Source of the DNA: a virus
Reading direction: 5' to 3' (one strand)
Length of the DNA: 64,000 nt
IMG/VR virus record: IMGVR_UViG_3300042731_004843
Coordinates: 1-64,000 of that record
Part shown: positions 1 to 64,000 of the stretch, piece by piece
Position numbering within the stretch: position 1 is the first letter of the stretch
How the letters are laid out: every line of letters starts with the position of its first letter
The notes under the pieces: model-generated
What the model was told of the DNA's origin: nothing
What the model saw: only the letters and a program-made list of their open reading frames with translations
The model's database searches: none
Translations under genes and position numbers: made by a program

Positions 1-2664
1 TACGGCGATACGACCTTTCGAGGCGCGAATGATTTCACCTCGATTGCTGAGCTCCGCCTGAAGATACTGCAGCAGATATCTGCGGCGGAAAAGGACAGCA
101 GCACACGCCGACTATTCGCCCGCAAGACGTTCAACATGTGGATGAACCGGCAGATGGGCAGCCTGGGCAAGCTGGTGACTTTCCGCGGGCTCACCAGGAT
201 CCTGCAGAAGTTCATCTTCCACGAGATCTACCCCAACCCAGCGGCCTTCTACCAGCCTAAGAAGACGGGCCTGAAGAAGAAAAAGGTCTACTCCCTGCGG
301 GTGGACAAGGACCCACGCACCAGAACGTTCATCAATACGATCAAGAAGTTAGAACCAGTGATCAACTCTTTGGTGGACAACCTCAATAAGTGGGGCCAGC
401 TGGGGTTCAGCATTTCCGGCGCACTAACTGCGCTCAGTGTGGGCGGCGCACCGCAACTGCTTCGCACCATAGCCGCCGACTTTGCTGATGCCGACAAGAT
501 CATGCGCTCTCTTATCGGGGGTGGCACACCAAAGGGAGTGCCCGGTCTATTGCGGGAGACCAGTAGGATAAACTCGGCGCTTCTGAAGGCACACCGGCTA
601 GTGGCCCCGAAGAGACCGTTGCGAACGTCCACCACCATACTGTCTCCAGAACTCCTTGGGTCCGAGGCGCGCAGGAAGGGTGCCGTTGACGCTCTTGGGG
701 AAGCGCAGTCTGCCATCACCGTCTTGCTCGGCATGCGCGTGAGGCGCTCGAAGGAAGTGACCTACGACAAGTTGGACAGGGTGCACAATCAAATACTGCG
801 GCCAGATCTCTGGTTTGCGTCCCCGCCCCGATGCAACGTCCTGTTTCCGGAGCTGTACGGGAACCTGACCTGGCAGCGGAACTTCATGCGCGAGGTATCG
901 CGCATGGAGCTGCAGACCACCAATGAGATCTTGGGTGACGACGCCCTGTTCAACGGCCGTTACTATGCCCCAAACGTAATCGATATGCGTAAGGGTGTGC
1001 GGTTGAGTTCCAGGAAGTTCGGACGCCTGATAATGGCGCATGAGCTGCTGACCGGCATCATCCCGATGTTCGAGAAGATGACCGAGGCCAACCTCTTCGC
1101 CATGAAGGCTCGCCGGGTCAAGTACAAGGGGGCCAAGGTCGGGTACGCGCAAAGGGCGGTAAACTTCCAGTACTTCAAGCACCGCTTCGCTTCCAGGGCC
1201 ATGTCCGCGGCAGGCAGGTTCAACCCTTGGTTCGTGTGCGGGTTCCCGGCGCCGCTTGTCGACAGGCCCATGACGTCAGCAGACCTGCTGACCAGCGGCA
1301 AGCCTATAGCAGACCAACTGGCGGACCTGGACATCGTGCCGGAAAAAGGCCAAACGATAACCAGGGCCACCCTACTGCAACTGCTCGTACCCACCCAATA
1401 CTTTGGGTCCTGCGTACAACTGGTGCACAACGTCAATCAGCAGGGCGGCCAAACCAGTTACCAATTCGCGCAGGCCAGGCTGCATCGTGAAGACACTGAA
1501 TTCTTGGGGGTGGACAAGAAGGTCGTCAACAAGAAGATCGGCACCACCAGGCGTATCAGTGTAGTGGCGGCCCTACCATCTGAAGCACCGAAGACCAACA
1601 ATCGAGGTCCTCGAGGAGGGCGCATAACGTCCGTCCGGGATGTGACTGGCCAGTACCGCAACTCATTCTTGCCGCTGTATGGCGCGTCTAGGGGCACAGC
1701 CAAGGTTAAGGTGGGCACCACCGATACCGTTGCCGCCGCCTTGGGTGTCGGGGAGCAGCAAACCAGCACAGAAAGTTTCAAGGCGTACCGGGTTACAGAA
1801 ACGTTCACACGTCGGGCTCGGGTAAAGATAGACATGCCTATCGAGGAGGCTGTGCGGCCGACATGGATGTGGGACGGGTGGTCCAACCTGAAGATAGGCG
1901 AAACCTACATGCAGATGTTAGGCACCAACTCGATCACGGATGTAGAGGGCATCACGTCCAGGGACCTGCTGTTCGATCTGCTGGACGCGGACTCTTCGGA
2001 GGCCGTACTAGAGGCACGAGAAGGGAAGACGCAGGGGCTCTTGAAGGAGGATGAGGCCGGCGCAGAGTTCCAGGACCGCACATCCGGCACTGGGCAGAAG
2101 AAGGCGCTGGGAGACGACAGGAAGAACCAGAAGCCCAAGGAGGCGCTGGTAGTGTCCGGCACGTCTGTGCAGAGAGCTTCCCACGAGAAGGTGTCCGCCG
2201 ATGCCATCCTGACCATCGAGAAGGAGAGGACCATCGAGAACGCCGTAGACTACTTGGTGAGGGTCTACAGCTACTTGATGCATCGGGGGCTCGATGTGGG
2301 GAACTTCGTACGGACCTACACCTGGCGCCCGGTCGCCACCATGCCGGAGATCTTGGGGTCCGCGAACTTCACCATCCAGGAGAAGACGGCGCTACGGTTC
2401 GTGGGCAACTCCATAGACGAGCTCCAGCTTACGGAGACCCCGGATGGCTACGTAACTTCTGGAACTGAGGGCTTCCACAGCCGTGCATTCGGTGACGTGG
2501 AGGACCTGTTCGCGCTGGTAGACCCCAAAGTACGGAAGATACTAGGGCTGAGCAAAGAAAAGAAGCAGGCTACGGCTAGGAAGCTGGACGTACGGAAACG
2601 CCGGCGGCAAGCCGTCAGGGAGTACGTAGACGAGCTGACGGCTTCCAGAGGCTTGCTGGGATAG
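1..2664 (+). CDS. 5'-truncated large structural protein, possibly baseplate hub (gp27/gpD-like)
   Basis: Frame is open from base 1 to TAG 2664. The segment GRFNPWFVCGFPAPLVD...GSCVQLVHNV..GGQTSY resembles the C-terminal hub fold, and it lies in the tail gene block. Confidence 0.4.
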   Translation, partial: YGDTTFRGANDFTSIAELRLKILQQISAAEKDSSTRRLFARKTFNMWMNRQMGSLGKLVTFRGLTRILQKFIFHEIYPNPAAFYQPKKTGLKKKKVYSLRVDKDPRTRTFINTIKKLEPVINSLVDNLNKWGQLGFSISGALTALSVGGAPQLLRTIAADFADADKIMRSLIGGGTPKGVPGLLRETSRINSALLKAHRLVAPKRPLRTSTTILSPELLGSEARRKGAVDALGEAQSAITVLLGMRVRRSKEVTYDKLDRVHNQILRPDLWFASPPRCNVLFPELYGNLTWQRNFMREVSRMELQTTNEILGDDALFNGRYYAPNVIDMRKGVRLSSRKFGRLIMAHELLTGIIPMFEKMTEANLFAMKARRVKYKGAKVGYAQRAVNFQYFKHRFASRAMSAAGRFNPWFVCGFPAPLVDRPMTSADLLTSGKPIADQLADLDIVPEKGQTITRATLLQLLVPTQYFGSCVQLVHNVNQQGGQTSYQFAQARLHREDTEFLGVDKKVVNKKIGTTRRISVVAALPSEAPKTNNRGPRGGRITSVRDVTGQYRNSFLPLYGASRGTAKVKVGTTDTVAAALGVGEQQTSTESFKAYRVTETFTRRARVKIDMPIEEAVRPTWMWDGWSNLKIGETYMQMLGTNSITDVEGITSRDLLFDLLDADSSEAVLEAREGKTQGLLKEDEAGAEFQDRTSGTGQKKALGDDRKNQKPKEALVVSGTSVQRASHEKVSADAILTIEKERTIENAVDYLVRVYSYLMHRGLDVGNFVRTYTWRPVATMPEILGSANFTIQEKTALRFVGNSIDELQLTETPDGYVTSGTEGFHSRAFGDVEDLFALVDPKVRKILGLSKEKKQATARKLDVRKRRRQAVREYVDELTASRGLLG

Positions 2665-2682
2665 CGTGCTGCGGGGTATAAC
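2653..2682 (+). promoter_or_regulatory. sigma70-like promoter TTGCTG-N18-TATAAC
   Basis: Hexamers at 2653-2658 and 2677-2682, directly upstream of ATG 2690. Confidence 0.35.
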
Positions 2683-2689
2683 AGTGGCT

Positions 2690-2923
2690 ATGGATCAACG
2701 CCTAATTGGGCTCTTCAGCGAGCTGGAAAAGATCGGGGTTAACAAGGGCCTATCCCATTTCACGCAGAGTCGTGGTGGGCGCCGACCTATCAGAGTCGAC
2801 AAGCTGCTGGAGAAGGAGAAGGCGTTTCTCCCCAAAGCACAAGACGACGATGCCTCCGAGGATGGGAAGGACCATGAGATGGAGGGAGGTCTCGGCATGG
2901 GTGAAGGCGCCACGGAGGGCTGA
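2690..2923 (+). CDS. small protein with N-terminal ELEKI tag
   Basis: ATG 2690, LFSELEKIG near the N-terminus; abuts the next ATG at 2925. Confidence 0.65.
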   Translation: MDQRLIGLFSELEKIGVNKGLSHFTQSRGGRRPIRVDKLLEKEKAFLPKAQDDDASEDGKDHEMEGGLGMGEGATEG

Positions 2924-2924
2924 C

Positions 2925-3449
2925 ATGTACGGCTCATTTTTCGATGAACTGGTCAAGTTGGCCAAGGACGAGACTGGCGAGAAGATCATGCGTGGTGCGG
3001 TGGCTGCCAGACCGTGGGCCCAGAGGTTTGTTACAGCCGGGATACCTGCAGCTGTGGCGGCCAACTTTTTTCTGCCTATGAAGGACAGTCCTTTGAAGCG
3101 TAAGCTGATAGCCGGCTCCGGACTTCTAGGCGGTGGGGCCGGTGTGGGGGAGTTGGCCGTACGTAGATGGGCGGAGAAGAACCCTCGTAAGGGTTTGGCT
3201 AAAGAGATCAAGAAGATGGGCGCGGCACAGGCGTTCCTGAAGGTGGCCGCCATGGCCGCAGATCTACGCAAAGCCGGTATCGGTGGGGTAGAGAGGCCGC
3301 CGCTGATTACGGAGGACAGCAAGGAGCACGCGTACAACAGGCTGCGGCAGTCGGCTAAGCCTGGCGAGTTCCTGTCCGCCACAAAGCCCCGCCATCTCAA
3401 GGCCCCAGGGCCGTCGATCAAACAGATCTCCGCCCTCCCAACGGGGTAG
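2925..3449 (+). CDS. basic, Gly/Ala-rich protein with FFDELVKLA tag (putative internal head/ejection protein)
   Basis: ATG 2925 follows the TGA of the previous gene with GGAGGG upstream; glycine-zipper-like segment GSGLLGGGAGVG. Confidence 0.6.
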   Translation: MYGSFFDELVKLAKDETGEKIMRGAVAARPWAQRFVTAGIPAAVAANFFLPMKDSPLKRKLIAGSGLLGGGAGVGELAVRRWAEKNPRKGLAKEIKKMGAAQAFLKVAAMAADLRKAGIGGVERPPLITEDSKEHAYNRLRQSAKPGEFLSATKPRHLKAPGPSIKQISALPTG

Positions 3450-3452
3450 ATA

Positions 3453-4223
3453 GTGGACGCCGTCAGTGACTTCCTGGAAGCGCTTGGCCAGGTCAAGGAG
3501 GCCGCGGTCAAAGACTTGCGTAAGCGGCAGGCGCAAGAGATGCAGATGTGGGAGCGGTGGAAGCAGGGTGGGGAGAAGCCACAAGACTTGCGTCCGCTCA
3601 TACACTCGTTCAAGCCTCTAGTAAGTCACCAGGCCAACATCTGGGCTGGTAAGGTGCGTGACGTACCTCCAGCGGCTATCCGGGCGGAATTCACCAACCA
3701 GTTCGTTTCCGCTCTTCAGACTTATGATCCACAGCGCGGAGCAGGACTCGGTACGCACATACGGCACCAGCTGAAGAAAGCGCAACGGTTCGTCACAACG
3801 TATCAGAATCCTGGCAGGATCCCAGAGAATCGGGTCTACCGCATACGGGAGCTGCAAGACGCAGAGATGCAGCTGGATGAGCGCTTTGGTAGAGAGCCTA
3901 CACAGCTCGAGATAGCTGACCACCTGAAGTGGTCCCCGAAACAGGTGGACGTGCTCCAGAGGGAGGTCCGCAAAGCACGACCAACGGGTCAGTTCGAGAC
4001 GGACCCATCTACGTTCACCCCGTCCAGGCAGAAAGAGGTTCTGCGCCTGCTGCCCTACGAGCTAACATCTGACGAGAAGCAGGTGTTCGAGTACATCTAC
4101 GGCGTGGGCGGGAAACCAAAACTCGGGCCCGGTCAGATAGCCCGGAAGCTGAAGATGAGCGCCCCTAAGATCTCCAGACTTAAGCGCTCCATAGCTGAAA
4201 AGTACGCGAGGCATTCAAGCTGA
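3453..4223 (+). CDS. sigma-70 family RNA polymerase sigma factor (group 3, FliA/SigF-like architecture)
   Basis: Region 2 YDPQRGAGLGTH (cf. FDPxRGxxFxTY), region 3 GREPTQLEIADHL, region 4 LTSDEKQVF...IARKLKMSAPKISRL. Confidence 0.85.
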   Translation: MDAVSDFLEALGQVKEAAVKDLRKRQAQEMQMWERWKQGGEKPQDLRPLIHSFKPLVSHQANIWAGKVRDVPPAAIRAEFTNQFVSALQTYDPQRGAGLGTHIRHQLKKAQRFVTTYQNPGRIPENRVYRIRELQDAEMQLDERFGREPTQLEIADHLKWSPKQVDVLQREVRKARPTGQFETDPSTFTPSRQKEVLRLLPYELTSDEKQVFEYIYGVGGKPKLGPGQIARKLKMSAPKISRLKRSIAEKYARHSS

Positions 4224-4462
4224 TGGCCGATCCAAAACTACCTGTAGATCAGCGACAACAGGACAGGGACGCCCGCCTGGATGAGCTGAAAACGGCCACT
4301 ACCGATTGGGCCGATAAGGAAGAGAAGCGCCTCACAGACGAGGCCACTTTCTTGAGGTCGGTACTTAAGGGCCGGACAGGTGCGGGGAGACTAGCAGACC
4401 AAAACGTGGCTGACTCTTCCAAACTGGTGGTCGATGAGATCTCCAGGTTCTTGGAAGGATAG
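4223..4462 (+). CDS. hypothetical protein
   Basis: TGATG overlap with the sigma gene. Confidence 0.6.
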   Translation: MADPKLPVDQRQQDRDARLDELKTATTDWADKEEKRLTDEATFLRSVLKGRTGAGRLADQNVADSSKLVVDEISRFLEG

Positions 4463-4471
4463 GAGGACAAA

Positions 4472-5104
4472 ATGGAGAACGAAGAGAGAGTAATCGAGTT
4501 GACGCCAGATCACCGCAGCGAGCTTGTGCAGGCCAAAATCATCAAGCCGGATCAGGCCAGCATGCCCCAGAAGGAGTATGCTGCAGCCCTCGAGGCGCTA
4601 CGTCAGATGAAGTTGGCTGACGCGAAAGATAGCGTGGAGAGGCTCAGTACTGGCCTGCAGAACGCGCAGGGGGTGATAGACGGTATCCGCGCTAAACAAC
4701 GCAAGGTACACCGGCCCCCCAACACCCCGGATATGCCCATCGGAGATCCGGATGAGATGGCCGCGGAAGAGTGGAAGAAGTACGAGCAGCCGCTCACGGA
4801 GGCAAGTAAGCGCATTCAGCAGGCAAAGGCGGCGGCTGGAAAGGTAGAACAGGCGTCCAGGTTAGTACAACTCGACCCGACTATGGTGCTCAGGATCGAG
4901 CTCACCGCGGCTAAGAAGCGAGCAGCTGTGGCAGAAGAGAGCCTCGCTATCCTAGCGCTGCAAGAGGCTAGGAAAGCAAAAGACGCGGCGGAAAGAGAAG
5001 AGGCGCTACTGATGCGGGCAGTGTCTGCCCAGCTGGGCGTTACTCCGGGCAAGAACGTTCGCCTGGTGGACAAGGAAAAGGGCATTTGCCAGATCGAGGG
5101 CTAG
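4472..5104 (+). CDS. hypothetical coiled-coil protein
   Basis: AGGAGG RBS; helical composition. Confidence 0.7.
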   Translation: MENEERVIELTPDHRSELVQAKIIKPDQASMPQKEYAAALEALRQMKLADAKDSVERLSTGLQNAQGVIDGIRAKQRKVHRPPNTPDMPIGDPDEMAAEEWKKYEQPLTEASKRIQQAKAAAGKVEQASRLVQLDPTMVLRIELTAAKKRAAVAEESLAILALQEARKAKDAAEREEALLMRAVSAQLGVTPGKNVRLVDKEKGICQIEG

Positions 5105-5509
5105 ATGGCTGTCGTCGTCCGAAAACGAGCTGGCGCAGCAGTACTAGGCTGGGGCGCCGGCCTGTTGGGGACGTCCGATACCGTACGGTACCTATATCCT
5201 GGGTACAGTGATCAGCTAGCTGAAGTTCGGGAGACAAGCCTGCAGGCACCCAGATCCGGCGTTCTCAGGAATCTACAAGTGCGTCATAATGTCCCTGACG
5301 GTAATGGCGCGTCGATTGTCTACACTGCGCGTGTGAATGGCGTAGATACGGCATTGGCCGCGGCCGTGCCTTCCACGGCCGGGTCTGGGAACGATTTGAC
5401 GAACTCCGTAGCTGTCGATATTGGGGATCTGGTGAGTATCAGGGTGAGTAAGGTAGCCGGGGTCGGGAAGTCGCCAAAGAATGTCGTCGTGACTGCAGAG
5501 CTCATATAG
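5105..5509 (+). CDS. structural beta-sandwich protein, paralogous to the C-terminus of 5519-6574
   Basis: RSGVLRNLQVRHNVPDGNGASIVYT matches RAGILRNMYVRHNITGGNGNAIVYT. Confidence 0.65.
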   Translation: MAVVVRKRAGAAVLGWGAGLLGTSDTVRYLYPGYSDQLAEVRETSLQAPRSGVLRNLQVRHNVPDGNGASIVYTARVNGVDTALAAAVPSTAGSGNDLTNSVAVDIGDLVSIRVSKVAGVGKSPKNVVVTAELI

Positions 5510-5518
5510 GAGAAGTAA

Positions 5519-6574
5519 ATGGCCCTCGCGAACTACAGATTCAGGAAAACTGACGCGTCAGCTGCACTGGACGACATCAATGATAGGTTAGCCGGGAGTG
5601 CTGTCCTCGTCGATCAGGCAGGTGGACAAGTCGTCACGGTTCAGTACGATGATTCTGCTACGAACGAGGCGGACCTCATCGATGTGATGGCGCAGAAGGG
5701 GTACGCCCTCATCGAGGGGTCCGGTGGTGCTGGAGTTACTGGAACTGCTTACGATGATCACGAGCAGCGCCAGGACCAAATGAAGGCGCCGGTTCGGGTG
5801 GTCGAGTCATCGGACCTGGTTACTGCCGGATGGGTCTCGAGCGGTGGAGGCAAGAACAAGACCCTGACCAGTCCGAGCGATTCAGTTTCGTTCAATGATT
5901 TCGACAGTATCACGTTCACGGCGGGCGTTGGCCAGCGTGTGTTGCTGACCGGGCTCACGCCCGCCTCGCATAACGGTATCTACTTCCTCGAGACTGCGGC
6001 AGATGGCGCAGGCCAAAACGCTGTTTTGAAGCGTGCCTACGATGCTGATGAGGACGAAGAGGTCCTTTCCGGCATGAGTGCGTTGGTCGTAGAGGGCAGT
6101 CAAGAGAAGAAGATCTACGCCCTAAAAACGACCGGCACCATCACGGTCGACACTACCTCCCTGACGTTCGAGGCCATCCGCGCAGATGTTGATGCTGCGG
6201 AGAACCTGCTATTCGGGGCTGGGAAGCTCGTCACTTCTACTACTACCAACTACCTGTTCCCTTGTTACTCGGACAGCCTGGCCCAGACCACCGCAATACA
6301 GTTCCGCGCATCCCGTGCCGGTATTCTTCGCAACATGTACGTGCGCCACAACATCACTGGCGGCAACGGTAACGCGATCGTCTACACACTGCGTAAGAAC
6401 GGCATTGCAACAGCACTGACAGTGTCCCTGGCGTCAACAGCAAATGACGGGTCCGACTTGGTTAACTCAGTTAGCGTGGCCAAGGGCGATCTGATCGATG
6501 TTGAGGTCACCAAAGCAGCGGGCATCGGAGGAACTCCAAGAGACATCACCGTCTCGATGGAATTCGCTGCCTAG
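5519..6574 (+). CDS. virion fibre/decoration protein
   Basis: Central GQRVLLTG..ASHNGIY...KRAYDAD...SGM..LV.EG motif is typical of phage fibre proteins; AGGAG RBS. Confidence 0.6.
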   Translation: MALANYRFRKTDASAALDDINDRLAGSAVLVDQAGGQVVTVQYDDSATNEADLIDVMAQKGYALIEGSGGAGVTGTAYDDHEQRQDQMKAPVRVVESSDLVTAGWVSSGGGKNKTLTSPSDSVSFNDFDSITFTAGVGQRVLLTGLTPASHNGIYFLETAADGAGQNAVLKRAYDADEDEEVLSGMSALVVEGSQEKKIYALKTTGTITVDTTSLTFEAIRADVDAAENLLFGAGKLVTSTTTNYLFPCYSDSLAQTTAIQFRASRAGILRNMYVRHNITGGNGNAIVYTLRKNGIATALTVSLASTANDGSDLVNSVSVAKGDLIDVEVTKAAGIGGTPRDITVSMEFAA

Positions 6575-6576
6575 CA

Positions 6577-7200
6577 ATGGCGTTGGTCATCTACAGGTTT
6601 CGGCTCAGGACTCCTGGTGCGTCCATTGAGCAGCTCAACACCGAAGTCGGCACTACTGTAGTTGTCTCCGACAGTGCCGGCGGTGTGCTCATAGACCTGG
6701 AGTGCGATGATGCATTCGGCCAAAATCTGATAGATAGCCTTGAAGGTAGAGGCTACGAGTTCGTAGAGGGCGCTCCGACCATATCTGCGGAAGAGCAATT
6801 TCGATTAGACAACAATCTCGCCTCAGCAGTCGGCCTGGCCAACGTTATGCAGCTGCTGATTTCCGTTGATAACTTTCCGCTGCTTGGTGACTACTTTACA
6901 CTAAGGTCTATGATCTGGGGAGGAACGGACAGCTGGGGTGAGATCAACGAAATTCTAGCCCTGACGTATCAGACCGGAACTGGCGGAAAGACACATGATG
7001 TACGTGTGTATGACGTAACCAACGCGAACACCATCGCAGAGGCCACCGGGTTCAACCACTTGCTTCCGACGATAGTGGACCTGGGCGCGGTGTCTAACCT
7101 CTCCGCGGGTCCAGCCATTTGGGCCGTACAAGTGCGCAGCGGAAGTCCTGCGTCACATAGATTGTACTTCGACTCGATCAGTTTTAAGGGTGGAGCATGA
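6577..7200 (+). CDS. structural protein sharing its N-terminal domain with 5519-6574
   Basis: MALVIYRFR...LIDSLEGRGYEFVEG matches MALANYRFR...LIDVMAQKGYALIEG. Confidence 0.6.
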   Translation: MALVIYRFRLRTPGASIEQLNTEVGTTVVVSDSAGGVLIDLECDDAFGQNLIDSLEGRGYEFVEGAPTISAEEQFRLDNNLASAVGLANVMQLLISVDNFPLLGDYFTLRSMIWGGTDSWGEINEILALTYQTGTGGKTHDVRVYDVTNANTIAEATGFNHLLPTIVDLGAVSNLSAGPAIWAVQVRSGSPASHRLYFDSISFKGGA

Positions 7201-8144
7201 AAGTTTACGAGTACTGGCTCTGGTGTAACGACGAGAGCGCCTGGGTAACTGTATGGTCCCCGGACCCGGACAATGCGCCAACACTATGTCCAAATGACAC
7301 CGGCCATACGATAGACCAATCGAAGACCTTCATCCAAAGATCTGTTGGGGAAACTGTCAGTGTCCAGGAGTTGATTGACGCCCCAAAGACTGACGAAGAT
7401 ATCCCCATCACAGCCCAGGACGGGCCACGAGAGTGCGACAGGAAACCGGTCATGGTCATGTCCCCGGCAACAGAGGGGACATTCACGTTTTTGTCTAGTT
7501 GTGGGGACGACCTCTCTCCTACACCCCCTAACTCCGGAAGGGGTGAGGGTGCCCAGCTTTATCTAAACTTTGCTGACGCCGGTGAGGACGAAGTAGAGAT
7601 TCAGTTCTGTGAGCCTGTAGAGCTGCACGATGCCCACTGTTCTTGGAGTGGGAACTGGGGATTTCTAGACAGGTGGTCTACCTCTGTAAGGATACCAGCT
7701 ACACCTGATCCCGTAGTTAATCCTGGGGGTACTGGGAACTGCTACGTGATCCCTACTGGCTTTGGATTCAATTCTATCGTTCCGGCTGACGGTGCGGGCA
7801 CTCACGACGTCGACCTCAATCTTGCGGTTCCTGTACCTGACGGTTATTCCAAGAAATCAGGAGAGGGCCAGGGGTTTTGGAATGTGGATGAGCGCTGGAG
7901 TGAGGTCATCACCCCCTGCGAGGATTTTGGATACGGCCCCTATAACTTGTACGACGTCAATCTCCAGATGTTCTTCTGCAAAAACATGGATTGCGGAGAT
8001 CCTCGGGGCATTTGGGATCTAGACGCCTACAAGGCTGAGTGGATATCTAAGAAGTGGAAGATAGCCTTTAGAGTACTTAAGGTCTCTCCCGATCCGGGAG
8101 AGATCGGCGGCTATCTGATGATCTTCAGACCTGGAGCTACGTAA
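7197..8144 (+). CDS. hypothetical acidic, Cys/Pro-rich structural protein
   Basis: ATGA overlap; 315-aa ORF. Confidence 0.6.
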   Translation: MKVYEYWLWCNDESAWVTVWSPDPDNAPTLCPNDTGHTIDQSKTFIQRSVGETVSVQELIDAPKTDEDIPITAQDGPRECDRKPVMVMSPATEGTFTFLSSCGDDLSPTPPNSGRGEGAQLYLNFADAGEDEVEIQFCEPVELHDAHCSWSGNWGFLDRWSTSVRIPATPDPVVNPGGTGNCYVIPTGFGFNSIVPADGAGTHDVDLNLAVPVPDGYSKKSGEGQGFWNVDERWSEVITPCEDFGYGPYNLYDVNLQMFFCKNMDCGDPRGIWDLDAYKAEWISKKWKIAFRVLKVSPDPGEIGGYLMIFRPGAT

Positions 8145-8145
8145 G

Positions 8146-8973
8146 ATGAAGACCGCTTTAGTTGTTTCTGGAGGCGGTTCCCGCGGTGCGTTTGCTGTTG
8201 GGGTGCTAGAAGTTCTACGGGAGAGGGGTTGGGAGTTCGACATCATCAGCGGGACCAGTACTGGTGCTTTGATCGCGTCTCTGGCTTCCATTGGAGACAT
8301 AGACGAGCTGGTGCGGATTTACACCTCGGTTCGAACAAAAGACATTCTGCGCCTCAACTGGCGGCGTTTGTTCAAGGACGCCATTTACGACACGAAGCCG
8401 CTAGAGAAGCTGATTCGAAAGACCATGAAGGGGGACCGTTACGAGAGGTTGATGGCGGCCCAAACCACCACGCTTTTCTGCCGCATAGCCTTGCGGTCGG
8501 GGAACATACTGTATGGGTCCCAGAGGGCTATCTCAGGGCATGAAGACGTCGTTCCTTGGGGAGACTTCAATGGGTACGTCAAGGCGCTGCTCTCCTCGAC
8601 TAATGAGCCCTTGTTCATGCCACCTATCGAAATTGACGGGCAGACTTGTTTGGATGGCGGGGTCAGGGAAGTGGTTCCCTTCAGGATCGTGAAGTCTCTT
8701 GGTGCCCACAAAGTGGTAGTCATAGCGAATGGCCCCGTGGACCCGGCGCCTACAGACAAATCGTATTCTTGCGTACTGGACACGGGGTTCAGGGCGATTG
8801 ATCTGATGACTACGGAAATAACCAACGACGATCTGGTTGGTGTTGGCAACAACGTGACTGTGATCCGCCCCACAGCCCCTCTTCCTGGTAGCTCGTTGGA
8901 GTTCATCCCGGAGGAGATGCAGGAGCTGCGAACCATTGGCCAGAATCGAGCAAGGGAAGTCCTATCCTTGTAG
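8146..8973 (+). CDS. patatin-like phospholipase
   Basis: Oxyanion hole GGGSRG, nucleophile GTSTG, catalytic DGG. Confidence 0.92.
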   Translation: MKTALVVSGGGSRGAFAVGVLEVLRERGWEFDIISGTSTGALIASLASIGDIDELVRIYTSVRTKDILRLNWRRLFKDAIYDTKPLEKLIRKTMKGDRYERLMAAQTTTLFCRIALRSGNILYGSQRAISGHEDVVPWGDFNGYVKALLSSTNEPLFMPPIEIDGQTCLDGGVREVVPFRIVKSLGAHKVVVIANGPVDPAPTDKSYSCVLDTGFRAIDLMTTEITNDDLVGVGNNVTVIRPTAPLPGSSLEFIPEEMQELRTIGQNRAREVLSL

Positions 8974-8982
8974 GGGGCGGCC

Positions 8983-9291
8983 ATGGACACTGAGAGCGCA
9001 CTCAGAAAACTCTTCGCCAAACTAGATGTTCTGGACGACGTTGTCGCCCGTTTGGAGAGCCTGGAAAGGCGTCTGGCAGAATTGGACACCAATGGGAAGC
9101 TAGGGGAGATAGAGCGGCAGATGAAGACCGTAGCCGCGAATAGCCAGGTGGTGATAAGTACGGTAGAGTCGCACGGTACCGTACTAGAAAAGCTCTCTAA
9201 CCGTTTGAGAAGACTGGATCTCCGTTGCCCGCTCCTCAAACCCCCGACTGAGGAACTAAAGAAGGTTAGCAGCGGAGCGGGCGGCGTCTGA
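8983..9291 (+). CDS. hypothetical coiled-coil protein
   Basis: Heptad-like composition; RBS GGGGG. Confidence 0.6.
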   Translation: MDTESALRKLFAKLDVLDDVVARLESLERRLAELDTNGKLGEIERQMKTVAANSQVVISTVESHGTVLEKLSNRLRRLDLRCPLLKPPTEELKKVSSGAGGV

Positions 9292-9333
9292 TAGAATGGT
9301 GGTTGGTACCCCCTATGCTTTCATTGAGGCACC

Positions 9334-9576
9334 ATGGAAACGGCTCTGGCGAAATTGGTGGCAGGTCTGGTCTCCTACGGGCCGGGCTTTGCAGTAGCTG
9401 CCATCTTTATCGTCTTCTACCTACTGGAACGTAAGAAAAGCGAAGAAGCCGCGAAGGCGCTCATGGAGCTTGCCGTGGAAAGCATCAAGGCAGACATGGA
9501 GCACACCAAGGCTTATGCGACACTGGAGAAGGCGTTCAATGCTGCTATTGAAGCCCTGACAGCGAGGAGGGACTAG
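9334..9576 (+). CDS. small single-TM protein (holin-like)
   Basis: Hydrophobic YGPGFAVAAIFIVFYLL followed by a charged helix. Confidence 0.45.
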   Translation: METALAKLVAGLVSYGPGFAVAAIFIVFYLLERKKSEEAAKALMELAVESIKADMEHTKAYATLEKAFNAAIEALTARRD

Positions 9577-9578
9577 CC

Positions 9579-9971
9579 ATGTCCAAGGGGCCCCAGATGG
9601 ACCCCACCAGCCTGGGGAGCATTCTGCTCGATTGGGGGGTCATTACTGAGGCAGATCTACGCCGCGCGCTGAAGGAACAGGAAACTCTGCGTGGGGACGA
9701 CCTGCTCGGTAGACTGCTGGTGGCCAGCGGAGCATGTACAGAGGATGCGATAAAAACGGCATTATCTGCCCAAACTAGCATGCGTGCGGCCGGAAAACAT
9801 AAGCACGCGATGGCCGTGGCGAATTTGGCCATCAGTAGGCGCCGGCGCAAAAGCGTCATGGTGCGTAGGGAGGCCATTGTCGAGCAGGGTAATCGCGTTT
9901 CTAGAGCCATAACTGGAGACGCGCACCCAGCGGTAACTTCCGCAATGCTGGCAAAGTCCGGAGAGTCCTAG
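9579..9971 (+). CDS. stand-alone MshEN (T2SSE_N)-like protein
   Basis: Two 24-aa repeats SLGSILLDWGVITEADLRRALKEQ and LLGRLLVASGACTEDAIKTALSAQ fit the RLGxxLLxxGLIxxxxLxxxLxxQ motif except at the Arg. Confidence 0.75.
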   Translation: MSKGPQMDPTSLGSILLDWGVITEADLRRALKEQETLRGDDLLGRLLVASGACTEDAIKTALSAQTSMRAAGKHKHAMAVANLAISRRRRKSVMVRREAIVEQGNRVSRAITGDAHPAVTSAMLAKSGES

Positions 9972-9986
9972 TAAGATCGCTGGGAC

Positions 9987-10526
9987 ATGGCACTCCCAGC
10001 TACAGTAGGTGTCCCGGTCCCTATCGCCATGGTGTTGGAGGACGGGAACGAAGTGCAGCACCCGCAGGTCGAGCTCTATGCTCCCGGGGCTACTTCTCCC
10101 ACTGCCGTCATAGATCTGCCGCACAAGGTGAGGGGCAGGTACGAGGCGTCTTGGACACCGCCCAGCGCGGATGTATGGTCTGCCCAGTTCTTCGTGTACG
10201 CGGACGCCGCCCACACGGTAGAAAACATCACGTACACCAGGTCCATCGAGCAGATCGTGGCTACGAACAGCTCTATCGACGATCTGTCGTCCAGAATAAT
10301 CCGTATCTTGGGGTTGGTACACGAGAACGCCTTCATCGACAACACGGTACACAATGCCGAAGGGTCTCTGGTAGCTGCTAGAGTTCGCATATTCGACTCC
10401 AGGGCCGCTGTGGAGGCGGCCACCGATGGTGGTAGCGAAACTGCCGGTCTCATCGCTACGTACGAGATCGAGACAACGTACGAGGCTGACTGTAGAATGG
10501 GTAGCTACAGGATGAAGCTGGTATGA
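9987..10526 (+). CDS. hypothetical structural protein
   Basis: 179-aa ORF in the operon, beta-rich. Confidence 0.6.
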   Translation: MALPATVGVPVPIAMVLEDGNEVQHPQVELYAPGATSPTAVIDLPHKVRGRYEASWTPPSADVWSAQFFVYADAAHTVENITYTRSIEQIVATNSSIDDLSSRIIRILGLVHENAFIDNTVHNAEGSLVAARVRIFDSRAAVEAATDGGSETAGLIATYEIETTYEADCRMGSYRMKLV

Positions 10527-10816
10527 GCGGGGTGGCCATAGCTACGCGCGGGATGGTCCGTTCCTGCTGCCGTCAGGGCGGGTTCATCTGCGGGGACAGC
10601 CCAGAAGTACAGGCTGTACTCGAAGTGCGCCCCAAGATCCGCTATGCGGCCGCACCCCCATCTGGAGATGTTACTAGCCCCATCATGATCGGGGCGCAAG
10701 AGCTTAGGCCGTCTGCGGGGGCTACGGGCCCGGGACCTGCAGACCCAGACCCGAAGCCGACCCAAACCTCGGCACAAGAGCTGCGCCCCGTCATCAAACG
10801 GGCCGAAGAGGATTAA
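10523..10816 (+). CDS. hypothetical Pro-rich protein
   Basis: ATGA overlap; internal AQELRP repeat twice. Confidence 0.55.
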   Translation: MSGVAIATRGMVRSCCRQGGFICGDSPEVQAVLEVRPKIRYAAAPPSGDVTSPIMIGAQELRPSAGATGPGPADPDPKPTQTSAQELRPVIKRAEED

Positions 10817-11764
10817 ATGGCGGTCATCAAAGTCAAGATCTTCGTGCCGGAAATAGACAACGTCATATCCCTGTTCGACGTGATTCAGGTCCAACGTTCG
10901 GAAGCGGGATCCCCGTATACGGACGCTAAGGACATTACCGCCGACACGGCCCAAAAACCAGTGCTGGTGGGCGCAGAGGAAGGGCCATTCGCGTCTCTGC
11001 AGGGGAAGACACTGAGGCTGAAAGTGGATGGGGGACTCGAGCAGGAAGTCACGTTCACGGCAGCAGATCCCATCAGCCTCAGCAATGTCATCGCTGAGTT
11101 CAACACGGAGATCTCCGGGGCGACCGCGGACGATGACGGCACGGGTAAGCTGCAGATAGAGGGCAACGCCCCAGGTACAGTAGGCACCCTGGAGATGACG
11201 GGCGGCACCGCACTGGCCATACTGGGCTTCGTCACGGGAGACAAGGATAACGGGGAAGACAGTCACCCCACTCTGCTCCCAGGGGTGGATTCTTACGAGT
11301 ACGATGATCAAAGCGGGCAGGCGTCGTACTGGTACAGGACCAGGTACTACAACACTGGCGACGGTACGGTAAGCTCGTACTCGGACTGGGTACAGGGCTC
11401 GACTGGTGCGGTCATCGATCCTGCCGAGCTTATCGTGGGTAAGATCAAATTGGCCGGGGTGGACGGCACGGCAATGGTGGGGGCCAAGATCTCCATCGTG
11501 AACACCTACAGTCCGTTGGTTGCTGATGAGCACTTCATAGCCGGACGTAACCTGCAGATAGAGACGGATGGGTCCGGTTATGCAGAGACGACACTAATCA
11601 GAAATTCCATTGTGGACGTGGTCATCGAGGGCACGTCCTTCATCCGCCGAATCCAGGTCCCCGCCACCGGTACGGAGTTCGATCTGATGGACGAGAGCCT
11701 GGTACTGGATGATCCGTTCCAGATCCAGGTACCGGACTTGCCGGCGGCAGTGAGGAGAAGCTGA
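10817..11764 (+). CDS. structural protein (C-terminus paralogous to 13023-13985)
   Basis: IETDGSGYAETTLIRN matches LRTDKDGYAELDLYRN. Confidence 0.6.
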   Translation: MAVIKVKIFVPEIDNVISLFDVIQVQRSEAGSPYTDAKDITADTAQKPVLVGAEEGPFASLQGKTLRLKVDGGLEQEVTFTAADPISLSNVIAEFNTEISGATADDDGTGKLQIEGNAPGTVGTLEMTGGTALAILGFVTGDKDNGEDSHPTLLPGVDSYEYDDQSGQASYWYRTRYYNTGDGTVSSYSDWVQGSTGAVIDPAELIVGKIKLAGVDGTAMVGAKISIVNTYSPLVADEHFIAGRNLQIETDGSGYAETTLIRNSIVDVVIEGTSFIRRIQVPATGTEFDLMDESLVLDDPFQIQVPDLPAAVRRS

Positions 11765-12291
11765 TGCCAGGACGTAAGAGCTATGGGCCGGGTGGAAAGT
11801 GGATCCATGATCGCGCCCACGGGTTGATGGATGAGCGCAAGAAGGGGAGCCTGACCGAGCGGTATGGGGACAAGAAGGGCAAGTCGATCGCCTACGCTAT
11901 CGCTACTCAACAGGCCCACAAGGTCGGTAAGAGCCCGAAAGGCTTCCGCACTACAGAGGGCGTCCGCGAGGCTAAGCAGAAGTTCGATAAGCCGAAGAAG
12001 GAGTACCAGAAGACGGCGGCTCGCACAGGACGCTTACTTAGGATGACGGATTCCATCGTCAGAAAAGGTGGAGATAAAGCTCCAGGCAAGCTGATAGATG
12101 CCGCCAAGAGACTCGGTAAAGCGGTTGAGCAGTCTAACGTCCGGCGTGGACTGGATACTGCGGAACAAGCAACCAAACACATGACCGATAAGCAGAGAAA
12201 CAATATCTTCATGAAGGCTATAGAGAATATGGGCAAGACCGGCAGCATTTCTTTGTCCTCCTTCTTTGATGAGCTGCAGCAGATCCAATGA
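11764..12291 (+). CDS. highly basic protein with C-terminal FFDELQQI tag
   Basis: K/R-rich; KSIAYAIATQQAHK segment; TGATG overlap. Confidence 0.6.
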   Translation: MPGRKSYGPGGKWIHDRAHGLMDERKKGSLTERYGDKKGKSIAYAIATQQAHKVGKSPKGFRTTEGVREAKQKFDKPKKEYQKTAARTGRLLRMTDSIVRKGGDKAPGKLIDAAKRLGKAVEQSNVRRGLDTAEQATKHMTDKQRNNIFMKAIENMGKTGSISLSSFFDELQQIQ

Positions 12292-12785
12292 GGCGAACCT
12301 TGACCACGACCATCAAAAGCTCGCTACCGGCATTCTTCGGTGAGCTCGAGAAGATTGGGCAAGCTCCGGGGTCATTAGCTCATCGGGCACAATTGGGCGC
12401 TCCGGGGGCCTGGGGCAGTCTGGGGTCGTCTGGTGGGGCCTCCTCTGGTGGGGCCTCCTCCGGTGGTGTTTCCCCGCCAACTGGGCCAGGAAGTAGCGGC
12501 GGAGCAGGGGCGAGCATGCCTAAGCCGCCGACGGCCGGAGAGATGGGGGGCGGGATGAGTGCTGCAGATCTGGGTCTTTCCGGCTCTAACCCCCCGCCTA
12601 TCCAGGCGCCCACCCAACCGCAGCAGCCCATGTCAGCTACCGGTACGCCGCCCCCAGGTGCACCGGCTACTGCGCCCGGGTCTTTGGCCAGTCCACAAAG
12701 GAAGAAGGGCTTCGGTACTGGTACACTATCGTCTGCTGAGAGCGCTGAGGTAGCCCCACCATCAGCATCTGAGTTTGGAGGCTAG
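12288..12785 (+). CDS. low-complexity G/S/P protein with FFGELEKIG tag
   Basis: ATGA overlap; disordered composition. Confidence 0.55.
   Translation: MRRTLTTTIKSSLPAFFGELEKIGQAPGSLAHRAQLGAPGAWGSLGSSGGASSGGASSGGVSPPTGPGSSGGAGASMPKPPTAGEMGGGMSAADLGLSGSNPPPIQAPTQPQQPMSATGTPPPGAPATAPGSLASPQRKKGFGTGTLSSAESAEVAPPSASEFGG
12429..12458 (+). repeat. 15-bp tandem repeat TCTGGTGGGGCCTCC x2 (SGGAS)
   Basis: Direct reading. Confidence 0.7.
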
Positions 12786-12787
12786 TT

Positions 12788-13006
12788 ATGCTGCCCATGG
12801 TCAGCTTCTTCGAGGAGATGGAGAAGATAGCCCTCGTGGGCCCGCTTATCGGGCAGGCCGTCAAGTACCCAGGCATGGTAGGCTGGCGACTGCATCAGAT
12901 CGAAGAAGGTAAAGGCGCACACAGGCGCATGATGCAGAACATAGAGCGGGGCGTTCCCGCCGGTTGGGCGGCCCTGGGGATGCGTCCGAGAGATACCAGG
13001 CGATAG
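12788..13006 (+). CDS. small protein with FFEEMEKIA tag
   Basis: GGAGG RBS upstream. Confidence 0.6.
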   Translation: MLPMVSFFEEMEKIALVGPLIGQAVKYPGMVGWRLHQIEEGKGAHRRMMQNIERGVPAGWAALGMRPRDTRR

Positions 13007-13022
13007 TGCCACGGAGGAATAG

Positions 13023-13985
13023 ATGGCGGCCGAAACTGTCAAGTTCTATGTCGTTGACCAAGACACGAACCCCGTAATCGGTGTTTTGGTTCGTGTGTTC
13101 AACGAAGCTGGGGACTCGTTCATCACCCAAGACTACTCTGTAGCTGTTGGCGGCGATGCAGTAGCGGAGGTAACGCTAGATGGGGATGATCCTCCCATTA
13201 AGTACACCATCCGGATGTCCAAGTCTGGCGTAGCCTTCGATGGGGCTCTTGGGGACAACAATAAAAGCCCTCAGCTTATCGAGGTCTACAGCCCGGCATC
13301 TGCAGCACCCAACTCGAAGAACGACTTCGACCTCCTGGCGGAGACCTTCACACGCCCGGTATCTACAGACCCTCGGCTGTGCCGCTGTAGCGGGTTCTTC
13401 AAGGACATCACGGGAGCGCCTTTGCCGAACCTGGAGATGTTCTTCATCAATCAATTCCAGCCCACGGTGGTGGACGGCAATGCGGTGCTGGGGTCCAAGG
13501 TACAGCTGCGCACCGACAAGGACGGCTACGCGGAGCTAGACCTGTACCGCAATGCCGAGTACCACGTCATGGTGCAGAGCATCCAGGCGGCCGAGGCAGA
13601 TGAGACCGGGGCCATCGTATTCCCTCGGATGATCGTGGTCCCAGATACGTCGTCCTACAATCTGGTAGATCTGCTGTTCCCCGTAGTTGAATCGGTGTCG
13701 TTCGCTCCTGATCCAGTGTCTATGGCCGTGGATTCCTACGTAGAGGTCTTGACCACTGTAGCGGCCTCTGATGGGAGGGTACTGCAGGGGACCGGTTGCG
13801 AGGACGTGCTCTACGAGAGCTCGGACCCATCGGTGGTCTCTCTATCTGTAGATCAGGACAAGTTGGTTCTTTACGGTACGGGCTCCGGCACTGCGGAGAT
13901 TACGGCAGTCAGGAAAGACCAGTCGCTTGTGATCATACCGAGCACAGGAATCACCGGGCAGCCGCTCCTAGTCACGGTGACGTAA
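13023..13985 (+). CDS. structural protein with C-terminal Ig-like (Big_2-type) domain
   Basis: YESSDPSVVSL...GTGSGTAEITA is typical of Ig-like group 2 domains. Confidence 0.6.
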   Translation: MAAETVKFYVVDQDTNPVIGVLVRVFNEAGDSFITQDYSVAVGGDAVAEVTLDGDDPPIKYTIRMSKSGVAFDGALGDNNKSPQLIEVYSPASAAPNSKNDFDLLAETFTRPVSTDPRLCRCSGFFKDITGAPLPNLEMFFINQFQPTVVDGNAVLGSKVQLRTDKDGYAELDLYRNAEYHVMVQSIQAAEADETGAIVFPRMIVVPDTSSYNLVDLLFPVVESVSFAPDPVSMAVDSYVEVLTTVAASDGRVLQGTGCEDVLYESSDPSVVSLSVDQDKLVLYGTGSGTAEITAVRKDQSLVIIPSTGITGQPLLVTVT

Positions 13986-14293
13986 TGGGCTTGTTGCTCG
14001 TGCAGCCCGTTCATACGGATGTCCATGCGATCAAGTTGCTGCTGGCCGCGATAATTCGCCGCAGTGCCTTTGATATCGCTCTGTACAAGGACGCCAAGAA
14101 ACTGGCCAACAGACGGATAGGGGAGTCGGCCTACAGGTGGATGTTCAGTGATAGGGACGACTACTACACCTCCTTCCTCAGCCTTTGCGCTATCTTGGAC
14201 CAGGATCCGGGCGTCATACGCAGGAAGACACTAAAGCTGCGCAGAGAGGATATCCGGAAGTTCGATATGGTGGACACGCATGGCCGGATATAG
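13985..14293 (+). CDS. conserved hypothetical protein
   Basis: TAATG overlap gives the true start at 13985; LLxAII...AYRWMFSD...SFLSLCAILDQDP..IR pattern. Confidence 0.6.
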   Translation: MGLLLVQPVHTDVHAIKLLLAAIIRRSAFDIALYKDAKKLANRRIGESAYRWMFSDRDDYYTSFLSLCAILDQDPGVIRRKTLKLRREDIRKFDMVDTHGRI

Positions 14294-16847
14294 CGACAGC
14301 GAAATTGAGGCCGCAGTAGGCAACTTCGTCAAGAGCGAGGTGTCTGTACAGCGAGATCCGCTGGGACCGGTGGATCTCGCTGCCAAGTTCAATGAAGTAA
14401 TCCAGCTGACTTCGTCCACCTTGATCTTTGACCCCAACGCCATCTTCTATCTGATCTTCCTGGCCACCAACAAACTCAACACATCCGTGCTGACCGCCAT
14501 AGAGTACGTAGAGGATATCCAGCAGGCCATCCAGGAAGTGAGTAAACGGACAAAGGACGTCACCAGGACTACCCTTCTGGGGGATGCGGCCGCTGCCCTG
14601 CTGACTGTGGACTCCATCCTGACCAGCAGTGATGCTATCAGCCAGACCGCCTTCGACAGATACAAGAGGGCAGTAGCAGATTTCACCGACGTGTCGTTGG
14701 CTCCGAACGTCAAAGACGCCGGCGAGATAGTTCGAGCGCCCCAGCTTGCTCGTAAGGAGGTGGTCACCACCCTCCAGAACCTGTCGGCCTTGTGGCCGGA
14801 GATACTGGATGGGCTGACTCAGATAGAGGAAGAGCTGTCTGACTTCCTGAGCCTCAACCTGCCGGTTAACTTCGTGCAGAGGTCGATACGGCGCGTGCGG
14901 GACGACCTGATATCCTGGCAGAATACATTCGAGAGCGCCAGTACGACCCGTGACGATAAGATCGCTGAGTGCAGGGACGCCTATCTGAGCCTAACCTCCG
15001 GGAAGTCGGTGCTGGACAACTACACCACAGTCACCGACCCAACGGACCCCAGAGTAGAGTCCAGCGACGACACGGTTGGTAGGGCTGCCCTACCTGTAGG
15101 AGACGAAGGCGCCCTAAACGTGCCGGAAGACACATGCACCAAGTCCGGTCCTTGGTCCGTGGTCACAGGGGTGAACGACGAGTTCAAGGTGGCGGCAGAC
15201 GGCGCCCTCGAGGTGACTTACACTCTTGTGCCGCCTTCTCAACCCAGCTTGACTGGGTTCGTAGCACACGAAGACGCTACTGAATTCTACGAGATTACAG
15301 CTGGCGTGAACGATAGGCTGGAGATAGACGGCCTAGCGCCCACCATTGCCCTGACTGCAGGCGTGGGGCGCACAACCACGCAGATAGTCTCCGACATCTC
15401 TACCTGGATCACAGCCAACTACCCAGGGCTGTACAGTGCGTCTGTGGTGACCGCGGGCGGCCGCTCCTTTGTGAAGATCACAAAGACGCAGAACGGCGTC
15501 CAACGGCTGCGTATCACAGCAGACGACGTTGCTGACGCGAGCAAGATAGAGCGCGGCTGGCAGGCCCTCGGATTTTGGATCGGGCAGGAGGACAGTAACG
15601 AGGGCATATCGGCTTCAGAGTTCGTTGAGCAGCTCAATGATGCTGGGGACTTCCTGGCGGAGACCGAGACTACCTTGTACGAGGAGGGCACCAATGGCGA
15701 GGTGACCAGTGCCACGGTCTTCGAGGTGCCCATCGATACCATCGCCTCGCTAGACCACGCCGACGACATGCTGTTGGTTCGGAACGCGGAGAATGCCGGG
15801 TACCACCGCATCGTGTCCATCGTCAGGGTGGCTGGCGTAGATCGCATAACAGTGGATGCCGGCACGCCATTCCTAGCCGTGACTACCGACCAGAACTGGC
15901 AGATCGTACGGGACGTGCTGACTATCAGGTCCAAGGCCACGGACCTGACAACGGAGCTGGTCATCGGTGCAGGCAGCGCCAACAGCACGCTGGGGTTCAC
16001 GGCAGGCACGCTGAAGGGCGCGACTACGGGCTTTCGTGTGTCAGTGAGTGGCGTAGACGAGGACTTCTCCAGACGTGACGTCGTGGAGGGGGACCTGGTG
16101 CGTGTCTCTAAGGGACCAGGATACGCAGAGACAGAGCATACTGTGCTCGAGCTCTCCGACAGCAATAGGCAGCTCGAGCTAGATCCCCCAGTGGATGTGG
16201 ACCTCAACACGACCACCTACCCGGACCTGCAGTTCGAGGTCTTGAGTGCGGCCGCGGTAGCCTACGAAGCGTTCATCGAAGAAGTGGCGGCCTGGAGAGA
16301 ACTACTAGAGGCCTCAGACTACTCCGAGGATATCCTGGAGCTCGGACGGGTGATGAACCCCCTTATCGCCAATAAGAACCCCTCCATAGCGCAGATAAAC
16401 GACGCTGAGGCGGCAGCGGACGAGCTATATGAGCTGCTTACCAACGCGTCACCTCCGGGGCTCACCGAGGTCCTGACCGGCTTTGAGGTGGAGGTGGTGC
16501 CCAGGGTAGACGCAGCACTCAACATGCTCAAGGAACGTAGCCTAGACCGCGCCTACGATGAGCTCATGGACGGAGATATCGCCTCCTTTTTCGGGATGGA
16601 CAAGGACGACGCCTCTTCTAGCGGGTACATGCTCAAGACGGCTAGGTCCGTGGTCCAAGAGGACCTACGCACATCAAAGCTGGACGACGACGTGGATGAG
16701 GTCGCACACTGGGATGAGGTCGAAGATACGGACGCCGACTTCGACTACACAGATGCCGACGAAGACGAAAACATTGAGATCCTTGGGGAGATCCCGGACT
16801 ACGATGACGAGGGGGACGTAACCACCACCGAACGGGTGAGGTACTAG
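14280..16847 (+). CDS. large acidic tail/baseplate-associated protein
   Basis: 855 aa, directly upstream of the baseplate genes; acidic C-terminus. Confidence 0.6.
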   Translation: MAGYSDSEIEAAVGNFVKSEVSVQRDPLGPVDLAAKFNEVIQLTSSTLIFDPNAIFYLIFLATNKLNTSVLTAIEYVEDIQQAIQEVSKRTKDVTRTTLLGDAAAALLTVDSILTSSDAISQTAFDRYKRAVADFTDVSLAPNVKDAGEIVRAPQLARKEVVTTLQNLSALWPEILDGLTQIEEELSDFLSLNLPVNFVQRSIRRVRDDLISWQNTFESASTTRDDKIAECRDAYLSLTSGKSVLDNYTTVTDPTDPRVESSDDTVGRAALPVGDEGALNVPEDTCTKSGPWSVVTGVNDEFKVAADGALEVTYTLVPPSQPSLTGFVAHEDATEFYEITAGVNDRLEIDGLAPTIALTAGVGRTTTQIVSDISTWITANYPGLYSASVVTAGGRSFVKITKTQNGVQRLRITADDVADASKIERGWQALGFWIGQEDSNEGISASEFVEQLNDAGDFLAETETTLYEEGTNGEVTSATVFEVPIDTIASLDHADDMLLVRNAENAGYHRIVSIVRVAGVDRITVDAGTPFLAVTTDQNWQIVRDVLTIRSKATDLTTELVIGAGSANSTLGFTAGTLKGATTGFRVSVSGVDEDFSRRDVVEGDLVRVSKGPGYAETEHTVLELSDSNRQLELDPPVDVDLNTTTYPDLQFEVLSAAAVAYEAFIEEVAAWRELLEASDYSEDILELGRVMNPLIANKNPSIAQINDAEAAADELYELLTNASPPGLTEVLTGFEVEVVPRVDAALNMLKERSLDRAYDELMDGDIASFFGMDKDDASSSGYMLKTARSVVQEDLRTSKLDDDVDEVAHWDEVEDTDADFDYTDADEDENIEILGEIPDYDDEGDVTTTERVRY

Positions 16848-17176
16848 TGGCTACCAGCACTCCCAGCAAGCAGACTAAGCTGAATCTACAGCTACGTGAG
16901 TCACTAGCTGGTGCTTACGCCTTCGTGCGCGGCAGGCAGTTCACTGAGCAGCTGGCCAACGTCACATATGAGGAGCTGCTTGACGCCGCCATCGACCGCA
17001 TAGAGGGTACCAAAGGCCGGACAGAGGTACGTCCCACACTGCTGGAACGCATAAAGATGATCAAAGAAGAGGTGGTGCAAGCCGTAGATACGGTCAAAAA
17101 GAAACCACCCTCTTACTGGACCATAGAGAATGACGGTAGAATCAGCGCTGAGGACGCGACGAACACCAAGGAGTAG
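16847..17176 (+). CDS. hypothetical protein
   Basis: TAGTG overlap (GTG start). Confidence 0.55.
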   Translation: MATSTPSKQTKLNLQLRESLAGAYAFVRGRQFTEQLANVTYEELLDAAIDRIEGTKGRTEVRPTLLERIKMIKEEVVQAVDTVKKKPPSYWTIENDGRISAEDATNTKE

Positions 17177-17178
17177 TA

Positions 17179-17829
17179 ATGGACCTACAGTTCGTACAGT
17201 TCCAAGACGCGCTGAAGCTGACGGGTGCGCGTGAGGTCCCAGACCTCGATCCGCGTACGCTGCAGATAACTGGGCCCGACTTCCGCTCGGCAGTCGAGGT
17301 GATCATCAACGAGGTACCGTCTCCCTCGTTTGTGGTGGCGTCCAAACAGCACATACTGGCGCAAGTCCCGCCTACTCAGGTGAAGAACACCATCAGGGTC
17401 GTTACGGTCCTTAGCGCAAACTTCACGGCCTCATTTCAGAGCAAGATACGTTTCCGGCTGGGCCCGAATTCCACTACGGCCACTGGACTGAAGGCCATGA
17501 TGCAGACCTTCCTGAAGGTGCTGCTGACTACGGTGGGCTCGGACGCGTTCGCCAAGAACCAGGGGGGCAGCGCCCTGAAGAATGTCGGGAAGAACTTCGA
17601 TCTTGGGCAGAGCTCATCCCTGGTGTCAGATTTCGCTATTGCTGTGCGGCGCACGGAGCAGCAGATACGCTCTTTCCAGAGCTACCAGCCGCGGCTTGCG
17701 GATGATGAGCGGCTCTTGTCCGCGAACCTTCTGAACGCGAAGTTCGACGTGAACACGTTGACCCTGATAGCCAGAGTGGAGTTGATCTCCCAATCCGGCA
17801 TCAGAGCAATCGCGAACTTGGAGCTGTAG
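17179..17829 (+). CDS. putative baseplate wedge/sheath initiator (IPT-like N-terminus + gp25/GpW-like C-terminus)
   Basis: Position immediately before the Baseplate-J gene; LQITGPDF...V.INEV IPT-like start; KVLLTTVGSD gp25-like segment. Confidence 0.5.
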   Translation: MDLQFVQFQDALKLTGAREVPDLDPRTLQITGPDFRSAVEVIINEVPSPSFVVASKQHILAQVPPTQVKNTIRVVTVLSANFTASFQSKIRFRLGPNSTTATGLKAMMQTFLKVLLTTVGSDAFAKNQGGSALKNVGKNFDLGQSSSLVSDFAIAVRRTEQQIRSFQSYQPRLADDERLLSANLLNAKFDVNTLTLIARVELISQSGIRAIANLEL

Positions 17830-17830
17830 C

Positions 17831-20800
17831 ATGCCAGGCACCGAAGACCTCAAGGAATTCGTAGAGAACAGGCTGCTTGCCTACGATCCGGACATAGACC
17901 TTACCGAGGGGTCTCCTGCTCAAGAGCAGGTGGTCGATCCCATCGTCAATAGGTACGCCGTTGACCCCCTCGAGATGGACATCGAAAAGTTCATCGATGC
18001 ACGCCTATCTCAAGAATACCCGAACATGAACTTCCGGGAAGGGAGCGGCGTACGCGACACCTTGGTGAAACCGGACCAAGTTCTGATGGACCCGGTAGTC
18101 CGGGAAACCAACCTGATCAAGCAGGGTCAGTCCTTGGCCAATCCGGAGCTCCTCTCAGATACTGAGGCGGACTCCCTCGTGGCCAATATCTTCGTCACTC
18201 GTACTACTGGCGGCCTATCGACCGGCACCGTGCGCCTCTATTTCAACGCCCCAGTGGCGGTAAATATCAGTGTAGGCAACGTAGCTTACACCGCCGCAGG
18301 TCTGCGTTTTCTGCCCACCACTCTGCAGAGCATCTCTGCGGAAGCGATGATCTTCAACCAGTCCGGTAGCCTCTACTACTTCGATATCCAAGTAACGGCG
18401 GAGAAGGCTGGGGACGAGTACAACATCGGCCGGGAAGAAATCATTGGCATCACCAACCTCAACATAGCAGTACGGGTCACCAACCCCGAGAGGTTCGAGA
18501 ACGGTATCAACGAGGAGACCACCGAAGAGCTGATAGACAGAGCTGAGATCAGCATCACCGAGCGGTCGCTCGTTACCGGCCGTGGTGTGGCAGCGCGCCT
18601 CTACGACCAGTTCGAGGACCTGAAACATCTCCAGGTTGTGGGGCACTACGATGAGGAGATGCAGAGGGACATCATCAAGGGCGGAGATCTGGGCCCTGTA
18701 CTTCTATCCGGGTCGGACGGGTACACGGAAGATGACGGTGATGGGGACTCTGCCACCCGCTACTTCAAGTCCAGGTACGCGGACTTTGCTGCATTCTTTG
18801 GGGCTTTGGGGGCTGAGGAGAACCACTACCTAACCGTCAGTCAGGCCGTTTACGGTACCGACGGCTCGGTACCTGCCAGTGCCTTGAACCACTTGATCAT
18901 ACCAGGCGCCGAGTTCACTGCCGAAGATGTGGGCATCATGATCGTAGCGGTAGATGCCGCAAATCCAGGAAACATCGGCCCGGTAGAAGTCGAGGCCATC
19001 TCTAGCGACGTCGAGGTGCGCGTCAACCGTACTGGTGTTGCTGAGAGCGGCACCATCACCTACATACTCCTCCGGCCGCCCAAGGACTACGAAATACTAG
19101 AGGTTGTGGGCACGTCAGAACTACGGGTCAGTGAAGATCTGCCCGTAGATAGGCAGGCCCTGATATGGTCCGTGCGTCAGAAAGTGCTCACCCTCTCGGA
19201 CATCCCAGGTGGCATCCTCTTTTCCATAAACGGGGAGGTGGAGATCCAATCGGATGAGATCCACATCGGAGGTGCCAGCGACTTCTACATCAGAGGTACC
19301 GGAGTGGAGGAGCGCGAGCTCACCATTGCCGCGATCTCGGATGAGATCCCAGTACTAAGAGCCCTAACCGGCGAGACGGACACATCTGTCGGATACGAGG
19401 AATTCTTCCGCGACCAGAACCAGAACTTCGTGGCCCTGGGTGTGCAACCTGGTATGTCCCTGGTCATTGAGTCAGGGGTGGACGCTGGCACCAAAACTAT
19501 CCTGCGCGTAGGCGTGAAGCCCGCGGGCGCGGCGGTAGGAACGGAAACCCAATGGCTGCAGGTGGAGCCGAGCATAACCTCCACCGCCACGGACCTGCGG
19601 TACAAGATCGTAGACGACATCGACATCAACTTGAACGAGCCGAAGACCAGGCGCGGTGAGGGTACCGACCTCCAGACCATCCAGCTCAGCGACACAGTAA
19701 CCACGCTTTCTGCTGTGGACTTCTTGGCGCTGGGTACGGAGGTGGACGATACACTGAAGATCGTGGATGGAGACGACGAGGGGGAGTACACAGTCACCGG
19801 CACGTCCGGAACGGGCAACAAGAACCTGATCCTCAGCGCCTTGATGGTCTCTACAGCGAACAACATCTCCTGGGAGCTGTACAAAGCGCAGGAGGGCATA
19901 GAGTTCCCACTGGTACGTATCCGTTCAGTGGACATCCTGGACAGCTCCGAGCAGCCCACGGGGGACATCATCCCCTACGCTGTACCCATCGATGCCCGTT
20001 CTACCTGCTTCTCTAACGCCGGCCGGGGTATCAAGGTCAGCACGGGGGACGCCATCACGGGCATCGTGGCCACCACCTCTCTGGATGACCTCGTGTACCC
20101 GTTGGCGGCCGCGCAGCTGGACTTCTCAGTGAATGGTGGGGCCACCCAGTCTGTAGTAGTGACTGGAGCCACGGGCAAGACCGACCTCGTCAATAAGATT
20201 AACGCAGTGATCCCAAATATTGCTGGTTTCATTACCATTACTGGCAAGGACTACCTGACCATTAGATCTGGAGACCGTTGGATACAGGTGTTGGCCAGGG
20301 CGGACAACGCCGTAGTAGGCCTGGATACTACCGGCGAGGACAACAGGCAGATCAAGAGCTCGGGGAATATTTCTGACTGGACCTCGGCTACCTATGATTT
20401 GAAAGCCGTCAAGGACGCCGTATCAATCACTACCGGCGATAACATAGGGTACCTGTACCTGGTGGCGGTAGAGACTGACCGCATACTGGCCGTGGGATTC
20501 GACGAGGGAGAGCGTCGTCTGCGGTTTTTGGCTCCGGGTACGCGCGTGTCCATGAGTGTGGGGTCGCGATCTTATGGCAAGGCCAGGGTATACTTCCTCG
20601 ACCCCACCTCTTTCCAGGTAAGGGGGGCCTGGCACCCACCCCTGAAGAACACCACAGACATACCGGCCAACATGGCTCTGACTGCTGGCGGCTCTAGTAT
20701 AGCCGTAGATGAGGAAGACGTTGCCTACTTCACGGCCACAATAAACGGAACCAATCTACGCTTCTTCCCGGACCCGGACCTGAAGCATCAGGTGCTGCCT

Positions 20801-22159
20801 CCGTCTGGAGACGGTCCCCCGAATAATTTACTCACGTCTATCGCAACTCCAAATTTCTGCGAGACTGATTCTACGCCTAGTCTCCCATTGGGGCAGAACT
20901 CTAGAGACCCGGATATCGACTTCCTGCAGCGCGAAGTTCGGGTGGGTGATTTGCTAGAAGTAACCTACCAGCCTATACAGGGTAACGTAGATCTGACCAC
21001 CGCAGGCGGATTTAGCTACGGCGACCTGCCGGCCGACGATATCCCCAGTAATCCGCCCAGGACGCTGACCCTCTCTTTGGATGGTGCGCCATCCAAGACT
21101 CTGACCTTCTCTGATCAAGTCACAAATGAGGACGACTTGGTCGGTGAAATTAACGACTTCTGGGGAGAAGAGTTCGCGTTTTTGGAGGACATCGGTGGGG
21201 CCAAATATTTGAGGTTGGAGGCGGACTACGAGATCGTGCTCTACGGTGGCATAGCAAACCAGGCCAATGTGATCCTGGGGCTCCCTCCCACAACTGCAAC
21301 GAATGCGGCCTTCGCGGGACCAGGGCTCTACGCGATAACCTATGTGGGGGATTCTGGAGACCCAGCGGCGCATAATGCATTGGAGGTCAGTCCAGCATTC
21401 AGCCATCCTTTGGGCGTGGGAGCGCCTGCGCAGCATTTCATCGTCTACCGTCCCGGCTTGCAGAGACTCCACTCCACGGCCATGGCCGAGAATGTGGAGG
21501 TCGGGCTCTACTACATGGATGTAGAGCTGGTGTCCGAGGGGTCGGGAGATGACTGGAACATCCCAGATGGAGAGCTCTTGGACATAGAGGGCTACGAATC
21601 CGACGGCTACCGTTTGGTGGTCGCGGATTCCAATCTGTCCTACTCCACGGAGGAGCAGGTCGCCATGATCCTGAGTCGGCGTATTCTGACGGTGGGCTCT
21701 AGCGACAGGCCCGATCAGGCGCTGACACTCTCAGGACAGAATATCCAGGTGAACTATGACAGGTCCCCCCTCGTGTCTTCAGTACAGGCATTCGCCTCGG
21801 CAGATCTGGAGCGCGTACTGACGGCCAGTCTGTTGGTGCGCCATCTCCAGCCGCACTACCTGAACTTCGAGATACTCTACAGAGGAGGGTCTTCTGCAGA
21901 TGTGGTGACGGACGACGTGGACGCCTATCTAGACGGTCTTGGGCCAGAGGACAGGGTAGAGTCGTCGGACCTCCAAGGCGTGGCCATCAGACGAGGCGCC
22001 ACGTACGTTCAGAACCCCATCACGCTGGTAGCGGTGGCGCATGATGCGGAACGGAGGATATCTGTGGACAGGTCCGAGGACTACGTCACTACCGGTAGAC
22101 TGTCCACCTTCTTCTCCGGGGACATAACGATCACTAGGGAAATACCCGAGAGCCTTTAG
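17831..22159 (+). CDS. baseplate wedge protein, Baseplate-J (gp6/gpJ)-like with large insertions
   Basis: GTVRLYF...VTAEKAGDEYNI...VTNPERFENGINEETTEELIDR is characteristic of the Baseplate_J N-terminus. Confidence 0.8.
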   Translation: MPGTEDLKEFVENRLLAYDPDIDLTEGSPAQEQVVDPIVNRYAVDPLEMDIEKFIDARLSQEYPNMNFREGSGVRDTLVKPDQVLMDPVVRETNLIKQGQSLANPELLSDTEADSLVANIFVTRTTGGLSTGTVRLYFNAPVAVNISVGNVAYTAAGLRFLPTTLQSISAEAMIFNQSGSLYYFDIQVTAEKAGDEYNIGREEIIGITNLNIAVRVTNPERFENGINEETTEELIDRAEISITERSLVTGRGVAARLYDQFEDLKHLQVVGHYDEEMQRDIIKGGDLGPVLLSGSDGYTEDDGDGDSATRYFKSRYADFAAFFGALGAEENHYLTVSQAVYGTDGSVPASALNHLIIPGAEFTAEDVGIMIVAVDAANPGNIGPVEVEAISSDVEVRVNRTGVAESGTITYILLRPPKDYEILEVVGTSELRVSEDLPVDRQALIWSVRQKVLTLSDIPGGILFSINGEVEIQSDEIHIGGASDFYIRGTGVEERELTIAAISDEIPVLRALTGETDTSVGYEEFFRDQNQNFVALGVQPGMSLVIESGVDAGTKTILRVGVKPAGAAVGTETQWLQVEPSITSTATDLRYKIVDDIDINLNEPKTRRGEGTDLQTIQLSDTVTTLSAVDFLALGTEVDDTLKIVDGDDEGEYTVTGTSGTGNKNLILSALMVSTANNISWELYKAQEGIEFPLVRIRSVDILDSSEQPTGDIIPYAVPIDARSTCFSNAGRGIKVSTGDAITGIVATTSLDDLVYPLAAAQLDFSVNGGATQSVVVTGATGKTDLVNKINAVIPNIAGFITITGKDYLTIRSGDRWIQVLARADNAVVGLDTTGEDNRQIKSSGNISDWTSATYDLKAVKDAVSITTGDNIGYLYLVAVETDRILAVGFDEGERRLRFLAPGTRVSMSVGSRSYGKARVYFLDPTSFQVRGAWHPPLKNTTDIPANMALTAGGSSIAVDEEDVAYFTATINGTNLRFFPDPDLKHQVLPPSGDGPPNNLLTSIATPNFCETDSTPSLPLGQNSRDPDIDFLQREVRVGDLLEVTYQPIQGNVDLTTAGGFSYGDLPADDIPSNPPRTLTLSLDGAPSKTLTFSDQVTNEDDLVGEINDFWGEEFAFLEDIGGAKYLRLEADYEIVLYGGIANQANVILGLPPTTATNAAFAGPGLYAITYVGDSGDPAAHNALEVSPAFSHPLGVGAPAQHFIVYRPGLQRLHSTAMAENVEVGLYYMDVELVSEGSGDDWNIPDGELLDIEGYESDGYRLVVADSNLSYSTEEQVAMILSRRILTVGSSDRPDQALTLSGQNIQVNYDRSPLVSSVQAFASADLERVLTASLLVRHLQPHYLNFEILYRGGSSADVVTDDVDAYLDGLGPEDRVESSDLQGVAIRRGATYVQNPITLVAVAHDAERRISVDRSEDYVTTGRLSTFFSGDITITREIPESL

Positions 22160-22473
22160 TCCTCCGGGCCGTCAAGTATGGGGAAGGCCGGTTTCAGTGC
22201 CTTGGCCAAGTTGCCGAGCGTTACGATGATCCCTGAATGAGGGTCATGCACGCAGCCACATGCTTCGCACTCGAGCAGGTACCGCGGCATGGGGTCGCCG
22301 TTGCGGAACATCATGCGCGCGTCTCCGGTCTTCTTCAGGCCGGTGGTGCCGCAATGTGGACAGACCTGGCTGTAGTAGAAGGCCTCTCGCTCGTCTGCTA
22401 GAGGGCTGACGACGTCCCGGTGCCCTTCTAGTAGTTTCTTGGTGATTTCGGGATCGAGTGTCTTGAGTTGCAT
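22156..22473 (-). CDS. zinc-ribbon protein
   Basis: CPHC...CEAC; its stop overlaps the stop of the baseplate gene. Confidence 0.65.
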   Translation of the reverse strand: MQLKTLDPEITKKLLEGHRDVVSPLADEREAFYYSQVCPHCGTTGLKKTGDARMMFRNGDPMPRYLLECEACGCVHDPHSGIIVTLGNLAKALKPAFPILDGPED

Positions 22474-22514
22474 CACTGCACAGGGTAGCCTCACATGACC
22501 AGAAGTTCAATGGT

Positions 22515-22544
22515 TTGACCCTCTGCGATGTGGGAGAGTAGAAT
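22515..22544 (+). promoter_or_regulatory. sigma70-like promoter TTGACC-N18-TAGAAT
   Basis: Hexamers at 22515-22520 and 22539-22544, in the intergenic gap before ATG 22576. Confidence 0.55.
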
Positions 22545-22575
22545 GCAGAATGCAGAAACCTGCCAGGGCTGACTG

Positions 22576-25500
22576 ATGCCTAAGACCCTTATTGCCGTAG
22601 TTCCCAACGCGGATATCTACAAGCGCACGGGAGGATCTTGGTCCGCGCTTTCTCCGGCTGTGGATTGGGGCGGTGGTGCTGGCGGTCGGATGATCCTCGG
22701 GCTACCCCACGGAGAGATCGTAGTCCAACGTGACACCTCACCAGAGTTCTGCCATCGCAATGCCCTGACTGCGGAATGGAGTTACAAGCCAAGGGCTTCG
22801 GCGGGATCCGACCTTTTTCACAGCGGTTGCGTTGTTGACGCGACACACGCTTACGCCTTCAGTGAGGACGGGTACGTAGAGAGGTTCAATGGGCTAGAAT
22901 GGTATGATTTGACTCCCGGGGGTGGTCCTCTGGCTGGCGGCGCAAGCCATGGATGGGCGGCCGGGGTTGAGGATCTCTGGTGCTGTAACCGCGCTGGATA
23001 TCTGTGGCACAAGGTCAGTGGCGGAATTTGGACAGATAGATTTTCAGAGCTGACGGCTGCCCTGCCCGCATTGGGTATAACCAGGATTAACGATGTATGG
23101 TCGTATGGCAGCAACGTCTACTTTCTTGCCGTAAACTGGGCGACCGATACGACCTATCTGGTCAAGTACGATGGGGTGTCATGGACGGCGGTGGGGGGAG
23201 CACCCATAACTGGTGCTACGACAAGCGACCTGCACACAGTATGGGGTACTGACGACAGCCACATTTGGGTTAACGGGCGCACGCTCAGTCCGAACGCCTA
23301 CGTGGTCTATTTCTGGAATGGCGGTTCCTGGGCTGCGCAGTACGCAAGCGGGACGCCTACTGGAGTACAGACTGATGGCCGGAGCCTGTTTGGTGAGAAT
23401 GCCTCTGTTGTGGCCTCTTGCTTCCAAAGTGGGGCTGCTGATGAGATGCTTGAGACAACTGACGGAGCTTCTTGGTCGGCGCTGACAATACCGCCCAACA
23501 ACACCTATGGTTTGGGCGTGCAATATGACAGCTCCCCGCTAACTGGTGAGGTACTTTTGGCGGTCGGTGGCGGACCGTTGGTGCTCGGTAGCACAAAGGC
23601 TTTGTATAGATATGATGATGGGGTTTCTGCGTGGAATCTCTTTCCTGTACAGCCGCCTTGGCCTGTAGCCAGTACAGGTTCCTATTTTGCGGCAGGGCTG
23701 CCAAACGGGGAGATCATCGTCAATGACGGGCCAAATGCGGGGTACTTCCCAGACAAGTACCTGCACTTCGATCCGACGACTGCCGCCTGGTCCCAGGTCC
23801 AGAAGCCCCTCCCGGTAATCCACCCCAAGGTATCCTTTGTCCGGGACGACAACCTGGTGGTATTGGGTGCCACCACCCGAGAAATAGACATCTGGGATGG
23901 CGTATCTTACTCCCGTGCCCCCTCTGGGATGACCGCTGGAGCACTTAGAGGCATCGCGGCCGCGTCCAGTACCGACATCTGGTGTACTACCGACACCACC
24001 GCTCTGTGGCATCTGGAGTCGGGGTCCTGGGTCAACAGGTGGGACGAAGCTCGAATCGCTCTTGGCGGGACGAACCTGTTTTTCAAGGGAGTGTGGTACG
24101 TTGATGGGGCTTACTACTTCATCAGCAATGACTTCACGGGGTATAACGGCAAGATTTCCAAATGGACCCCTGGCGGCGGGTTCTCTCTAGTTGCGCTTAT
24201 CGGGGCCCCCTCTCCTGGGAACTCAACCATAACCTGTGATATCTGGGCCAGAGCTGCCGATGACATCTGGGTGTTCGGATACTGGTCGAACGACGAGGTT
24301 TGGCATTGGAATGGTAGCACCGTCACTCGCAAGTTTGAGGCTCCGAGCCGAAAACTTAACATGTTCTATAGTGGGGATCATCTAATACACGGGACCGATA
24401 GCAATCCCTATATGTTCGGCACGACACCCGACAACGGCGGGGCTTGGTACGAAAGCACTGACACGGGGGCTAGCTGGCTTCCGATCACATGGATTGACGG
24501 GAATCGGCTATTTGGGTTGGGGAAGAGCGGGGACCCCTCTTCCGCCATCCTCCCCATGCCCACCAGCGCTGATTGGGAGTGCATGGACATCTCAGAAACC
24601 GAGATGCCCGATGTACTAATAACAGAAGGCGTACAGGCATCTCGAGGAGCTCCGTGGTTTTCCATCGACGGCAATGACGACCTCGTCATCTACAGCGACG
24701 ACGGCACGGAAAGCATCCTGACCATAGAGCTTCCCATCTCCTCCACATTCTCCTTTGAGACCACGTTCAAGATGAGCGACCTGCCGCTTGATCTGAGCCA
24801 ACTCGACAAAGAGCGGTTCTTCGTGGGTGTCTACGACAAGCAGGACAACGCTGGTGGCGTGCTGCTGTCCCGCAATGGCCTGGCCATGGTTGCGGCTTTT
24901 GGTACACAGGCCCTGACGCTGCCCGGCAGCCAGAACATCTTCGATGAGGGGGAAGACTATTGGACCATGAGGTTCGTGGTCCGGGGGGACATCGACAGAT
25001 TCGACCTCTACCTCACAAAGACGGACGAGCTCCCGGCCACTGGACACGTGCTAAGGTACACGTCTGCGGCACCTGTGACCCCGCCCGGTTCTTTGGACGA
25101 GGTGCGTATCGAGATCTTGGGGCAGAGCCCTACCAACCAAACGGTGGGCAAGTTCTCGACCCTGCGATGCGCCTGCTTCGACGCTCTTATCCCCAACCAG
25201 CGCCCCATAGCTGACGCCGGCGCTGACCAGGCGGCTAACATAGGGTCCGCTGTCACTCACGACGGTCGCAACAGCTACGATCCAGAAGGCGCGGCGCTTA
25301 CCTACGACTGGGCACTGATCAGTGCCCCGGAGGGGTCTAGGTTCAAGATCTCTGGGTCAGGCTCAACTATCGATGACGGAGATGCCGACGGCTTCACGGA
25401 CGTCTTTAACGGCGGCACAGAAGCCTTCAGCGAGGAGAACGCTCCCCTACTACAGCCGGGGGACCACCTACTTGTGGGGGGTGTGCTTCATCGGGTGTCT

Positions 25501-28143
25501 TCCGACCGTTGGGTGCTAGATCCCGTCACGAACAAGTACGTGCGGGACGATCCCGGAACTTGGAACGATGACGAGCTCGTCATCACAACAGACACTCTAC
25601 CGGACAACCTCTCCGGCGCAGCATACGATGTGCTGCACACGATCACGTACTTCAGTGACTCCACGCAGCCCTTTCCGTCCGCCATCCCGGACATAGCTGG
25701 CCTGTACGATGTACAGCTTGTAGTGAATGACGGGGAGCTCGACAGCTTGCCGGCCACTGCGCTGCTCAATATCACGCAGACATCGGTGCCCCTCGGGTGC
25801 ATACCCGAGGTAGGGTGGATCTGGAACTATCTGGCCGATTTCTGGAACCTTCTAGAGGACAGGGAGGTTATAGAGACGGTGTGGTCTGGCTTCGCCCAGG
25901 CGGCCGCAGCGCAGTTGTTGGTGGCCTGGCAGGTTGACTACAACAAGAGCCTCAAGGACATACAGAGGGTATTCCAGAGGCGTTGGCTGGACTACGACAC
26001 GGTTCTTGATGTAGAGCCCGATGACGCTGAAATCCGTATCATCCGTGGGCCGCTGTTGACACAGGCCGTCACGGCGGGCGTGCTGTTCGACAGCAGCAAC
26101 AATGAGCTGCAGGTGGTCTTCGATGGTGGGGGCATTGAGACGGTAACGTTCTCAGCTGGCCTGCTCACCCCGACACAGATAGCGTCGGAGATCAACACCC
26201 AGCTGGGGTTCACGTCGGACTTGTCTGTGCTGGCTACGGTGGTGAACGACGGTCTCGATGACTACGTACAGCTGGACTACGCATCCCTGCTCAGAATACG
26301 CCCCAACGGTACAGCCAATACTGTGCTTGGGTTCTCCGCCACTGAGTACACCAACAATGATCTGCGGGGAAATCTAGGTGCGGCCATTTCGGTGGACGCA
26401 CTGCGCGCATTTGAGGCCACGCACCCTCCGGTCTTGAATTTTGACGATGCCGGGATAGGGCCCAACGACCTGCTGGTCAAGGCCAGCGTAGGCTACCGTG
26501 TTCAGAAGACCGCTCTGGACGCTGCCACAGGCACACTGACGACCGGTCTGTCCCTCTTGGACGACCTCCCAGATACCAGCTCGGAGGCCTGGGAGGTCCC
26601 ATCGGTAGTCGTGGTGTCCAACGTCTCTGGCGATCCTGATTTCGACTACGAGCTCGTGATACCCAAAGACCTAGTGATCTTCGAGGTCAAAGACCTGACC
26701 AGTCCGTCGGGCCAGGCTACGTCGGAGGTGCTCTGCGAGATCGTGGGAGTGCGGGCCAATCGAATCGGCTTTGATCCGCAGCCTCTACTGGAGATGCTGA
26801 ACGGGGAGCCTGGCAACTACGAGGTCATCTGTGTGGGCGTGAAGCACACGCAAGCGCTACCTGTGGATGACTTGGTGCTCGAGGTGCCGCGGCTGCAAGA
26901 GATCATCAAGAATCCGCAGATCACGTTCGACATGAACACGGACTATCTGATAGACGACTCCCTGGGCCGCAATGCCATTCAGTTCCGTGACGGTACGTTC
27001 AGTTTGACGGACCCACCACCGGACACCTTCTGGGCCGAGGTCACGTATTTGGATAACCGTCCAACAATCGAGGCCAATTTCGGTAGGCTGGTGAATTTCA
27101 CGGTGGAAGACATGGAATCCAGGACGGATGACCTGGACTACCTGTCCGCTGTGCGCGGGTTGTGGTGGGCCTACTTTGGCGGCCCCTCCCTGGACAAGGT
27201 ACGTACCGGGGTGCAGATACTCCTTGGCCTTCCTTTCGCGGAAGAGGAGGGCACGGTCACCTCCATAGAGCCGAACTTCAGCACCACTGAGGGTAGGATC
27301 GTCATGGAGGATGCGATCGACAACAACGTCGTCCGCACGTACTTTTACCCCCTGGACGCCGGGCTGGCCATCAACCAGGCGACGGGGGAAGAGATCAAAG
27401 AGGGGGACCTACTCCCCAGGTTCGCTCCGCTGTCCGGGGGCATAGAGGTCAGGGACTGGGTACAGACTCCGTACTGGTTGGCCAAGTACGTCAGCATGGG
27501 TAAGTACGGGGAGCTGGACAAGTACTTCAAGTTCTTGGTGCGTGGAGACGTGGACACGTTCAATGTCGCCAACATGGTACTGGCCATAGATTTTGTCAGG
27601 AAGATCAAACCGCACTACACGTGGCCGCTGTTCGTGCTGCTCAAGCGCTTGAAGCCCACTGAGGTAGACGTAGACGACGAGTTCTACATTGCGGCCAAGT
27701 TAAAGTTGGTGGACAGTACTTGCCCAGATGAGCCGGGAGCGTTCCGCTACGACGACACCAACGAGGGCCTGCCTGGCCCGCCAGGCAGCCACCAAACAGT
27801 ACAGCCCGGCGTACAGGGCCTGCCCACAAACTGGATCCACCAATACGACGCCGGCCCTGGAACGGATGGCACGGCGTTCCTGTACGATCTCCAGTCGCTA
27901 TGTCCCGCTGAGTCATTGTGGGTACACATCTCGTACATCCATCCGGGATCGGCGGGCTGGTTTTACGACACGATATGGGCCTATGATGACGGGGACACGG
28001 ACGGGGACACGATATCGGACGACCGCCTGCCTCTAAGTGGGCCAGACTCTTCACCTCCAGCCCCGTATGGGCCGCTAGTGGGCGTGATCGACTATGATGC
28101 TACCGTGGCAGCAGGCACATACCACCGAGAGCGTAACCTGTAA
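22576..28143 (+). CDS. large baseplate/receptor-binding protein: Trp-rich beta-propeller repeats + PKD domain + wedge-like C-terminus
   Basis: LHTVWGTDDSHIW/DIWARAADDIW repeats; PKD motif NQRPIADAGADQ...DGRNSYDPEGAALTYDW. Confidence 0.65.
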   Translation: MPKTLIAVVPNADIYKRTGGSWSALSPAVDWGGGAGGRMILGLPHGEIVVQRDTSPEFCHRNALTAEWSYKPRASAGSDLFHSGCVVDATHAYAFSEDGYVERFNGLEWYDLTPGGGPLAGGASHGWAAGVEDLWCCNRAGYLWHKVSGGIWTDRFSELTAALPALGITRINDVWSYGSNVYFLAVNWATDTTYLVKYDGVSWTAVGGAPITGATTSDLHTVWGTDDSHIWVNGRTLSPNAYVVYFWNGGSWAAQYASGTPTGVQTDGRSLFGENASVVASCFQSGAADEMLETTDGASWSALTIPPNNTYGLGVQYDSSPLTGEVLLAVGGGPLVLGSTKALYRYDDGVSAWNLFPVQPPWPVASTGSYFAAGLPNGEIIVNDGPNAGYFPDKYLHFDPTTAAWSQVQKPLPVIHPKVSFVRDDNLVVLGATTREIDIWDGVSYSRAPSGMTAGALRGIAAASSTDIWCTTDTTALWHLESGSWVNRWDEARIALGGTNLFFKGVWYVDGAYYFISNDFTGYNGKISKWTPGGGFSLVALIGAPSPGNSTITCDIWARAADDIWVFGYWSNDEVWHWNGSTVTRKFEAPSRKLNMFYSGDHLIHGTDSNPYMFGTTPDNGGAWYESTDTGASWLPITWIDGNRLFGLGKSGDPSSAILPMPTSADWECMDISETEMPDVLITEGVQASRGAPWFSIDGNDDLVIYSDDGTESILTIELPISSTFSFETTFKMSDLPLDLSQLDKERFFVGVYDKQDNAGGVLLSRNGLAMVAAFGTQALTLPGSQNIFDEGEDYWTMRFVVRGDIDRFDLYLTKTDELPATGHVLRYTSAAPVTPPGSLDEVRIEILGQSPTNQTVGKFSTLRCACFDALIPNQRPIADAGADQAANIGSAVTHDGRNSYDPEGAALTYDWALISAPEGSRFKISGSGSTIDDGDADGFTDVFNGGTEAFSEENAPLLQPGDHLLVGGVLHRVSSDRWVLDPVTNKYVRDDPGTWNDDELVITTDTLPDNLSGAAYDVLHTITYFSDSTQPFPSAIPDIAGLYDVQLVVNDGELDSLPATALLNITQTSVPLGCIPEVGWIWNYLADFWNLLEDREVIETVWSGFAQAAAAQLLVAWQVDYNKSLKDIQRVFQRRWLDYDTVLDVEPDDAEIRIIRGPLLTQAVTAGVLFDSSNNELQVVFDGGGIETVTFSAGLLTPTQIASEINTQLGFTSDLSVLATVVNDGLDDYVQLDYASLLRIRPNGTANTVLGFSATEYTNNDLRGNLGAAISVDALRAFEATHPPVLNFDDAGIGPNDLLVKASVGYRVQKTALDAATGTLTTGLSLLDDLPDTSSEAWEVPSVVVVSNVSGDPDFDYELVIPKDLVIFEVKDLTSPSGQATSEVLCEIVGVRANRIGFDPQPLLEMLNGEPGNYEVICVGVKHTQALPVDDLVLEVPRLQEIIKNPQITFDMNTDYLIDDSLGRNAIQFRDGTFSLTDPPPDTFWAEVTYLDNRPTIEANFGRLVNFTVEDMESRTDDLDYLSAVRGLWWAYFGGPSLDKVRTGVQILLGLPFAEEEGTVTSIEPNFSTTEGRIVMEDAIDNNVVRTYFYPLDAGLAINQATGEEIKEGDLLPRFAPLSGGIEVRDWVQTPYWLAKYVSMGKYGELDKYFKFLVRGDVDTFNVANMVLAIDFVRKIKPHYTWPLFVLLKRLKPTEVDVDDEFYIAAKLKLVDSTCPDEPGAFRYDDTNEGLPGPPGSHQTVQPGVQGLPTNWIHQYDAGPGTDGTAFLYDLQSLCPAESLWVHISYIHPGSAGWFYDTIWAYDDGDTDGDTISDDRLPLSGPDSSPPAPYGPLVGVIDYDATVAAGTYHRERNL

Positions 28144-28151
28144 TGGCGGGC

Positions 28152-28180
28152 TTGGAAGAAGCCGGATTCGCGCCTAGAAT
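28152..28180 (+). promoter_or_regulatory. sigma70-like promoter TTGGAA-N17-TAGAAT
   Basis: Intergenic, upstream of AAGGAG and ATG 28202. Confidence 0.4.
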
Positions 28181-28201
28181 AGATCCGTCAAGGAGCAGCG
28201 C

Positions 28202-28888
28202 ATGAAGCCGTTCGTCGAAAAGATCGACGCTAAAGCTAACGTAAGGATCATTGCCAGGGAACGCGGGAAGAAAGTACCCAATCTGTGTCGTGAAGAGCAC
28301 AACATCTGGGTCAACATCGGTCGCGAGTACTTGGCTAAGGTCATCTCCCCTACAGCCGGGTTCACTGGGCACGTCAACGATAGCGTAGTTCAGTACATGG
28401 GGCTGGGGATAGGTGGGGACCAGCAGTTGGTAGACCTAACTGGACCTTCCTGGACCACGTTGGCCGCACACTACCCCGGCCAAAACATCTTTGATGATAC
28501 GGACTTAACCATTCCCTATCTCGAGCGACCAGTGAAGGTCACTGGGACAGCTGGTACCGGGACCGCCCCAGGAGACTGGCTGAGTCAGGTGGCTGCGCCA
28601 CCCACCTTCCTCGGCACGCCGATCACTAGTGTGGATTTCGAGACCCTCTTCGACTACACCGATATCAACCTGGCGGGGGCGTACCCCACGGTACCCTTGT
28701 CTGAAGCGGCGCTTGTGTTGTCTAGTGAGGTGAGCAGCAGGCTATCAAACGAGGTCTACGATTACGGCTCACCCCCGGACTACATCAACGTCTCGACCAG
28801 GCAAAGGCTGGTGGCCTACAATACGTTTGCCACTTTGGCCAAGACTGTAGCTGTTTCTCTGGAAGTGCACTGGGAAATCCAGTTTTAG
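28202..28888 (+). CDS. tail fibre attachment/collar-type baseplate protein
   Basis: NIWVNIGREYLA...YMGLGIG...LSEAAL...LVAYNTF..L.KT..LEVHWEIQF pattern; precedes the tail spike. Confidence 0.55.
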   Translation: MKPFVEKIDAKANVRIIARERGKKVPNLCREEHNIWVNIGREYLAKVISPTAGFTGHVNDSVVQYMGLGIGGDQQLVDLTGPSWTTLAAHYPGQNIFDDTDLTIPYLERPVKVTGTAGTGTAPGDWLSQVAAPPTFLGTPITSVDFETLFDYTDINLAGAYPTVPLSEAALVLSSEVSSRLSNEVYDYGSPPDYINVSTRQRLVAYNTFATLAKTVAVSLEVHWEIQF

Positions 28889-28900
28889 TGGAGGAATCTG

Positions 28901-31900
28901 ATGGCTCTACCTAACCCACACGGCGCCGCAGCTGGCGAGATCGCCAACAACTCGATCTACGACACCGGCGTAACGCCAGGCTCAACCGGTGGTAAGTTTA
29001 TCGGCTTCGGTGAAGAGGGCACGTCCTTCATCGCCAACAGGGCGCACTGGGCTCTGTCCGAGAACATCGATTACCTCTACCAGATCGTGGCCGGAGATCG
29101 GGCTATTCCTGCTGGAGCGTCCTTCACTTCTGCTGGGCAGAGCACCTACCAGATTACGGACGACGTGTGGTGCGGGGACGCTGGCTACCCAGGCGCCGTG
29201 GGTGTGTTCGACGCTGCCCATAAAGAGGGCATGCTGATCCTCTTTGCCGTGCTGGACGAGAACTACAACGAGCTGACGGACGCTAGCGGCAACGAGGTAC
29301 GTGTCCACATCGTCAGGGACTCGACCAACACCACCGAAGAGTACAAAAACGGATTCATCACCAATCCGGTGATCACGTTCAAGACGATCGACTCCAGCGG
29401 GGCAGATGTTCCTGGAGGCAATCCGTACACCATCCCGGCCGCGCAGGACGTGCGCGTGCTCTACGGCTCCAAGAGCAGTGTGGAGGCCCTACCTGTCGAT
29501 GCGCTAGTGAAGTTCAAGCTGCAGTCGGCAAGTGAGGTGGAGGCCGGTGCCTTCTTGCAGGACGGCACCAAGAAGATGACGGGGGACGCCGACTACGACG
29601 GCAACAAGATCCTCAATCTGGATGAGGCTCGAGGGGCTGCAGGGGCGGACCTACTCATCCGCGCTATTCAGGACTTGAACCTCCAGGGTGACCAGGAACT
29701 CACCCTAAAAGACCAGCATCTGGCAGCTGCGGTAGCTCTATCTCAAGCAGGAGAGCTAGCTGTAAACGGGTACTACCCCAGTATTATCGGCTCGTTGAAC
29801 AGCAAGACCGACATGCTGACGTCGTTGGTTGGCAACCGTAGCTTGGATACGGCCGGCGTACTCACCTTCACAGCTGGCACAGGTCAGGTAGCGTGGCCCA
29901 ATCTGAACGTGACGATAGATGGCGAGCGCCGCGTTATTCCGGCGGGCAACATCATCGTGTCCAATACCGGAACCACGGTCTACTACCTAGCCGTAACTGC
30001 CCTGGGCGCGGTGGTAGAGAGGACTGACCTGCAGGAGACGGACATTCCCTTGACGGCGCACGCCTGGAATGGCGCGGCCTTCAATGTGGCCATAGACCTG
30101 CGCTGGGCATACAACAAAACCACACGTGCGTTCGAGGTCACTTGCGGAGACGGGGGCGGGACGGATTTCGGGGATCTGGATGACGCCGTAGAAGTCGCGG
30201 CAGCCCTCAGTAAGTCCTCCAGGGCGCCTACTGTTGTAAGGGTCAAGGGCGTTGCCCCGATTAGCAGCAGCGTGAATACGATAGTGGTGCGGGAGCCTAT
30301 TGCTATCGTGGGTGAGGGTCCGGGGCTATCCACCATTAAATCGAACAACGCCACCGGTGATGCGAACGACTTCATCGACTGCCAGTCTAACCAGGTGAGG
30401 ATCGAGAACCTCACGGTCATGCATGCTGGAAACAAGCAGCTGGCCGGTCTTGCCGGCATCAAAAATGCCGGGGACTTTAGCATCTTCCGCAATTTGACAT
30501 TCGAGCCCGACACTACCGCCTTCAACTGGAACTTCGCCAACGCCTTCCTGTGGGATGCTGCGGCGGAGGGTGTGCTGATAGAGAAGGTGCGGGGTGGCGT
30601 GCAGTGCTCCGACCAGGCTGGCGGTGGATCATTCATTCTCGGCTCTAACGCAGCCTACACTACGGCCTACCTGACTGAGAGCCGCATCAGAGACGTGAAG
30701 CTGGAGTGGGGCGTTGGCGGCACGCCGGAACACGCCATCGTAGCTAATGGTGAGGGCAACATCATAGAGAATGTAGAGTGCCGTTCAGGTGTGAGCGACT
30801 TCATCTTCATCATCGGCAGCGATTGCATGGTCGACAAGTGTAAGGCGAGCTTGTTCACGGCTGGGGGCGCTGCTCCGGCACACGTGATCTACAAGCCTCT
30901 AGCCGGAGCGACCTACACGGACATGGCCACCATCAAGGACAGCTTCTTCGAGCAGGCTGACTTCGGTGTGCGGCTTTCTGACCTGACGGGCTTGAATGGC
31001 AAACTGACGATCAAGAACTGCCGGTTCAGCGAGATCAATCTGCCGTTCGACTCCTCGGGTGCCGGCACACCGAACCCGGGCTCCAACATCGTCATTGACG
31101 GGAACGAGACACAGTACTCTGCTTGGGGCGTGTTTAACCTTGACGGGGACATCGACTACAAAGTCACGAACAACAACATGTTCTCGGTCAACGGCGATGG
31201 GATCTTCGTTGGGTTTGCCGCCAGTGCGCAGATCAACAACAACTTCATCGAGGGATTTGGGCCATTGGGGACCTACGCCAACGCCATAGAGGTGTCTGTT
31301 GGTCCGGGTGTTGTGGTGGTCAGCAATAACATCATTGGTAGTGCCGGTGCCGGCACCGGCACTAGCCAGGTGCGTTCGGGCCGCAGGTTCACGTTCACAA
31401 ACAATGTTCTTATCGGCGGTGACCTGTCTGGACAAAAGGGGCTTCAGCTCACTGGCGTGTTTCCCCTTTATGCGGACAACTGCACCATCGCGAACAATCT
31501 GATGGGCAACCACGGAGATGGCGGTATCTGGGTACGCCAGGATTGTAACGGCTGCCGTATTGAAAACAACGCCTTCTTCAACGAGGACAAGTGGGGTGTT
31601 TGGGTAGACAATGCAGTGGATACCATAATTTCCGGGAACGCGTTCCTGTCTGATATTCTCGGCATCTTCTCCGGTATAGGCGTGCTGGTTACGGGCACCG
31701 CCGCGGGTTTCGGCTCCAACACCCAGATCATCGGCAACCACTTCCGCGGTGTGGAAGGTATCGGCAACGGCACGTGGTACGGATGCATCTATGTGGTCGG
31801 AGCAGTGGAGGGTGCGGTCTCCGATTGCCAGATCATGGACAACGAGATCTTCGGCTGTGGTTCCACTGATGCCGTACTGCTCAACCAGCTGTGGGCAGGC

Positions 31901-32449
31901 ATCTACTCCAATGGCGTACGCACACAGGTGCAGGGCAACAACGTGCGCGTCCTCAAGGGGTACGTCGGGAACAGCACCACGGTGGGTATTCGTGTGGACT
32001 ATGAGCCGGGTAGCGAGGTTTCGTGCTCCCAGATCATCGGCAACACCGTGCGACACAACATGTCCGATACGCAGAACTCTACGCTCATGTTCGGCATCCA
32101 GGTGGTGGGCAACTTTACCCACATACACACCACCGTGTCCCACAACGTCATTGACTTCAGGGACACCGGGGCCCCTCCCGGTGGCGGGGGCGGCAAGACT
32201 ACAATCGCCATCTATTTCCAGACGGCTAATAGCGTGATCGCGGTGGGCAATATGATCCCCTTCTGGAACCACGCTGCGGCCACCAACTGGGCCATCGACC
32301 TTACGTTGGGCACGAACTCGTTCGTGCTGGCCAACATAACTGGAAACCCTGGGTCGCTACTAAGCAACAACCTCAATCCGGTGGTGTTGCCTCCGGCCAT
32401 AACGTCCGGAAACCTACGAGCCGATTTCAACGTGGGCGCGCTATTTTAA
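28901..32449 (+). CDS. tail spike/fibre with right-handed parallel beta-helix (pectin-lyase-like depolymerase fold)
   Basis: Many I/VxNN, IxGN and GIxV repeats in the C-terminal ~700 aa; IVGEGPGLSTI entry motif. Confidence 0.8.
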   Translation: MALPNPHGAAAGEIANNSIYDTGVTPGSTGGKFIGFGEEGTSFIANRAHWALSENIDYLYQIVAGDRAIPAGASFTSAGQSTYQITDDVWCGDAGYPGAVGVFDAAHKEGMLILFAVLDENYNELTDASGNEVRVHIVRDSTNTTEEYKNGFITNPVITFKTIDSSGADVPGGNPYTIPAAQDVRVLYGSKSSVEALPVDALVKFKLQSASEVEAGAFLQDGTKKMTGDADYDGNKILNLDEARGAAGADLLIRAIQDLNLQGDQELTLKDQHLAAAVALSQAGELAVNGYYPSIIGSLNSKTDMLTSLVGNRSLDTAGVLTFTAGTGQVAWPNLNVTIDGERRVIPAGNIIVSNTGTTVYYLAVTALGAVVERTDLQETDIPLTAHAWNGAAFNVAIDLRWAYNKTTRAFEVTCGDGGGTDFGDLDDAVEVAAALSKSSRAPTVVRVKGVAPISSSVNTIVVREPIAIVGEGPGLSTIKSNNATGDANDFIDCQSNQVRIENLTVMHAGNKQLAGLAGIKNAGDFSIFRNLTFEPDTTAFNWNFANAFLWDAAAEGVLIEKVRGGVQCSDQAGGGSFILGSNAAYTTAYLTESRIRDVKLEWGVGGTPEHAIVANGEGNIIENVECRSGVSDFIFIIGSDCMVDKCKASLFTAGGAAPAHVIYKPLAGATYTDMATIKDSFFEQADFGVRLSDLTGLNGKLTIKNCRFSEINLPFDSSGAGTPNPGSNIVIDGNETQYSAWGVFNLDGDIDYKVTNNNMFSVNGDGIFVGFAASAQINNNFIEGFGPLGTYANAIEVSVGPGVVVVSNNIIGSAGAGTGTSQVRSGRRFTFTNNVLIGGDLSGQKGLQLTGVFPLYADNCTIANNLMGNHGDGGIWVRQDCNGCRIENNAFFNEDKWGVWVDNAVDTIISGNAFLSDILGIFSGIGVLVTGTAAGFGSNTQIIGNHFRGVEGIGNGTWYGCIYVVGAVEGAVSDCQIMDNEIFGCGSTDAVLLNQLWAGIYSNGVRTQVQGNNVRVLKGYVGNSTTVGIRVDYEPGSEVSCSQIIGNTVRHNMSDTQNSTLMFGIQVVGNFTHIHTTVSHNVIDFRDTGAPPGGGGGKTTIAIYFQTANSVIAVGNMIPFWNHAAATNWAIDLTLGTNSFVLANITGNPGSLLSNNLNPVVLPPAITSGNLRADFNVGALF

Positions 32450-32459
32450 GGAGGTCACT

Positions 32460-32819
32460 GTGGATAAGATCACTGGAGTCATGGCCAGCTGGGAAGCCTT
32501 CCTCCTCGCGTTCGCTGCGTTCGCTATCTTGGGCGTCGTGCGGCAGATGGGCACCAAGAAGGATACCAAGGGCAAGGTAGTGGGTGGTTGGGCGCAAAGT
32601 CGCCCGTTCCGGATGCTGCTTCCTGTGTACCCCTACGTACTGTGCCTGGGCATGATTTTCATCCCCGGCGTTCCTCTACCGGAAAAGCTCGGGGCTGCTC
32701 TGGGCGCCAAGCTACTGTTCGCCCTTTGGGCCGGGTGGCTCTCAGACAAGTCCTTCGAGATCGTCAAGCGCATCCTGGAGAAGGGCTTCAACGTGAAGTT
32801 CGATAAGGCAGGGAGCTAG
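32460..32819 (+). CDS. multi-TM membrane protein (holin-like)
   Basis: Three hydrophobic segments; AAGGAGG RBS, GTG start. Confidence 0.5.
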   Translation: MDKITGVMASWEAFLLAFAAFAILGVVRQMGTKKDTKGKVVGGWAQSRPFRMLLPVYPYVLCLGMIFIPGVPLPEKLGAALGAKLLFALWAGWLSDKSFEIVKRILEKGFNVKFDKAGS

Positions 32820-32821
32820 CC

Positions 32822-33094
32822 ATGCATGAGGCTAGTATGCAGGCGCTTCAAAGTGAGCTGGAGAAAATAGCCAAGACGAAGGGGAGCAGGCGCCTTGCGG
32901 AAGCTATGTTTGGTAGGCTTCGTGCAGCGAGGGGAGGCGGCGTTAAGGGCAGCGAAGTGGGCGCGTTCAGGAAGTTGCGTAGGGCGAACTACGGACCATC
33001 GGAAGCGGCGGGAGCTATCGATAAGGCTAGATGGCGCGGCGATCAGTACGTGAAGGTGCCTGAAGGTTACGGCCATCGCTACATAGATTTTTAG
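32822..33094 (+). CDS. small basic protein with LQSELEKIA tag
   Basis: GGGAG RBS. Confidence 0.6.
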   Translation: MHEASMQALQSELEKIAKTKGSRRLAEAMFGRLRAARGGGVKGSEVGAFRKLRRANYGPSEAAGAIDKARWRGDQYVKVPEGYGHRYIDF

Positions 33095-33103
33095 GAGAGC
33101 ACT

Positions 33104-33427
33104 GTGTCCAAGGTCTGGGCTTGGTTGAAGAAAAACTGGAAGTGGTTGATCCTCCCGCTCTGGTTGGTGTCGCTACTCTTAGTCTGGTTCCTCAGCGGCG
33201 GTAAGAGCACCCTGTTCCCTCCGTCCGGTACCACGGATGAGGCTGCCGATGAGGCCATCGCGGCCAAAGACAAGGCCATCGCGGACTTCAGGGCTCGATT
33301 GGATGATCTGCACAAGAAGGCGGAGGAGAGACTGAAGAATGCCTCCGAAGAGCAGATCAAAGAGTATGAGGAGCTCAAAGACAAGCCCGTGGAGGACGTG
33401 GCCAAGTGGATCGACAGCCTCTCGTAG
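33104..33427 (+). CDS. N-terminal TM + coiled-coil protein (inner spanin-like)
   Basis: WKWLILPLWLVSLLLVWFL followed by a charged helix; AGGAG RBS. Confidence 0.5.
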   Translation: MSKVWAWLKKNWKWLILPLWLVSLLLVWFLSGGKSTLFPPSGTTDEAADEAIAAKDKAIADFRARLDDLHKKAEERLKNASEEQIKEYEELKDKPVEDVAKWIDSLS

Positions 33428-33436
33428 GACTTCCTG

Positions 33437-36400
33437 ATGCGACTCAAGACCGCATTCGAGTGGGCGGCGACAGGACCCAACAGGGGTGAGCGCGTACACG
33501 ATGCTCCCGTACTGTGGCGGCCCGGCAAACTGAAGCGGTCGGATTTCCAACCTGCCGCAGGGATCAATCCCGATGTAGCCAGGGGTGTTGCTCGAGAGCC
33601 GCAAGAGAAGGTCTCCATATTCGATGGGGACGGTACCAAGCTGATGCCCCACCTACGCGCCATCCACAAGCTGGGCGGCATCTCTGCCAGTGAAGTGGGG
33701 ATTGAAGACCTGGACGGCTTCAAGACCACCGGCAGGCACTACGCCAGACAGGCGCAAAGGGCCTTTAGCGACAAGCCCGTAGATGCTGGTCCTGGCTACG
33801 GGGCAGACCACGAGAGCAATAGCACGGCCGGAGAAGGCAACGAGCCCGATACTTCAGGGGAAATTCCTATCGAGGATCCGCAGGACAGCACACCTCTGCG
33901 CGGACATCTACGTAATATCAGGGGGTTAAAGAAGCAGGGGGCTGGTGTGCTGTCTGGGGAGCTGCTGGCTGGGCTGCCCAGGATAGATGTCATCGCTGCC
34001 GAGCAACAGCGCCAGCTGCTATCCAGGGCCGTCCACGAGGCCCGTAGCCGCGGCGGGGAGCTCAGAGGGGCCCAGGAGCCCTCAGCTCTACCTCTGGCCG
34101 GTGAGGGGGCTCTAGAGGGCGCTCAGTATGTCAGGCTGTCAGAGGCCGATGTAGACGCCATCAATGCCCGCCTAGCCCGCCAGGCTATGGAGAAGAGTTC
34201 GAGTTGGGATCCGCGGCTCAAATCCGTCTCTGTGACTGGCTGCGTCAAACTGGCAGAGCCGGCGCCCCGTTTGCGCACAAAGCTATTGCCCCACCAAGAG
34301 CGGGTAGTTGAGAAGCTAAAGGGGCGGCCGGGACTGGTAGTGGCTCATGGGTTGGGATCGGGCAAGACGCTGAGTTCCATAGCCGCTGCTGTACAGCTGG
34401 AGCCGGACAGGACCAAGGTACTGGTTCCGGCGTCTCTCAGGGCCAACTACCAGAAGGAGCTGGACAAGCACGTAGAAGGTACCCTGCCCATAGAGGTGGG
34501 CTCTCTACAGGGTGCGGCCGCACGCGGGGAGGTGCCGCGTGCAGACCTACTGGTGGTAGATGAGGCGCACAGAGGCAGGAACCCGCAGTCCAAAACGTAC
34601 CAGATGATCCAAGGCGCCGAGGCCAAGAAGCGCCTGATGTTGACTGCGTCACCTACCTACAACCGGCCGTCTGACGTAGCCACTCTGGTAAACATGGCTG
34701 CTGGCGATAGGGTCATGCCCATGGGTAAGGCCTTTGATGAGCGGTACATCGCGCAGCCCAAGAAGGGTATCTGGGGCCTGCTCCCGTTCTCTAGAAAGCA
34801 GGAGGGCTTGAAGCGCAAGGGAGAGCTCGGCAAGGCTTTGTCGGAGTGGGTGGACTACCACAAGTCTGGGGGCAAGGGGTTTCCAGATGTGATGGAGGAG
34901 CGCCACGCGGTCAAGATGACCAAGCGCCAGACGCAGCTTCACGATGCTGCGTGGGGACAGCTCTCTTTGTTGTCCAAGATGCGTCTGCGCCGCGGGCTGC
35001 CTCCCGACAAGCAGGACCTCTCCAAGATCAACAACTTCCAGTCTCAGACCCGGCAGATCTCCAGTACTGAGTCGCCGTACACTAAGAAGGGGCGGGGCGA
35101 GGTATCTCCTAAGATCGTGAAGGCTGTAGGGCTCCTGGACACAGAAGCCAGGGCGAACCCTGATCACAAGGCGCTGGTCTACTCTAACTACTTGGGCACC
35201 TTGAGAGACTACTCTAAGGAGCTGGAGAAGCGGAAGGTGCCCCACGCCATATTCTCCGGCCAGCAAAAGATGCGGGACCGCAAGCAGATGGTGGAGGACT
35301 ACAACGCCGGCAAACTGAAAGCCCTGCTGGTATCGTCTGCTGGAGGGGAGGGGCTGGACCTGAAGGGCACCAGGCAGGTCCAGGTACTCGAGCCGCACTG
35401 GAACGTAGAGAAGCTGAAGCAGGTGGAGGGCCGGGCCATCCGCCGCGGTTCCCACACGCACCTGCCGAAAGACCAGCAGAAGGTACTGCTGCAGAGGTTC
35501 GAGTCCTATCCACGTGGAGGCATCTTCAGAAAGCGCCGCGGTGTAGAGCAGGTGCTGGGCGACATGGCTGCCAATAAGGAGAGGCTGAACCAGGAGATGC
35601 TGGGGCTGATGGAAAAGAGCGCAGAGCCACCACCCCCAGAAGGCGTCTCCGCCAAAGAGTGGGACGAGATACTGGACAACAAGGCCAGTAAGCCGCGTCC
35701 CCTGCCCGAGGTCATAACCAAGGACCGGCTTCGTGATCCTGTTGTCCAGCCACGCGACCTTATCCGGCGGCAGGAAACCCGGATGGAAAAGAGCGCGAAG
35801 CGCAAGTCCTGTTTTGATGAGTCCGTGAGAATAGCCGTAAAGAACCCACAGCTTACGCTAATGAAGGGGGATCCTTTCAAGGGCTCTGGAGACAGGGCCC
35901 ACTTCTGGTTGGAAGACAAGGACGGAAAGATCACCGACCCTACTGCGGGACAGTACCCGAAAAGTACGAGAGTCTATACGGGTGGACGACCAGTCAGCTT
36001 GAGTAGGAATCGTGATGCAGTAGAAAGAGCTCTGCAGAAAAGAGCATTCAAGCTGCAGGGACAGACCGAAGTGCAAGGCATTCCTGTAGCCATCGAGAAC
36101 CGCAAGGGGTCTGTACGGAAGGGCAAAGATCCGGACGGCAACGAGTGGCGTACCAAGATGCAGAACCCGTACGGGTACATCAAGGGCACCAAGGGAGCAG
36201 ATGGGGAAGAGGTAGATGCCTACGTGGGCCCGGACAAGGAAGCCCCCAAAGCGTTCGTCGTACACCAGCGAGACAAAGAGACCGGTGAGTATGACGAGGA
36301 CAAGGTCATGCTGGCCTTCAAGTCCAAGGCCGACGCCAAGAGAGCCTTTCTTGCACACTACGACAGCCCCAAGTTCCTCGGACCCATCAGTGCGGTACCC

Positions 36401-37093
36401 ATGGAGCGTCTGCGGGAGCTAGTAGAGAGCAAGAAGAGGCTGGTCAAGATCTCTTTCGCCGTGCCGGTTGTAGAGGACAAAGGTTACCAGAAGAAGGTAC
36501 GCCGGAGATTCGATAAACTGACCAAAGCGCTGGCACGTCACGGGGACCCAGTGGGCACAGGGCACAAGAGGATCGTCATCCCCAAGCGTGTTATGAAAGA
36601 GGATGACCTTGTTGGGCAGCTGGGGTTCGTTCCAGTCAAGGTGGCCATCCCGGAGGCCGGGCAGTCCCGCTTTGCCAGTTTTAGGCACCCGGACAATCTA
36701 TTCCACCTGCACGAGCACGGTGATGCGTGGGTCATGCACAAAGATGAGCACCCTGCGTCCACCATGCTGGTGAAGAAGTGGCGTATGGCCAGAGAGGCCG
36801 CTAAGAGCGCCACGGGCAAGAGTCAAGCTGAAGTGAAGGCGGCTCTCAAGGCTACGGGCGGGAAGCTCAAGCCGGTCGGGGATTTCATCAGAGGCCTGCC
36901 GCACGTGGTCACGGAGGGTGTTCCTGGAGCGTACTACTACGCCAAGGGGCAGATCTTAAAGACCAAGGGTATGCGGGAGAGGGTAGAAGAAGCTGTACCC
37001 AACGCGTACAAGCGCCAGGTGACGAAGTGGATAGAGCTAAAAAAGGCCGCAAGTGCCGGCTACGCCGATCTCGGTAGCCTAGTTCAGGAGTGA
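33437..37093 (+). CDS. polyvalent multidomain protein: SWI2/SNF2-like helicase + small Cys-His-Asp domain + phage inorganic-pyrophosphatase-like (InPase) domain
   Basis: HGLGSGKT, DEAH, TASP, GGEGLDL, QVEGRAIR; SCF...AHFWL...DPT; IENRKGSVRKG...YGYIKGTKGADGEEVDAYVGP...DEDKVML. Confidence 0.85.
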   Translation: MRLKTAFEWAATGPNRGERVHDAPVLWRPGKLKRSDFQPAAGINPDVARGVAREPQEKVSIFDGDGTKLMPHLRAIHKLGGISASEVGIEDLDGFKTTGRHYARQAQRAFSDKPVDAGPGYGADHESNSTAGEGNEPDTSGEIPIEDPQDSTPLRGHLRNIRGLKKQGAGVLSGELLAGLPRIDVIAAEQQRQLLSRAVHEARSRGGELRGAQEPSALPLAGEGALEGAQYVRLSEADVDAINARLARQAMEKSSSWDPRLKSVSVTGCVKLAEPAPRLRTKLLPHQERVVEKLKGRPGLVVAHGLGSGKTLSSIAAAVQLEPDRTKVLVPASLRANYQKELDKHVEGTLPIEVGSLQGAAARGEVPRADLLVVDEAHRGRNPQSKTYQMIQGAEAKKRLMLTASPTYNRPSDVATLVNMAAGDRVMPMGKAFDERYIAQPKKGIWGLLPFSRKQEGLKRKGELGKALSEWVDYHKSGGKGFPDVMEERHAVKMTKRQTQLHDAAWGQLSLLSKMRLRRGLPPDKQDLSKINNFQSQTRQISSTESPYTKKGRGEVSPKIVKAVGLLDTEARANPDHKALVYSNYLGTLRDYSKELEKRKVPHAIFSGQQKMRDRKQMVEDYNAGKLKALLVSSAGGEGLDLKGTRQVQVLEPHWNVEKLKQVEGRAIRRGSHTHLPKDQQKVLLQRFESYPRGGIFRKRRGVEQVLGDMAANKERLNQEMLGLMEKSAEPPPPEGVSAKEWDEILDNKASKPRPLPEVITKDRLRDPVVQPRDLIRRQETRMEKSAKRKSCFDESVRIAVKNPQLTLMKGDPFKGSGDRAHFWLEDKDGKITDPTAGQYPKSTRVYTGGRPVSLSRNRDAVERALQKRAFKLQGQTEVQGIPVAIENRKGSVRKGKDPDGNEWRTKMQNPYGYIKGTKGADGEEVDAYVGPDKEAPKAFVVHQRDKETGEYDEDKVMLAFKSKADAKRAFLAHYDSPKFLGPISAVPMERLRELVESKKRLVKISFAVPVVEDKGYQKKVRRRFDKLTKALARHGDPVGTGHKRIVIPKRVMKEDDLVGQLGFVPVKVAIPEAGQSRFASFRHPDNLFHLHEHGDAWVMHKDEHPASTMLVKKWRMAREAAKSATGKSQAEVKAALKATGGKLKPVGDFIRGLPHVVTEGVPGAYYYAKGQILKTKGMRERVEEAVPNAYKRQVTKWIELKKAASAGYADLGSLVQE

Positions 37094-37095
37094 TC

Positions 37096-37611
37096 ATGCG
37101 CGCTATCATCGTAGCACTCATTCTTCTGTGGCCTTGTATAGCTATTGCCGCAGATCAGTGCACCAAGCAGATCTACAGCGACCCCAATGTAGAGCCTGAC
37201 TACAGCTGCCCAGGTCCAGGCGAAGATGCCATGGTCCCCAAGATCCAGCTGAGGGCATCTGTAGAGCTCAAGGCTAAGCAGGCATCTCCCTGGTCGGGCA
37301 TCTTGATGGACAAGAACCGGGTGCTGGTTCTCGGTCTGCGTATCAAGGGCTTGCGCCGCATCAGGTGGCAGGAGAACAATACTTGCCGGGAGTCGTTGGC
37401 GGCAGAGAAGAAGTTCATGGAGGACTCGTTCAACGCCACGATCAAACTGCGTACTTCTCAGAGGGACAGCTACAAGGCACAGAATGTAGATCTGCGGAAA
37501 GAGATCGTACGCCTGAATAGATGGTACCGATCTCCCACCTTCTGGTTCGTCACTGGGGTCTTGGTGACGGCCGCTGGGGCCACGGCCCTGGCATACGGGT
37601 TGAGGAAGTAA
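37096..37611 (+). CDS. signal-peptide protein with C-terminal TM (spanin-like)
   Basis: MRAIIVALILLWPCIAIA signal; WYRSPTFWFVTGVLV C-terminal anchor; AGGAG RBS. Confidence 0.5.
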   Translation: MRAIIVALILLWPCIAIAADQCTKQIYSDPNVEPDYSCPGPGEDAMVPKIQLRASVELKAKQASPWSGILMDKNRVLVLGLRIKGLRRIRWQENNTCRESLAAEKKFMEDSFNATIKLRTSQRDSYKAQNVDLRKEIVRLNRWYRSPTFWFVTGVLVTAAGATALAYGLRK

Positions 37612-37614
37612 AGA

Positions 37615-37638
37615 AGAGAGGGCTTCTACGCCCTCTCT
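37615..37638. terminator. intrinsic terminator hairpin between convergent blocks
   Basis: AGAGAGGGC-TTCTAC-GCCCTCTCT 9-bp stem; followed by TCTTTACTT on the minus strand. Confidence 0.7.
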
Positions 37639-37670
37639 CCGATCAGCTTATCCCTTCAACTGGCGGGTTC

Positions 37671-37880
37671 TTACAGGGACGAGGCCAGTATGGCCCGCAG
37701 AAGGGTCATGCGGTCTAGGTCTGGGTCCTCCAGCGGTATGTCGTTTACCGTCTGGGAGGCCAGCTCTCTTAGTTCGTCCATGTTCATTTTGGCGAGTTGT
37801 TCCTCAGTGACCTGTAGCAGGTCCTCGGGGCCTGGGAGCAGTGGATCGCGGAGATCTAGTCCCCGCTGTCGTCGTTTCCC
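37671..37880 (-). CDS. -1 frameshift extension of the 37856-38401 gene (HeH/Rho-N-like domain)
   Basis: In the -1 frame from the GGGAAAC slippery site; encodes VTEEQLAKMNMDELRELA...DRMTLLRAIL. Confidence 0.6.
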   Translation of the reverse strand, partial: GKRRQRGLDLRDPLLPGPEDLLQVTEEQLAKMNMDELRELASQTVNDIPLEDPDLDRMTLLRAILASSL

Positions 37881-37897
37881 TGGGCGTCCCACTCCTC
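37848..37897 (-). other. programmed -1 ribosomal frameshift signal
   Basis: GAGGAG-N11-G GGA AAC (37880-37874)-N7-hairpin GCGGGGA-CTAGA-TCTCCGC. Confidence 0.65.
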
Positions 37898-38401
37898 TTG
37901 GAGCTCCTCCACACGAGCTTCCAGCGCATCGGGCTCATCGACAGCCTTGTAGACATCGGTGAGCAGCCCGAAGATCATGTAGAGCTGCCGGCGCGCCTCG
38001 GTCAGATCTGCCTCGAGGGTCTCGATGGTCGACTTGAGTTCCTCGGTCGACTCGTCCACGGTCTTACCGACCGCGTCGATGCGCCGCAGGACCTCGTCCA
38101 CCGATGGGTCCCCACCGCCCGCGCTTTCCTGGGGCGGCTCCTCTTTGGCGGCCCTGCCACGTCCAGCAGCCGGGGCACGGCCGGCTGCTGCTCGGCCCCT
38201 TCCCCGACCTTCCTGCTTACCGTTGTCCTTGGACTTGCCCTTTCCGCCTTCCTGGGCCTGCAGGATGCGGGTGATGAGTTCTCCAGACGTGGTGTTGGAG
38301 CACTCCTTGTTGTCGATGCCCAGCACGGCGATGGCAGTCCTGCGCAGGTCGACTCTTGCCATCCCCTTGAGGTCCTCTTGGGTGTATTTCTTGTCAGACA
38401 T
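37856..38401 (-). CDS. HeH/Rho-N-like N-terminal domain + RG-rich linker + coiled coil
   Basis: YTQEDLKGMARVDLRRTA...GELITRILQAQ; GRGRGRAAAGR linker. Confidence 0.65.
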   Translation of the reverse strand: MSDKKYTQEDLKGMARVDLRRTAIAVLGIDNKECSNTTSGELITRILQAQEGGKGKSKDNGKQEGRGRGRAAAGRAPAAGRGRAAKEEPPQESAGGGDPSVDEVLRRIDAVGKTVDESTEELKSTIETLEADLTEARRQLYMIFGLLTDVYKAVDEPDALEARVEELQEEWDAQGNDDSGD

Positions 38402-38636
38402 GTCTTCTCCGTCTCCTAGGTTGTATTTTGGCGCGTCCTGAGCTCAGGTTTTGTACCTCGTACCGTAGCGCCCCCGGTCCGAGACCCTCAATGATGGTTC
38501 TTCGGGCGTCCATGTTGGCGATATTTACCGGACGCCAGTCCCCACAACACTCACCGTTCTCGAGCATATACTCGGTGACGGTCTTGCAGTCCCTGAGACG
38601 CCGACAGCACGTACATGCTTTCGGTATACCCGCCAT
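38394..38636 (-). CDS. small Cys-rich protein
   Basis: MAGIPKACTCCRRLRDC; TGATG overlap. Confidence 0.55.
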   Translation of the reverse strand: MAGIPKACTCCRRLRDCKTVTEYMLENGECCGDWRPVNIANMDARRTIIEGLGPGALRYEVQNLSSGRAKIQPRRRRRHV

Positions 38637-38971
38637 CAGCACTCCTTTCGGACCTTCTCCATTATGTCGTCGTCGCACTCTTCAACAGCGCAGACATACG
38701 CTCTCGCTGCCGGGCAGATCCAACACGGGCAGTGCTCCTCAGTGCAGTCCAGCTGCTCTTTCACGGAGGGCCACTCTTCGATCATCCGCATCATGGCGTT
38801 ACGATCGGCGTCCGCGGGATCTTGCGGCAGGTCGTCAGGATGTACCCGTCCCTCCAGCGCGTCTATGAGCAGGTCTCTTCCCAGCCCCCGATGAGCCCCT
38901 AAGAAACCTCTCTGTGAGCATAGAGCGGCCAGTTCTGACAGGTTTAGTTGGCTGTAGTCCACGTCGTTCAT
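38636..38971 (-). CDS. HeH-like + Cys-rich hypothetical protein
   Basis: YSQLNLSELAALC..RG; C-terminal CTEEHCPCWIC; AGGAGG RBS. Confidence 0.6.
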   Translation of the reverse strand: MNDVDYSQLNLSELAALCSQRGFLGAHRGLGRDLLIDALEGRVHPDDLPQDPADADRNAMMRMIEEWPSVKEQLDCTEEHCPCWICPAARAYVCAVEECDDDIMEKVRKEC

Positions 38972-39410
38972 AGGCCTCCTTAGTTAGACCCACCTCCTCT
39001 TCTGGGACCTCACGCAGCTTGACGTAGATCCCTGGATTTTCTGGGTCGCAGTGTTTTTCCAGCAAGAGCCGGAAGTTGTGGCAGTCATCGACCCCCACCG
39101 CCTTGGCGACGGTGTCCTCTATGAGCTTGACCTGGTTGCTCAGATCTATCTTCTTGTAGCGACTACCCGTGCTGGACGACTTGACCTCCACCTGCTCGAA
39201 GAAGATGGCCAGCGTCAGTTCGTACGGCACGTTCTGCTTGAGTTGTAGTAGCGCCACTCTTCCTTGCTTTTGGACGGCGCGCATGGCCTTGATCTTGAAA
39301 GTACGTGCTTTGTCGGACAGAACACGCCCCTTGCCCTGCGGATGCCTCACGTAGATCTGATTGGAAGAGGGAGGCAGGTGCGGTACCCATACCCTCAGCT
39401 CCGGGTTCAT
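38835..39410 (-). CDS. rusA: RusA-like Holliday junction resolvase
   Basis: PPSSN; DLSNQVKLIEDTV...VDD catalytic motif. Confidence 0.75.
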   Translation of the reverse strand: MNPELRVWVPHLPPSSNQIYVRHPQGKGRVLSDKARTFKIKAMRAVQKQGRVALLQLKQNVPYELTLAIFFEQVEVKSSSTGSRYKKIDLSNQVKLIEDTVAKAVGVDDCHNFRLLLEKHCDPENPGIYVKLREVPEEEVGLTKEAYERRGLQPTKPVRTGRSMLTERFLRGSSGAGKRPAHRRAGGTGTS

Positions 39411-40009
39411 CTTTTGCGCCCTCTCCTGAAGGTGTTCAGTACCGAGGTCTGCTCTCGATTACGCCGGTCCCGTTGCCGCGACTTTCGGTCTAGGCCAACC
39501 CCCTTACCTTCTGCCCCTGTCCTAGATTCCAGAACAGAGGCCGCCCGAGAGATCGTCTCTATGTCCCGTTTCAGGCCTTCAACGATCCCCACCAACAGTC
39601 TGTACTGGGAATCCCGAAACTCGAACCGGGCATCAACCTCTATGTACCGCTTGTCCAGCCTGGTGGCATCGTCCTTGTCGGACACGGTACCAGACTTGGT
39701 TCTGCGTATCCTAGCCCAAGCCACCGTCCGTTGTTTCTCGGCAGCATTACGCATACCTTCGGCCAGCTTCTGTTGCCCGATGGCGTAGTCATACCACTCC
39801 GTGAACTTACCTATCAGCCTCTGCAGTTCCGGAAACGAGGCCGCACTCAGATCATAGGGAAGCGATGGGAACTCCTCGAACTCTCCCCTGGGATCTACCG
39901 GTCGGGTAGCCACAGACAGGCCAGCGCGGATGATCGCGTCCTCAGCTTCCTCGGGTGCTGCCCCGTAGGCGCCCAGGCCCTCTTCAAGCGTCACTTCATA
40001 GTTGGGCAT
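39407..40009 (-). CDS. helical protein, possible UvsY-like recombination mediator
   Basis: Long helices, DKRYIE...LVGIVEGL; next to RecA and the nucleases. Confidence 0.35.
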   Translation of the reverse strand: MPNYEVTLEEGLGAYGAAPEEAEDAIIRAGLSVATRPVDPRGEFEEFPSLPYDLSAASFPELQRLIGKFTEWYDYAIGQQKLAEGMRNAAEKQRTVAWARIRRTKSGTVSDKDDATRLDKRYIEVDARFEFRDSQYRLLVGIVEGLKRDIETISRAASVLESRTGAEGKGVGLDRKSRQRDRRNREQTSVLNTFRRGRKR

Positions 40010-40896
40010 CAGGCCTCCTTCCTCTTGCGGAATGCGGACGATACGCGTGTGTTGGGTCCCCTAGTCCGCCTGGGAGGCTTGCACACCTTCCGGTACTTGC
40101 AGTTGGTGCAGTGCCACCCATTCTCCCTCTCCGGAGGTTCATCTCGCATGGCGTGCTCTCTGACCCAGTCCAGCTTGCACACGACAGCGTCCCAGCAGTT
40201 CTGGTCGAACACATGCGCGTACTCCACCATGCTCGAATCGTTCTTGTTGTAGTAGACAAACACCATCACCGGCAGATCCAACGCCTTCTGGTAGATGGTG
40301 CCTTGTGTCAGGTGCTCTGGGTGCGGGCTGGAGGTCTTCTCGTAACCCGCAGCGTTGATGGTCTTGAGCTCTATCCCGAACCGCAGGCGCATGTCCGGAG
40401 TGATGACCATATACTTGCCGTCAGTGTGCCCGGACAGGTCCATGGAATCCGCCACCTCATTGGTGTCGGGATCTACCACCGCCTCTGGCTCGAAGCTCTC
40501 CACGCCATCACTACGCCTAGTGATCTCTTCTAGGTACGCTTGTAGCTGGGCGTGGACAGCGGACCCGGTGTCTAGCAGAGCACGCATCCTAGGTTCCCAG
40601 GCGCCCTCAGCCTCCGCTCCCACAAAGTCGTAGTACAGCAGCCGGGCGCACCCCATCTTGTACTTGCCGCACAGGGACGTACCGGATGCACTACCTACCG
40701 AAGATGCATGGAAGACGAGCGTCTTCCGGTTCTGCCCCAGATCAAACTCCACGGGCAGCTTCCGTATGGGATCAACGTTGAGGTCTTCCAGGAATGAGTG
40801 TATGCGTGCGACCACAGTACACTGCGGCAGCAGCCGCTTCAGCCTGGTTTTGTCCAGCCGCGCTAAGTCGGCGATTGTCCAAAGAAGATCAGTCAC
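40009..40896 (-). CDS. Cas4-like PD-(D/E)XK exonuclease
   Basis: GxAVH, GHTDG, IELKT, QxxxY, C-terminal CxxCxxxxxC. Confidence 0.8.
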   Translation of the reverse strand: MTDLLWTIADLARLDKTRLKRLLPQCTVVARIHSFLEDLNVDPIRKLPVEFDLGQNRKTLVFHASSVGSASGTSLCGKYKMGCARLLYYDFVGAEAEGAWEPRMRALLDTGSAVHAQLQAYLEEITRRSDGVESFEPEAVVDPDTNEVADSMDLSGHTDGKYMVITPDMRLRFGIELKTINAAGYEKTSSPHPEHLTQGTIYQKALDLPVMVFVYYNKNDSSMVEYAHVFDQNCWDAVVCKLDWVREHAMRDEPPERENGWHCTNCKYRKVCKPPRRTRGPNTRVSSAFRKRKEA

Positions 40897-41410
40897 GTAG
40901 CTTCTCCACTATTGCTATAAACAGTTCGTACGGGATCGTGACGAACTGCCGCTTGAGTCGGCGGAAATTGATGACCAGAGCAGGCCACTCCCCGGCCAGG
41001 TTCGCGTAGTGTACCAGAGTACTCAGTGTAGATATCTCTAGGCGCCAGCCCTTCAGGCTATCGGTGTACTTGTGCTCTATGCGCCATTCGTCGATCTTCC
41101 TGATGTCACCCTTGACGTCCCGGTTACCTGAGCCAGGGGTAGTCCTGCCCCCGACGTCTCTTGCCACCCCCTTCTCCAACTTCCTGGAGACCTTGATACG
41201 TGACTTGCGCTCCTTCTTCGTGGTCACGGAGGGGCGATTGACCTGGAACTTGATGACGTACCCGTTGTCCTGGCAAGCGTCGCAAAGCAGGAACTCCTGT
41301 ACCTGCTTGTCGTCCTGCCGTATCTCGTAACGGGTAGTCTCCCTTACCCTGCCGCAACCGGAGCACCTCTTCCCGAATCCGACGTATCTGATCGCTAGTT
41401 CCAGATTCAT
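40889..41410 (-). CDS. PD-(D/E)XK endonuclease (Holliday resolvase-like) with N-terminal Zn finger
   Basis: E...PGSGN..KGDI...IEHK; CSGC...CDAC. Confidence 0.7.
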   Translation of the reverse strand: MNLELAIRYVGFGKRCSGCGRVRETTRYEIRQDDKQVQEFLLCDACQDNGYVIKFQVNRPSVTTKKERKSRIKVSRKLEKGVARDVGGRTTPGSGNRDVKGDIRKIDEWRIEHKYTDSLKGWRLEISTLSTLVHYANLAGEWPALVINFRRLKRQFVTIPYELFIAIVEKLRD

Positions 41411-42690
41411 CGGTATCTGACGTGCTGCAGGTTGGCGTGCTCGAGCATAGCCTGCCAGAGCTGCTTCTTGAATTCCGGATCATCCGCCAGGGCGTCTAGC
41501 ACTTCTGCTTTGCCCTTGAACTTGGTATCACCAAATGTGTACGACGATCCAGCACGATGGATGATGTTGTTGGCGGTGCAGTAGGTGTAGAAGTCAAAAT
41601 CCACGTCGATCGAGGGCGGCTCGAAGAAGTACTTGAAGGTGCCCTTCGGACCCTCATGAGTGCCGGCTTTGCCCTTGACCAACTCCCAGCCTATCTCCTT
41701 CCCGATCTTCACTTCCCCGGCCTTGATGATGTCAGTCTGCCTGACCTGAATGTCGACCAGTTTGCCGTGCTTCAGCGCCCAAGATCCTCCGATCTTCCAC
41801 TCCCTGCCGTACTGTGTTTTCTTCATGTTGGCACGCACCTGGCGGACGCCGATCACGGTAGTCTCGATCTCGTCCAGCTTCGGCAGCTTGCCCTTCCAAT
41901 TGCAGTCACCGCCTCGGCAGTACCAGTTGTAGCTGCCGGAGTTGGTCTTCTTGTGCTCCATGGTCAAGGAGCCGCACTGCGGGCAGTAGTGGCGCGGGGT
42001 TAGTGCCCCGTGCACCTTCCGCATCCAACGAGTCTGCACGCTGCTGGCTGAAGCCATGCGGGCATCTTCAGAGAGGTCAGTCTCATCTTCCCAGGCGGTC
42101 AGCATCGCGTCCCACGAATCGATTGCGCCTAGTTGATAGGCGTTGGACTCGATCATGGCCACCACGGCATCCAGGTTGGCCTCGGCACAACCACGCATGA
42201 CATGGAACCTGCCGCAGCCAGTTTCGTCCTGGAGCTCTTTGATCTCTTCCTTGGTGAGGGGCTCCCTCCCGGCCTCCTTACGTCTGCGCATCTCCACCCC
42301 GATCTCATAGTCTGAGAACGGCACCCGGAACCCGATCTTCCGCGCAAACATCTTGTCGAAAGGGAATTCCATGCAGAGCATGAAGAGGTTGGTGTCATCG
42401 CCGTAGATCTTCTGCGCTTGGGCGAAGTAGTGGTAGATCAGCAGGTTCTTCCCCGCGCCCTCCGGGCCATCCACTTGGGACAGGCCGCCGGCGGGTAGAC
42501 CGCCACCGGTGTGGATGTCCAAGGAAGGGATACCGCAGGGTCGGCGTAGATCGAAACGCCCCTCCAGATCTCTGCCGCGCTGAAGCACGACTCCACGCCC
42601 ACCCAGCTCCGCTTGAAGCCCCTCGAACAGTAGATCAGGGTCTATAGTTTGTGGTCCGCTGGCTGTCGGACTAGCCGTCTTTCTTGCCAC
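41407..42690 (-). CDS. recA: RecA/UvsX recombinase with Zn-ribbon insertion
   Basis: GIPSLDIHTGGGLPAG, GPEGAGK, IDSWD, RQVR, GGSWALKH. Confidence 0.88.
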   Translation of the reverse strand: MARKTASPTASGPQTIDPDLLFEGLQAELGGRGVVLQRGRDLEGRFDLRRPCGIPSLDIHTGGGLPAGGLSQVDGPEGAGKNLLIYHYFAQAQKIYGDDTNLFMLCMEFPFDKMFARKIGFRVPFSDYEIGVEMRRRKEAGREPLTKEEIKELQDETGCGRFHVMRGCAEANLDAVVAMIESNAYQLGAIDSWDAMLTAWEDETDLSEDARMASASSVQTRWMRKVHGALTPRHYCPQCGSLTMEHKKTNSGSYNWYCRGGDCNWKGKLPKLDEIETTVIGVRQVRANMKKTQYGREWKIGGSWALKHGKLVDIQVRQTDIIKAGEVKIGKEIGWELVKGKAGTHEGPKGTFKYFFEPPSIDVDFDFYTYCTANNIIHRAGSSYTFGDTKFKGKAEVLDALADDPEFKKQLWQAMLEHANLQHVRYR

Positions 42691-42832
42691 CTGGTCTCCT
42701 TTCGTACGGTTCCGTCCCCTTCTTCGGATCGACGGGCACGTTGGTGTTCGGGTGAGGGTCTTTACTCCCTGCTCCTGCCCTCTTCTCTTTGGGCACCTTG
42801 TTTGGGTCGATCTCTACTGCGTACTTTTCCAC
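42671..42832 (-). CDS. small hypothetical protein (MEKYAV...)
   Basis: GTG start after AGGAG; overlaps the recA start. Confidence 0.45.
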   Translation of the reverse strand: MEKYAVEIDPNKVPKEKRAGAGSKDPHPNTNVPVDPKKGTEPYERRPGGKKDG

Positions 42833-43172
42833 GTGGTCTCTCCTTTCTTGGAAGCCCGAAACGCTTCGATAGGCTCTCCTCCTTGAATAGATCAAAAGAC
42901 CTCTTCACGCCATCCCTTAACGCGTCACAGGGCACAAAACGCACCCTACGCGACGGCGGGATCGGAACACGCTCACCAGTAGTGGCGTTACGTCCCGACC
43001 TCGCCGCCGCGTGTACGTTCTCGAAGCGTCCCAGACCTGGTATCTTCACGTCCAACCCATCTGAGAGGCCTTCCCGCACCACCTTGGCAAAGGCGCGCAA
43101 GATAGTCCTGACCTCCCTTCGGGTGTATCTGGTCTCCTCTGACAGGGCGACCACCAGATCTTGGAACTCCAT
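42762..43172 (-). CDS. HU/IHF-family DNA-binding protein
   Basis: VKIPGLGRF...AARSGRNATTGERVPIP..RRVRFVP. Confidence 0.9.
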   Translation of the reverse strand: MEFQDLVVALSEETRYTRREVRTILRAFAKVVREGLSDGLDVKIPGLGRFENVHAAARSGRNATTGERVPIPPSRRVRFVPCDALRDGVKRSFDLFKEESLSKRFGLPRKERPRGKVRSRDRPKQGAQREEGRSRE

Positions 43173-43175
43173 TGT

Positions 43176-45143
43176 TTACGCCTTTGCGCTAGACCACGAG
43201 TACCCCATACCTCCGTCGACATCGAGGGGGACCAGAAGGTCCTCATCAAAGGGGTGCTCCATGATGTTGCAGACGATCCCCATGGCCTCTTTGGCGTGGA
43301 CCTCGGGTACCTCGAACATGAGCTCGTCGTGCACCTGTAGGAGCATCTCTGCTCCAAGGGATCGTAGCTCTGGGCTGAACTCGCACTTGATCATGGCCAT
43401 CTTGGCCACATCAGCCGCAGAGCCCTGGATCACACTGTTGACTGACTGCCGCTCACACTGAGCCAGCAGGGACTTGGCAGAACCCGGCAGACCCCAACGA
43501 CCCGTCTTCTGCATCATGGGGCCGATGGACGCCATGTCGTGGAACCGCCGTGGCCTACCCAGGATGGTCTCCACCATAGCGTGCTCAGCGATGAAGCCGT
43601 GCACTCCGTTGATGAAGTCACGAACCAGTGGATACGGCTGGAAGTACTGCTCCTTCAGCTCCTTGGCCCGGTCCTTTGAGACACCCAGCGTGTTAGCCAG
43701 CTTCTCAATACCCTCTCCGTAGTTCAACCCGAAGCCGATGGTCTTCGACGCCTGGCGGGCGAAGCACATGTCCTTCTCGAGCTGGCTTAGCTGGACACTG
43801 GGGTCTATGGCTGCCGCTTTCTTTCTCTTCCCAGCAGCCTTGATGTCCTCGTACTCATGGCCGAACATCAGCGAGGCCGTACCAGTGTGGATGTCCCAGC
43901 CCTTACGGATAACGTCGATCATGTTGGGGTCTTGGGAGTAGTGGGCCATGAGCCGCATCTCCAGCTGCTCGTAGTCCACGACGATCAGGATGTGGTCCTG
44001 CTTGGGCATGAACGCGGACCTGATGCCGAATTCATCTCCACCAGGACGGGGTACGTTCTGTAGGTTGGGATCCACAGAACTGAGTCGGCCAGTGACGGCC
44101 ACATGCTGGGTGAGGGTTGGGTGTATGCGCAGGTCGTCATCGGCCCACTTACGCAAACCATCTACGTAGGTGCCCTTCATCTTGACCAGGCCACGTATAC
44201 CCAGCACCAACTGTGCTGCCTCCACGCCTTTGGCGGCCAGCTTGGTCAGCACTTCTACGTCAGTGGACGGCTGCCGATTGCCGCTCGTACCACCAGAGGT
44301 GTACTTGGTAGGGGCTAGGCCCAACTTCTTGAACAGCAGTTCCCGCAGCTGCTGCACGCTGTTCGGGTTCATCTCCCGGCCTGCAATTCTGTTCAACTTC
44401 TTGTGCAGGTCGTCGATGCGCTCTTGGATCTTGGGGGACAGCTCGTCCAGGTACCCGACATCCACCATCACTCCACGCCGGCAGCATTCGTACAGCACTC
44501 GGGTAAAGGGCGCCTCCACTTCATCGAAGTAGTCCCAGAGACACATACCGTCCAGGCTATGCTGAGACTCCAGCTCCTCTCGCAGGTACTTGTACACTCG
44601 GAAGGTAGCCCAGGCGTCCAGAGATGCGTAGGAGTGTGCTTTCATTGGTTGTTCGAGCAGAACGCGCATGAACCGCTGCGCTACATCCTCACCTTTCTTG
44701 CGTTCTGGGAAGACGGACTTGAACTCGTTCATGTTGAGACCGAGGTGGTCCCACGCAGTTTCCTTCAAGCCGTGGCGGCCCATCCGGTTCTCGTCATAGA
44801 GCCAATCCATGGCCAGGGTGCAGTACGCATCACCTTTAGGCACCATGACGCCGGAGTTATGCAGCATGCAGAAGTCGAACGTCTGGTTGGTGAAGTACCA
44901 CTTCAGGTCCGAGTCGTTAGCCAGTTCTTTGTCGTAGAGATCTAACATCTCCCTAGACAGGCAGTACCGGGAACCTTCATCAGGACATGCTGACCACAAG
45001 ATCACATGGTCACGTGCCCTGTTTATGCCGGTGGTCTCTGTATCTAGGGCGCACTCTCCTGTGTCCCGTACATGCCTGGCGAACTGCATGAAACCTTCGC
45101 CAGTGTCCACGTAGGTAACTGGGGGGACGTACTGAGTTGCCAT
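43176..45143 (-). CDS. polA: DNA polymerase family A (3'-5' exonuclease + polymerase)
   Basis: DTETTG, YASLDA, TGRLSSVDPNLQN, DYEQLEMR, RQASKTIGFGLNYG, IQGSAAD, QVHDEL; likely start MATQ. Confidence 0.95.
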   Translation of the reverse strand: MATQYVPPVTYVDTGEGFMQFARHVRDTGECALDTETTGINRARDHVILWSACPDEGSRYCLSREMLDLYDKELANDSDLKWYFTNQTFDFCMLHNSGVMVPKGDAYCTLAMDWLYDENRMGRHGLKETAWDHLGLNMNEFKSVFPERKKGEDVAQRFMRVLLEQPMKAHSYASLDAWATFRVYKYLREELESQHSLDGMCLWDYFDEVEAPFTRVLYECCRRGVMVDVGYLDELSPKIQERIDDLHKKLNRIAGREMNPNSVQQLRELLFKKLGLAPTKYTSGGTSGNRQPSTDVEVLTKLAAKGVEAAQLVLGIRGLVKMKGTYVDGLRKWADDDLRIHPTLTQHVAVTGRLSSVDPNLQNVPRPGGDEFGIRSAFMPKQDHILIVVDYEQLEMRLMAHYSQDPNMIDVIRKGWDIHTGTASLMFGHEYEDIKAAGKRKKAAAIDPSVQLSQLEKDMCFARQASKTIGFGLNYGEGIEKLANTLGVSKDRAKELKEQYFQPYPLVRDFINGVHGFIAEHAMVETILGRPRRFHDMASIGPMMQKTGRWGLPGSAKSLLAQCERQSVNSVIQGSAADVAKMAMIKCEFSPELRSLGAEMLLQVHDELMFEVPEVHAKEAMGIVCNIMEHPFDEDLLVPLDVDGGMGYSWSSAKA

Positions 45144-45160
45144 ATGCCCTCCGCATGGAG

Positions 45161-45186
45161 GGCCTCCCCTCGTAGCAGGGGAGGCC
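45161..45186. terminator. 10-bp stem hairpin between the SSB and polymerase genes
   Basis: GGCCTCCCCT-CGTAGC-AGGGGAGGCC. Confidence 0.55.
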
Positions 45187-45197
45187 TCCCACACTAG

Positions 45198-46274
45198 TTA
45201 GAGTTCCGGCTCTTCCGCGTAGTCGCGCGCTTTGTCTTGTCCCTCGGACCCGTAGGGGTTGCGGATCTTGAGTACCTTGGCCTGCCAGTCGAAGGGGTCC
45301 GGGGAGAACACCTTCTTGAAGGGCCAGGGCTTAGCCATCTCCTTCAGGTCGTCGGATAGTTCCGTGGGAGTCCACCTGGGGACCATGATGGTGGAATCGG
45401 TATTCTCTCCCTCCCGCTTGATCTCCAGGTCACAGTCGAAGATGCTGAGCGGGGTGGGATCTTGGCACCCGTCACACTCACTCTGCTTGATGGGGAAGTC
45501 TTTGGTGCCGCACTTCGGGCACTCCATGTGGCGCGCAGTGACTTTGAGGATGTCCTCGTCCTTCATGTCCGTGTTGGCGAGGTCGATCAGAGGTTCGGCA
45601 CAGTTGGAGCACTCCCAGAGCACCTCCTCGAGCCGACCACCGCAGTTGGCGCAGTCCTTCTCGATCTCGTTCGTGATGCCCGCCAGTTGGCCCAGGTGCC
45701 GGCTACCCAGACTCAGGTGCACTTTCTTACCGAAGACCTTCTCCAGACCATCCTTGCAGTACTTGCAGCGGCGGCCTTCACAGAGCACCTTCCGGTGTAC
45801 CTGCTCGCCTTGTCGGTCACCCTTCTTGTAGACGATGGGCTTGCCGTCATCATCGAACACGGGTTCTAGGTGGTAGTAGGCGAGGTGGATAGCGTTGAAG
45901 GCGTGTAGCAGCTGCCAGCCCACACCATCGTCGCCCTTCTCGATGGCTTCACAGCCCAGGCACTTGCCGCCGACCGCGGTGAGGTCACCGTCCGTGATCT
46001 TGTACTGCTTGCTGCAGATGAAGCTCTTGTTGCTGCGCTTCACGAAGTGGTTCACGTAGGGGTAGTACTCGCTGTCCAGCCCCTCGAGGTCGGTATAGGA
46101 TCCCGGTAGCAGGCGCAGCTTAGTGGTCACACCGACAGGCGGCTTGAAGCGAGCATTCCAGCGGATGCTCAGGGAGTAGCCCTTGCCACCGCCACCGCCG
46201 CTTTCTTGACGGCGAGTGGCGTAGCCCCTTACTCGTTGGCCGAACGACGATCTGTTGCGAGATGAATGTTGCAC
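45198..46274 (-). CDS. gp32-like single-stranded DNA-binding protein with multiple Zn ribbons
   Basis: KLRLLPG...YVNHF...FICS; several CxxC pairs; acidic tail; GTG start after GGAGG; sits between primase and polymerase. Confidence 0.55.
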   Translation of the reverse strand: MQHSSRNRSSFGQRVRGYATRRQESGGGGGKGYSLSIRWNARFKPPVGVTTKLRLLPGSYTDLEGLDSEYYPYVNHFVKRSNKSFICSKQYKITDGDLTAVGGKCLGCEAIEKGDDGVGWQLLHAFNAIHLAYYHLEPVFDDDGKPIVYKKGDRQGEQVHRKVLCEGRRCKYCKDGLEKVFGKKVHLSLGSRHLGQLAGITNEIEKDCANCGGRLEEVLWECSNCAEPLIDLANTDMKDEDILKVTARHMECPKCGTKDFPIKQSECDGCQDPTPLSIFDCDLEIKREGENTDSTIMVPRWTPTELSDDLKEMAKPWPFKKVFSPDPFDWQAKVLKIRNPYGSEGQDKARDYAEEPEL

Positions 46275-47266
46275 GGTCTCTGCCTCCAGTGATGCCAGTC
46301 CTCTGCGTCCTCCAGGACGGCCAGTAGTTCTGGCTGGGATAGGTTGTCTGGCTGTGCCTCGTCCCCGAACTCCTCGGGGTACGTGCACACCAGTACTTCT
46401 AGGCCGCGCTGCCGCAGCCTCCTTCCTGCGTCTAGTGCGCCCTCTCTTCCTGCTTTGTTGGCGTCTAGCAGTAGGACGATGGAAGTCCCCAAGCGGCTCA
46501 GGATGCGCTCTTGCATCCATGTCATCCGACTTCCCTGCAGCGCGACTACGTTCTCGATGTCTTGCTGCAGTACCCAGATACACGCCTTGTACCCCTCCAC
46601 GATGACTAGGGTATCCAATTCACCGTGGAACGCCTGGGGCCAGACGTTGTGCATGTTCCACAGGAACTCATGGTTCTTGATGTCATAACGCTTGTAGCGT
46701 TCTTTGGTGTCGTAGTCGTCCGGCGCGTACTTCAGCAGGTCCGGAGACTTGTAGACCTTGTATCGTGGGTAGTCCCCGACCACAGTGCGCCCGGAGATAC
46801 CGACCAGATTCCCGTACAGGTCCCGGATGGGGAACGTGATACGCTGCTCGTCATGATCGAAGCCGATGTCCAGGCTTTTGAGTAGCTTCTCATCAAATCC
46901 GGCATCGACTAGATCTAACGGGCAGTACTGAAACACGCCTAGCAGCGCCTCGTTTAGGAAGTGCTCGCCGCGACCGACCTCAATAGTAGATGGATCGCGG
47001 CGACGTTTCGGCTGGAGCTTCTCCAGCTCCAGAGCAACATCTATCTGTTCTGGAGAAGAGCCCATCTTGCGCAGGAACTGGACGAACGTTCCTCGGGCGT
47101 GGCAGGAGTGGCAGTAGTACACCCCTGTATCCAGGTGCATGTAGAACGATGGCTTCTTCTCCATCCCTCCTTTGTGGAATGGGCAGGGACCGCCAATGTT
47201 ATTGGGCCCGGACATTTTGACGAAGCGCAGGTGGCGCTCTGCCATCTTTCGTACTGTGTCTCTCAT
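46229..47266 (-). CDS. dnaG: DnaG-type DNA primase
   Basis: CPFH...CHSC Zn finger; ISGR; TOPRIM IVEG...LLLDANKAG. Confidence 0.9.
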   Translation of the reverse strand: MRDTVRKMAERHLRFVKMSGPNNIGGPCPFHKGGMEKKPSFYMHLDTGVYYCHSCHARGTFVQFLRKMGSSPEQIDVALELEKLQPKRRRDPSTIEVGRGEHFLNEALLGVFQYCPLDLVDAGFDEKLLKSLDIGFDHDEQRITFPIRDLYGNLVGISGRTVVGDYPRYKVYKSPDLLKYAPDDYDTKERYKRYDIKNHEFLWNMHNVWPQAFHGELDTLVIVEGYKACIWVLQQDIENVVALQGSRMTWMQERILSRLGTSIVLLLDANKAGREGALDAGRRLRQRGLEVLVCTYPEEFGDEAQPDNLSQPELLAVLEDAEDWHHWRQRPCNIHLATDRRSANE

Positions 47267-48768
47267 CCGTGCCGTTTACCCTTATTCATGAGCCCCGCCG
47301 CCCAGTCCTTCATGTCTCTGGATGGTTCTGAGCGCATGCGCTCAGAGCCGTTTCTTTTTCTCTCGTTGTCTTGTTCCTTGAAGAAGTTCTTGATGTCCTC
47401 GATCTCGTAGAAGACTACGGGCTCGAGCATCGGGTTGCCGTCACCGTCCACCTGCACCACACCGGTTTCGCTGATCACCTTGCGCATCATTACGCCGAAG
47501 TCCGAAGCAGCATTGCCGTGGATAGCGAAGCCCGTCATGTTGATCTCGCGGGCACCGGTTATGGCCAGCGCCAACTCATTCACTTCTGGGTTTCTGGTAG
47601 ACTTCTTGTTGATCTCCACGGCCAGGTCGCAGTCCATGCCGTAGGAGTCAGCGAAGGCGATATTGGCCATACTCTTGCCCCTAGCCTCTTCAGATGGCCG
47701 GTTGGCCTGAGTGGTCCCAATCACTGGGATCTTGAAGTCCAGTGCTATCTCTTTGACGTCCTGGGTGATAGCAGACTGGTCATCCCACTTCACTGACCGC
47801 GTGTTCTTGCGGTCATTACGCATCAGGTACATGGCGTCCACGCAGACTAGGTCGGGCTTGTGGTCCTCGACCTTCTTACGCAGACCCAGAACACCACCAC
47901 CTCGTGGGTCGGTCCTATCGCTGGTGATGATCAGGGTCTTCCTGAATCCGGTCTCCAGCGCGCAGGTATCCTCATCTTGAGACATGGTTTCCGCAGTGGC
48001 GTAGAACCGCTCCTCCATGGTTCCGCCTTCTGGGACGGGGATCTCAGCTAGCGTGCCTTGCTTGTACGCTCGGTAGGGCGCGCCGATCAACAGGCAGATG
48101 CTACGGTCTATCATCTGCTCCGGAGTCATCTCCCTGGTGTAGACCAGAACGCGGCGGCTACTGAAGTCGTAGGCATGCGTGGCAATCTTCAGCAGCACCC
48201 ATGTCTTTAGTGACTTCGGCCTCCCGTAGAATAGGATGAACTCGCTTGTCTGCATCCCCTGGGTTTCTTTGTTCAACACGTCCCACGGGTACGGTATCCC
48301 TTGGTAGCCGTCTTGATCTCTGTGGCTCTCGTACCTGTCGATGGCCGAGGAGATGCTCTGTGACAAGATCAAATCCTGTGTCACGCGGCGTGTCCTCGCC
48401 AGGTCCCCTACAGTATTTTGGATGTCGACCAGCAGTTGGTCCGGCTTGTTGATGTTGTCCACGATGTGGTCAGACAGCACCTTCAACTCGGCACGTACGT
48501 GGTGGTCTTTGAATTCCGCAAGTACTGCATCCAGGTTGAGCCGATTTTCTCTCGGGAGATCTACAGTCGGGAAACGTTTCTCCACCATCTCTCGAGTGGG
48601 GACGTTGCCCGCGGTTCGTTTGTTTCTCCAGAACTTGAGCAGGTACTTCAGCACCATGCGGCCGTCTTCGGTCTTGAAGTCTTCCAGCCGCACGCCCTCA
48701 TCCAGCACCTTCTGTAGATCTCCGACGTCTATTACTTTGGCTATGAGTTCTAGTTCTTGGCTTGCCAT
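47263..48768 (-). CDS. dnaB: DnaB-like replicative helicase
   Basis: GIPYPW..LN..T.G, GRPKSLKT, TREM, VCVDAMY, TQANR, DCD. Confidence 0.85.
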   Translation of the reverse strand: MASQELELIAKVIDVGDLQKVLDEGVRLEDFKTEDGRMVLKYLLKFWRNKRTAGNVPTREMVEKRFPTVDLPRENRLNLDAVLAEFKDHHVRAELKVLSDHIVDNINKPDQLLVDIQNTVGDLARTRRVTQDLILSQSISSAIDRYESHRDQDGYQGIPYPWDVLNKETQGMQTSEFILFYGRPKSLKTWVLLKIATHAYDFSSRRVLVYTREMTPEQMIDRSICLLIGAPYRAYKQGTLAEIPVPEGGTMEERFYATAETMSQDEDTCALETGFRKTLIITSDRTDPRGGGVLGLRKKVEDHKPDLVCVDAMYLMRNDRKNTRSVKWDDQSAITQDVKEIALDFKIPVIGTTQANRPSEEARGKSMANIAFADSYGMDCDLAVEINKKSTRNPEVNELALAITGAREINMTGFAIHGNAASDFGVMMRKVISETGVVQVDGDGNPMLEPVVFYEIEDIKNFFKEQDNERKRNGSERMRSEPSRDMKDWAAGLMNKGKRHG

Positions 48769-48870
48769 GCTGCCTCCTGATAGAAAGCATCAAGAGTCAG
48801 CCCCGGAAACCTAGCAGTCAAGCCGCTAGGTATGGGGCCGCCGTCAGTAGAACACCACAAGATGTAGTGC

Positions 48871-49986
48871 CTATCTGGACAGTCTGCGCAGCACGTTTCC
48901 AGCCATGGCTTCGAACTCGAAACGCCTGTTCATGTCGTCGTAGTCTTGTGCGGCGCGGGTGATGGCCTGGAGAATCCCATAGTTGGTCTTGATGGGTTCC
49001 TTGTCGAACGCCTTGATGGCGGCCTCTCGGAAGTGCTTGGGAGCATCCAGCCGCTTCAGCTCGGACTCGATGAGTGCTTGAGGGTGGTCTACAGAGCTAT
49101 CCTGCATGTTGGTGAGTTGGTTGCGCGTCCGCTCCCAGCGTACTGGAGCTTGGCTGAAGACGCTCTTGAGCTGCTGGTCCAGTGCAGCGTCTTCGATGGG
49201 CCGGTGCTGCCGGTACAGCAGGCGGGAGTCACCGACAGTGATCATCATGCCGTTGAGGCAGACCAGCCGGAAGCTGAACTCATCGATGGTGATGGCAGTG
49301 AATCCTACTTCCGAATTGCGCATGTGGAAGCCCGGGTAGACCAGGTCGTCTTTGGGCAGCGCGCCCTCGGCTTCGGCGATGTCGTAAATGTTCCGCACGG
49401 CGGGGTCAGGGTGGTTGCGGTCGATGGCCCCCATGTTGATGGGGTCTCCGACCAGGGTGAAGTGGTTGCACCGATCGTCACCCCACCTGGTCTTCTTGCT
49501 CAGGTGGTTGCCCATGAACCGGAGCTCGCTGACTTCGGATCCGAACTGCCTCTCCATCCGGTCGAACAGCCGCTCATTGTCGATGGGGTGGTAGCCCGGT
49601 GACAGCACGGCACGCATGTACCCGTCGCATCCTGGTACGCCGGGAGTGCCGGGGCGGAATTTTGTGGTCCGCACCTTCCTCTTGTCTCCCGTCTTGGAGA
49701 AGCGCCGTTGCAGCTCTTCTTGTACCTGCTCATGCGTGACGAGTTTGGGGTCGAACCACTTGGCCCACTGCACCCCGAGCACAGAGCCCAACTGCTTCTG
49801 GGCCCAGTCGGTCATACGGAATGTGCCGACTTGGGGCAGCTCCAGATCTAGCTGCGGTGTGACACGGATCTTGTCCATCTCCACCACAGTGTCAGGGTTC
49901 TGGAGGGCATGCTCCTTCGCCACAACTTCTCGTACGTGGTCAAATTTGGTCAGGTTTTTCGTTTGTTCCAAGTCCAGTCCGCGCAT
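48871..49986 (-). CDS. DUF932-like protein
   Basis: RAVLSPGY..IDN; RNSEVG...FRLVCLNGM. Confidence 0.6.
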   Translation of the reverse strand: MRGLDLEQTKNLTKFDHVREVVAKEHALQNPDTVVEMDKIRVTPQLDLELPQVGTFRMTDWAQKQLGSVLGVQWAKWFDPKLVTHEQVQEELQRRFSKTGDKRKVRTTKFRPGTPGVPGCDGYMRAVLSPGYHPIDNERLFDRMERQFGSEVSELRFMGNHLSKKTRWGDDRCNHFTLVGDPINMGAIDRNHPDPAVRNIYDIAEAEGALPKDDLVYPGFHMRNSEVGFTAITIDEFSFRLVCLNGMMITVGDSRLLYRQHRPIEDAALDQQLKSVFSQAPVRWERTRNQLTNMQDSSVDHPQALIESELKRLDAPKHFREAAIKAFDKEPIKTNYGILQAITRAAQDYDDMNRRFEFEAMAGNVLRRLSR

Positions 49987-50308
49987 CTTCTTCCTCCGCT
50001 GAGGCTCCCTCACTGAAGTGGTAAGGGAGCAGGTCTTGTTCCATGGAATCGAGCAGCTCGTTCAGCAGGTTTAGGGTGCGCTCCGACCAAGTCTCTACTT
50101 GGGCCGAGCACTTACCGTGGGTGTGTAGGAGAGTTTTCTGCGTCCCTTTTACTGCGTCCTCCGCCGTCCCCTCCACGGTTGCGTAGGTCGCGGTCATTTG
50201 TGGGGACGTCGGAACCCCGGCGCGCACCTGTATGGAACGCATATTATCCACGTCTACGCTGACTACGTGCACGCCGTTGATCTTGCACGCTCCGCTAGAC
50301 ACCCTCAT
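49940..50308 (-). CDS. hypothetical protein
   Basis: Overlapping operon gene. Confidence 0.55.
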   Translation of the reverse strand: MRVSSGACKINGVHVVSVDVDNMRSIQVRAGVPTSPQMTATYATVEGTAEDAVKGTQKTLLHTHGKCSAQVETWSERTLNLLNELLDSMEQDLLPYHFSEGASAEEEDARTGLGTNEKPDQI

Positions 50309-50655
50309 CGGTGAGACTCCGAGGCGAAGCTGTCCAGGTGCAGATCCATCTCCTCCGCGCCCTGGATGGCCGTGGTCTCTGCGATCCTACCGGCCTCTTC
50401 GAGGGCCGCTTCGATCTCCTTTCTGCTTTGCCCGCAGGTGATGGTGACGTGGGATTCCGCCTTCACGGTCATGCCGGCTTCCCTGGTCGAGTACCAGTGG
50501 CTGAACCCTCTGGTCTGCCCGGCACGTGCGTTCCCGTCTCCCAGCGGTAGGTCGGTCTTCTGTCTTTTGTTCACGCGTTTCATCCTCTCTATGCGGTCAG
50601 CCGTCTTGTTGAACAAGAAGAATGTGCCGCTTATGGTCGCGACCGCATTAGTCAT
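50305..50655 (-). CDS. hypothetical protein
   Basis: Overlapping operon gene. Confidence 0.55.
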   Translation of the reverse strand: MTNAVATISGTFFLFNKTADRIERMKRVNKRQKTDLPLGDGNARAGQTRGFSHWYSTREAGMTVKAESHVTITCGQSRKEIEAALEEAGRIAETTAIQGAEEMDLHLDSFASESHR

Positions 50656-51127
50656 CGATCGGCACGGATGGTATGACGTATGGTTTGGGCGTCCCCGGCA
50701 TGTTGGCGGGGGCCTGCTCGTCCTCGTGGTACGCCTTGGCTACCAGCTCGTTGTCCACCTCACCTTGCCGCACCAACTGGTGCAATAGGTCGGCGTCCAG
50801 TTTGTAGGTGACCGTCTCTGTCAGAACCAGGTCGGCCTGTTCAGCCGGCAGGGTGTTGGCCAGGAAATCTACGTCGTAGTAGCGCTTGTACTTCTTCTGC
50901 GCCCCAACAACTCCTACGACCAGCTTGTCCTGGTCTAAGGTCCGCAGCTGGGTCTTGACAGCCCGGCTCGCAGCATCCAGTTGGCGGTTGTACTCACCAA
51001 CCAGCTGCTCGTACTCGAGCAGTATGTCCTTGATTTCAGGGTCGGCCATGAACGTGAACAGCTCTTCCTTGGCCTCATCGAATCTGGCTACCGCCCGCTC
51101 AGCTACGCTAAGTTCTTTTTCTGGCAC
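50648..51127 (-). CDS. hypothetical protein
   Basis: GTG start after GAGG; operon packing. Confidence 0.6.
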   Translation of the reverse strand: MPEKELSVAERAVARFDEAKEELFTFMADPEIKDILLEYEQLVGEYNRQLDAASRAVKTQLRTLDQDKLVVGVVGAQKKYKRYYDVDFLANTLPAEQADLVLTETVTYKLDADLLHQLVRQGEVDNELVAKAYHEDEQAPANMPGTPKPYVIPSVPIDD

Positions 51128-51806
51128 GGGTCACCTCTCTCCTGCTTTCTGGTGGCTCGATCCCGTAATATGTTTCCCGCAGGTGATCGATCACCTGGGC
51201 TGCCCTGACGAAATCCTCGGTAGTCTTGTACCAGGGCCCGCTCTTGGTTCGGTTGTGGGACCTGGCCAGGAACGCAGTGTGGTAAACGGGCATAAGCGCG
51301 TAGCGGATCGGCACATGTCGTCCTTGCATGGTGAACGTACGCATTCTGCCGCGCACCGCCTCCATCTTTGGGGCCTTGCCGGTCAATATTTGTAGCGGCA
51401 CTTTGCCGACTGCGATGATCAGCAGAGGGTCCACGAGGTAGATCTGCTCTAGCAGCCTCTCTTTACACGCTTCCCTTTCAACTTTAGACGGCGGCCGATT
51501 ATCTATGCGTACTCCGCCTGATCGGTCGTCTTCTACTTCCACAGTAGGCCGGCAACAGACGACGTTGGTGATGTAGAGGTCCTCCTGCCGGTCCAAGTCC
51601 ACCGACTCCAGAAACTGGTCCAGTACCTCTCCTGCACGTCCGAAGAAGGGTCGGCCAGAACGGTCCTCGTGCTCCCCCGGCCCTTCCCCAACGATCATGA
51701 TGTCCGCGTTGGGATTGCCCTCACCGAATACGAGACGCGTCCTGGTCTCTGCGAGGCCGCAGCGCTGGCAGTCTCCCCAGCTATCTTGGAGCTGAGCAAG
51801 GCTCAC
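51108..51806 (-). CDS. uracil-DNA glycosylase family 4
   Basis: CQRCGL, VFGEG, GEGPG, G.PFFGRAG, ITNVVCCRP, YH.A; GTG start at 51806. Confidence 0.92.
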   Translation of the reverse strand: MSLAQLQDSWGDCQRCGLAETRTRLVFGEGNPNADIMIVGEGPGEHEDRSGRPFFGRAGEVLDQFLESVDLDRQEDLYITNVVCCRPTVEVEDDRSGGVRIDNRPPSKVEREACKERLLEQIYLVDPLLIIAVGKVPLQILTGKAPKMEAVRGRMRTFTMQGRHVPIRYALMPVYHTAFLARSHNRTKSGPWYKTTEDFVRAAQVIDHLRETYYGIEPPESRREVTRARKRT

Positions 51807-52204
51807 GACTGGTGCCCGCTCGGTAGCGGGCCTCCCGCGGGTTCTATGCCTGCGTCTTTGGCGCGGGACACCATCTCTGCCCGAGAGCACTTCTCGAGCT
51901 GCTCCAGTAGGGGGCGCAGAGTACCAGGGCTTTCCTCGGGCCAGAAGTAGGACACGGGCTTGACCCTGACAGGCACCGCAGATCTGCAGATACCAGCTGG
52001 GAGCACCTGGTTGGATTGGACTAGAGCGCCATCCTCTCTAGGGAGTAGTAGCGTACGCAGAGTGCGCGCCTCATCCAGCAGGATGAAATCCCCCTTCCTC
52101 GCCGCCTCACAGATCTCGTCGTCTGTGAGTGTGGTCTTGCCGACCCAGAATGACTGGGGCGTGCCGTCACCGACTATGACCCAGTGCGCTTCTTGCTCAC
52201 TCAT
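51803..52204 (-). CDS. hypothetical protein
   Basis: AGGAGG RBS; ATGA overlap. Confidence 0.6.
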   Translation of the reverse strand: MSEQEAHWVIVGDGTPQSFWVGKTTLTDDEICEAARKGDFILLDEARTLRTLLLPREDGALVQSNQVLPAGICRSAVPVRVKPVSYFWPEESPGTLRPLLEQLEKCSRAEMVSRAKDAGIEPAGGPLPSGHQS

Positions 52205-53655
52205 TTGGTTTCCTCCTTACCGTAAGGTCTCAGTATCTTGTAATCTAGGGGCCCGCCCTGCTCCTTGGGCCACCTACGTATCAGCCGTTTCAGTGTCGAG
52301 CACATCTTGTGCATCTTGGGCACAAAGACGTGGTCGAGGATGATGATCACAGGCGTCTTCTTGTTTTCTCGGAACCGTTGTGCCCGGCCCATGCCCTGCT
52401 GGAGGGTGTTGAGTCCGCCGTCTTCCACGGATGAGCTGCCGAAGGGAGTCAGGAAGTAGAGCAGGTCTAGCGTGTCTTCATCCAGAGCCTCCTTCACCAG
52501 CTGCAGAGTCCCGAAGCTGATCTGCTTTGTGCGAAGGGTGCGTAGCCTGGCCTCCGGCTTCTCATTCCCAGTACACAACCCGGAGTCAGCAAACATGTCG
52601 TTGAGCAGGCGCAGCTGCTCAACGCTGTGGCTCAGGACCAAGATCTTCCGCCCCTTCTCCAACGGGGCACGTAGCTTGCGGGCGATGAACTCGTTGCACT
52701 CAGGTAGCCTGCCGAGATATGTCCGCAGCTTCGGTATGTTGATCTTGCCCTGTTTGTCGTAGATGCCCGTCTCTGGATTCTTCGCCTCTTTGGATTTCAC
52801 GTCCACTGTTGCGGGGCATTCCTGGAAGTAGATGCGAGGGATCATGTCCGGCATGAGGTCGGAGTGGTACACGTCCCCGATGTGGTACTGATAGATAGGC
52901 TCGAGCCCGTCCTCACGATTCACTGTGGCGGTCAGACCGTGCCGTTCTCCATAGAACATGGGCGCTGTGCGGACAAATAGTGGGGCCGACAGGTGGTGTA
53001 CCTCGTCATAGATGACCAGCCCGAAGTACCTGTCCATGCCGGCCGGGATGTTGTTAGCGTGCAGAGACAGGGAGTGTATCATCGCCACACAGATGCCCCG
53101 TCCATCCCAGTCCCAGGTGTCCGGGGAGCCCTGCAGTACACCAATCCCCCCGGGCACGCGCCTCATGTGCTCGCGGATCCTGTCCTGCCACTGATCGATC
53201 AGAGTGGTATTGTTCACCACCACCAGCGCGGGCACTTTACGCTCAGCTACGAGCTTCAGTGCCATGATCGTTTTTCCCTTACCGCAAGCTAGGTTGAGCA
53301 GCCCACTCTTCGCCGCCTTCATAGGCACCCATGCATCACGCTGGGTGGTGAGGTCTGGGCGTTTGGCGTCTAGCTCTATCCTGTCCATAAAGGCGACGCG
53401 CGGGAACTCCGTAGGTTGTACGGATAGGATCGGGAATGACAGGGCGGCGTACTCTCCACGGGGAAAGAACTCCCTGGGGACAATGAGGTGGTCCTTTTCC
53501 TCATGCCATAGCTGCAGGTACGTGATCCCCTCATTGTCCATCACCGGGAACTCGAGCCCGCTCTTCACGGAGCGCACATTGATGTGCTTCTTGGGCAGCC
53601 AAAGCTGCCTCCCGAAATACCCCTTGTCGGGGTCCCGACGCACGAAACTCAGCAT
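52201..53655 (-). CDS. SF2 helicase (UvsW/XPB-like)
   Basis: ACGKGKT, DEVH, GLTAT, QGMGRAQR; likely start MLSF after GGAGG. Confidence 0.85.
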   Translation of the reverse strand: MLSFVRRDPDKGYFGRQLWLPKKHINVRSVKSGLEFPVMDNEGITYLQLWHEEKDHLIVPREFFPRGEYAALSFPILSVQPTEFPRVAFMDRIELDAKRPDLTTQRDAWVPMKAAKSGLLNLACGKGKTIMALKLVAERKVPALVVVNNTTLIDQWQDRIREHMRRVPGGIGVLQGSPDTWDWDGRGICVAMIHSLSLHANNIPAGMDRYFGLVIYDEVHHLSAPLFVRTAPMFYGERHGLTATVNREDGLEPIYQYHIGDVYHSDLMPDMIPRIYFQECPATVDVKSKEAKNPETGIYDKQGKINIPKLRTYLGRLPECNEFIARKLRAPLEKGRKILVLSHSVEQLRLLNDMFADSGLCTGNEKPEARLRTLRTKQISFGTLQLVKEALDEDTLDLLYFLTPFGSSSVEDGGLNTLQQGMGRAQRFRENKKTPVIIILDHVFVPKMHKMCSTLKRLIRRWPKEQGGPLDYKILRPYGKEETK

Positions 53656-53720
53656 GCATCCTCCAGAACGGCTAACTGCTTGTAATCCTTGTGGTGACGT
53701 TGCGGGGGCGGCCATGAACA

Positions 53721-53746
53721 GTACCTTACCAGATCTGGTAAGGTAC
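53721..53746. repeat. perfect 26-bp palindrome
   Basis: GTACCTTACCAGA|TCTGGTAAGGTAC. Confidence 0.85.
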
Positions 53747-53771
53747 ATTTATACATACATCGTCCGCCCTG

Positions 53772-54143
53772 TCAAAACCTATAATTGCGGAAGAACTGCC
53801 AGGCTTCGTAGAAGAGTCCGCGGAGGGCACCGCTGGCGCAATCTTTGGCGAAGCGCTCTATGGCGCGTTCTCCTTCGCCAACGATACCGCTTTCGCAGTT
53901 AGATCTCAGTCCGTCATCAGCGTCCTCTCCGTACCGCCGAGAGCGTCTGCCGGCGGTATTGGTGCGGCCGATTACTGTGGGGCGGGGAGAGAATGGACGC
54001 CGACTGTCTACTACCTCCATGCGGCAACTATGTTGGTACCTGCAGCCTTGACATTCGTGGTCATCGAGGCTGAAAGTGTGGGGGTTGCCCCAGCAGCTGG
54101 GGCGGTTGTCGTCGTTAGAGCTGATGTGGTCGTCATACGACAC
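53772..54143 (-). CDS. Cys-rich hypothetical protein
   Basis: CWG...ECQGCRYQHSC; GTG start after AGGAG. Confidence 0.6.
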   Translation of the reverse strand: MSYDDHISSNDDNRPSCWGNPHTFSLDDHECQGCRYQHSCRMEVVDSRRPFSPRPTVIGRTNTAGRRSRRYGEDADDGLRSNCESGIVGEGERAIERFAKDCASGALRGLFYEAWQFFRNYRF

Positions 54144-54181
54144 GTTATCTCCTGGGGTTAGTTGGGGTCCAAGACGAAGAT

Positions 54182-54190
54182 CTTATAACA
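54182..54190 (-). promoter_or_regulatory. extended -10-like element TGTTATAAG driving the replication block
   Basis: Located in the divergent intergenic region; the same TATAAG occurs at 60756-60761. Confidence 0.4.
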
Positions 54191-54221
54191 GCGTGTAGGC
54201 GTTTTTTGTCCTGCCCACTTG

Positions 54222-54250
54222 TTGACCCCACCGGAGCCGAGACGTAGTAT
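54222..54250 (+). promoter_or_regulatory. sigma70-like promoter TTGACC-N17-TAGTAT
   Basis: Upstream of ATG 54277. Confidence 0.55.
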
Positions 54251-54276
54251 CATCGGGAGATCACGGAGAGACTGAC

Positions 54277-55641
54277 ATGCATACTGGATCTATCGTCGAC
54301 TTCTACGATGACCCTCAGGGACTAGTTCTGAAGAATCGTCTGCCGCAAGAAGGCGTACCGGACTTCATCAAGCAGGCAGAGTTTCTAGATGAGCATACCC
54401 GCGGCACCTTACCGGACGATGTATTTGCCCTGGTCATGGTCGACCGTGGCGAGAAGCTGCGCAAGTTCGCCTGTGTAGACAAGGGTAATGTGGCCCTCAA
54501 CGTGATCTACTTCATGGAGAACCGGGACCGCCTACCAGAAGAGGCCCAGAAGACTGCTGCGGCTAACCTGGCTAGGGCCTGTTCTTGGTTCGACCTGGCA
54601 GTACCTATGGGACTGGACAAGGAGGCGGGATTTTCTAGCCTGTTGAAGGCCCCTAGCAAGCTGGTGGGCGGGGGTATGGCTGCCGCAGATATAGGCGGCA
54701 GGGTCTCTGCAGGCAAAGAACGCCACCGACAGATGACGCGCACGGCCGACATGATCGGCTCCAACGTCATGCCCACCTCCGGTAGCAAGGAAAAGGCAGC
54801 AGCTCCTTCTACCCGTTCGGCTCTACGGGAACTGGACAAACAGAGAGCCGCAGATCCGGATCTACAGCGTAAGCTGAAGCGTACTAGAGCAGACATGAGG
54901 GCCAACCCGAGTAAGTACACCCTAAAGTCGGCCGCACTCCAGCCATATGTGGACGTCACGGGGCAGAGGCCGCCGGAGAGGATCAAGCAGGCTAGCGCGG
55001 AACGGCACTGCTTGATTAAAGAAGGTCAGGCACACTTTCCGATCGACAGCTATGGCCAGATCAAGCAAGCGTCGGTTTGGTTTGACGAGTACGGGCACAC
55101 ACTGCACCCAGCAGAGCGCCGGGAGTACTGCACCAAGCTAGCATCCAGGGCGGACGAAGTCGGCATCGAGGTCAGTGATCTCATTCGAAAATACGGGTCA
55201 CCGGGCTATGCCACGGATGGAGAAGTGAACGTCGCGGTCTGTACCAGGATGCAGCATTGGGCAGACGATGCGCCTGAGCGTGACATGCTGAAGGGGTTGA
55301 TGGAGAAAGCTGCTTCAGTCTCCCCGGATGTTTTCTGTGAAGCTCTCCGGCAGTTCGATGAAGCCACGGGCATGGACCATCTGTGGGACGATGAGATCTA
55401 CGACCCCTGGTTTTCCACGTACGGCTTCAAGAAAGAGGCCGCGTGGTCCTGGCAGAGCGGAAACGACAGAGTAACGGAAGCGCAACTAAAGCTGTCGGCT
55501 AAGAAAGACTTCTTGGCTATCCGTGAAGCGTTCGGGTTGGAGGTGGCGGAGGAGTACAGGAAGAACCCCCAGCAGGTATTTGACTCCATGCCATTGGATT
55601 CTAAGCGCATTCTTACGCGCATGGCCAACGACCCCCTGTAG
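54277..55641 (+). CDS. putative head/scaffold-associated protein with two LPDxxFA..RK(F/Y)P-like modules
   Basis: LPDDVFALV...RKFACVD and HFPIDSYGQIKQA modules; upstream of the portal; many K-x-A sites. Confidence 0.5.
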   Translation: MHTGSIVDFYDDPQGLVLKNRLPQEGVPDFIKQAEFLDEHTRGTLPDDVFALVMVDRGEKLRKFACVDKGNVALNVIYFMENRDRLPEEAQKTAAANLARACSWFDLAVPMGLDKEAGFSSLLKAPSKLVGGGMAAADIGGRVSAGKERHRQMTRTADMIGSNVMPTSGSKEKAAAPSTRSALRELDKQRAADPDLQRKLKRTRADMRANPSKYTLKSAALQPYVDVTGQRPPERIKQASAERHCLIKEGQAHFPIDSYGQIKQASVWFDEYGHTLHPAERREYCTKLASRADEVGIEVSDLIRKYGSPGYATDGEVNVAVCTRMQHWADDAPERDMLKGLMEKAASVSPDVFCEALRQFDEATGMDHLWDDEIYDPWFSTYGFKKEAAWSWQSGNDRVTEAQLKLSAKKDFLAIREAFGLEVAEEYRKNPQQVFDSMPLDSKRILTRMANDPL

Positions 55642-55644
55642 GAT

Positions 55645-56535
55645 ATGGCTACCCACGAAGAGCAGCTGCTGGGCCTCCTGGAGAAGATAGGCCAGCCGGA
55701 AGAGACCACTGCCGAGGTCCCGTCTGTACTGGACGGGACCTCCAATGACGATCACGTCGAGACGTACGGCTCTTCCGAGGACCCCAACACGGAGGCTGAG
55801 CACGAAGAGCTGGCGGCAGCCAATACTGACCGGCAAGGGATGCCGGAAGGTGCGCTGTCCCCAGTCACGAAGCGGAACATGTGGGTGCATCACGACACCC
55901 ACCCGGTAACATATGATGTGGCCCTCCTGGGCACGTACGGCACAGACTGGTTTGAGTGGGAGCCCGGTACCCTCTGGCGTGAGATCAGAGAGGACTTCCG
56001 GGTACCCTCTATCAATGACCACGCCAAGGCCAAGATACAGGCGGCGAAGACGCTGCACATCAATGAATGGTACTGGACGAAGTGGGAAGTGTTCTGCTGG
56101 ATCACGCAGGCCTTGAACAACAATATCCCGGACTTCCATGTACTCCAGAAGCCTTCCATAGCGCAGCTGATGCAGTCTGTAGACGCCGCTACGATGGTAC
56201 GCAATGACGTGGAGTTCACCCCAGAGCTCCAGATGTTCGTGGCGGCTGCGATGGTAGAGTCCGGTGTATTCTATGCCCCGAAGCCCATAGACTTTTGCCA
56301 GGACGAGATCGAGACGCTGCTTGACGAGCTTCAGATAGATAAGAGCTTGATCGGGCAAGTACAGAGCAGGTGGCGAGAGGTGAAGCAGATCTCTCCAGAG
56401 GCGTGGGCGCGTTCTCCAGAACCCGTACTGCGGGAAGACGTGGTAGACATCCAGGTAGCCAAATTGAAAGTAGCGTGCGATTATCTGGATCTACGTCGTC
56501 GCCAACTGCAGGAGCAACTGAGGCTGCTCAAATGA
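55645..56535 (+). CDS. hypothetical protein with LLGLLEKIG tag
   Basis: 296-aa ORF in the head block. Confidence 0.65.
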   Translation: MATHEEQLLGLLEKIGQPEETTAEVPSVLDGTSNDDHVETYGSSEDPNTEAEHEELAAANTDRQGMPEGALSPVTKRNMWVHHDTHPVTYDVALLGTYGTDWFEWEPGTLWREIREDFRVPSINDHAKAKIQAAKTLHINEWYWTKWEVFCWITQALNNNIPDFHVLQKPSIAQLMQSVDAATMVRNDVEFTPELQMFVAAAMVESGVFYAPKPIDFCQDEIETLLDELQIDKSLIGQVQSRWREVKQISPEAWARSPEPVLREDVVDIQVAKLKVACDYLDLRRRQLQEQLRLLK

Positions 56536-57506
56536 AGCACATCACGGCTCCCCACATGCATGGTTTCGTAAATGGGTTGACGAAGGAAGCCATCAACATG
56601 CGCAGCTTTATGGATCTCTACCGCAGAGCCGCCGGAAAGACTATTCCGGGGCACATTGGGAGGGCCACCAGCGCTATCAAGGACACGGCCAAGAAGCATC
56701 TGTCTGGTAGATACGGACGGCAGGTTGCCCTGGGCGCAGGCCTCGGTGCTGCAGGCGGTGCCGCTACTGGTGACGACGAGAACTGGAAAACTAGGGCGCT
56801 ACAGGGCGCGCTGATCGGTGGTACTGCTGCTGGCGGCCGTATTTTGGGCACAAAGGTTGGTAGGCAGGCTGCATCGGAAGCCACCAAGAGGTTCGGTGAG
56901 CGCCAGCTATACACCTTGACCGGCAAGGGATTCAAAGGCCGGGAGGTTGGCCTTGAGGACGCCAAAAGATTGGGGATCCTCAAGGTTCCGGAGTGGGAGA
57001 AGCTAAAGGATACTCCGGGCGCTGTTAGCCGGGCCGTCTCCAAGGTCACCGGGAAGCCGGCAAAGACGCAGCTGGGCCGGGAAGCTGGGCGCTATGCTGC
57101 CGATGTAGAGGCTTTCCAGAAGGGCTTTCAGAACATCCCTGGTGTGGTGCACGGCGCTCTGACCCGACCTGGGGAACTCCTACGTAGTGGTTGGCAGAGG
57201 GCAGGTACAGCTGGGAAAGTCTTCGCTGGAGCCGGCGCTCTCGAGGCAGCACGCGCAGCGACCAAGAAACCGGAGGCCGGGGATCCGGGTAGGGCTCAAG
57301 CTGCTCTTGGCAGCTTGGGGCGCACGGCCGGTTACTTGGTGGCCCCCGGGGCTATGCTGGGGCAGGTAGCGGTGGGTGGCCTGGCTGGTAAGGGCGGAGA
57401 GGCCGTGGGGAAGATAGGTGATGTGGCGTCTAAGGCCAGGAAGGCCGCGATCCAAGTCCCGTACCAGCAGTATGCTGACCTAGCCCCGTACTACGGTGGG
57501 AGGTAG
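56532..57506 (+). CDS. basic glycine-zipper protein (putative ejected/internal virion protein)
   Basis: ATGA overlap gives the start at 56532; LGAGLGAAGGAA and GALIGGTAAGG segments; FVNGLTKEA. Confidence 0.55.
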   Translation: MKHITAPHMHGFVNGLTKEAINMRSFMDLYRRAAGKTIPGHIGRATSAIKDTAKKHLSGRYGRQVALGAGLGAAGGAATGDDENWKTRALQGALIGGTAAGGRILGTKVGRQAASEATKRFGERQLYTLTGKGFKGREVGLEDAKRLGILKVPEWEKLKDTPGAVSRAVSKVTGKPAKTQLGREAGRYAADVEAFQKGFQNIPGVVHGALTRPGELLRSGWQRAGTAGKVFAGAGALEAARAATKKPEAGDPGRAQAALGSLGRTAGYLVAPGAMLGQVAVGGLAGKGGEAVGKIGDVASKARKAAIQVPYQQYADLAPYYGGR

Positions 57507-57508
57507 TC

Positions 57509-59530
57509 TTGTCCGGCGCTAGTACGCAATCTGCGTCCAGGTTCTCCAGTCGTGGTCGTTCTGGTGGAGCGCAGGACTACGGACTCCAGTACCCCAGCCC
57601 CTTCTTCGACATCGGGCAGACCTATCTCCCGGCCACCGTCAAGCAGATGTTCAGGTGGTGTAGGTACTATTACTTGGTCAACCCGCTGATCAACGCGGTG
57701 GTGTCCAAGATGGCGGAGTACCCCATCACCGACGTGCTGTTTGACACAGAGCGGACAGAGCTGAAGGACAGGTGGACAGGCTTCCTGCTGGACCATCTGC
57801 GGTACCGGGCGTTCCAGGTAGAGGTGGGGCTGGACTACTACACCTACGGTAACGCGCTTGTCTCGATCTTCTATCCGTTCTTGAAGTTGTTGGAGTGCCG
57901 CTCATGCGGCAACAAGCAGTGGGCTAAGGACGCAGAGTACAGGTTCCAGAACTATCAGTTCTACATGGTGTGCCCCAAGTGTGGGAACCATGGTCCGGCT
58001 CGAGCTTACGACCGGTACATCAAGGCGTCTAAGGGCATCAGGCTGCTTAGATGGAACCCGGAAGACGTAGACATACGCTACAACGACATCACGGGGGAGT
58101 ACGAGTACTACTACTCTATCCCGACCCAGCTCCGCAACGACATCATCATCGGCAAGAAGTCCACGGTAGAGACCGTTCCCCAGCTCTTCATAGACGCTCT
58201 GCGCCTGAAGAAGTCTGTGGTCTTCTCCCGCGACAACATCTACCACTTCAAGCGTCCAACTTTGGCGGGCAAGGACAGGGGGTGGGGTACCCCCATGATC
58301 CTCCCGGTTCTGAAGGACACGTACTACCTTCAGATCATGCGGAAGGCCCAGGAAGCCATCGCCCTCGAGCACATAGTGCCTCTGAGGGTGATCTTCCCAC
58401 AAGCCGGTTCAGCTACATCTGATCCTTTCACGTCCGTGAATCTGCAGGACTGGAGAGATCAGGTAGCCGGTGAGATCAGACGCTGGAGAGCGGACAACAA
58501 CTACATCCCAATTATGCCCCTGCCTCTAGGTCACCAGACCATCGGCGGCGACGGGCGTGCGCTCCTGCTGTCGCAAGAGATACGGGTCTGGTCCGAGCAG
58601 ATCGTGGCCGGTATGGGCATCCCTGTCGAGCTAGTGTTCGGAGGGTTGAGCTACTCTGGTAGCAACGTCTCCCTGCGCATGCTCGAGAACACCTTCCTGG
58701 GCTATCTCCAGGATCACCATTCGATGCTTAAGTGGATCATCAAGAGCACATCTGCGTATCTTGGTTGGTCCCCCGTCCGGTCCAGGTTCAAGCCGTTCAA
58801 GATGGCCGACGACCTGCAAAGAAAGGCGTATCTCTTCCAGCTCAATCAGGCCGGCAAGCTGTCGGACGAGTCCCTTTTGGCGGACGCTGACTACGATTCC
58901 GCCAAGGAGGACTTGATCATGGAGCGCGAGAGCACCCGTAGGGCGAGTGCTCATAAGAAGCGTGTCCTACAGGACGCGGACATGCAGGGCGAGGCACAGA
59001 TGGTCCAGATGAAGTGGCAGTCCAAGATGCAGGCGCAGCAGATGAAGACGGAAGCTGCTATGCAGAATGAGATAGCCAAGGACCAGGCAGCCTTCCAGGG
59101 TGAGCAGCAGAAAGACCTGATGGGCGCGCAGATGGCCATGCAGCAGGGAGGGCAGCCAGCGGAAACGGCACCAGAGATGCGGCCATCGCCAAGACGCCCA
59201 GAACTGATAGAGCCGCCGGAGCAGATCAAGTCGCCACTAACTGCTAGGTCTATGCAACCGATTCCTGCTGGGGCGACAGGAGAGTCCTTGCAGGGCAAGT
59301 CCAACATAGACCTCCTGCTTTTGGGTCGTAGGCTGGCGGACCAGCTGAACACACTGCAGCCAGTACAGAAGCAGCAAGCACTGTCCGAGCTCAGAGTCAT
59401 GCAACCAGAGCTGCATGATGTCGTTTTGGGGCTAATGGTATCAGGGGGAGCTAGAGCCTCTGCCGCAGCGGCCCGACCTCTGCCTGAACAGAAGCCGGCC
59501 CGCCGCGGACCAGAAGCGCAACTAGTCTAG
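57509..59530 (+). CDS. portal protein with Zn-ribbon insertion
   Basis: NPLINAVVSKMAEYP...DYYTYGNA...LLRWNP...IYHFK...GWGTP.I portal pattern; Q/M-rich tail. Confidence 0.75.
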   Translation: MSGASTQSASRFSSRGRSGGAQDYGLQYPSPFFDIGQTYLPATVKQMFRWCRYYYLVNPLINAVVSKMAEYPITDVLFDTERTELKDRWTGFLLDHLRYRAFQVEVGLDYYTYGNALVSIFYPFLKLLECRSCGNKQWAKDAEYRFQNYQFYMVCPKCGNHGPARAYDRYIKASKGIRLLRWNPEDVDIRYNDITGEYEYYYSIPTQLRNDIIIGKKSTVETVPQLFIDALRLKKSVVFSRDNIYHFKRPTLAGKDRGWGTPMILPVLKDTYYLQIMRKAQEAIALEHIVPLRVIFPQAGSATSDPFTSVNLQDWRDQVAGEIRRWRADNNYIPIMPLPLGHQTIGGDGRALLLSQEIRVWSEQIVAGMGIPVELVFGGLSYSGSNVSLRMLENTFLGYLQDHHSMLKWIIKSTSAYLGWSPVRSRFKPFKMADDLQRKAYLFQLNQAGKLSDESLLADADYDSAKEDLIMERESTRRASAHKKRVLQDADMQGEAQMVQMKWQSKMQAQQMKTEAAMQNEIAKDQAAFQGEQQKDLMGAQMAMQQGGQPAETAPEMRPSPRRPELIEPPEQIKSPLTARSMQPIPAGATGESLQGKSNIDLLLLGRRLADQLNTLQPVQKQQALSELRVMQPELHDVVLGLMVSGGARASAAAARPLPEQKPARRGPEAQLV

Positions 59531-59961
59531 CGCGCCAACCGTAGACGCATTTGGTTGCGGTGTTGTGCCTCTCCTTCCTCCCGCTCTCTTGCCAGAGCTT
59601 TGATTTGTGCGTCTTTGAAACGTCGGTACTGGGTGTTGTGCTGGATGTGCTTCCAGTATTCTGCCTCGGGAGTCCCCGCCTCATGCCCGCCCGCCAAAAG
59701 ACGTAGCCTCAGCTCTTCTACCGCCCTTCGCGGGTACCAGACCTCATGGTCACCCGTTTTTGCTCGGGCTCTGCTTCTGGGACCATCGGGGTTGATGTCC
59801 AGACGCTCGTGGACTGAACCACGCTGAGTTGACTTGAGGAACAGGTACTCATTGATCACGTCGTTGGGTTCATGGTAGCAGAGCCGGTCTAGGTCTTCCC
59901 GGCTAGAGATGCCCAGCTCCCGCATCCTCCGCGTCGGGTACCAACCTGACCCGCTTCTCAT
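59527..59961 (-). CDS. hypothetical basic protein
   Basis: GGAGG RBS; convergent with the portal. Confidence 0.6.
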   Translation of the reverse strand: MRSGSGWYPTRRMRELGISSREDLDRLCYHEPNDVINEYLFLKSTQRGSVHERLDINPDGPRSRARAKTGDHEVWYPRRAVEELRLRLLAGGHEAGTPEAEYWKHIQHNTQYRRFKDAQIKALAREREEGEAQHRNQMRLRLAR

Positions 59962-59970
59962 ACCATCCTC

Positions 59971-60450
59971 CTATCTGGCGATACCTAGCATTTCCCTGCC
60001 CGCGTCGTAGTTGCCGTCACCGAAATGGAACGACACGCAGTCGGCGCAGAGCAGACCCAGGTTCGCCTGATCGTCATATGGATCGAAGATCCACGTCTCG
60101 AAGTCCACCTTCCCTATTTGGAACTGGAAGGCGTAGGGGTGGACATGGAAGTCTTCCGGACATAGTCCGCACTCCCACCGACCCCCATTGGGTTTCCACA
60201 CATCACGTCTGTTCCCCACCTGCGTTAGAAAACAATGCAGGTGGAAGAACTCTATGACAGCTTCTTCACGAGTGATGTGGTTGTCGTTTTTCCAGTCTGG
60301 TAGGAAGTAGCTGTGCCCCGGGTCCTTCTTCATCGGGTACAGCCGGCCGGAGATAGCCGCTACCAGCTCATAGTCGCATCCAAATTCCTCCAGGCAGAAC
60401 CCGCACTTCTGTGCGGGGTTCACCTGGAATTGCGAAGGGATAACGTCCAT
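59971..60450 (-). CDS. Cys/His-rich (Zn-binding) hypothetical protein
   Basis: CGFC, HLHC, CGLC, CADC. Confidence 0.6.
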   Translation of the reverse strand: MDVIPSQFQVNPAQKCGFCLEEFGCDYELVAAISGRLYPMKKDPGHSYFLPDWKNDNHITREEAVIEFFHLHCFLTQVGNRRDVWKPNGGRWECGLCPEDFHVHPYAFQFQIGKVDFETWIFDPYDDQANLGLLCADCVSFHFGDGNYDAGREMLGIAR

Positions 60451-60451
60451 G

Positions 60452-60568
60452 TTATGTGGCCTGCTTACGATCCTCGTCCCCTAGCGCACGACTTAGGGCA
60501 CGCGCAATATCAGCCAGCTCGGAGAGTAGCGCGGCTCCGAAACTCAGGACGAAAACCGCCCACAGCAT
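60452..60568 (-). CDS. 38-aa hydrophobic peptide
   Basis: MLWAVFVLSFGAALLSELAD...; TAATG overlap with the upstream ORF; not in the ORF track. Confidence 0.4.
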   Translation of the reverse strand: MLWAVFVLSFGAALLSELADIARALSRALGDEDRKQAT

Positions 60569-60702
60569 TAGTCCTCATCGGAAGTGTTGTCGTCCTCCGC
60601 TTCATCTATACCGCCGGCGATCTCTTCATCGATCGTCCTCTCGAACTCTTCCAGGCTACTGCCGCTGTCTTCATGGGCGTCGTCGGTATTGTTAGGTCCC
60701 AT
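60568..60702 (-). CDS. 44-aa highly acidic peptide
   Basis: AGGAGG RBS; MGPNNTDDAHEDSGSSLEEFERTIDEEIAGGIDEAEDDNTSDED; not in the ORF track. Confidence 0.55.
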   Translation of the reverse strand: MGPNNTDDAHEDSGSSLEEFERTIDEEIAGGIDEAEDDNTSDED

Positions 60703-60841
60703 AGACTTCCTCCTGTTTGGGGCTGGAACAGCCTCTGCTTTTACTCTTCACCCTCCTTATACCCATCTGCCGCAGTATATTTCGTTGCCAGTTCTCCAGT
60801 TGATCTGGTAGGTTGTACGAACACATATACGGAGCGGCCTC

Positions 60842-63800
60842 ATGGCGCGTCTTTCCCCGGAAGAGAGCTTCGAAATTCTCAAGGACCGGGTCGCAGAGAC
60901 AGTCGGCGGGCTCTTCCCGATCGTAGGGAAGAAGCACACACTGGAACTGGGACAGGTCGACGTCAACGACAGGCTTCATATAGACGACATCCGTTCACAG
61001 AAGGAGGCCAAGCTGGGTAGCCGGACTTGGGCCGTCCCTGTGGAAGCTAAGGTCGTCTTACGAGACAACGACACAGGCAAGAGGGTGGATGAGCAAAAAC
61101 TCCGCCTCATGAGCTTGCCCAAGCACACCAGGCGCTACTCCCACATCGTCGATGGCCAGGAGTACCAGATCGACAACCAGTGGCGGCTGAAGTCCGGGGT
61201 CTACGCTCGAGTGAAGGACAATGGGGAGCTGAAGTCAGAGTTCAACCTGGCCAAGGGCAGGGGCTTCAGCTTGGGGTTCGACCCCAAGAACCGCCAGTTC
61301 CACATGTCGTACGGCACCTCCAACATACCGCTGGCCCCGCTGCTGCAAGAGATGGGTGTGCCACAAGCCAAGATACAGGAGCAATGGGGCTCTGCTATTG
61401 CCCAAGAGAACGATAAAGACGTAGAGCAGGCAGTACTGAAGTTCTACAAAGCCTCTACGGGTAAGAAGGCGGACGACTACGAGCAGGCGCGGCAGTACAT
61501 GAAGGACACGCTGACCGCGACAGAGCTGCGCCCAGACACTACGAAGGTCACGCTGGGCAAAGGGTACAAGTCGGTGACTGGGGACGCTTTGATGGATGCG
61601 TCTACCAAGCTGCTGCGCATATCCCAGGGTAAAGCAGAGCCAGATCCCAGAGACTCCTTGATGTTCAAGGACCTGCACAGCACGGAGGACTTTTTCGCTG
61701 AGCGGATCCAAAAGAGTGGTCGGGACATCACCCGGCGCATACAAAACACTCTAGATCGGAAGAAGCGTGTCAGCGACATCGTCGGCCCGGACGTCTTCAA
61801 TCGCCCCATCAGGACTATGTACCGCACTTCCCTGGCGAATGTCCCAGATCAAACCAACCCCTTGGAGATGATGTCTGGGCAGATGAAGACCACCATCACA
61901 GGCGAGGGAGGCATCAAGAGTTCGCACGCCATCACTGAGGACGCCAAGCTAGTCGACCCATCACACCTCGGGTATTTGGATCCGATACACACGCCGGAGG
62001 GGGCGTCCACAGGCGTGTCCCTGCGCATGCCTATCGGCGTGAAGAAGAAGGGCCACGATGTCGCCGTCAAGATGTTCAACGTCAAGACAGGCAGACTGGA
62101 GGACGTCAATCCAGAGAAGGCCATGAACTCCACTGTCGTCCTGCCTGACCAAGTTAGGTGGCAGGACGGCAAGCCTACGCCGGCCGGCAAAACGATCAAG
62201 ATGAGTGGGCCAGGTAATGAGATCGTCGAAGGGCCCATGAAGCAGGCGGACTACATCATGCGGGACCCCATACAGATGTTCTCCATGGCATCTAATCTGG
62301 TCCCTTTCGTGGCAGCAGACCACCCGAACCGCAGCACCATGGCGGGGAGGCACATGGAGCAGGCAATACCGCTACAACGGCGCAAGGCCCCCTTGGTGCA
62401 GAGTGTAGCGGGCACCAAGACTTTTGAGCGGGTGATGGGTGATTACGCCGGCCACACCACGCGCTTTGCTGGGGAGGTCGTGGGAATCAAGAAAGACGCC
62501 GTCGTCATCAAAGGAGACGATGGCAAGAATCATGAGGTTCAGCTATACGATCACTTCCCACTCAACGACGATAAAGGCTTCCTCCACTCGACTCCTACGG
62601 TGAAGGTTGGGGACAAGGTTAAAAAGGGCCAGCCGATAGCGGACACCAACTTCACAGATGGTGGGGCCCTAGCTCTAGGCACCAACCTCAAAGTCGGATA
62701 CATGCCCTACAAAGGGTACAACTTTGAGGACGGCATCGTGATCAGTGAAGGTGCCGCAAAGGAGTTGTCCAGCGAGCACCTTTACCGCAAGACCCTACAA
62801 CGAGACCGGCAGCACGTGCTGGACAAGAAGAAGTACCAGGCGTACGCGCCAGATGCCGTAACTCGAGAGCAATCAGACAAGCTCGATGATGAAGGGGTCA
62901 TCAAGCCAGGGCAGGTAGTGTCTCCGGGTGATACCCTGATCGCCGCACTACGCGAGAAGAAGGACACCAAGGAAGATCGCGAGCTCGCACGTATCCACAA
63001 GTCTCTAGTCCGGCCGTACACTGATGCCAGCGTGAAGTGGGAGGCTGACCACCCGGGGGTGGTGCAGGAGGTGGTAAAGAAGGGCAAGAAGTTGGCTGTC
63101 CACGTCAAGACTTTGGAGGCCGCTGAAATCGGGGACAAGATCGCCGGCCGTCACGGCAACAAAGGCATCATCACGAGCATTTTGCCGGATGACGAGATGC
63201 CACAGACCAAAGACGGCAAACCACTACAGATTCTGATGAACCCCACTGGCGTGCCCGGCCGTACTAACCTCGGCCAAGTGCTGGAGACGGCTGTCGGCAA
63301 GATAGCTGAGAAGACTGGTAAGCCGTACACGGTCAAGAACTTCCAGCCTAATGAAGATCTACACGCCAAAGTTACCGCAGATCTGAAGGCGCACGGGCTA
63401 CCTACTGACGGAAAAGAAGAAGTCGTGGACCCAAAGACCGGTAGGGTTTTGGGCAGGATCCTGACGGGGCCACAACATGTGGTCAAGTTGAAGCACCAAG
63501 TAGAGAAAAAGATGATCGCCAGGGCTGGTGGACCTGGCTATGCGTATGACAGGAACCTGGTACCCAAGGGAGGGGGCCCGCACGGGGCGCAGGCTTTGGG
63601 CACTCTCGGCCTCTACTCCATGCTGGCGCATGGCGCTAAGGCCAACTTGAGGGAGATGCAGACTCTCAAGAGTGACGCAGGCCAGAGTGATGAATTTTGG
63701 GCCGCCCTACAGGCTGGGGAAGCGCTGCCGGCGCCACGTCCCACGTTCGCGTACAAGAAATTCACCAGCTATCTCAACGCGCTAGGGGTCAACGTTAAGA

Positions 63801-64000
63801 AGGACGGCAACAATCTCTCACTCATCCCGTTCACCGATAAGCAGGTGGAGGAGATGAGTAATGGGCAGATCAAAGACGCAGCCAGGATGGTGCGGGCCAA
63901 GGACCTACGCCCAGAGACTGGAGGGCTGTTCGATCCCAAGACCACTGGCGGTGTTGACGGTACGAAGTGGAGCCACATTCGTCTGGCCGAGGCTATGCCC
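60842..64000 (+). CDS. rpoBC: multisubunit-type DNA-directed RNA polymerase, beta subunit fused to beta' (3'-truncated by the window)
   Basis: PSHLGYLDPIHTPEG, GYNFEDG (62714), GDKIAGRHGNKG (63131), KLKHQVEKKMIAR, LREMQTLKSD; continues in frame into beta'-like LRPETGGLFDP...WSHIRL. Confidence 0.92.
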   Translation, partial: MARLSPEESFEILKDRVAETVGGLFPIVGKKHTLELGQVDVNDRLHIDDIRSQKEAKLGSRTWAVPVEAKVVLRDNDTGKRVDEQKLRLMSLPKHTRRYSHIVDGQEYQIDNQWRLKSGVYARVKDNGELKSEFNLAKGRGFSLGFDPKNRQFHMSYGTSNIPLAPLLQEMGVPQAKIQEQWGSAIAQENDKDVEQAVLKFYKASTGKKADDYEQARQYMKDTLTATELRPDTTKVTLGKGYKSVTGDALMDASTKLLRISQGKAEPDPRDSLMFKDLHSTEDFFAERIQKSGRDITRRIQNTLDRKKRVSDIVGPDVFNRPIRTMYRTSLANVPDQTNPLEMMSGQMKTTITGEGGIKSSHAITEDAKLVDPSHLGYLDPIHTPEGASTGVSLRMPIGVKKKGHDVAVKMFNVKTGRLEDVNPEKAMNSTVVLPDQVRWQDGKPTPAGKTIKMSGPGNEIVEGPMKQADYIMRDPIQMFSMASNLVPFVAADHPNRSTMAGRHMEQAIPLQRRKAPLVQSVAGTKTFERVMGDYAGHTTRFAGEVVGIKKDAVVIKGDDGKNHEVQLYDHFPLNDDKGFLHSTPTVKVGDKVKKGQPIADTNFTDGGALALGTNLKVGYMPYKGYNFEDGIVISEGAAKELSSEHLYRKTLQRDRQHVLDKKKYQAYAPDAVTREQSDKLDDEGVIKPGQVVSPGDTLIAALREKKDTKEDRELARIHKSLVRPYTDASVKWEADHPGVVQEVVKKGKKLAVHVKTLEAAEIGDKIAGRHGNKGIITSILPDDEMPQTKDGKPLQILMNPTGVPGRTNLGQVLETAVGKIAEKTGKPYTVKNFQPNEDLHAKVTADLKAHGLPTDGKEEVVDPKTGRVLGRILTGPQHVVKLKHQVEKKMIARAGGPGYAYDRNLVPKGGGPHGAQALGTLGLYSMLAHGAKANLREMQTLKSDAGQSDEFWAALQAGEALPAPRPTFAYKKFTSYLNALGVNVKKDGNNLSLIPFTDKQVEEMSNGQIKDAARMVRAKDLRPETGGLFDPKTTGGVDGTKWSHIRLAEAMP

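What the first reader, a model, noticed from the sequence alone, without database searches (positions are those of the whole stretch)
2690..57506. Shared 'FFxELEKI[A/G]' terminal tag on otherwise unrelated late proteins: candidate capsid cargo-targeting/maturation code
Seen: near-identical amphipathic motifs sit at protein termini across the + strand blocks: LFSELEKIG (2711), FFDELVKLA (2937), FFDELQQIQ (12262, C-terminal), FFGELEKIG (12333), FFEEMEKIA (12806), LQSELEKIA (32846), LLGLLEKIG (~55666) and FVNGLTKEA (~56564). The rest of each protein is unrelated and mostly basic, disordered or glycine-zipper. I did not see the tag in the replication-block enzymes. Known: T4 internal proteins carry an N-terminal capsid-targeting sequence removed by gp21, and phiKZ gp175 cleaves head cargo after Glu. 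Inference: this is an analogous but Lys-based (K-x-A/G) addressing and cleavage signal marking proteins for packaging and injection.
Basis: partly seen in the sequence, partly recalled or inferred. Interest (0 to 1): 0.82.

Follow-up and report, generated by a model that had tools for sequence, protein, structure and literature searches.

The report
Shared protease-cut leader on phage head proteins
Many unrelated late proteins of this uncultured large phage start with the same short acidic helix ending in Lys-x-Ala/Gly; this is most likely the cutting site of the phage's own head-maturation protease and doubles as a tag that loads cargo into the capsid, as in phage T4 but with a different code, though no cutting or packaging has been measured.

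Summary
All eight strings are at the stated coordinates. Seven sit 4-16 residues from a start codon. The eighth, C-terminal one is a decayed copy left where a gene split at the motif.

A scoring matrix trained only on relatives outside the window finds eight hits of at least 19.8 bits in the 108-kb genome, all N-terminal on small late proteins (0.065 expected). In 2 Mb of related contigs, all 116 strong hits lie on the late-gene strand.

A relaxed core, hydrophobic-x-K-x-[A/G], occurs 47 times against 12 expected in head-module proteins (z 10.6). The reversed motif and K-to-R or K-to-E variants are not enriched. The core flanks the catalytic domain of a T4 gp21/herpes-assemblin-like protease. 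It precedes the HK97 fold of the capsid protein in 96 of 100 distant relatives, and it marks domain boundaries and fusion/fission points.

The same enrichment (z 14.9) occurs in head proteins of the cultured Salmonella phage Arash.

Best reading: a prohead-protease site (P3 Lys, P1 Ala/Gly), plus an N-terminal propeptide that may target cargo, including a sigma factor. Cleavage and packaging are inferred only.

This scan has reported analogous leader systems with other motifs on other DNA. Verdict: a new variant of a known kind.

The parts
2690..2923 (+). 77-aa protein with a strict leader (motif at 2711-2737); predicted mature part 61 aa
   Evidence: (22.2 bits, residue 8)
2925..3449 (+). 174-aa protein with a strict leader (motif at 2937-2963); basic, hydrophobic, Gly/Ala-rich body
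   Evidence: (25.7 bits, residue 5)
3453..4223 (+). Sigma-70 family factor with a roughly 20-residue N-terminal extension holding a looser leader (acidic-F-L ... K-E-A-A)
   Evidence: Pfam Sigma70_r3/r4. Homologue of the Arash virion protein gp10, which lacks the extension. The leader is kept in the L165 orthologue.
11764..12291 (+). 175-aa basic protein ending in a decayed motif copy (12262-12288; the Lys and the small P1 residue are lost)
   Evidence: (15.8 bits). It is the N-terminal half of a single gene in L165.
12288..12785 (+). 165-aa Gly/Ser/Ala/Pro-rich protein with the motif at 12333-12359; its start overlaps the upstream stop (ATGA)
   Evidence: (23.1 bits). It is the C-terminal half of the L165 fused gene.
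12788..13006 (+). 72-aa basic protein with a strict leader (12806-12832)
   Evidence: 23.0 bits. Orthologues in L165 and L166 keep the leader.
32822..33094 (+). 85-90-aa Arg/Gly-rich basic protein with a strict leader (32846-32872)
   Evidence: (19.8 bits)
54277..55641 (+). 454-aa head-module protein without an N-terminal leader but with an internal core site at about 54610-54627 (residues 112-117), followed by a variable linker
   Evidence: The site is kept in 36 of 39 orthologues at 30-70% identity. Some relatives have the full 9-residue motif there.
55645..56535 (+). 296-aa acidic protein just upstream of the portal gene, with a weak leader (55666-55692)
   Evidence: (leader kept in close orthologues; the Lys is lost in distant ones)
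56532..57506 (+). 324-aa basic Gly/Ala-rich protein next to the portal gene, with a leader ending K-E-A (56565-56591)
   Evidence: All 13 orthologues keep F/L-x-x-E-L-x-K-E/A-A, and the alignment breaks into gaps directly after it.
57509..59530 (+). Portal protein (context; it anchors the head module)
   Evidence: tblastn to the Arash portal gp204 and the phage G portal
33437..37093 (+). 1218-aa SNF2 helicase plus InPase-domain protein with core sites in the inter-domain linkers (residues about 251, 725, 783, 1201); candidate processed cargo
   Evidence: Not followed up in relatives.

Best explanation
The shared motif is the recognition and cleavage site of the phage's own prohead (head-maturation) serine protease. 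That protease is the 681-aa product of genome 76994-79039, just outside the window.

The core of the site is hydrophobic(P5)-x-Lys(P3)-x-Ala/Gly(P1), with the cut predicted after P1.

On about eight small proteins, and in looser form on a dozen more including a sigma factor, the site ends a 12-24-residue acidic amphipathic N-terminal helix (aromatic-aromatic-acidic-Glu-Leu-Glu-Lys-Ile-Ala/Gly). This helix would act as a removable propeptide:
- it holds the mostly basic, Gly/Ala-rich cargo in a form that joins the scaffold/protease core of the prohead;
- it is then clipped off inside the prohead.

The same protease would trim the capsid protein's N-terminus, cut itself free on both sides of its catalytic domain, and chop the scaffold-like proteins.

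Shown: motif specificity, distribution and conservation; the protease fold and family; the capsid fold.

Inferred: that cutting happens, where exactly it happens, and that the leader targets proteins into the capsid for later ejection.
For: 1. Non-random and N-terminal:
-.
- 116 hits of at least 15 bits in 2.05 Mb of relatives, all on the late strand, most within 8-40 codons of the preceding stop.
- 25 sequence-distinct downstream families.

2. Selection acts on the protein: copies differ at synonymous codon positions, and the bodies are not paralogous.

3. Specific code: the forward core gives z 10.6 in head-module proteins, against reversed 0.2, K-to-R 1.2, K-to-E 1.8 and other P1 classes at most 1.5. 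Tail, baseplate, terminase and sheath-size proteins have 0-3 sites each.

4. Protease:
- The N-domain model's best structural matches among 48,161 chains are T4 gp21 (Z 7.6, rmsd 3.1, 134 aligned) and VZV protease (Z 6.7).
- 10 of 24 orthologues hit phrog_18299 'head maturation protease'.
- It is a homologue of phage G gp19, which PMC12484599 calls a head maturation protease.
- The invariant Ser179 aligns with gp21 Ser140.
- Gene order is protease, scaffold-like genes, capsid gene.

5. Sites flank the protease domain in this clade, in Arash gp222 and in phage G gp19.

6. Capsid protein:
- K-x-[AGS] lies in the 22 residues before the first conserved helix in 96 of 100 distant representatives (background 15%), with P1 Ala in 88.
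- In the AF2 model (pLDDT 89.9) the site lies in the only low-confidence linker (residues 20-27), between an N-terminal helix and the HK97 fold.

7. Fusion/fission at the motif: L165 against genes 11764 and 12288; L025/L027/L073 against L010/L011; L030/L035 against the family of the 89950 gene.

8. A conserved internal site sits at a domain boundary of the 54277 family.

9. The same enrichment occurs in Arash head proteins gp218-226 (38 observed, 5.3 expected, z 14.9), but not in its other structural proteins (z -0.6).

10. N-terminal sites carry extra aromatic and acidic positions (P9-P6) that internal sites mostly lack. This fits a function beyond cutting.
Against: - No experimental data on neo-N-termini exist for any member of the lineage.
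- The Arash virion proteomics (trypsin) lists 95-100% coverage for several motif-rich head proteins and 86.6% for the capsid protein. This implies that uncut forms were present. That sample also held many non-virion enzymes, so it may have been contaminated with precursors.
- The protease assignment rests on moderate scores: Z under 8, Foldseek E about 0.1, hhalign probability under 1%.
- The capsid K-x-A could be a structural element of the N-arm rather than a cut site.
- The virion RNA polymerase homologue has no leader, so packaging does not require the tag.
- Phage G's capsid protein has R-V-A-L-A instead of the Lys motif.
Confidence: 0.6

Rival explanations
1. The motif is an uncleaved docking helix. 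It would be a short amphipathic peptide that binds the scaffold, portal or inner capsid surface (as encapsulin cargo-loading peptides or the P22 scaffold C-terminus do) and stays on the mature proteins. Its presence in the protease and scaffold would reflect shared docking, not cutting.
For: - The hydrophobic positions fall on one face of a helix, and the P9-P6 positions are conserved only in N-terminal copies.
- High tryptic coverage of motif-rich Arash head proteins.
- The capsid protein has its own N-terminal helix upstream of the site.
Against: - The invariant features are a Lys and a small residue two positions later, which is typical of a protease subsite pattern.
- The relaxed core without the helix part is what is enriched, up to ten times per scaffold-like protein.
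- It brackets the protease catalytic domain in three distant lineages.
- It sits at linkers and at fusion/fission points.
Confidence: 0.2
2. The small leader proteins are a fast-diverging paralogous family made by gene duplication. Only the N-terminus would be kept, for a function unrelated to the head, for example membrane insertion or a lysis-related activity of Gly-zipper peptides.
For: - Many bodies share basic, Gly/Ala-rich, partly hydrophobic composition.
- There are weak low-complexity matches between some pairs.
- One body has a Gly-zipper Pfam hint.
Against: - The same motif is on a sigma factor, the capsid protein, the protease and large head-module proteins, and occurs internally in the 54277 family.
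- There are 25 distinct downstream families.
- Enrichment is specific to the head module in this genome and in Arash.
Confidence: 0.1
3. A composition artefact: Glu/Lys/Leu/Ala-rich helical or coiled-coil proteins produce such strings by chance.
For: Scaffold-like proteins are helical and rich in E, K, L and A. The T4-type L/I-x-E pattern is also mildly enriched (z 3.0).
Against: - Within-protein shuffles, the reversed motif and K-to-R/E swaps show no enrichment.
- There is a strict positional bias to N-termini and strict strand bias.
- The sites are conserved in orthologues.
Confidence: 0.03

Closest known systems
Phage T4 capsid targeting sequence (CTS) of internal proteins IPI-III and Alt, removed by prohead protease gp21
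   Same: - A short N-terminal amphipathic leader sits on otherwise unrelated, mostly basic head-internal proteins.
- The leader ends in the cleavage motif that the protease also uses on the capsid protein and the scaffold.
- The protease has the same fold class.

The T4 function of propeptides in targeting to the prohead core is cited in PMC10052503.
   Different: - The code differs: P3 Lys and P1 Ala/Gly here, against L/I-x-Glu in T4.
- There is no detectable sequence relation.
- The lineage is different (relatives of Arash and phage G).
- The leader also occurs internally at fusion points.
- Nothing here has been measured.
phiKZ / 201phi2-1 / SPN3US giant-phage head propeptides cut by gp175/gp245 at (A/S/G)-x-Glu
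   Same: Many head and ejection proteins carry N-terminal propeptides. The protease also cuts itself. Scaffold-like regions contain multiple sites (PMC10052503).
   Different: - That motif is not enriched here (z -1.4).
- Most of those propeptides are long (111-254 residues), whereas these are 12-24.
- Those sites are mapped by mass spectrometry; these are only predicted.
Herpesvirus assemblin (capsid maturation protease)
   Same: Fold similarity of the protease domain (VZV protease Z 6.7; HCMV, HSV and KSHV proteases among the top Foldseek and VIA rows). From my own knowledge, assemblin cuts after Ala in (V/L/I)-x-Ala|Ser sites, and at sites on both sides of its own domain. A small P1 residue and self-release are also predicted here.
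   Different: - A Lys at P3 is required here.
- This is a bacterial virus.
- The identity of the catalytic triad is not established beyond an aligned Ser and invariant His residues.
Salmonella phage Arash and Bacillus phage G (cultured relatives)
   Same: - Homologous portal, capsid protein and protease.
- The Arash head module shows the same core-motif enrichment.
- Phage G gp19 has sites on both flanks of its protease domain.
- Arash virions contain RNA polymerase subunits and a sigma factor (PMC10585845).
   Different: - The strict 9-residue leader was not seen in the 71 kb of Arash examined.
- The Arash sigma factor lacks the extension.
- Neither phage's papers analyse proteolytic processing.

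Membership tests
T4-type capsid-targeting/propeptide system (functional class) | A short N-terminal leader shared by otherwise unrelated head-associated proteins | tested here: met
   Eight strict and about twelve looser leaders in the genome. There are 25 downstream families across relatives, and the bodies are unrelated.
T4-type capsid-targeting/propeptide system (functional class) | The leader ends in the same motif that occurs in the capsid protein, scaffold and protease | tested here: met
   The core motif is found in the capsid protein N-terminus, on both protease flanks and in scaffold-like proteins. This is sequence level only.
T4-type capsid-targeting/propeptide system (functional class) | The leader is cleaved off in proheads, and is necessary or sufficient for packaging | not testable with these tools
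   This needs N-terminomics and reporter-fusion packaging assays. The published Arash proteomics does not address it.
T4 CTS proper (sequence family, L/I-x-Glu cut) | The leader ends in L/I-x-Glu, which gp21 cuts after Glu | tested here: not met
   Leaders end in K-x-A/G. The L/I-x-E pattern is only mildly enriched (z 3.0) and does not mark the leader ends.
gp21/assemblin-fold capsid maturation protease | Fold similarity of the catalytic domain | tested here: met
   The top two of 48,161 chains are T4 gp21 (Z 7.6, rmsd 3.1, 134 aligned) and VZV protease (Z 6.7, rmsd 3.6, 122 aligned). Foldseek's top rows are herpes proteases and gp21 at E 0.1-0.3. The strength is moderate.
gp21/assemblin-fold capsid maturation protease | Conserved Ser nucleophile and His residues | tested here: inconclusive
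   H122, H123, S179 and H221 are invariant in 24 orthologues. S179 aligns with gp21 S140, but at low hhalign probability.
gp21/assemblin-fold capsid maturation protease | A profile match to an annotated head maturation protease family | tested here: met
   phrog_18299 is hit by 10 of 24 orthologues, best E 1.2e-7. There is no Pfam hit.
phiKZ-type propeptide system | The (S/A/G)-x-Glu cleavage motif is enriched in head proteins | tested here: not met
   z -1.4 in head-module proteins.
HK97-fold major capsid protein with an N-terminal maturation cut | HK97 fold | tested here: met
   AF2 pLDDT 89.9. Z 15-17 to many HK97-fold capsid proteins, aligned from residue about 27-31 onward.
HK97-fold major capsid protein with an N-terminal maturation cut | The N-terminal segment is removed in mature capsids | not testable with these tools
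   The only evidence is a conserved K-x-A nine to ten residues before the first conserved helix, in a low-confidence linker.

The most novel reading that the evidence does not exclude
A lineage-wide maturation code is used by hundreds of uncultured 100-200-kb phages and by the cultured phages Arash and G. The code is P3 Lys and P1 Ala/Gly, read by a gp21/assemblin-fold protease.

In one subclade the code is coupled to a portable 9-residue acidic leader. The leader loads a changing set of cargo into the head: basic DNA-associated peptides, membrane-active Gly-zipper peptides and a sigma factor for the co-packaged RNA polymerase.

Cargo genes would evolve by fusing and splitting at these sites, so that polyproteins and separate genes are interchangeable.
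Probability: 0.4. Interest if true: 0.7.

Novelty: new variant of a known kind. Interest (0 to 1): 0.55.

Why it matters
If the prediction holds, it gives four things.

1. The cleavage specificity of a prohead protease family for which none is known: the Arash and phage G lineage, with several hundred capsid-protein clusters in metagenomes.
2. A simple rule for predicting which proteins of these barely annotated phages are head-internal and probably delivered into the host. These include a sigma factor that would act with the virion RNA polymerase.
3. A case where gene fusion and fission occur exactly at protease sites.
4. A short candidate tag for loading foreign proteins into capsids of a cultivable relative.

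It is directly testable, because a cultured relative with the same motif enrichment exists.

Tried and rejected
- **Pfam on the tagged proteins and the protease:** no family, except sigma-70 regions on gene 3453.
- **PHROGs on most head-module proteins:** nothing beyond terminase and capsid protein.
- **Foldseek of the protease model against PDB:** no match at E 0.001 or better. The fold call rests on VIA-align and the PHROG hits.
- **hhalign of the protease alignment against T4 gp21:** probability under 1%. It was used only for the local Ser alignment.
- **Profile search of the protease alignment against PDB sequences:** only spurious nanobody hits.
- **Full-text search for the motif strings:** no paper holds them.
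- **Arash and phage G papers:** no cleavage analysis. The phage G structure paper PMC7316594 is not held.
- **Leader on the 2052-aa RNA polymerase:** none found. Its N-terminus is conserved as part of the enzyme.
- **Related loci for window region 2.6-13 kb:** only two relatives were found with gene 10817. Genes 2690 and 32822 therefore have no orthologue check.
- **First gene caller:** my first greedy caller picked wrong-strand ORFs in this GC-rich DNA and was replaced by a codon-usage caller.

Full report
**What the window is.** The window is the first 64 kb of a single 108,145-bp phage-like contig.
- Plus-strand blocks hold virion genes:
  - a Baseplate_J-domain protein, a beta-helix fibre and an SNF2/InPase protein;
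  - the portal gene at 57509-59530;
  - a 2052-aa fused beta-beta' RNA polymerase from 60842;
  - beyond the window, the large terminase at 72243-74072 and the major capsid protein at 82377-83498.
- The minus-strand block at 38-54 kb holds PolA, a DnaB-type helicase, a primase and a RecA-like protein.
- The only cultured relatives found are Salmonella phage Arash, three Vibrio phages and, more distantly, Bacillus phage G.
- Uncultured relatives are numerous: 328 IMG/VR stretches encode a capsid-protein relative. In the 1.84-billion-protein library, 769 representative clusters match at E 0.001 or better.

**The observation.**
- Seven lie 4-16 residues from a start codon of a plus-strand gene. 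The eighth ends gene 11764-12291.
- The four-residue core E-K-[ILMV]-[AG] occurs 18 times in the genome against 5.4 expected.
- Eleven of these are in the first 25 residues, against 0.5 expected. The maximum in 2000 within-protein shuffles was 5.
- To avoid circularity I trained a 9-column scoring matrix only on N-terminal instances from related contigs L004-L083. These cover orthologues of genome 72-93 kb, outside the window.
- In the 108-kb genome the matrix gives eight hits of 19.8-25.7 bits. All start at residues 4-16 of plus-strand proteins of 59-174 aa, and five of them are in the window. The C-terminal copy scores 15.8 bits. Shuffled proteomes give 0.065 hits of at least 15 bits.
- In 2.05 Mb of 163 related loci scanned in six frames, all 116 hits of at least 15 bits lie on the late-gene strand. 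Most are 8-40 codons after the preceding in-frame stop. This shows N-terminal placement without relying on gene calls.
- The sequences downstream of the motif fall into 25 clusters with no detectable similarity to each other.
- The copies use different synonymous codons. The protein bodies are not detectably paralogous.
- Leaders are acidic, and most mature parts are basic and Gly/Ala-rich.

**The core code.** A relaxed core, hydrophobic-x-K-(P2)-[A/G], was counted in 27 head-module proteins.

| Pattern | Result in head-module proteins |
|---|---|
| Forward core | 47 observed, 12.2 expected, z 10.6 |
| Reversed motif | z 0.2 |
| K to R | z 1.2 |
| K to E | z 1.8 |
| K to Q | z 0.6 |
| Ser/Thr, acidic or aliphatic residue at the last position | z at most 1.5 |

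- The signal is therefore directional and needs Lys and a small final residue.
- Terminase, a sheath-sized protein and the giant baseplate and fibre proteins carry 0-3 such sites each.
- The same test on the cultured phage Arash gives 38 observed against 5.3 expected (z 14.9) in head proteins gp218-gp226. Sixteen other structural proteins give z -0.6, and the controls are again flat. Single scaffold-like proteins hold six to ten sites.

**The protease.**
- A first-stage note on an overlapping window (e1-6041001) pointed to the 681-aa product of 76994-79039.
- Its N-terminal 300 residues, aligned with 23 orthologues, have invariant His122, His123, Ser179 and His221.
- The AlphaFold model has a core pLDDT of 80-95 and a disordered first 54 residues.
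- Among 48,161 representative PDB chains, its best matches are T4 gp21 (Z 7.6, rmsd 3.1, 134 aligned) and varicella-zoster virus protease (Z 6.7). Foldseek's weak top rows are also herpesvirus proteases and gp21.
- Ten of the 24 orthologues hit phrog_18299, 'head maturation protease' (best E 1.2e-7).
- The phage G homologue gp19 is called a head maturation protease in PMC12484599.
- A low-probability hhalign alignment puts Ser179 on gp21 Ser140, next to a shared N-x-D-P element.
- The gene sits upstream of scaffold-like genes and the capsid gene.
- Core sites bracket the catalytic domain: two on the N-terminal side (ending at residues 31 and 55) and two on the C-terminal side (ending at about 285 and 322). 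The one at about 285 is nearly invariant. Arash gp222 and phage G gp19 have the same arrangement.
- Self-release at flanking sites is what T4 gp21, the SPN3US protease (PMC10052503) and, from my own knowledge, herpes assemblin do.

**The capsid protein.**
- Its model (pLDDT 89.9) has the HK97 fold, with Z 15-17 to many capsid proteins, aligned from residue about 27-31 onward.
- Residues 5-15 form a helix. Residues 20-27, which hold the core site, are the only internal low-confidence stretch.
- Among 100 distant representatives with a recognisable first conserved helix, 96 have K-x-[AGS] in the 22 residues before it (background 15%). Seventy-five have it at a fixed distance of 9-10 residues. 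P1 is Ala in 88.
- This fits a conserved maturation cut just before the N-arm. A purely structural role cannot be excluded.

**The motif is not only terminal.**
- In relative L165, one 294-aa protein matches gene 11764 over its first 75 residues (E 9e-33) and gene 12288 over its last 34 (E 2e-12). It carries a perfect motif in the middle.
- In the window the two halves are separate genes with an ATGA stop/start overlap. The upstream half retains a decayed motif at its very end.
- Two further fusion and stand-alone pairs exist among relatives.
- The 454-aa protein of 54277-55641 has an internal site that is kept in 36 of 39 orthologues at 30-70% identity. A variable, gapped linker follows it.
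- Cutting at such sites would make fused and split gene versions equivalent.

**Is there also an address function?**
- N-terminal sites carry extra conserved positions that internal candidate sites mostly lack: aromatic residues at P9/P8, and acidic residues at P7/P6 in about half. The hydrophobic residues fall on one face of a helix.
- A second, looser leader type (acidic-F/Y-L, then K-x-A within about ten residues) heads several larger proteins. One is the sigma-70 family factor of 3453-4223.
- That sigma factor is homologous to Arash gp10 from residue 29 onward (E 3e-27). Its first 20 or so residues are an add-on.
- Arash gp10, together with RNA polymerase subunits, was detected in virion preparations (PMC10585845).
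- These points fit a T4-like capsid-targeting role but do not prove one.
- The fused RNA polymerase next to the portal gene has no leader. Any packaging of it must use another route.

**Caveats.**
- No cleavage has been observed in this lineage.
- The Arash study used trypsin and reports 95-100% coverage for several motif-rich head proteins. Uncut molecules were therefore present.
- That preparation also contained ribonucleotide reductases and other non-virion enzymes, so precursor carry-over is plausible.
- Structural scores for the protease are moderate.
- Genes 2690 and 32822 have no orthologues among the loci fetched.

**Comparison and novelty.**
- Functionally this resembles the T4 capsid targeting sequence and gp21 system. 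It also resembles the phiKZ/SPN3US propeptides (PMC10052503).
- It is not a sequence member of either. The T4 L/I-x-Glu and phiKZ-type (S/A/G)-x-Glu rules do not describe these sites.
- The predicted small P1 residue resembles herpesvirus assemblin sites (my own knowledge). The P3 Lys requirement has no counterpart that I know of or could find.
- A strict back-translated pattern for the leader finds only 13 stretches in IMG/VR, all on contigs of 84-202 kb except two short fragments already fetched as relatives (L036, L068) and one 16-kb contig; several are already known relatives. The strict leader is thus confined to this clade, while the K-x-A core reaches Arash and phage G.
- Other agents of this scan have reported analogous leader-plus-cut-site systems with different motifs in other phages. 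First readers of overlapping windows of this genome noted the same motif.
- I class it as a new variant of a known kind, of moderate interest. It is directly testable because a cultured relative shows the same signal.

Noticed in passing
window 60842-64000 (the ORF runs to genome 67000): A 2052-aa single-chain RNA polymerase with Rpb2 domains followed by Rpb1 domains (a beta-beta' fusion). It is encoded directly after the portal gene. In Arash the homologues are two separate genes whose products are the most abundant proteins in virion preparations.
   Followed up: partly
window 3453-4223: A sigma-70 family factor (regions 3 and 4) is encoded in the late structural block. It carries a roughly 20-residue leader-like extension that is absent from its Arash homologue gp10, which was detected in virions. 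It is probably a packaged early-transcription factor.
   Followed up: partly
window 11764-12785: Gene fission with an ATGA stop/start overlap exactly at the motif. Relative L165 has the fused 294-aa version, and L166 has a shorter 183-aa version with a degenerate motif.
   Followed up: yes
window 33437-37093: A 1218-aa protein combining an SNF2-type helicase with an InPase domain, with PHROG hits to DarB-like antirestriction and minor head proteins. Core motif sites lie in the inter-domain linkers. It is a candidate processed, capsid-borne anti-defence protein.
   Followed up: partly
window 8146-8973: A patatin-like phospholipase (Pfam E 2.5e-28) is encoded among the structural genes.
   Followed up: no
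L084 (Arash 125000-174000), gp220, gp223, gp225: Arash head-module proteins hold six to ten copies each of the hydrophobic-x-K-x-A core. This is the pattern of a scaffold that is chopped into peptides. The small protein gp212 (51 aa) looks like the tagged Gly-zipper peptides of this genome.
   Followed up: partly
L165 11065-12009: A relative carries an extra 314-aa leader-bearing protein that has no counterpart in this genome. The cargo set therefore differs between close relatives.
   Followed up: no

Follow-up and report, generated by a model that had tools for sequence, protein, structure and literature searches.

We found that P0001, a 1218-aa open reading frame on an IMG/VR virus contig from an uncultured large phage, is assembled from modules that its homologues swap, delete and reorder exactly at sites of the form K-x-A/S. 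This cassette architecture, first proposed in a sequence-only reading of the same DNA, is supported by comparison of homologues. We further consider it slightly better than an even bet (probability about 0.55) that P0001 is a polyvalent protein delivered with the virion, a chain of leader-plus-module cassettes that the head protease would cut at the joints, a reading drawn by analogy with known phage systems. The window analyzed here is the whole stretch of 64,000 nt, positions 1 to 64,000 of record IMGVR_UViG_3300042731_004843.

P0001 comprises, in order, an N-terminal region, an SNF2 helicase, a short spacer peptide, a Cys-His-Asp domain, an InPase pyrophosphatase and a His-rich module (Table 1). 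We favored a start at 33437 over the pipeline call at M70, with AGGA 7 nt upstream and aa 1-69 kept in P0003-P0005. Pfam places SNF2/Helicase_C at approximately aa 285-672 and InPase (PF18823) at aa 871-995, in agreement with the SNF2-InPase fusion of polyvalent type recognized earlier. The helicase module scores 48.7 bits against PF00176 (cut-off 24.9) and 56.4 bits against PF00271 (cut-off 23.5), carries the Walker A (GLGSGKT) and DEAH (VDEAH) motifs of a SWI2/SNF2 ATPase, matches Rad54, Sth1 and Chd1 in the PDB and is modeled with pLDDT >90. The InPase match reaches 148.5 bits (cut-off 26.8; E 1.4e-43) over profile positions 9-133 of 135; this module is modeled with pLDDT of about 90, and the solved phage portal 9b41 has a matching C-terminal domain. 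P0001 is a phage product from among the late or virion genes, joins at least two unrelated enzymatic or effector domains in one polypeptide and has two further conserved modules beside SNF2 and InPase; these features support its assignment to the phage polyvalent proteins. Its gene lies in a + strand block encoding very large proteins, for which no family matches were found and which are probably virion proteins. A Pfam scan of P0001 at E<=0.1 recovered no peptidase family, and so no embedded zincin-like MPTase.

The two terminal modules are less readily classified. The His-rich module stands before the helicase or after the InPase in its 20 homologues, retains nine invariant residues (H41, H88, H90, H92, H99, D101, H103, H154 and E158, module numbering) and is modeled with pLDDT 82.6; no fold match to this model was found. 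Homology to the N-terminal region is restricted to P0003-5 and elsewhere occurs in fragments, and the N-terminal modules of homologues are headed by short leaders ending in K-x-A.

Table 1. Features of P0001 and one neighboring open reading frame (window coordinates)
Feature	Position	Strand	Evidence or remarks
Neighboring 90-aa ORF with N-terminal leader ..LQSELEKIA (32855), stand-alone example of the tag	32822..33094	+	
P0001, whole ORF, predicted phage polyvalent protein	33437..37093	+	Pfam, PHROG, translation
Mini-leader MRLKTA (aa 1-6), ends K-T-A; LKTA is aa 3-6 (33443)	33437..33454	+	KSA/KTA in P0003, P0004
N-terminal region (aa 7-250), largely helical or of low model confidence	33455..34186	+	pLDDT <50 for aa 19-184
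GDGTKLMPHLRAIHKL motif, inside N-terminal region	33626..33673	+	
KKQG (aa 165-168), inside N-terminal region	33929..33940	+	Counterpart K[RS]A in P0003-5
Junction MEKSS (aa 251-255)	34187..34201	+	Helix end, disordered stretch after; EKRS in P0003-5
Junction VKLA (aa 270-273), directly before helicase	34244..34255	+	HSP starts cluster at aa 271-283
Helicase/ATPase module of the SNF2 family (aa 274-724)	34256..35608	+	Pfam SNF2-rel_dom, Helicase_C, ResIII; PHROG 62
Junction MEKSA (aa 725-729), C-terminal end of last helicase helix	35609..35623	+	HSP ends cluster at aa 725-733
Spacer (aa 730-782), opens with conserved peptide EPPPPEGVSAKEWDEIL	35624..35782	+	Helix aa 739-751 moderately confident, remainder disordered
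Junction MEKSA (aa 783-787), immediately before Cys-His-Asp domain	35783..35797	+	Disordered, pLDDT about 29
Conserved Cys-His-Asp domain (aa 789-862), uncatalogued family	35801..36022	+	About 25 homologues, E<1e-3
Junction QKRA (aa 867-870), directly before InPase	36035..36046	+	HSP starts cluster at aa 866-872
InPase module (aa 871-1002), inorganic pyrophosphatase of the kind found in polyvalent proteins	36047..36442	+	Pfam PF18823
Junction VKIS (aa 1003-1006)	36443..36454	+	HSP ends cluster at aa 1006-1008; low-pLDDT linker after
C-terminal His-rich module (aa 1014-1200), mobile among homologues	36476..37036	+	20 homologues
Junction KKAA (aa 1201-1204) and 14-residue disordered tail	37037..37090	+	pLDDT falls from 93 to 48; KKAA kept in P0003-5; HSP ends at aa 1198-1207

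Translation placed all nine K-x-small strings of the sequence-only reading in this one frame, at the positions it had given. Against 120 homologues, P0001 has five homology breakpoints (the HSP clusters of Table 1), each no more than 5 residues from a K-x-[A/S] site (P about 1.5e-4). The close homologue P0003 (77% identical) carries a replaced segment in place of aa 728-870, between two of the sites, and in P0004 and P0005 the helicase is deleted exactly between VKLAEPAP and EKSAEPPPP, both of which are K-x-A-E-P sites. The spacer peptide EPPPPEGVSAKEWDEIL also directly follows K-x-A in P0003-7, P0010, P0085 and P0109, and an 18/20-nt direct DNA repeat lies on both sides of the P0001 spacer. 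In an AlphaFold model of P0001, the sites fall at domain edges, helix ends, the starts of linkers or within disordered linkers, beside confidently predicted domains.

The association of mark and module edge extends through the family. Among internal helicases, 58 of 60 have K.[AGS] no more than 22 aa upstream of LLPHQ (13 +/- 3.2 in random windows), and after the helicase the motif is found in 54 of the 57 distant homologues that continue past it (12.3 +/- 3.1 in random windows); proteins that end with the helicase mostly lack it (absent in 29/32, present in 3/32). K.[AGS] precedes the InPase in 21 of 31 distant homologues, against 6.8 expected at random, and QKRA itself aligns with EK[KRQT]A followed by [FY]KLQG in seven of eight close homologues. 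At the VKIS site K and I are invariant in 8/8 close homologues, and in distant homologues the position reads K[IL][SAG], in many cases with a complete leader-like tag after it. Each joint of P0001 bears a hydrophobic-(E/Q)-K-x-(A/S/G) mark. The minimal conserved element is K-x-small, which also occurs without a helix (MRLKTA, MSRLLPKIA, LLPQEKTA). Where a helicase or InPase is N-terminal in a homologue, it has a leader ending in K-x-A (MNLQAIAALVDELEKVA.., MSRLLPKIA..) or starts exactly at the site (MATLKTKLLPHQ).

The same mark recurs on proteins of the phage head. Leaders of the form E[LI]EKI[AG] occur no more than 30 residues from the N-terminus of at least eight late ORFs of the same genome, and in homologues this tag also stands at the start of helicase and InPase modules; the junction marks belong to one motif family with these N-terminal FFxELEKI[A/G] leaders, as their proposed kinship with an ELEKIA tag had implied. 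The major capsid protein bears the mark at its N-terminus (VLNDLFSQKLG..GKEKIA), and in the scaffold-like P0272 it is repeated. In Salmonella phage Arash (OQ632216), the closest cultured relative (28% identity in the capsid protein, 29% in the large terminase and 38% in the helicase), the head-module proteins gp220-225 contain [ML][ETD]K[TSQA]A sites in abundance. A candidate head-maturation protease is encoded at G000 76994-79039, outside the window, and conserved K-x-A sites flank its catalytic domain on both sides. Its identity is argued from a PHROG label and a weak profile alignment: 16 of 24 members of its family match phrog_18299, 'head maturation protease' (best E 3.6e-8), and its invariant His and Ser align by hhalign, at a statistically weak E of 0.37, with the 'NH' and 'PGVSS' stretches of T4 gp21, which we take to hold catalytic residues. 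Over its N-terminal part it shares 35% identity with Arash gp222. Pfam models for S77, S78, S49 and ClpP found no match in the whole record, and the candidate had no match in the PDB by sequence.

Since the joint mark of P0001 is common to capsid, scaffold and head-protease proteins, P0001 probably enters the capsid and is split into its individual enzymes. We regard cleavage as well motivated; packaging and cutting are suggested by analogy and by circumstantial evidence, namely the mark on head proteins, the Arash helicase homologue in virions and the InPase domain carried by the solved portal 9b41. From these we infer the following course. P0001 would be co-assembled into the procapsid, where the head protease would cut its joints, probably with a small residue at P1 or beside the lysine, and the freed enzymes would be ejected together with the DNA. 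The helicase might then pair with the phage RNA polymerase in the manner of RapA, and the InPase might remove pyrophosphate in early transcription.

The proposed system is a variant of two known kinds, polyvalent proteins and T4-type capsid targeting with cleavage. Polyvalent proteins, exemplified by phage P1 DarB, join several unrelated enzymatic domains, with SWI2/SNF2 ATPase and InPase both among their listed components; they are encoded among late or virion genes and predicted to be packaged, injected and processed into units, the processing being ascribed to a frequent embedded zincin-like MPTase (Iyer, Burroughs, Anand, de Souza and Aravind 2017, PMC5512222). P0001 differs in lacking an MPTase and in having, at every joint, a short mark that is shared with head proteins; it also has no DNA methylase partner. 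In phage T4, a capsid targeting sequence, reportedly described by Mullaney and Black in 1996 (as cited in PMC10052503), is carried by IPI-III and Alt and removed by the prohead protease gp21. The likeness here is a short, shared, amphipathic acidic leader that ends in a putative protease motif and sits on unrelated cargo, and a single presumed cut motif common to capsid protein, scaffold-like protein and candidate protease. The systems differ in that the conserved element is K-x-(A/S/G) rather than the gp21-type (L/I)-x-E, the tag stands between modules and not at N-termini only, and the candidate protease is only distantly T4-like.

Herpesvirus assemblin, which shares its fold with phage prohead proteases, cuts (V/L/I)-x-A-S with Ala at P1 and Ser at P1'. 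The small Ala at P1 and Ser/Ala at P1' offer an analogy for the likely scissile bond only, the P0001 sites having no sequence relationship to the viral substrates. In giant phages, the prohead protease motif ends in Glu. One such protease, gp175 in phiKZ or gp245 in SPN3US, processes many head and ejection proteins at a short motif, cuts several times within propeptides and is self-cleaving; these phages also co-package a virion RNA polymerase (PMC10052503, PMC5694885). In SPN3US, the best studied of the giant phages, all identified prohead-protease cuts except self-cleavage remove N-terminal propeptides (PMC10052503), so the internal release of several enzymes proposed for P0001 would go beyond this precedent. 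Arash has no polyprotein, unlike the P0001 phage; its helicase is encoded alone, by a 472-aa gene beside that of an RNA polymerase subunit, and terminates at the point that corresponds to MEKSA in P0001. This helicase (gp217) was detected in virion mass spectrometry with 38 unique peptides and 1148 spectra, an association that is not stringent because the preparation lists 116 proteins (PMC10585845).

The strongest competing explanation, which we consider unlikely, is that the marks are never cut and represent capsid-targeting or scaffold-binding helices and linkers retained when tagged genes fused, the polyprotein being packaged and ejected whole. Homologues have the complete amphipathic tag, FFxELxKxA, repeatedly between modules, so what is conserved could be a binding helix and not a scissile bond, and the aa 725 site lies at the end of a confidently modeled helix, which leaves its accessibility uncertain. 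The virion RNA polymerase of phage N4 is reported to be packaged and ejected whole. Transfer of some polyvalent proteins in unprocessed form was also noted by Iyer et al. (PMC5512222). Retained helices would not account for K-x-small being kept in the helix-free examples given above, however, or for stand-alone modules that start or stop exactly at the site, and the many copies within scaffold-like proteins and at either side of the protease domain form a layout typical of substrates and autoprocessing.

Improbable, in our estimation, is cleavage by another enzyme, either a peptidase domain of the polyprotein family itself or a host protease acting after ejection. Self-processing by embedded peptidases was proposed by Iyer et al. 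(PMC5512222), and Peptidase_C39 domains occur in the homologues P0035, P0073 and P0114. P0001 has its own conserved Cys-His-Asp domain, and the sequence-only reading was right to single it out: alignment of 17 homologues showed invariant C, P, G, H and D, with C7, H37 and D49 in the Cys-His-Asp order of transglutaminase-like or papain-like cysteine peptidases (alignment A4; motif CFF.A ... AHFWLED..G.V.DPT), and its homologues include stand-alone proteins of 90-110 aa. This motif resembles what we take to be transglutaminase-like motifs, a lead only, and a genome-wide search with the transglutaminase-like model PF01841 gave no match at E<=10. The 17 members share no Pfam family, a lone InPase match belonging to a fused domain, and a PDB search with the family profile gave nothing significant. 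The domain thus matches no protease family, and among the 120 P0001 homologues the segment is present in P0001 only; most homologues that bear the mark have no peptidase-like domain. The presence of the mark on the capsid protein, on the scaffold and on small leader proteins as well points to an enzyme acting genome-wide.

We give very little weight to internal translation starts, by which three ATG-GAR-AAG (MEK) codon runs would yield nested shorter proteins with the 'sites' as their N-termini. All three MEKS sites open with Met, and that at 35783 has AGGA 8 nt upstream, but at 34187 and 35609 the ATG has no ribosome-binding site at suitable spacing, Met is missing from the other six sites, and homologues usually have L, I or Q, not M, before E-K.

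Frequency by itself says little about the mark. Loose K.[AGS] occurs 26 times in P0001 against 27 expected, which is chance frequency, and K.[AS] 20 times against 17. Matches also lie within folded domains (aa 442, 476, 550, 890, 919, 934, 968 and 1068), and the motif as first defined is too loose as a predictor because about half of its matches fall in folds. Because some 4-mer arises three times in 15% of P0001 shuffles, the MEKS triple is weak evidence alone. A weight matrix built from distant junctions gave a clear score in P0001 at the aa 725 site only, and K-x-small is a mark that carries little information. What is non-random is the placement of the sites, their agreement with module edges. 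Of the nine strings, KKQG fits K-x-G instead of K-x-[A/S]. That sites near domain edges were simply picked from the frequent K-x-A/S of a Lys- and Ala-rich protein fits these counts but is contradicted by the breakpoint coincidence and by family-wide junction statistics far outside random windows, and we consider it highly improbable.

P0001 belongs to a very abundant clade of uncultured phages of roughly 180-200 kb, with about 2000 capsid-protein clusters. Tentatively, and at somewhat less than even odds, we suggest that the clade may use a portable 'address-and-cut' grammar: an amphipathic helix ending in K-x-(A/S/G) would bring any enzyme placed after it into the procapsid, and a divergent protease of the gp21 type would then excise it. 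Polyvalent proteins occur widely, in phages as well as in conjugative elements; for the way in which their domains come to separate targets, the sole published proposal that we found is self-processing by an embedded metallopeptidase. A mark common to capsid, scaffold and protease would offer another route that can be tested, in which the head protease processes them within the capsid, and would explain the free shuffling of modules at fixed points. If this is true, polyvalent proteins would be true polyproteins of strung cassettes, and genes could fuse, split or swap modules at the marks with delivery kept. The work yields a defined peptide motif and a protease candidate, both testable in Arash; if confirmed, the tag would be a handle with which to predict virion cargo in uncultured phages and to load chosen proteins into the capsids of laboratory phages.

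P0001, a polyvalent protein (several enzyme domains in one phage chain), carries short Lys-x-small-residue tripeptides that the sequence-only reading took to mark each of its domain junctions (K-x-[A/S], or K.[AGS] with glycine admitted). All nine strings that it listed are present at the coordinates given there. By number, these marks are unremarkable: we counted 26 K.[AGS] and 20 K.[AS] in P0001 against 27 and 17 expected from composition, that is, no raw enrichment of K-x-[AGS] over the composition-based expectation. At least eight K-x-small tripeptides map to the interior of confidently modelled folds (helicase, InPase or C-terminal module). The triple occurrence of MEKS is weak evidence when taken alone, because some 4-mer recurs threefold in 15% of shuffles (P 0.15), and a weight matrix derived from the junctions of distant homologues separated P0001 sites from shuffles only at aa 725. 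Unlike their number, the placement of the sites at module edges is not due to chance. BLAST endpoints between P0001 and 120 homologues clustered at aa 271-283, 725-733, 866-872, 1006-1008 and 1198-1207, and the medians of all five clusters each had a K-x-[A/S] no more than 5 residues away, a proximity that randomly placed sites reached in 0.015% of trials.

Features of P0001 and of head-module genes of the same virus (G000, coordinates of the whole virus record; unprefixed positions are those of the window)
Feature	Nucleotides	Residues	Remark
P0001	33437-37093 (+)	1218 aa	
LKTA		aa 3-6	outside model range (aa 19-1218)
KKQG		aa 165-168	low-confidence N-terminal part of model
MEKSS		aa 251	helix end, then disordered stretch (AlphaFold2)
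VKLA		aa 270	last element ahead of helicase (AlphaFold2)
MEKSA		aa 725	C-terminal end of last helicase helix, then EPPPP (AlphaFold2)
MEKSA		aa 783	within disorder (AlphaFold2)
Cys-His-Asp domain	35801-36022	aa 789-862	phmmer family
QKRA		aa 867	helix end directly ahead of first InPase strand (AlphaFold2)
VKIS		aa 1003	InPase end, then low-confidence linker (AlphaFold2)
His-rich module (HLHEHGDAWVMHKDEH)	36476-37036		nine invariant His/Asp/Glu; mobile among polyvalent proteins
KKAA		aa 1201	confidence drop 93 to 48 (separate C-terminal module model)
Candidate head-maturation protease	G000 76994-79039 (L020:12994-15039)	681 aa	outside the window
Low-complexity protein	G000 80069-81454 (L020:16069-17454)	461 aa	outside the window; Ala/Lys/Gln-rich
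Major capsid protein	G000 82377-83498 (L020:18377-19498)		outside the window; PHROG 2522

The window covers the leading 64 kb of a 108,145-bp IMG/VR virus record (CheckV completeness 58%). A public gene call, P0002 (1149 aa), starts it at Met70 (33644). The earlier start, Met1 at 33437, is sound, since aa 1-69 are ~65% conserved in the close homologues P0003-P0005 and a ribosome-binding site (AGGA) lies 7 nt upstream. Pfam models placed SNF2-rel_dom, Helicase_C and ResIII at ~aa 285-672 and InPase (PF18823) at aa 871-995 (E 1.4e-43). PHROG matches agreed with these domains, and InPase-bearing PHROG families are labelled 'minor head protein', 'virion structural protein' or 'DarB-like antirestriction'. 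Phage megablast with the ORF gave no match, and PHROG and Pfam scans of 28 neighboring ORFs were nearly blank.

An AlphaFold2 model of aa 19-1218 (63 sequences, mean pLDDT 70.8) contains three confident bodies, the helicase (aa 271-743), the InPase (aa 869-1008) and the C-terminal module (aa 1014-1143), the last of which was also modelled separately (pLDDT 82.6). Confidence is low at aa 19-184, 205-240, 254-270, 751-859, 1009-1013 and 1201-1218. None of the sites flagged by the sequence-only reading and covered by the model is buried in a fold, LKTA being outside it; the K-x-A/S/G sites that it did not flag are mostly buried.

Homologues of P0001 are metagenomic proteins, many of them on 160-200 kb contigs, with shuffled architectures that combine SNF2, with or without InPase, DNA ligase, GNAT, NUDIX, P-loop kinase, Peptidase_C39 and Hint domains. 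The homologue P0003 is 77% identical to P0001 over aa 1-727 and 871-1217 and has an unrelated 137-residue segment between them, a swap bounded by the positions of MEKSA (725) and QKRA (867). Around its helicase P0001 runs ..VKLAEPAP[helicase]..MEKSAEPPPP..; P0004 and P0005, which are without the helicase, read ..IKVAEPPPP... The C-terminal module of P0001 precedes the helicase in eight homologues and follows the InPase in others.

We extended this comparison to distant homologues; for the helicase-end and InPase counts the closest relatives were excluded. Where the chain runs on for 60 residues or more beyond the helicase, 54 of 57 proteins have a K.[AGS] no more than 20 residues past its last helix; random windows gave 12.3 +/- 3.1, with at most 27 in 2000 trials. 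Where the helicase is terminal (n=32), the chain stops 2-30 residues past the last helix, and only 3/32 have the tripeptide; in Salmonella phage Arash, whose helicase is a separate protein, the chain stops with ..ELLDAMTNDG at the exact position of ..EMLGLMEKSA in P0001. Upstream, LLPHQ is preceded by a K.[AGS] at a distance of 22 residues or less in 58 of 60 internal helicases (random 13 +/- 3.2). Some N-terminal helicases carry a leader that ends in the mark (MNLQAIAALVDELEKVAEVATPLLPHQQ, MLNHGYMSSFFGELAKTAKVVTKLLPHQQ), and others start exactly at the mark position (MATLKTKLLPHQE). Ahead of the InPase the mark was found in 21/31 (6.8 expected), typically as ..EK[KRQT]A[FY]KLQG, with which LQKRAFKLQG of P0001 aligns, and N-terminal InPases have mini-leaders (MSRLLPKIA/QEHKLQG, ..SVLKTA/QEHKLQG). 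Past the InPase, many homologues read K[IL][SAG] and then a full leader-like tag (AFFSELAKIGA, YRAMLDEIM..QKEA, AFFQELEKTG). On this comparative evidence from close and distant homologues, the suggestion that domains are swapped at K-x-A/S sites was borne out. Separately, P0035, P0073 and P0114, three further homologues, have Peptidase_C39 domains directly after an InPase.

Two short elements also recur among the homologues. Directly after a K-x-A mark lies a conserved peptide of ~20 residues, EPPPP-x-GVS-x-KEWD-x-(I/H)L (35624-35680, aa 730-748), part of which is modelled as a moderately confident helix; in the homologues P0003-P0007, P0010, P0085 and P0109 it is constant relative to the mark, at differing positions. 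The string GD(G/P)TKLMP.LR.IHKL (33626-33673, aa 64-79) belongs to the N-terminal region in P0001 and P0003-5, stands at the start of P0008 and P0010 or close to it, is internal (~aa 350) in P0007 and lies at the very end of the chain in P0006 and P0011; it is a second portable short element. The coding DNA of the two MEKSA sites forms a direct repeat with 18/20 nt matching (GATGGAAAAGAGCGC..; 35608-35627 and 35782-35801), whose copies, 174 nt apart, bracket the spacer cassette. This arrangement fits cassette gain or loss through short-homology recombination.

Two further modules resisted classification. The Cys-His-Asp domain noted in the sequence-only reading is real: when aa 728-870 were searched against the full library by phmmer, ~25 proteins matched the aa 789-862 part at E<1e-3; they include free-standing ones of 90-110 aa as well as fusions with InPase (one) or P-loop kinase. 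Cys, Pro, Gly, His and Asp are invariant in a 17-member alignment (CFF.A ... DTAHFWLED..G.V.DPT; family motif 'HFW.E..G...DPT'). The domain matched no Pfam family, including the Transglut_core model (PF01841), and no PDB sequence, and it showed no similarity to the Peptidase_C39 domain of P0114. It defines an uncatalogued family with ~25 representatives; its motifs resemble those of transglutaminase-like cysteine proteases, a lead only. The C-terminal His-rich module has an invariant histidine cluster and gave no Pfam, Atlas or Foldseek match (VIA-align Z <5); it is a candidate metal-dependent enzyme.

The Pfam protease models S77, S78, ClpP and S49 had no match in the whole virus record. In its first ~300 residues, a 681-aa protein shares 35% identity with Arash gp222 (tblastn 3e-40), and 16/24 members of its family match phrog_18299, 'head maturation protease' (best E 3.6e-8). 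A statistically weak profile alignment with T4 gp21 (E 0.37) sets NINGDYFP opposite NRNKRLYP, invariant His122 opposite T4 'NH' and invariant Ser179 (PDVSM) opposite T4 'PGVSS'. Conserved K-x-A sites flank the domain on both sides (GDMEKAAAFF, MGKTAAP, GADKTAKVMAKLAS), with another, [FLM]EKAAS, ~40 residues on amid otherwise variable sequence, the layout that would be expected for autoprocessing. Neither Pfam protease models nor PDB sequences detect this protein, and its assignment as head-maturation protease is therefore probable, not firm. The family, with ~1700 homologues, has no Pfam model, and several members contain inteins (Hint, LAGLIDADG domains). Other candidates were set aside: a 212-aa ORF (G000 79125-79763) shows no similarity to Arash gp219 and gave no Atlas lead, and the 461-aa ORF encodes a low-complexity, scaffold-like protein instead. 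A sub-threshold Peptidase_S77 match in two complete 195-kb relatives (L025, G001:C1:1042-4185) falls in an ORF of 613-622 aa with a beta-helix, tail-fibre-like character and appears spurious.

The same mark recurs in head proteins. The nearest cultured relatives are Arash and Vibrio phages D69, D181 and D148, identity to Arash being 28% for the capsid protein, 29% for the large terminase and 38% for the helicase. The capsid family numbers ~2000 clusters at E<=1e-5, the best 120 listed being 75-97% identical, and its clade comprises very abundant uncultured phages with genomes of ~180-200 kb. Its N-terminus reads ..VLNDLFSQKLG..EGKEKIAEYAG.., with ..GLVKEAGAAMSAF.. at the matching place in Arash. 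Sites of the form [ML][ETD]K[TSQA]A are many in the Arash head module (gp220-gp225) and few in Arash tail proteins. The 461-aa protein, probably a scaffold or core protein whose true start is likely the internal MEFTLQELVQ, has numerous K-x-A sites (KTAAAA, EKTATAFVEKLAS, TKEA twice, LLEKIA), and at least eight late ORFs of this genome have E[LI]EKI[AG] leaders within 30 residues of the N-terminus.

Evidence that P0001 may be packaged in the virion is indirect. The gene for the Arash helicase, gp217, adjoins an RNA polymerase subunit gene, and virion mass spectrometry detected gp217 at a level like that of the beta' subunit (1148 spectra, 38 unique peptides), although the preparation lists 116 proteins (PMC10585845). 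A solved phage portal (9b41) ends in an InPase domain, and Iyer et al. placed InPase-bearing polyvalent proteins in virions (PMC5512222).

By analogy, we propose, with a probability of about 0.55, that P0001 is a chain of leader-plus-module cassettes that would be taken up by the procapsid, cleaved there by the head protease at K-x-small marks, and released as separate enzymes that would leave the capsid with the DNA. Assemblin-type proteases cleave between Ala and Ser, and by this analogy the scissile bond likely lies directly after the small residue of the mark; it could instead adjoin the lysine. A possible but distinctly less probable reading is that P0001 travels whole, its marks serving as targeting helices or linkers that are never cut. 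Cutting at the marks by another peptidase or a host enzyme is unlikely, as most mark-bearing homologues are without any peptidase-like domain. Internal initiation at the three MEK codons, whose Met is not conserved, is highly improbable, and equally so is chance occurrence at the joints, which the helicase-edge and InPase-edge counts and the endpoint-cluster test contradict.

P0001 has the defining features of phage-type polyvalent proteins but lacks MPTase, for which a role in their processing was proposed (PMC5512222). The tag logic is like that of the T4 capsid targeting sequence, but the motif differs and P0001 uses its mark internally. The prohead-protease cuts identified in SPN3US all remove N-terminal propeptides, self-cleavage apart (PMC10052503), so that freeing several enzymes from a single chain would extend the known pattern of proteolysis.

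Follow-up and report, generated by a model that had tools for sequence, protein, structure and literature searches.

An uncultured phage with a probable programmed -1 ribosomal frameshift late in a non-structural gene

Known -1 frameshift genes and the present locus

Frameshifts in phages are known mainly from tail-chaperone and capsid genes (PMC5009743, Atkins et al. 2016). The heptamer G_GGA_AAC is a recognised -1 site, being that of the G-T shift of the archaeal virus HCTV-1, and few heptamers shift more readily on eukaryotic ribosomes; on the ribosomes of E. coli, G_GGA_AAG is highly shift-prone, whereas sites that end in AAC shift much less (PMC5009743). For the Burkholderia phage KL1, the G-T site has been predicted to be a GGGAAAC with a TGA immediately after it (PMC3483164). 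An overlapping frame can also be entered by transcriptional slippage or by termination and reinitiation, both of which are known routes (PMC5009743).

We analyzed a stretch of 64,000 nucleotides (the window) from a 108-kb IMG/VR virus record, estimated to be 58% complete, of an uncultured phage. The gene considered here lies on the minus strand at 38401-37856, with its ATG at 38401 and its TAG at 37858-37856, and encodes in the zero frame a protein of 181 aa. We put at roughly 85% the probability that this non-structural gene is subject, near its 3' end, to classical programmed -1 ribosomal frameshifting, a reading drawn from comparison of sequences, and two proteins are very probably made from this one message of the last gene of its operon.

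The closest described system is the G/GT pair of lambda and other tailed phages (G_GGA_AAG in lambda), in which there is likewise a -1 slip on G_GGA_AAx with a few codons left before the upstream ORF ends, and in which, as proposed here, a short major product is accompanied by a minor one that is extended at the C terminus and gains a new domain. The most distant of the relatives described below (L004) and phage KL1 also have in common a stop codon directly after the heptamer. In contrast to G/GT, the gene of the window is not located upstream of a tape measure but at the end of a replication and recombination operon, on the strand opposite the tail genes; it has no sequence similarity to the chaperone families (0 matches in Pfam and PHROG), and the domain that would be added is Rho-N/SAP-like, resembling the N terminus of the protein itself.

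A heptamer followed by a stem-loop is likewise the arrangement of dnaX (tau/gamma) and of IS3 and IS911. The dnaX shift, however, truncates the protein, whereas the shift proposed here would extend it; the A-site codon is AAC or AAT (Asn) rather than the AAG (Lys) of the A_AAA_AAG sites of dnaX and the IS elements, and the Shine-Dalgarno (SD)-like element is not conserved in three of the relatives described below. The 10A/10B capsid gene of T7 and T3 and the capsid gene of Lactobacillus phage A2 likewise have a -1 shift at the 3' end that adds an optional C-terminal domain (PMC5009743). Those are virion proteins, with an Ig-like extension in T3 and A2, whereas the present gene belongs to a non-structural operon and its extension is a small helical module. 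In the literature searched, we found no description of a frameshift in an HeH/SAP/Rho_N phage protein; the mechanism is canonical, and the novelty lies in the gene family and in the non-structural, operon-end context.

The gene lies apart from the tail genes, in keeping with the non-tail gene of the initial annotation. It closes a minus-strand operon that begins at about 54143 and includes a ResIII helicase, a DnaB-like helicase, Pol A, a PD-(D/E)XK nuclease and RusA, with an 8-nt overlap between its start and the ORF before it. The tail and baseplate genes are on the plus strand, reach as far as 37611 and converge with this operon at an intrinsic-terminator-like hairpin (37640-37613, minus strand), which consists of an 11-bp stem and a T-rich tail and separates the two convergent operons. 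The stem recurs with identical sequence and in the equivalent place in one of the relatives (L001). Because the hairpin lies only ∼30 nt past the -1 stop, the mRNA would span the whole of the -1 extension.

DNA comparison with GenBank phages gave nothing of note, tblastn against them with the 181-aa protein gave 0 matches, and the nearest Pol A of a GenBank phage is at most 32% identical, which makes this a phage without a cultured relative. No relative and no prophage or host clue came from a search of genome contigs, and there are no tRNA genes in the 64-kb window. In viral contigs, the single-protein query gave 0 matches, and both a profile of the protein family (A1, below) and a DNA pattern spanning the junction (E-W...GGGAAAC) retrieved the L001 contig only.

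The slippery site and its conservation

In the window, the heptamer G_GGA_AAC occupies 37880-37874 on the minus strand in the phase of the zero frame (CAG GGA AAC), so placed that both tRNAs could re-pair in the -1 frame. It is preceded by an SD-like GAGGAG (37897-37892), with 11 nt between motif and heptamer, and followed by a 7-nt spacer, GACGACA (37873-37867), which leads to a stem-loop at 37866-37848. The stem, formed by GCGGGGA (37866-37860) and TCTCCGC (37854-37848), has 7 bp, one of them G-U, and the 5-nt loop CTAGA (37859-37855) contains the zero-frame TAG. From the GGG of the heptamer to the TAA at 37673-37671, the -1 frame is open for 69 codons. Of these, 67 would be read after the slip (37874-37674), starting with CGA at 37874-37872, and the long isoform would comprise 176 zero-frame and 67 -1-frame residues, 243 aa in all, with VEELQEEWDAQGNR as the predicted tryptic peptide across the junction of the two frames. 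GAGGAG, heptamer, spacer, the hairpin with its TAG and the -1 ORF had all been proposed in the initial annotation, and each is present on the minus strand at the coordinates then claimed; the isoform sizes given there, 181 and ∼243 aa, agree with those computed.

The combination is singular within the window. Among the ∼18,900 codons of its genes, there are 13 in-phase heptamers of the form XXXYYYZ (Y = A or T), and only the G_GGA_AAC at 37880-37874 lies ≤10 codons from the stop of its gene and opens into a -1 ORF of ≥60 codons. As an internal control, the stretch upstream of the putative tape measure (13023-14293) was examined for a G/GT-type shift, and it contains no in-phase heptamer.

To compare the site across relatives, we used the JGI, ENA and Logan metagenomes, from which 15 homologous clusters of the 181-aa protein were obtained (168-208 aa, 36-53% identity) and aligned with the window protein (A1, 16 zero-frame clusters). 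The pair Gly-Asn that the heptamer encodes is invariant in all 16 and is preceded by Gln in 15; it sits 0-6 residues from the C terminus, and the tail that follows it is short, variable and acidic. We read the DNA for five loci from independent metagenomes, with protein identities of 34-52%: the window, L001 (a 117-kb IMG/VR contig) and L002 to L004 (JGI metagenome contigs). A further contig, L005, ends before the slip site and was left out of the DNA comparison.

The heptamer is in phase in 5/5 of these loci, as GGGAAAC in four (the window and L001 to L003) and as GGGAAAT in L004. The latter locus is the most distant, at 34% identity, and there the sequence CTG GGA AAT TGA retains the X_XXY_YYZ form with the stop codon directly after the heptamer; over the five loci, the zero-frame stop falls 0-15 nt past it. 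Every locus encodes the Gly by GGA, although the window genes use GGA for just 15% of their Gly codons, and the base before it is always G. Conservation of the heptamer had been named beforehand as a check on the proposal. It was found directly in the five loci, and is implied more widely by the Gly-Asn of all 16 zero-frame clusters and by a Gly-Lys at the junctions of the -1 ORFs, to which we now turn.

The extension frame and the downstream RNA

The -1 ORF is free of stops for 64-71 codons in all five loci and is homologous among them, whereas the other two forward frames downstream contain 2-7 and 1-2 stops. Both in an alignment of the -1-frame extension peptides (A2) and in pairwise comparison, -1 is the best conserved of the forward frames from end to end, also in the stretch that precedes every internal Met. 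A profile of A2 retrieved 12 further called ORFs from the protein collection, with inconsistent gene-caller starts. Seven -1 ORFs (P0018, P0019 and P0022 to P0026, P0022 being the ORF of L002 itself) reach the junction, and all have Gly-Lys there. The point at which coding passes from one frame to the other is narrowly bounded in two relatives. On the 5' side, the -1 frame is open for no more than 5 codons (L002) or 2 codons (L003) ahead of the heptamer, and on the 3' side the zero frame ends within 3-4 codons, so the change must fall within ∼8 codons centred on the heptamer.

On a rival reading, there would be two separate genes, the second starting either at the GTG at 37892, to give 72 aa, or at the ATG of MNMDEL, to give 38 aa. 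In the window, this GTG stands at -4 codons relative to the heptamer, with GGAGGAG 11 nt on its 5' side, the MNMDEL ATG, at codon 31, has GAGGAA ∼12 nt upstream, and gene callers do report such ORFs (P0018 and P0019 with 72 aa, P0020 with 38 aa). We nevertheless regard separate genes as improbable. The (A/G)TG at -4 codons is a by-product of conserved Glu-Trp codons, and in L004 no start codon precedes the heptamer. In L003, a -1-frame TGA stands two codons before the heptamer and neither ATG, GTG nor TTG occurs until codon 40 of 64, which excludes independent initiation at that locus. The conserved motifs P-x-P-P, D-L-L and E-x-L are all upstream of every internal Met. As to MNMDEL, which the initial annotation had itself raised as a possible independent start, its Met is not conserved, being Leu in L002 and L003, and initiation there would remove the first helix of the modelled extension module.

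The RNA downstream of the heptamer provides a second line of comparison. A stem-loop begins 5-8 nt past the heptamer in all five loci, inside the 5-9 nt interval of a canonical -1 cassette. Over the 40 nt that follow the heptamer, the minimum free energy is -12.2 kcal/mol in the window, in a fold that also counts two outer pairs beyond the 7-bp stem, -11.9 in L001, -17.6 in L002, -17.7 in L003 and -19.0 in L004. The L001 hairpin itself spans 40 nt, and its energy reaches -19.9 to -23.6 in offset and 60-nt windows. The z-scores for L001 to L004 are -3.2, -1.6, -2.6 and -3.6, and the ranks of the hairpin energy within the gene, out of 160, are 11, 0, 18 and 0, against 68 for the window; Fisher combination of the five in-gene ranks gives p ∼5e-4. 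The hairpin of the window is no better than chance (-11.8 kcal/mol over 40 nt, z -0.66 against dinucleotide shuffles, with 68 of 160 windows folding equally well), and given that it is unremarkable by itself, the case is one that rests on comparison with relatives. The stems of the five loci are unrelated in sequence and fall on non-homologous codons owing to indels in the extension. What is kept is therefore the distance to the slip site and not the sequence, and such a constant distance would be hard to explain by protein coding alone. No family in Rfam matches the signal RNA.

The upstream element behaves differently. GAGGAG lies 11 nt from the heptamer in two of the five loci, the window and L001, a distance close to the SD spacing of dnaX and inside the ∼10-14 nt of dnaX/IS-type signals. 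L002 lacks the motif, L003 has it at 20 nt, and L004 retains just AGGA. Its codons are those of the conserved Glu-Glu of an E-E-W motif. The element may stimulate the shift locally and does not appear to be a conserved part of the signal, and of the complete architecture of SD, heptamer and hairpin that was first suggested, the latter two components hold in 5/5 loci whereas the SD, at the same spacing, does so in 2/5.

The chance-level hairpin of the window and the weakness of AAC-ending heptamers as shifters in E. coli (PMC5009743) would both suit a site that is not used at all. Only the 181-aa protein would then be made, and the downstream ORF and the Gly-Asn would have been kept because the protein needs Gln-Gly-Asn or because the 3' UTR contains an RNA element. 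This, too, we think improbable. Both the rare GGA codon and the G that precedes it are found in 5/5 loci, and a constraint on the protein leaves unexplained why the -1 frame is the only stop-free forward frame, and homologous as protein, in the same five loci, and why in L002 and L003 it opens just 2-5 codons before the heptamer.

An indel of 1 nt in a single sequence, whether a mutation or a sequencing error, would split an ORF of ∼243 aa and yield a -1 ORF continuing the gene, and the locus might accordingly be a broken or misassembled gene. The identical frame break is, however, found at the heptamer in five independently assembled loci and is implied in the 16 zero-frame clusters and the seven junction-reaching -1 clusters from JGI, ENA and Logan, and this recurrence in independent assemblies excludes an error or a breakage for practical purposes. 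Nor was any fused, in-frame homologue of ∼243 aa found among proteins of 99-317 aa or of 318-2000 aa. The extension, searched against 1.84 billion representatives, matched only short stand-alone ORFs and one false match, P0021 (788 aa), which was rejected as a low-complexity repeat protein. Transcriptional slippage, or termination and reinitiation at the TAG, in place of ribosomal slippage is the least credible route into the -1 frame, since no homopolymer run at the site exceeds 3 nt, whereas RNA polymerase needs far longer runs to slip, and the window, L001 and L003 have no start codon near the zero-frame stop at which ribosomes could reinitiate.

Modules of the two predicted proteins and their meaning

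We examined AF2 models of the 181-aa protein, built on A1, and of the extension, built on A2, for what a programmed frameshift would add. Residues 8-51 of the 181-aa protein (38380-38249, minus strand, as are all the segments that follow) form a helix-extension-helix-like module, a bundle of short helices with pLDDT >90. It is followed by a disordered linker (residues 54-96, 38242-38114; pLDDT <50) that is rich in Gly, Arg, Lys and Ala and bears a conserved GRGRGR motif; within the linker, G80 is invariant and R81 nearly so in A1. Two long helices (residues 101-151 and 157-173, 38101-37883) then make a coiled-coil-like hairpin. The extension is modelled as a second helix-extension-helix-like module over its residues 24-69 (37811-37674), with helices at 26-31, 34-43 and 57-68 and a pLDDT of ∼70-80.

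Searched with Foldseek, the N-terminal module superposes on the N-terminal domain of Rho with an rmsd of 1.3-1.6 Å over 42-44 residues and also matches DEK/SAP, with all E values >1. Both modules align with Rho residues 1-43 (rmsd 1.3-1.8 Å over 42-44 residues) and with SAP domains, again at E >1. A VIA search, which is independent of Foldseek, gave Rho (1a62_A) as the best match of the extension, with a Z of 5.4 and an rmsd of 1.4 Å over 43 residues, and next the LEM/SAP domains of emerin, FAN1, Ku70, SLX4 and MANF. The structural scores are low, as would be expected of a domain of 45 residues. Structure rows of the ESM Atlas pointed to Rho_N/SAP/HeH clusters at a TM of ∼0.3, and the feature search in the same resource reached 0.77, below a useful score. 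Between the N-terminal module and the extension, hhalign gave a probability of 57% and an E value of 1e-4. The earlier suggestion that the extension resembles the N terminus of its own protein is upheld to this extent, that the two are weakly related by profile and that both superpose on Rho-N/SAP/LEM folds.

Sequence searches of Pfam, PHROGs and the PDB returned no significant family for the protein or for the extension. Rho_N was reached at an E value of 0.082 by one of the 16 members and by none for the extension, below the Pfam gathering score. Hence the helix-extension-helix reading is supported at the level of fold only, and any homology to the FAN1, Ku70, SLX4, emerin and DEK domains on which the models superpose is putative. 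The other Pfam matches were weak and of a coiled-coil type. Among them, Phage_scaffold (PF06810) scored 18.1 bits against a cut-off of 35 (E 0.0027) in one of 16 members, over the coiled-coil part of the protein, and was judged to be coiled-coil noise. A capsid scaffolding role was likewise rejected, the gene being within the replication and recombination operon and not beside a capsid gene. Domains of the Rho-N, SAP and LEM types bind nucleic acid, and given the likeness of the models to them, both modules may do so as well.

A programmed frameshift at this site would proceed as follows. The majority of ribosomes would read CAG GGA AAC, reach the TAG six codons on and release the 181-aa protein, composed of the HeH-like N-terminal module, the RG-rich disordered linker and the helical hairpin. 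Some ribosomes would pause with tRNA-Gly on GGA, tRNA-Asn on AAC and the hairpin at the mRNA entrance, both tRNAs would slip back by one base onto GGG AAA, and -1 reading would resume at CGA and run on through 67 codons; the resulting protein of 243 aa would end, at the C terminus, in a second Rho-N/SAP-like module. We infer from the conserved layout of the locus that slippage takes place and sets the ratio of the two forms. Its efficiency may be low, since in E. coli an AAC ending makes a heptamer far less shift-prone than an AAG ending. The long form would be bivalent, and could be the bridging or adaptor counterpart of the short form when the phage DNA is replicated or recombined.

It is conceivable, though we hold it doubtful as yet, that this is a device of a whole lineage of large uncultured phages, in which the conserved frameshift sets the ratio of monovalent to bivalent forms of a Rho-N/SAP-like, RG-rich coiled-coil protein and the bivalent form bridges or tethers DNA or RNA during replication or recombination. 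Gene callers at present report two products here, a 181-aa protein and a spurious ORF of 38-72 aa, where the annotation should be a single recoded gene. The five loci, in which one heptamer is combined with five different hairpins at a set distance, also amount to a natural series for studies of frameshift stimulators with an Asn codon in the A site. The function of the protein apparently depends on a set ratio of its one-module and two-module forms. If the lineage-wide reading is right, it would be a case of regulatory frameshifting in a non-structural phage gene, with a logic like that of G/GT and with nucleic acid, in place of tail assembly, as its target.

Genes adjoining the frameshift gene

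Convergent with the frameshift gene on the plus strand lies a gene for a 173-aa protein (37090-37611), in which a signal-like hydrophobic segment containing cysteine at the N terminus is followed by a coiled-coil-like middle portion and a transmembrane helix at the C-terminal end. This neighbor is kept at the equivalent convergent position, on the minus strand, both in L001, a related 117-kb contig (5774-6289), and in L004, the most distant related locus (1836-2405). The protein had no match in Pfam or PHROG; it could be unimolecular-spanin-like or another envelope protein.

Upstream of the frameshift gene, the minus strand carries two small ORFs, one encoding a Cys-rich protein of 94 aa (38394-38678) and the other a protein of 111 aa (38636-38971). 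Neither matched Pfam or PHROG, and L001 has a pair of similar size and position (4613-4999 and 4419-4760).

Other possible slip sites in the window

The plus-strand gene at 33437-37093 has a possible slip site ∼18 codons ahead of its stop, where the -1 frame ends after 12 codons, so that a slip would merely exchange the last residues. The stretch 12288-14300, which leads up to the putative tape-measure gene (14280-16847), showed no in-phase XXXYYYZ heptamer and no obvious G/GT pair of tail assembly chaperones. On visual inspection, the end of a 320-aa ORF in this region (13023-13985, plus strand) resembles a Big_2-type, Ig-like repeat.

An overlapping ORF in L001

Ahead of the heptamer in L001, the -1 frame has no stop for 166 codons, and ORF finders consequently report a 209-aa ORF with a GTG start (5084-5713, plus strand) that overlaps most of the real gene. 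This ORF is an artefact of GC-richness, and could mislead annotation.
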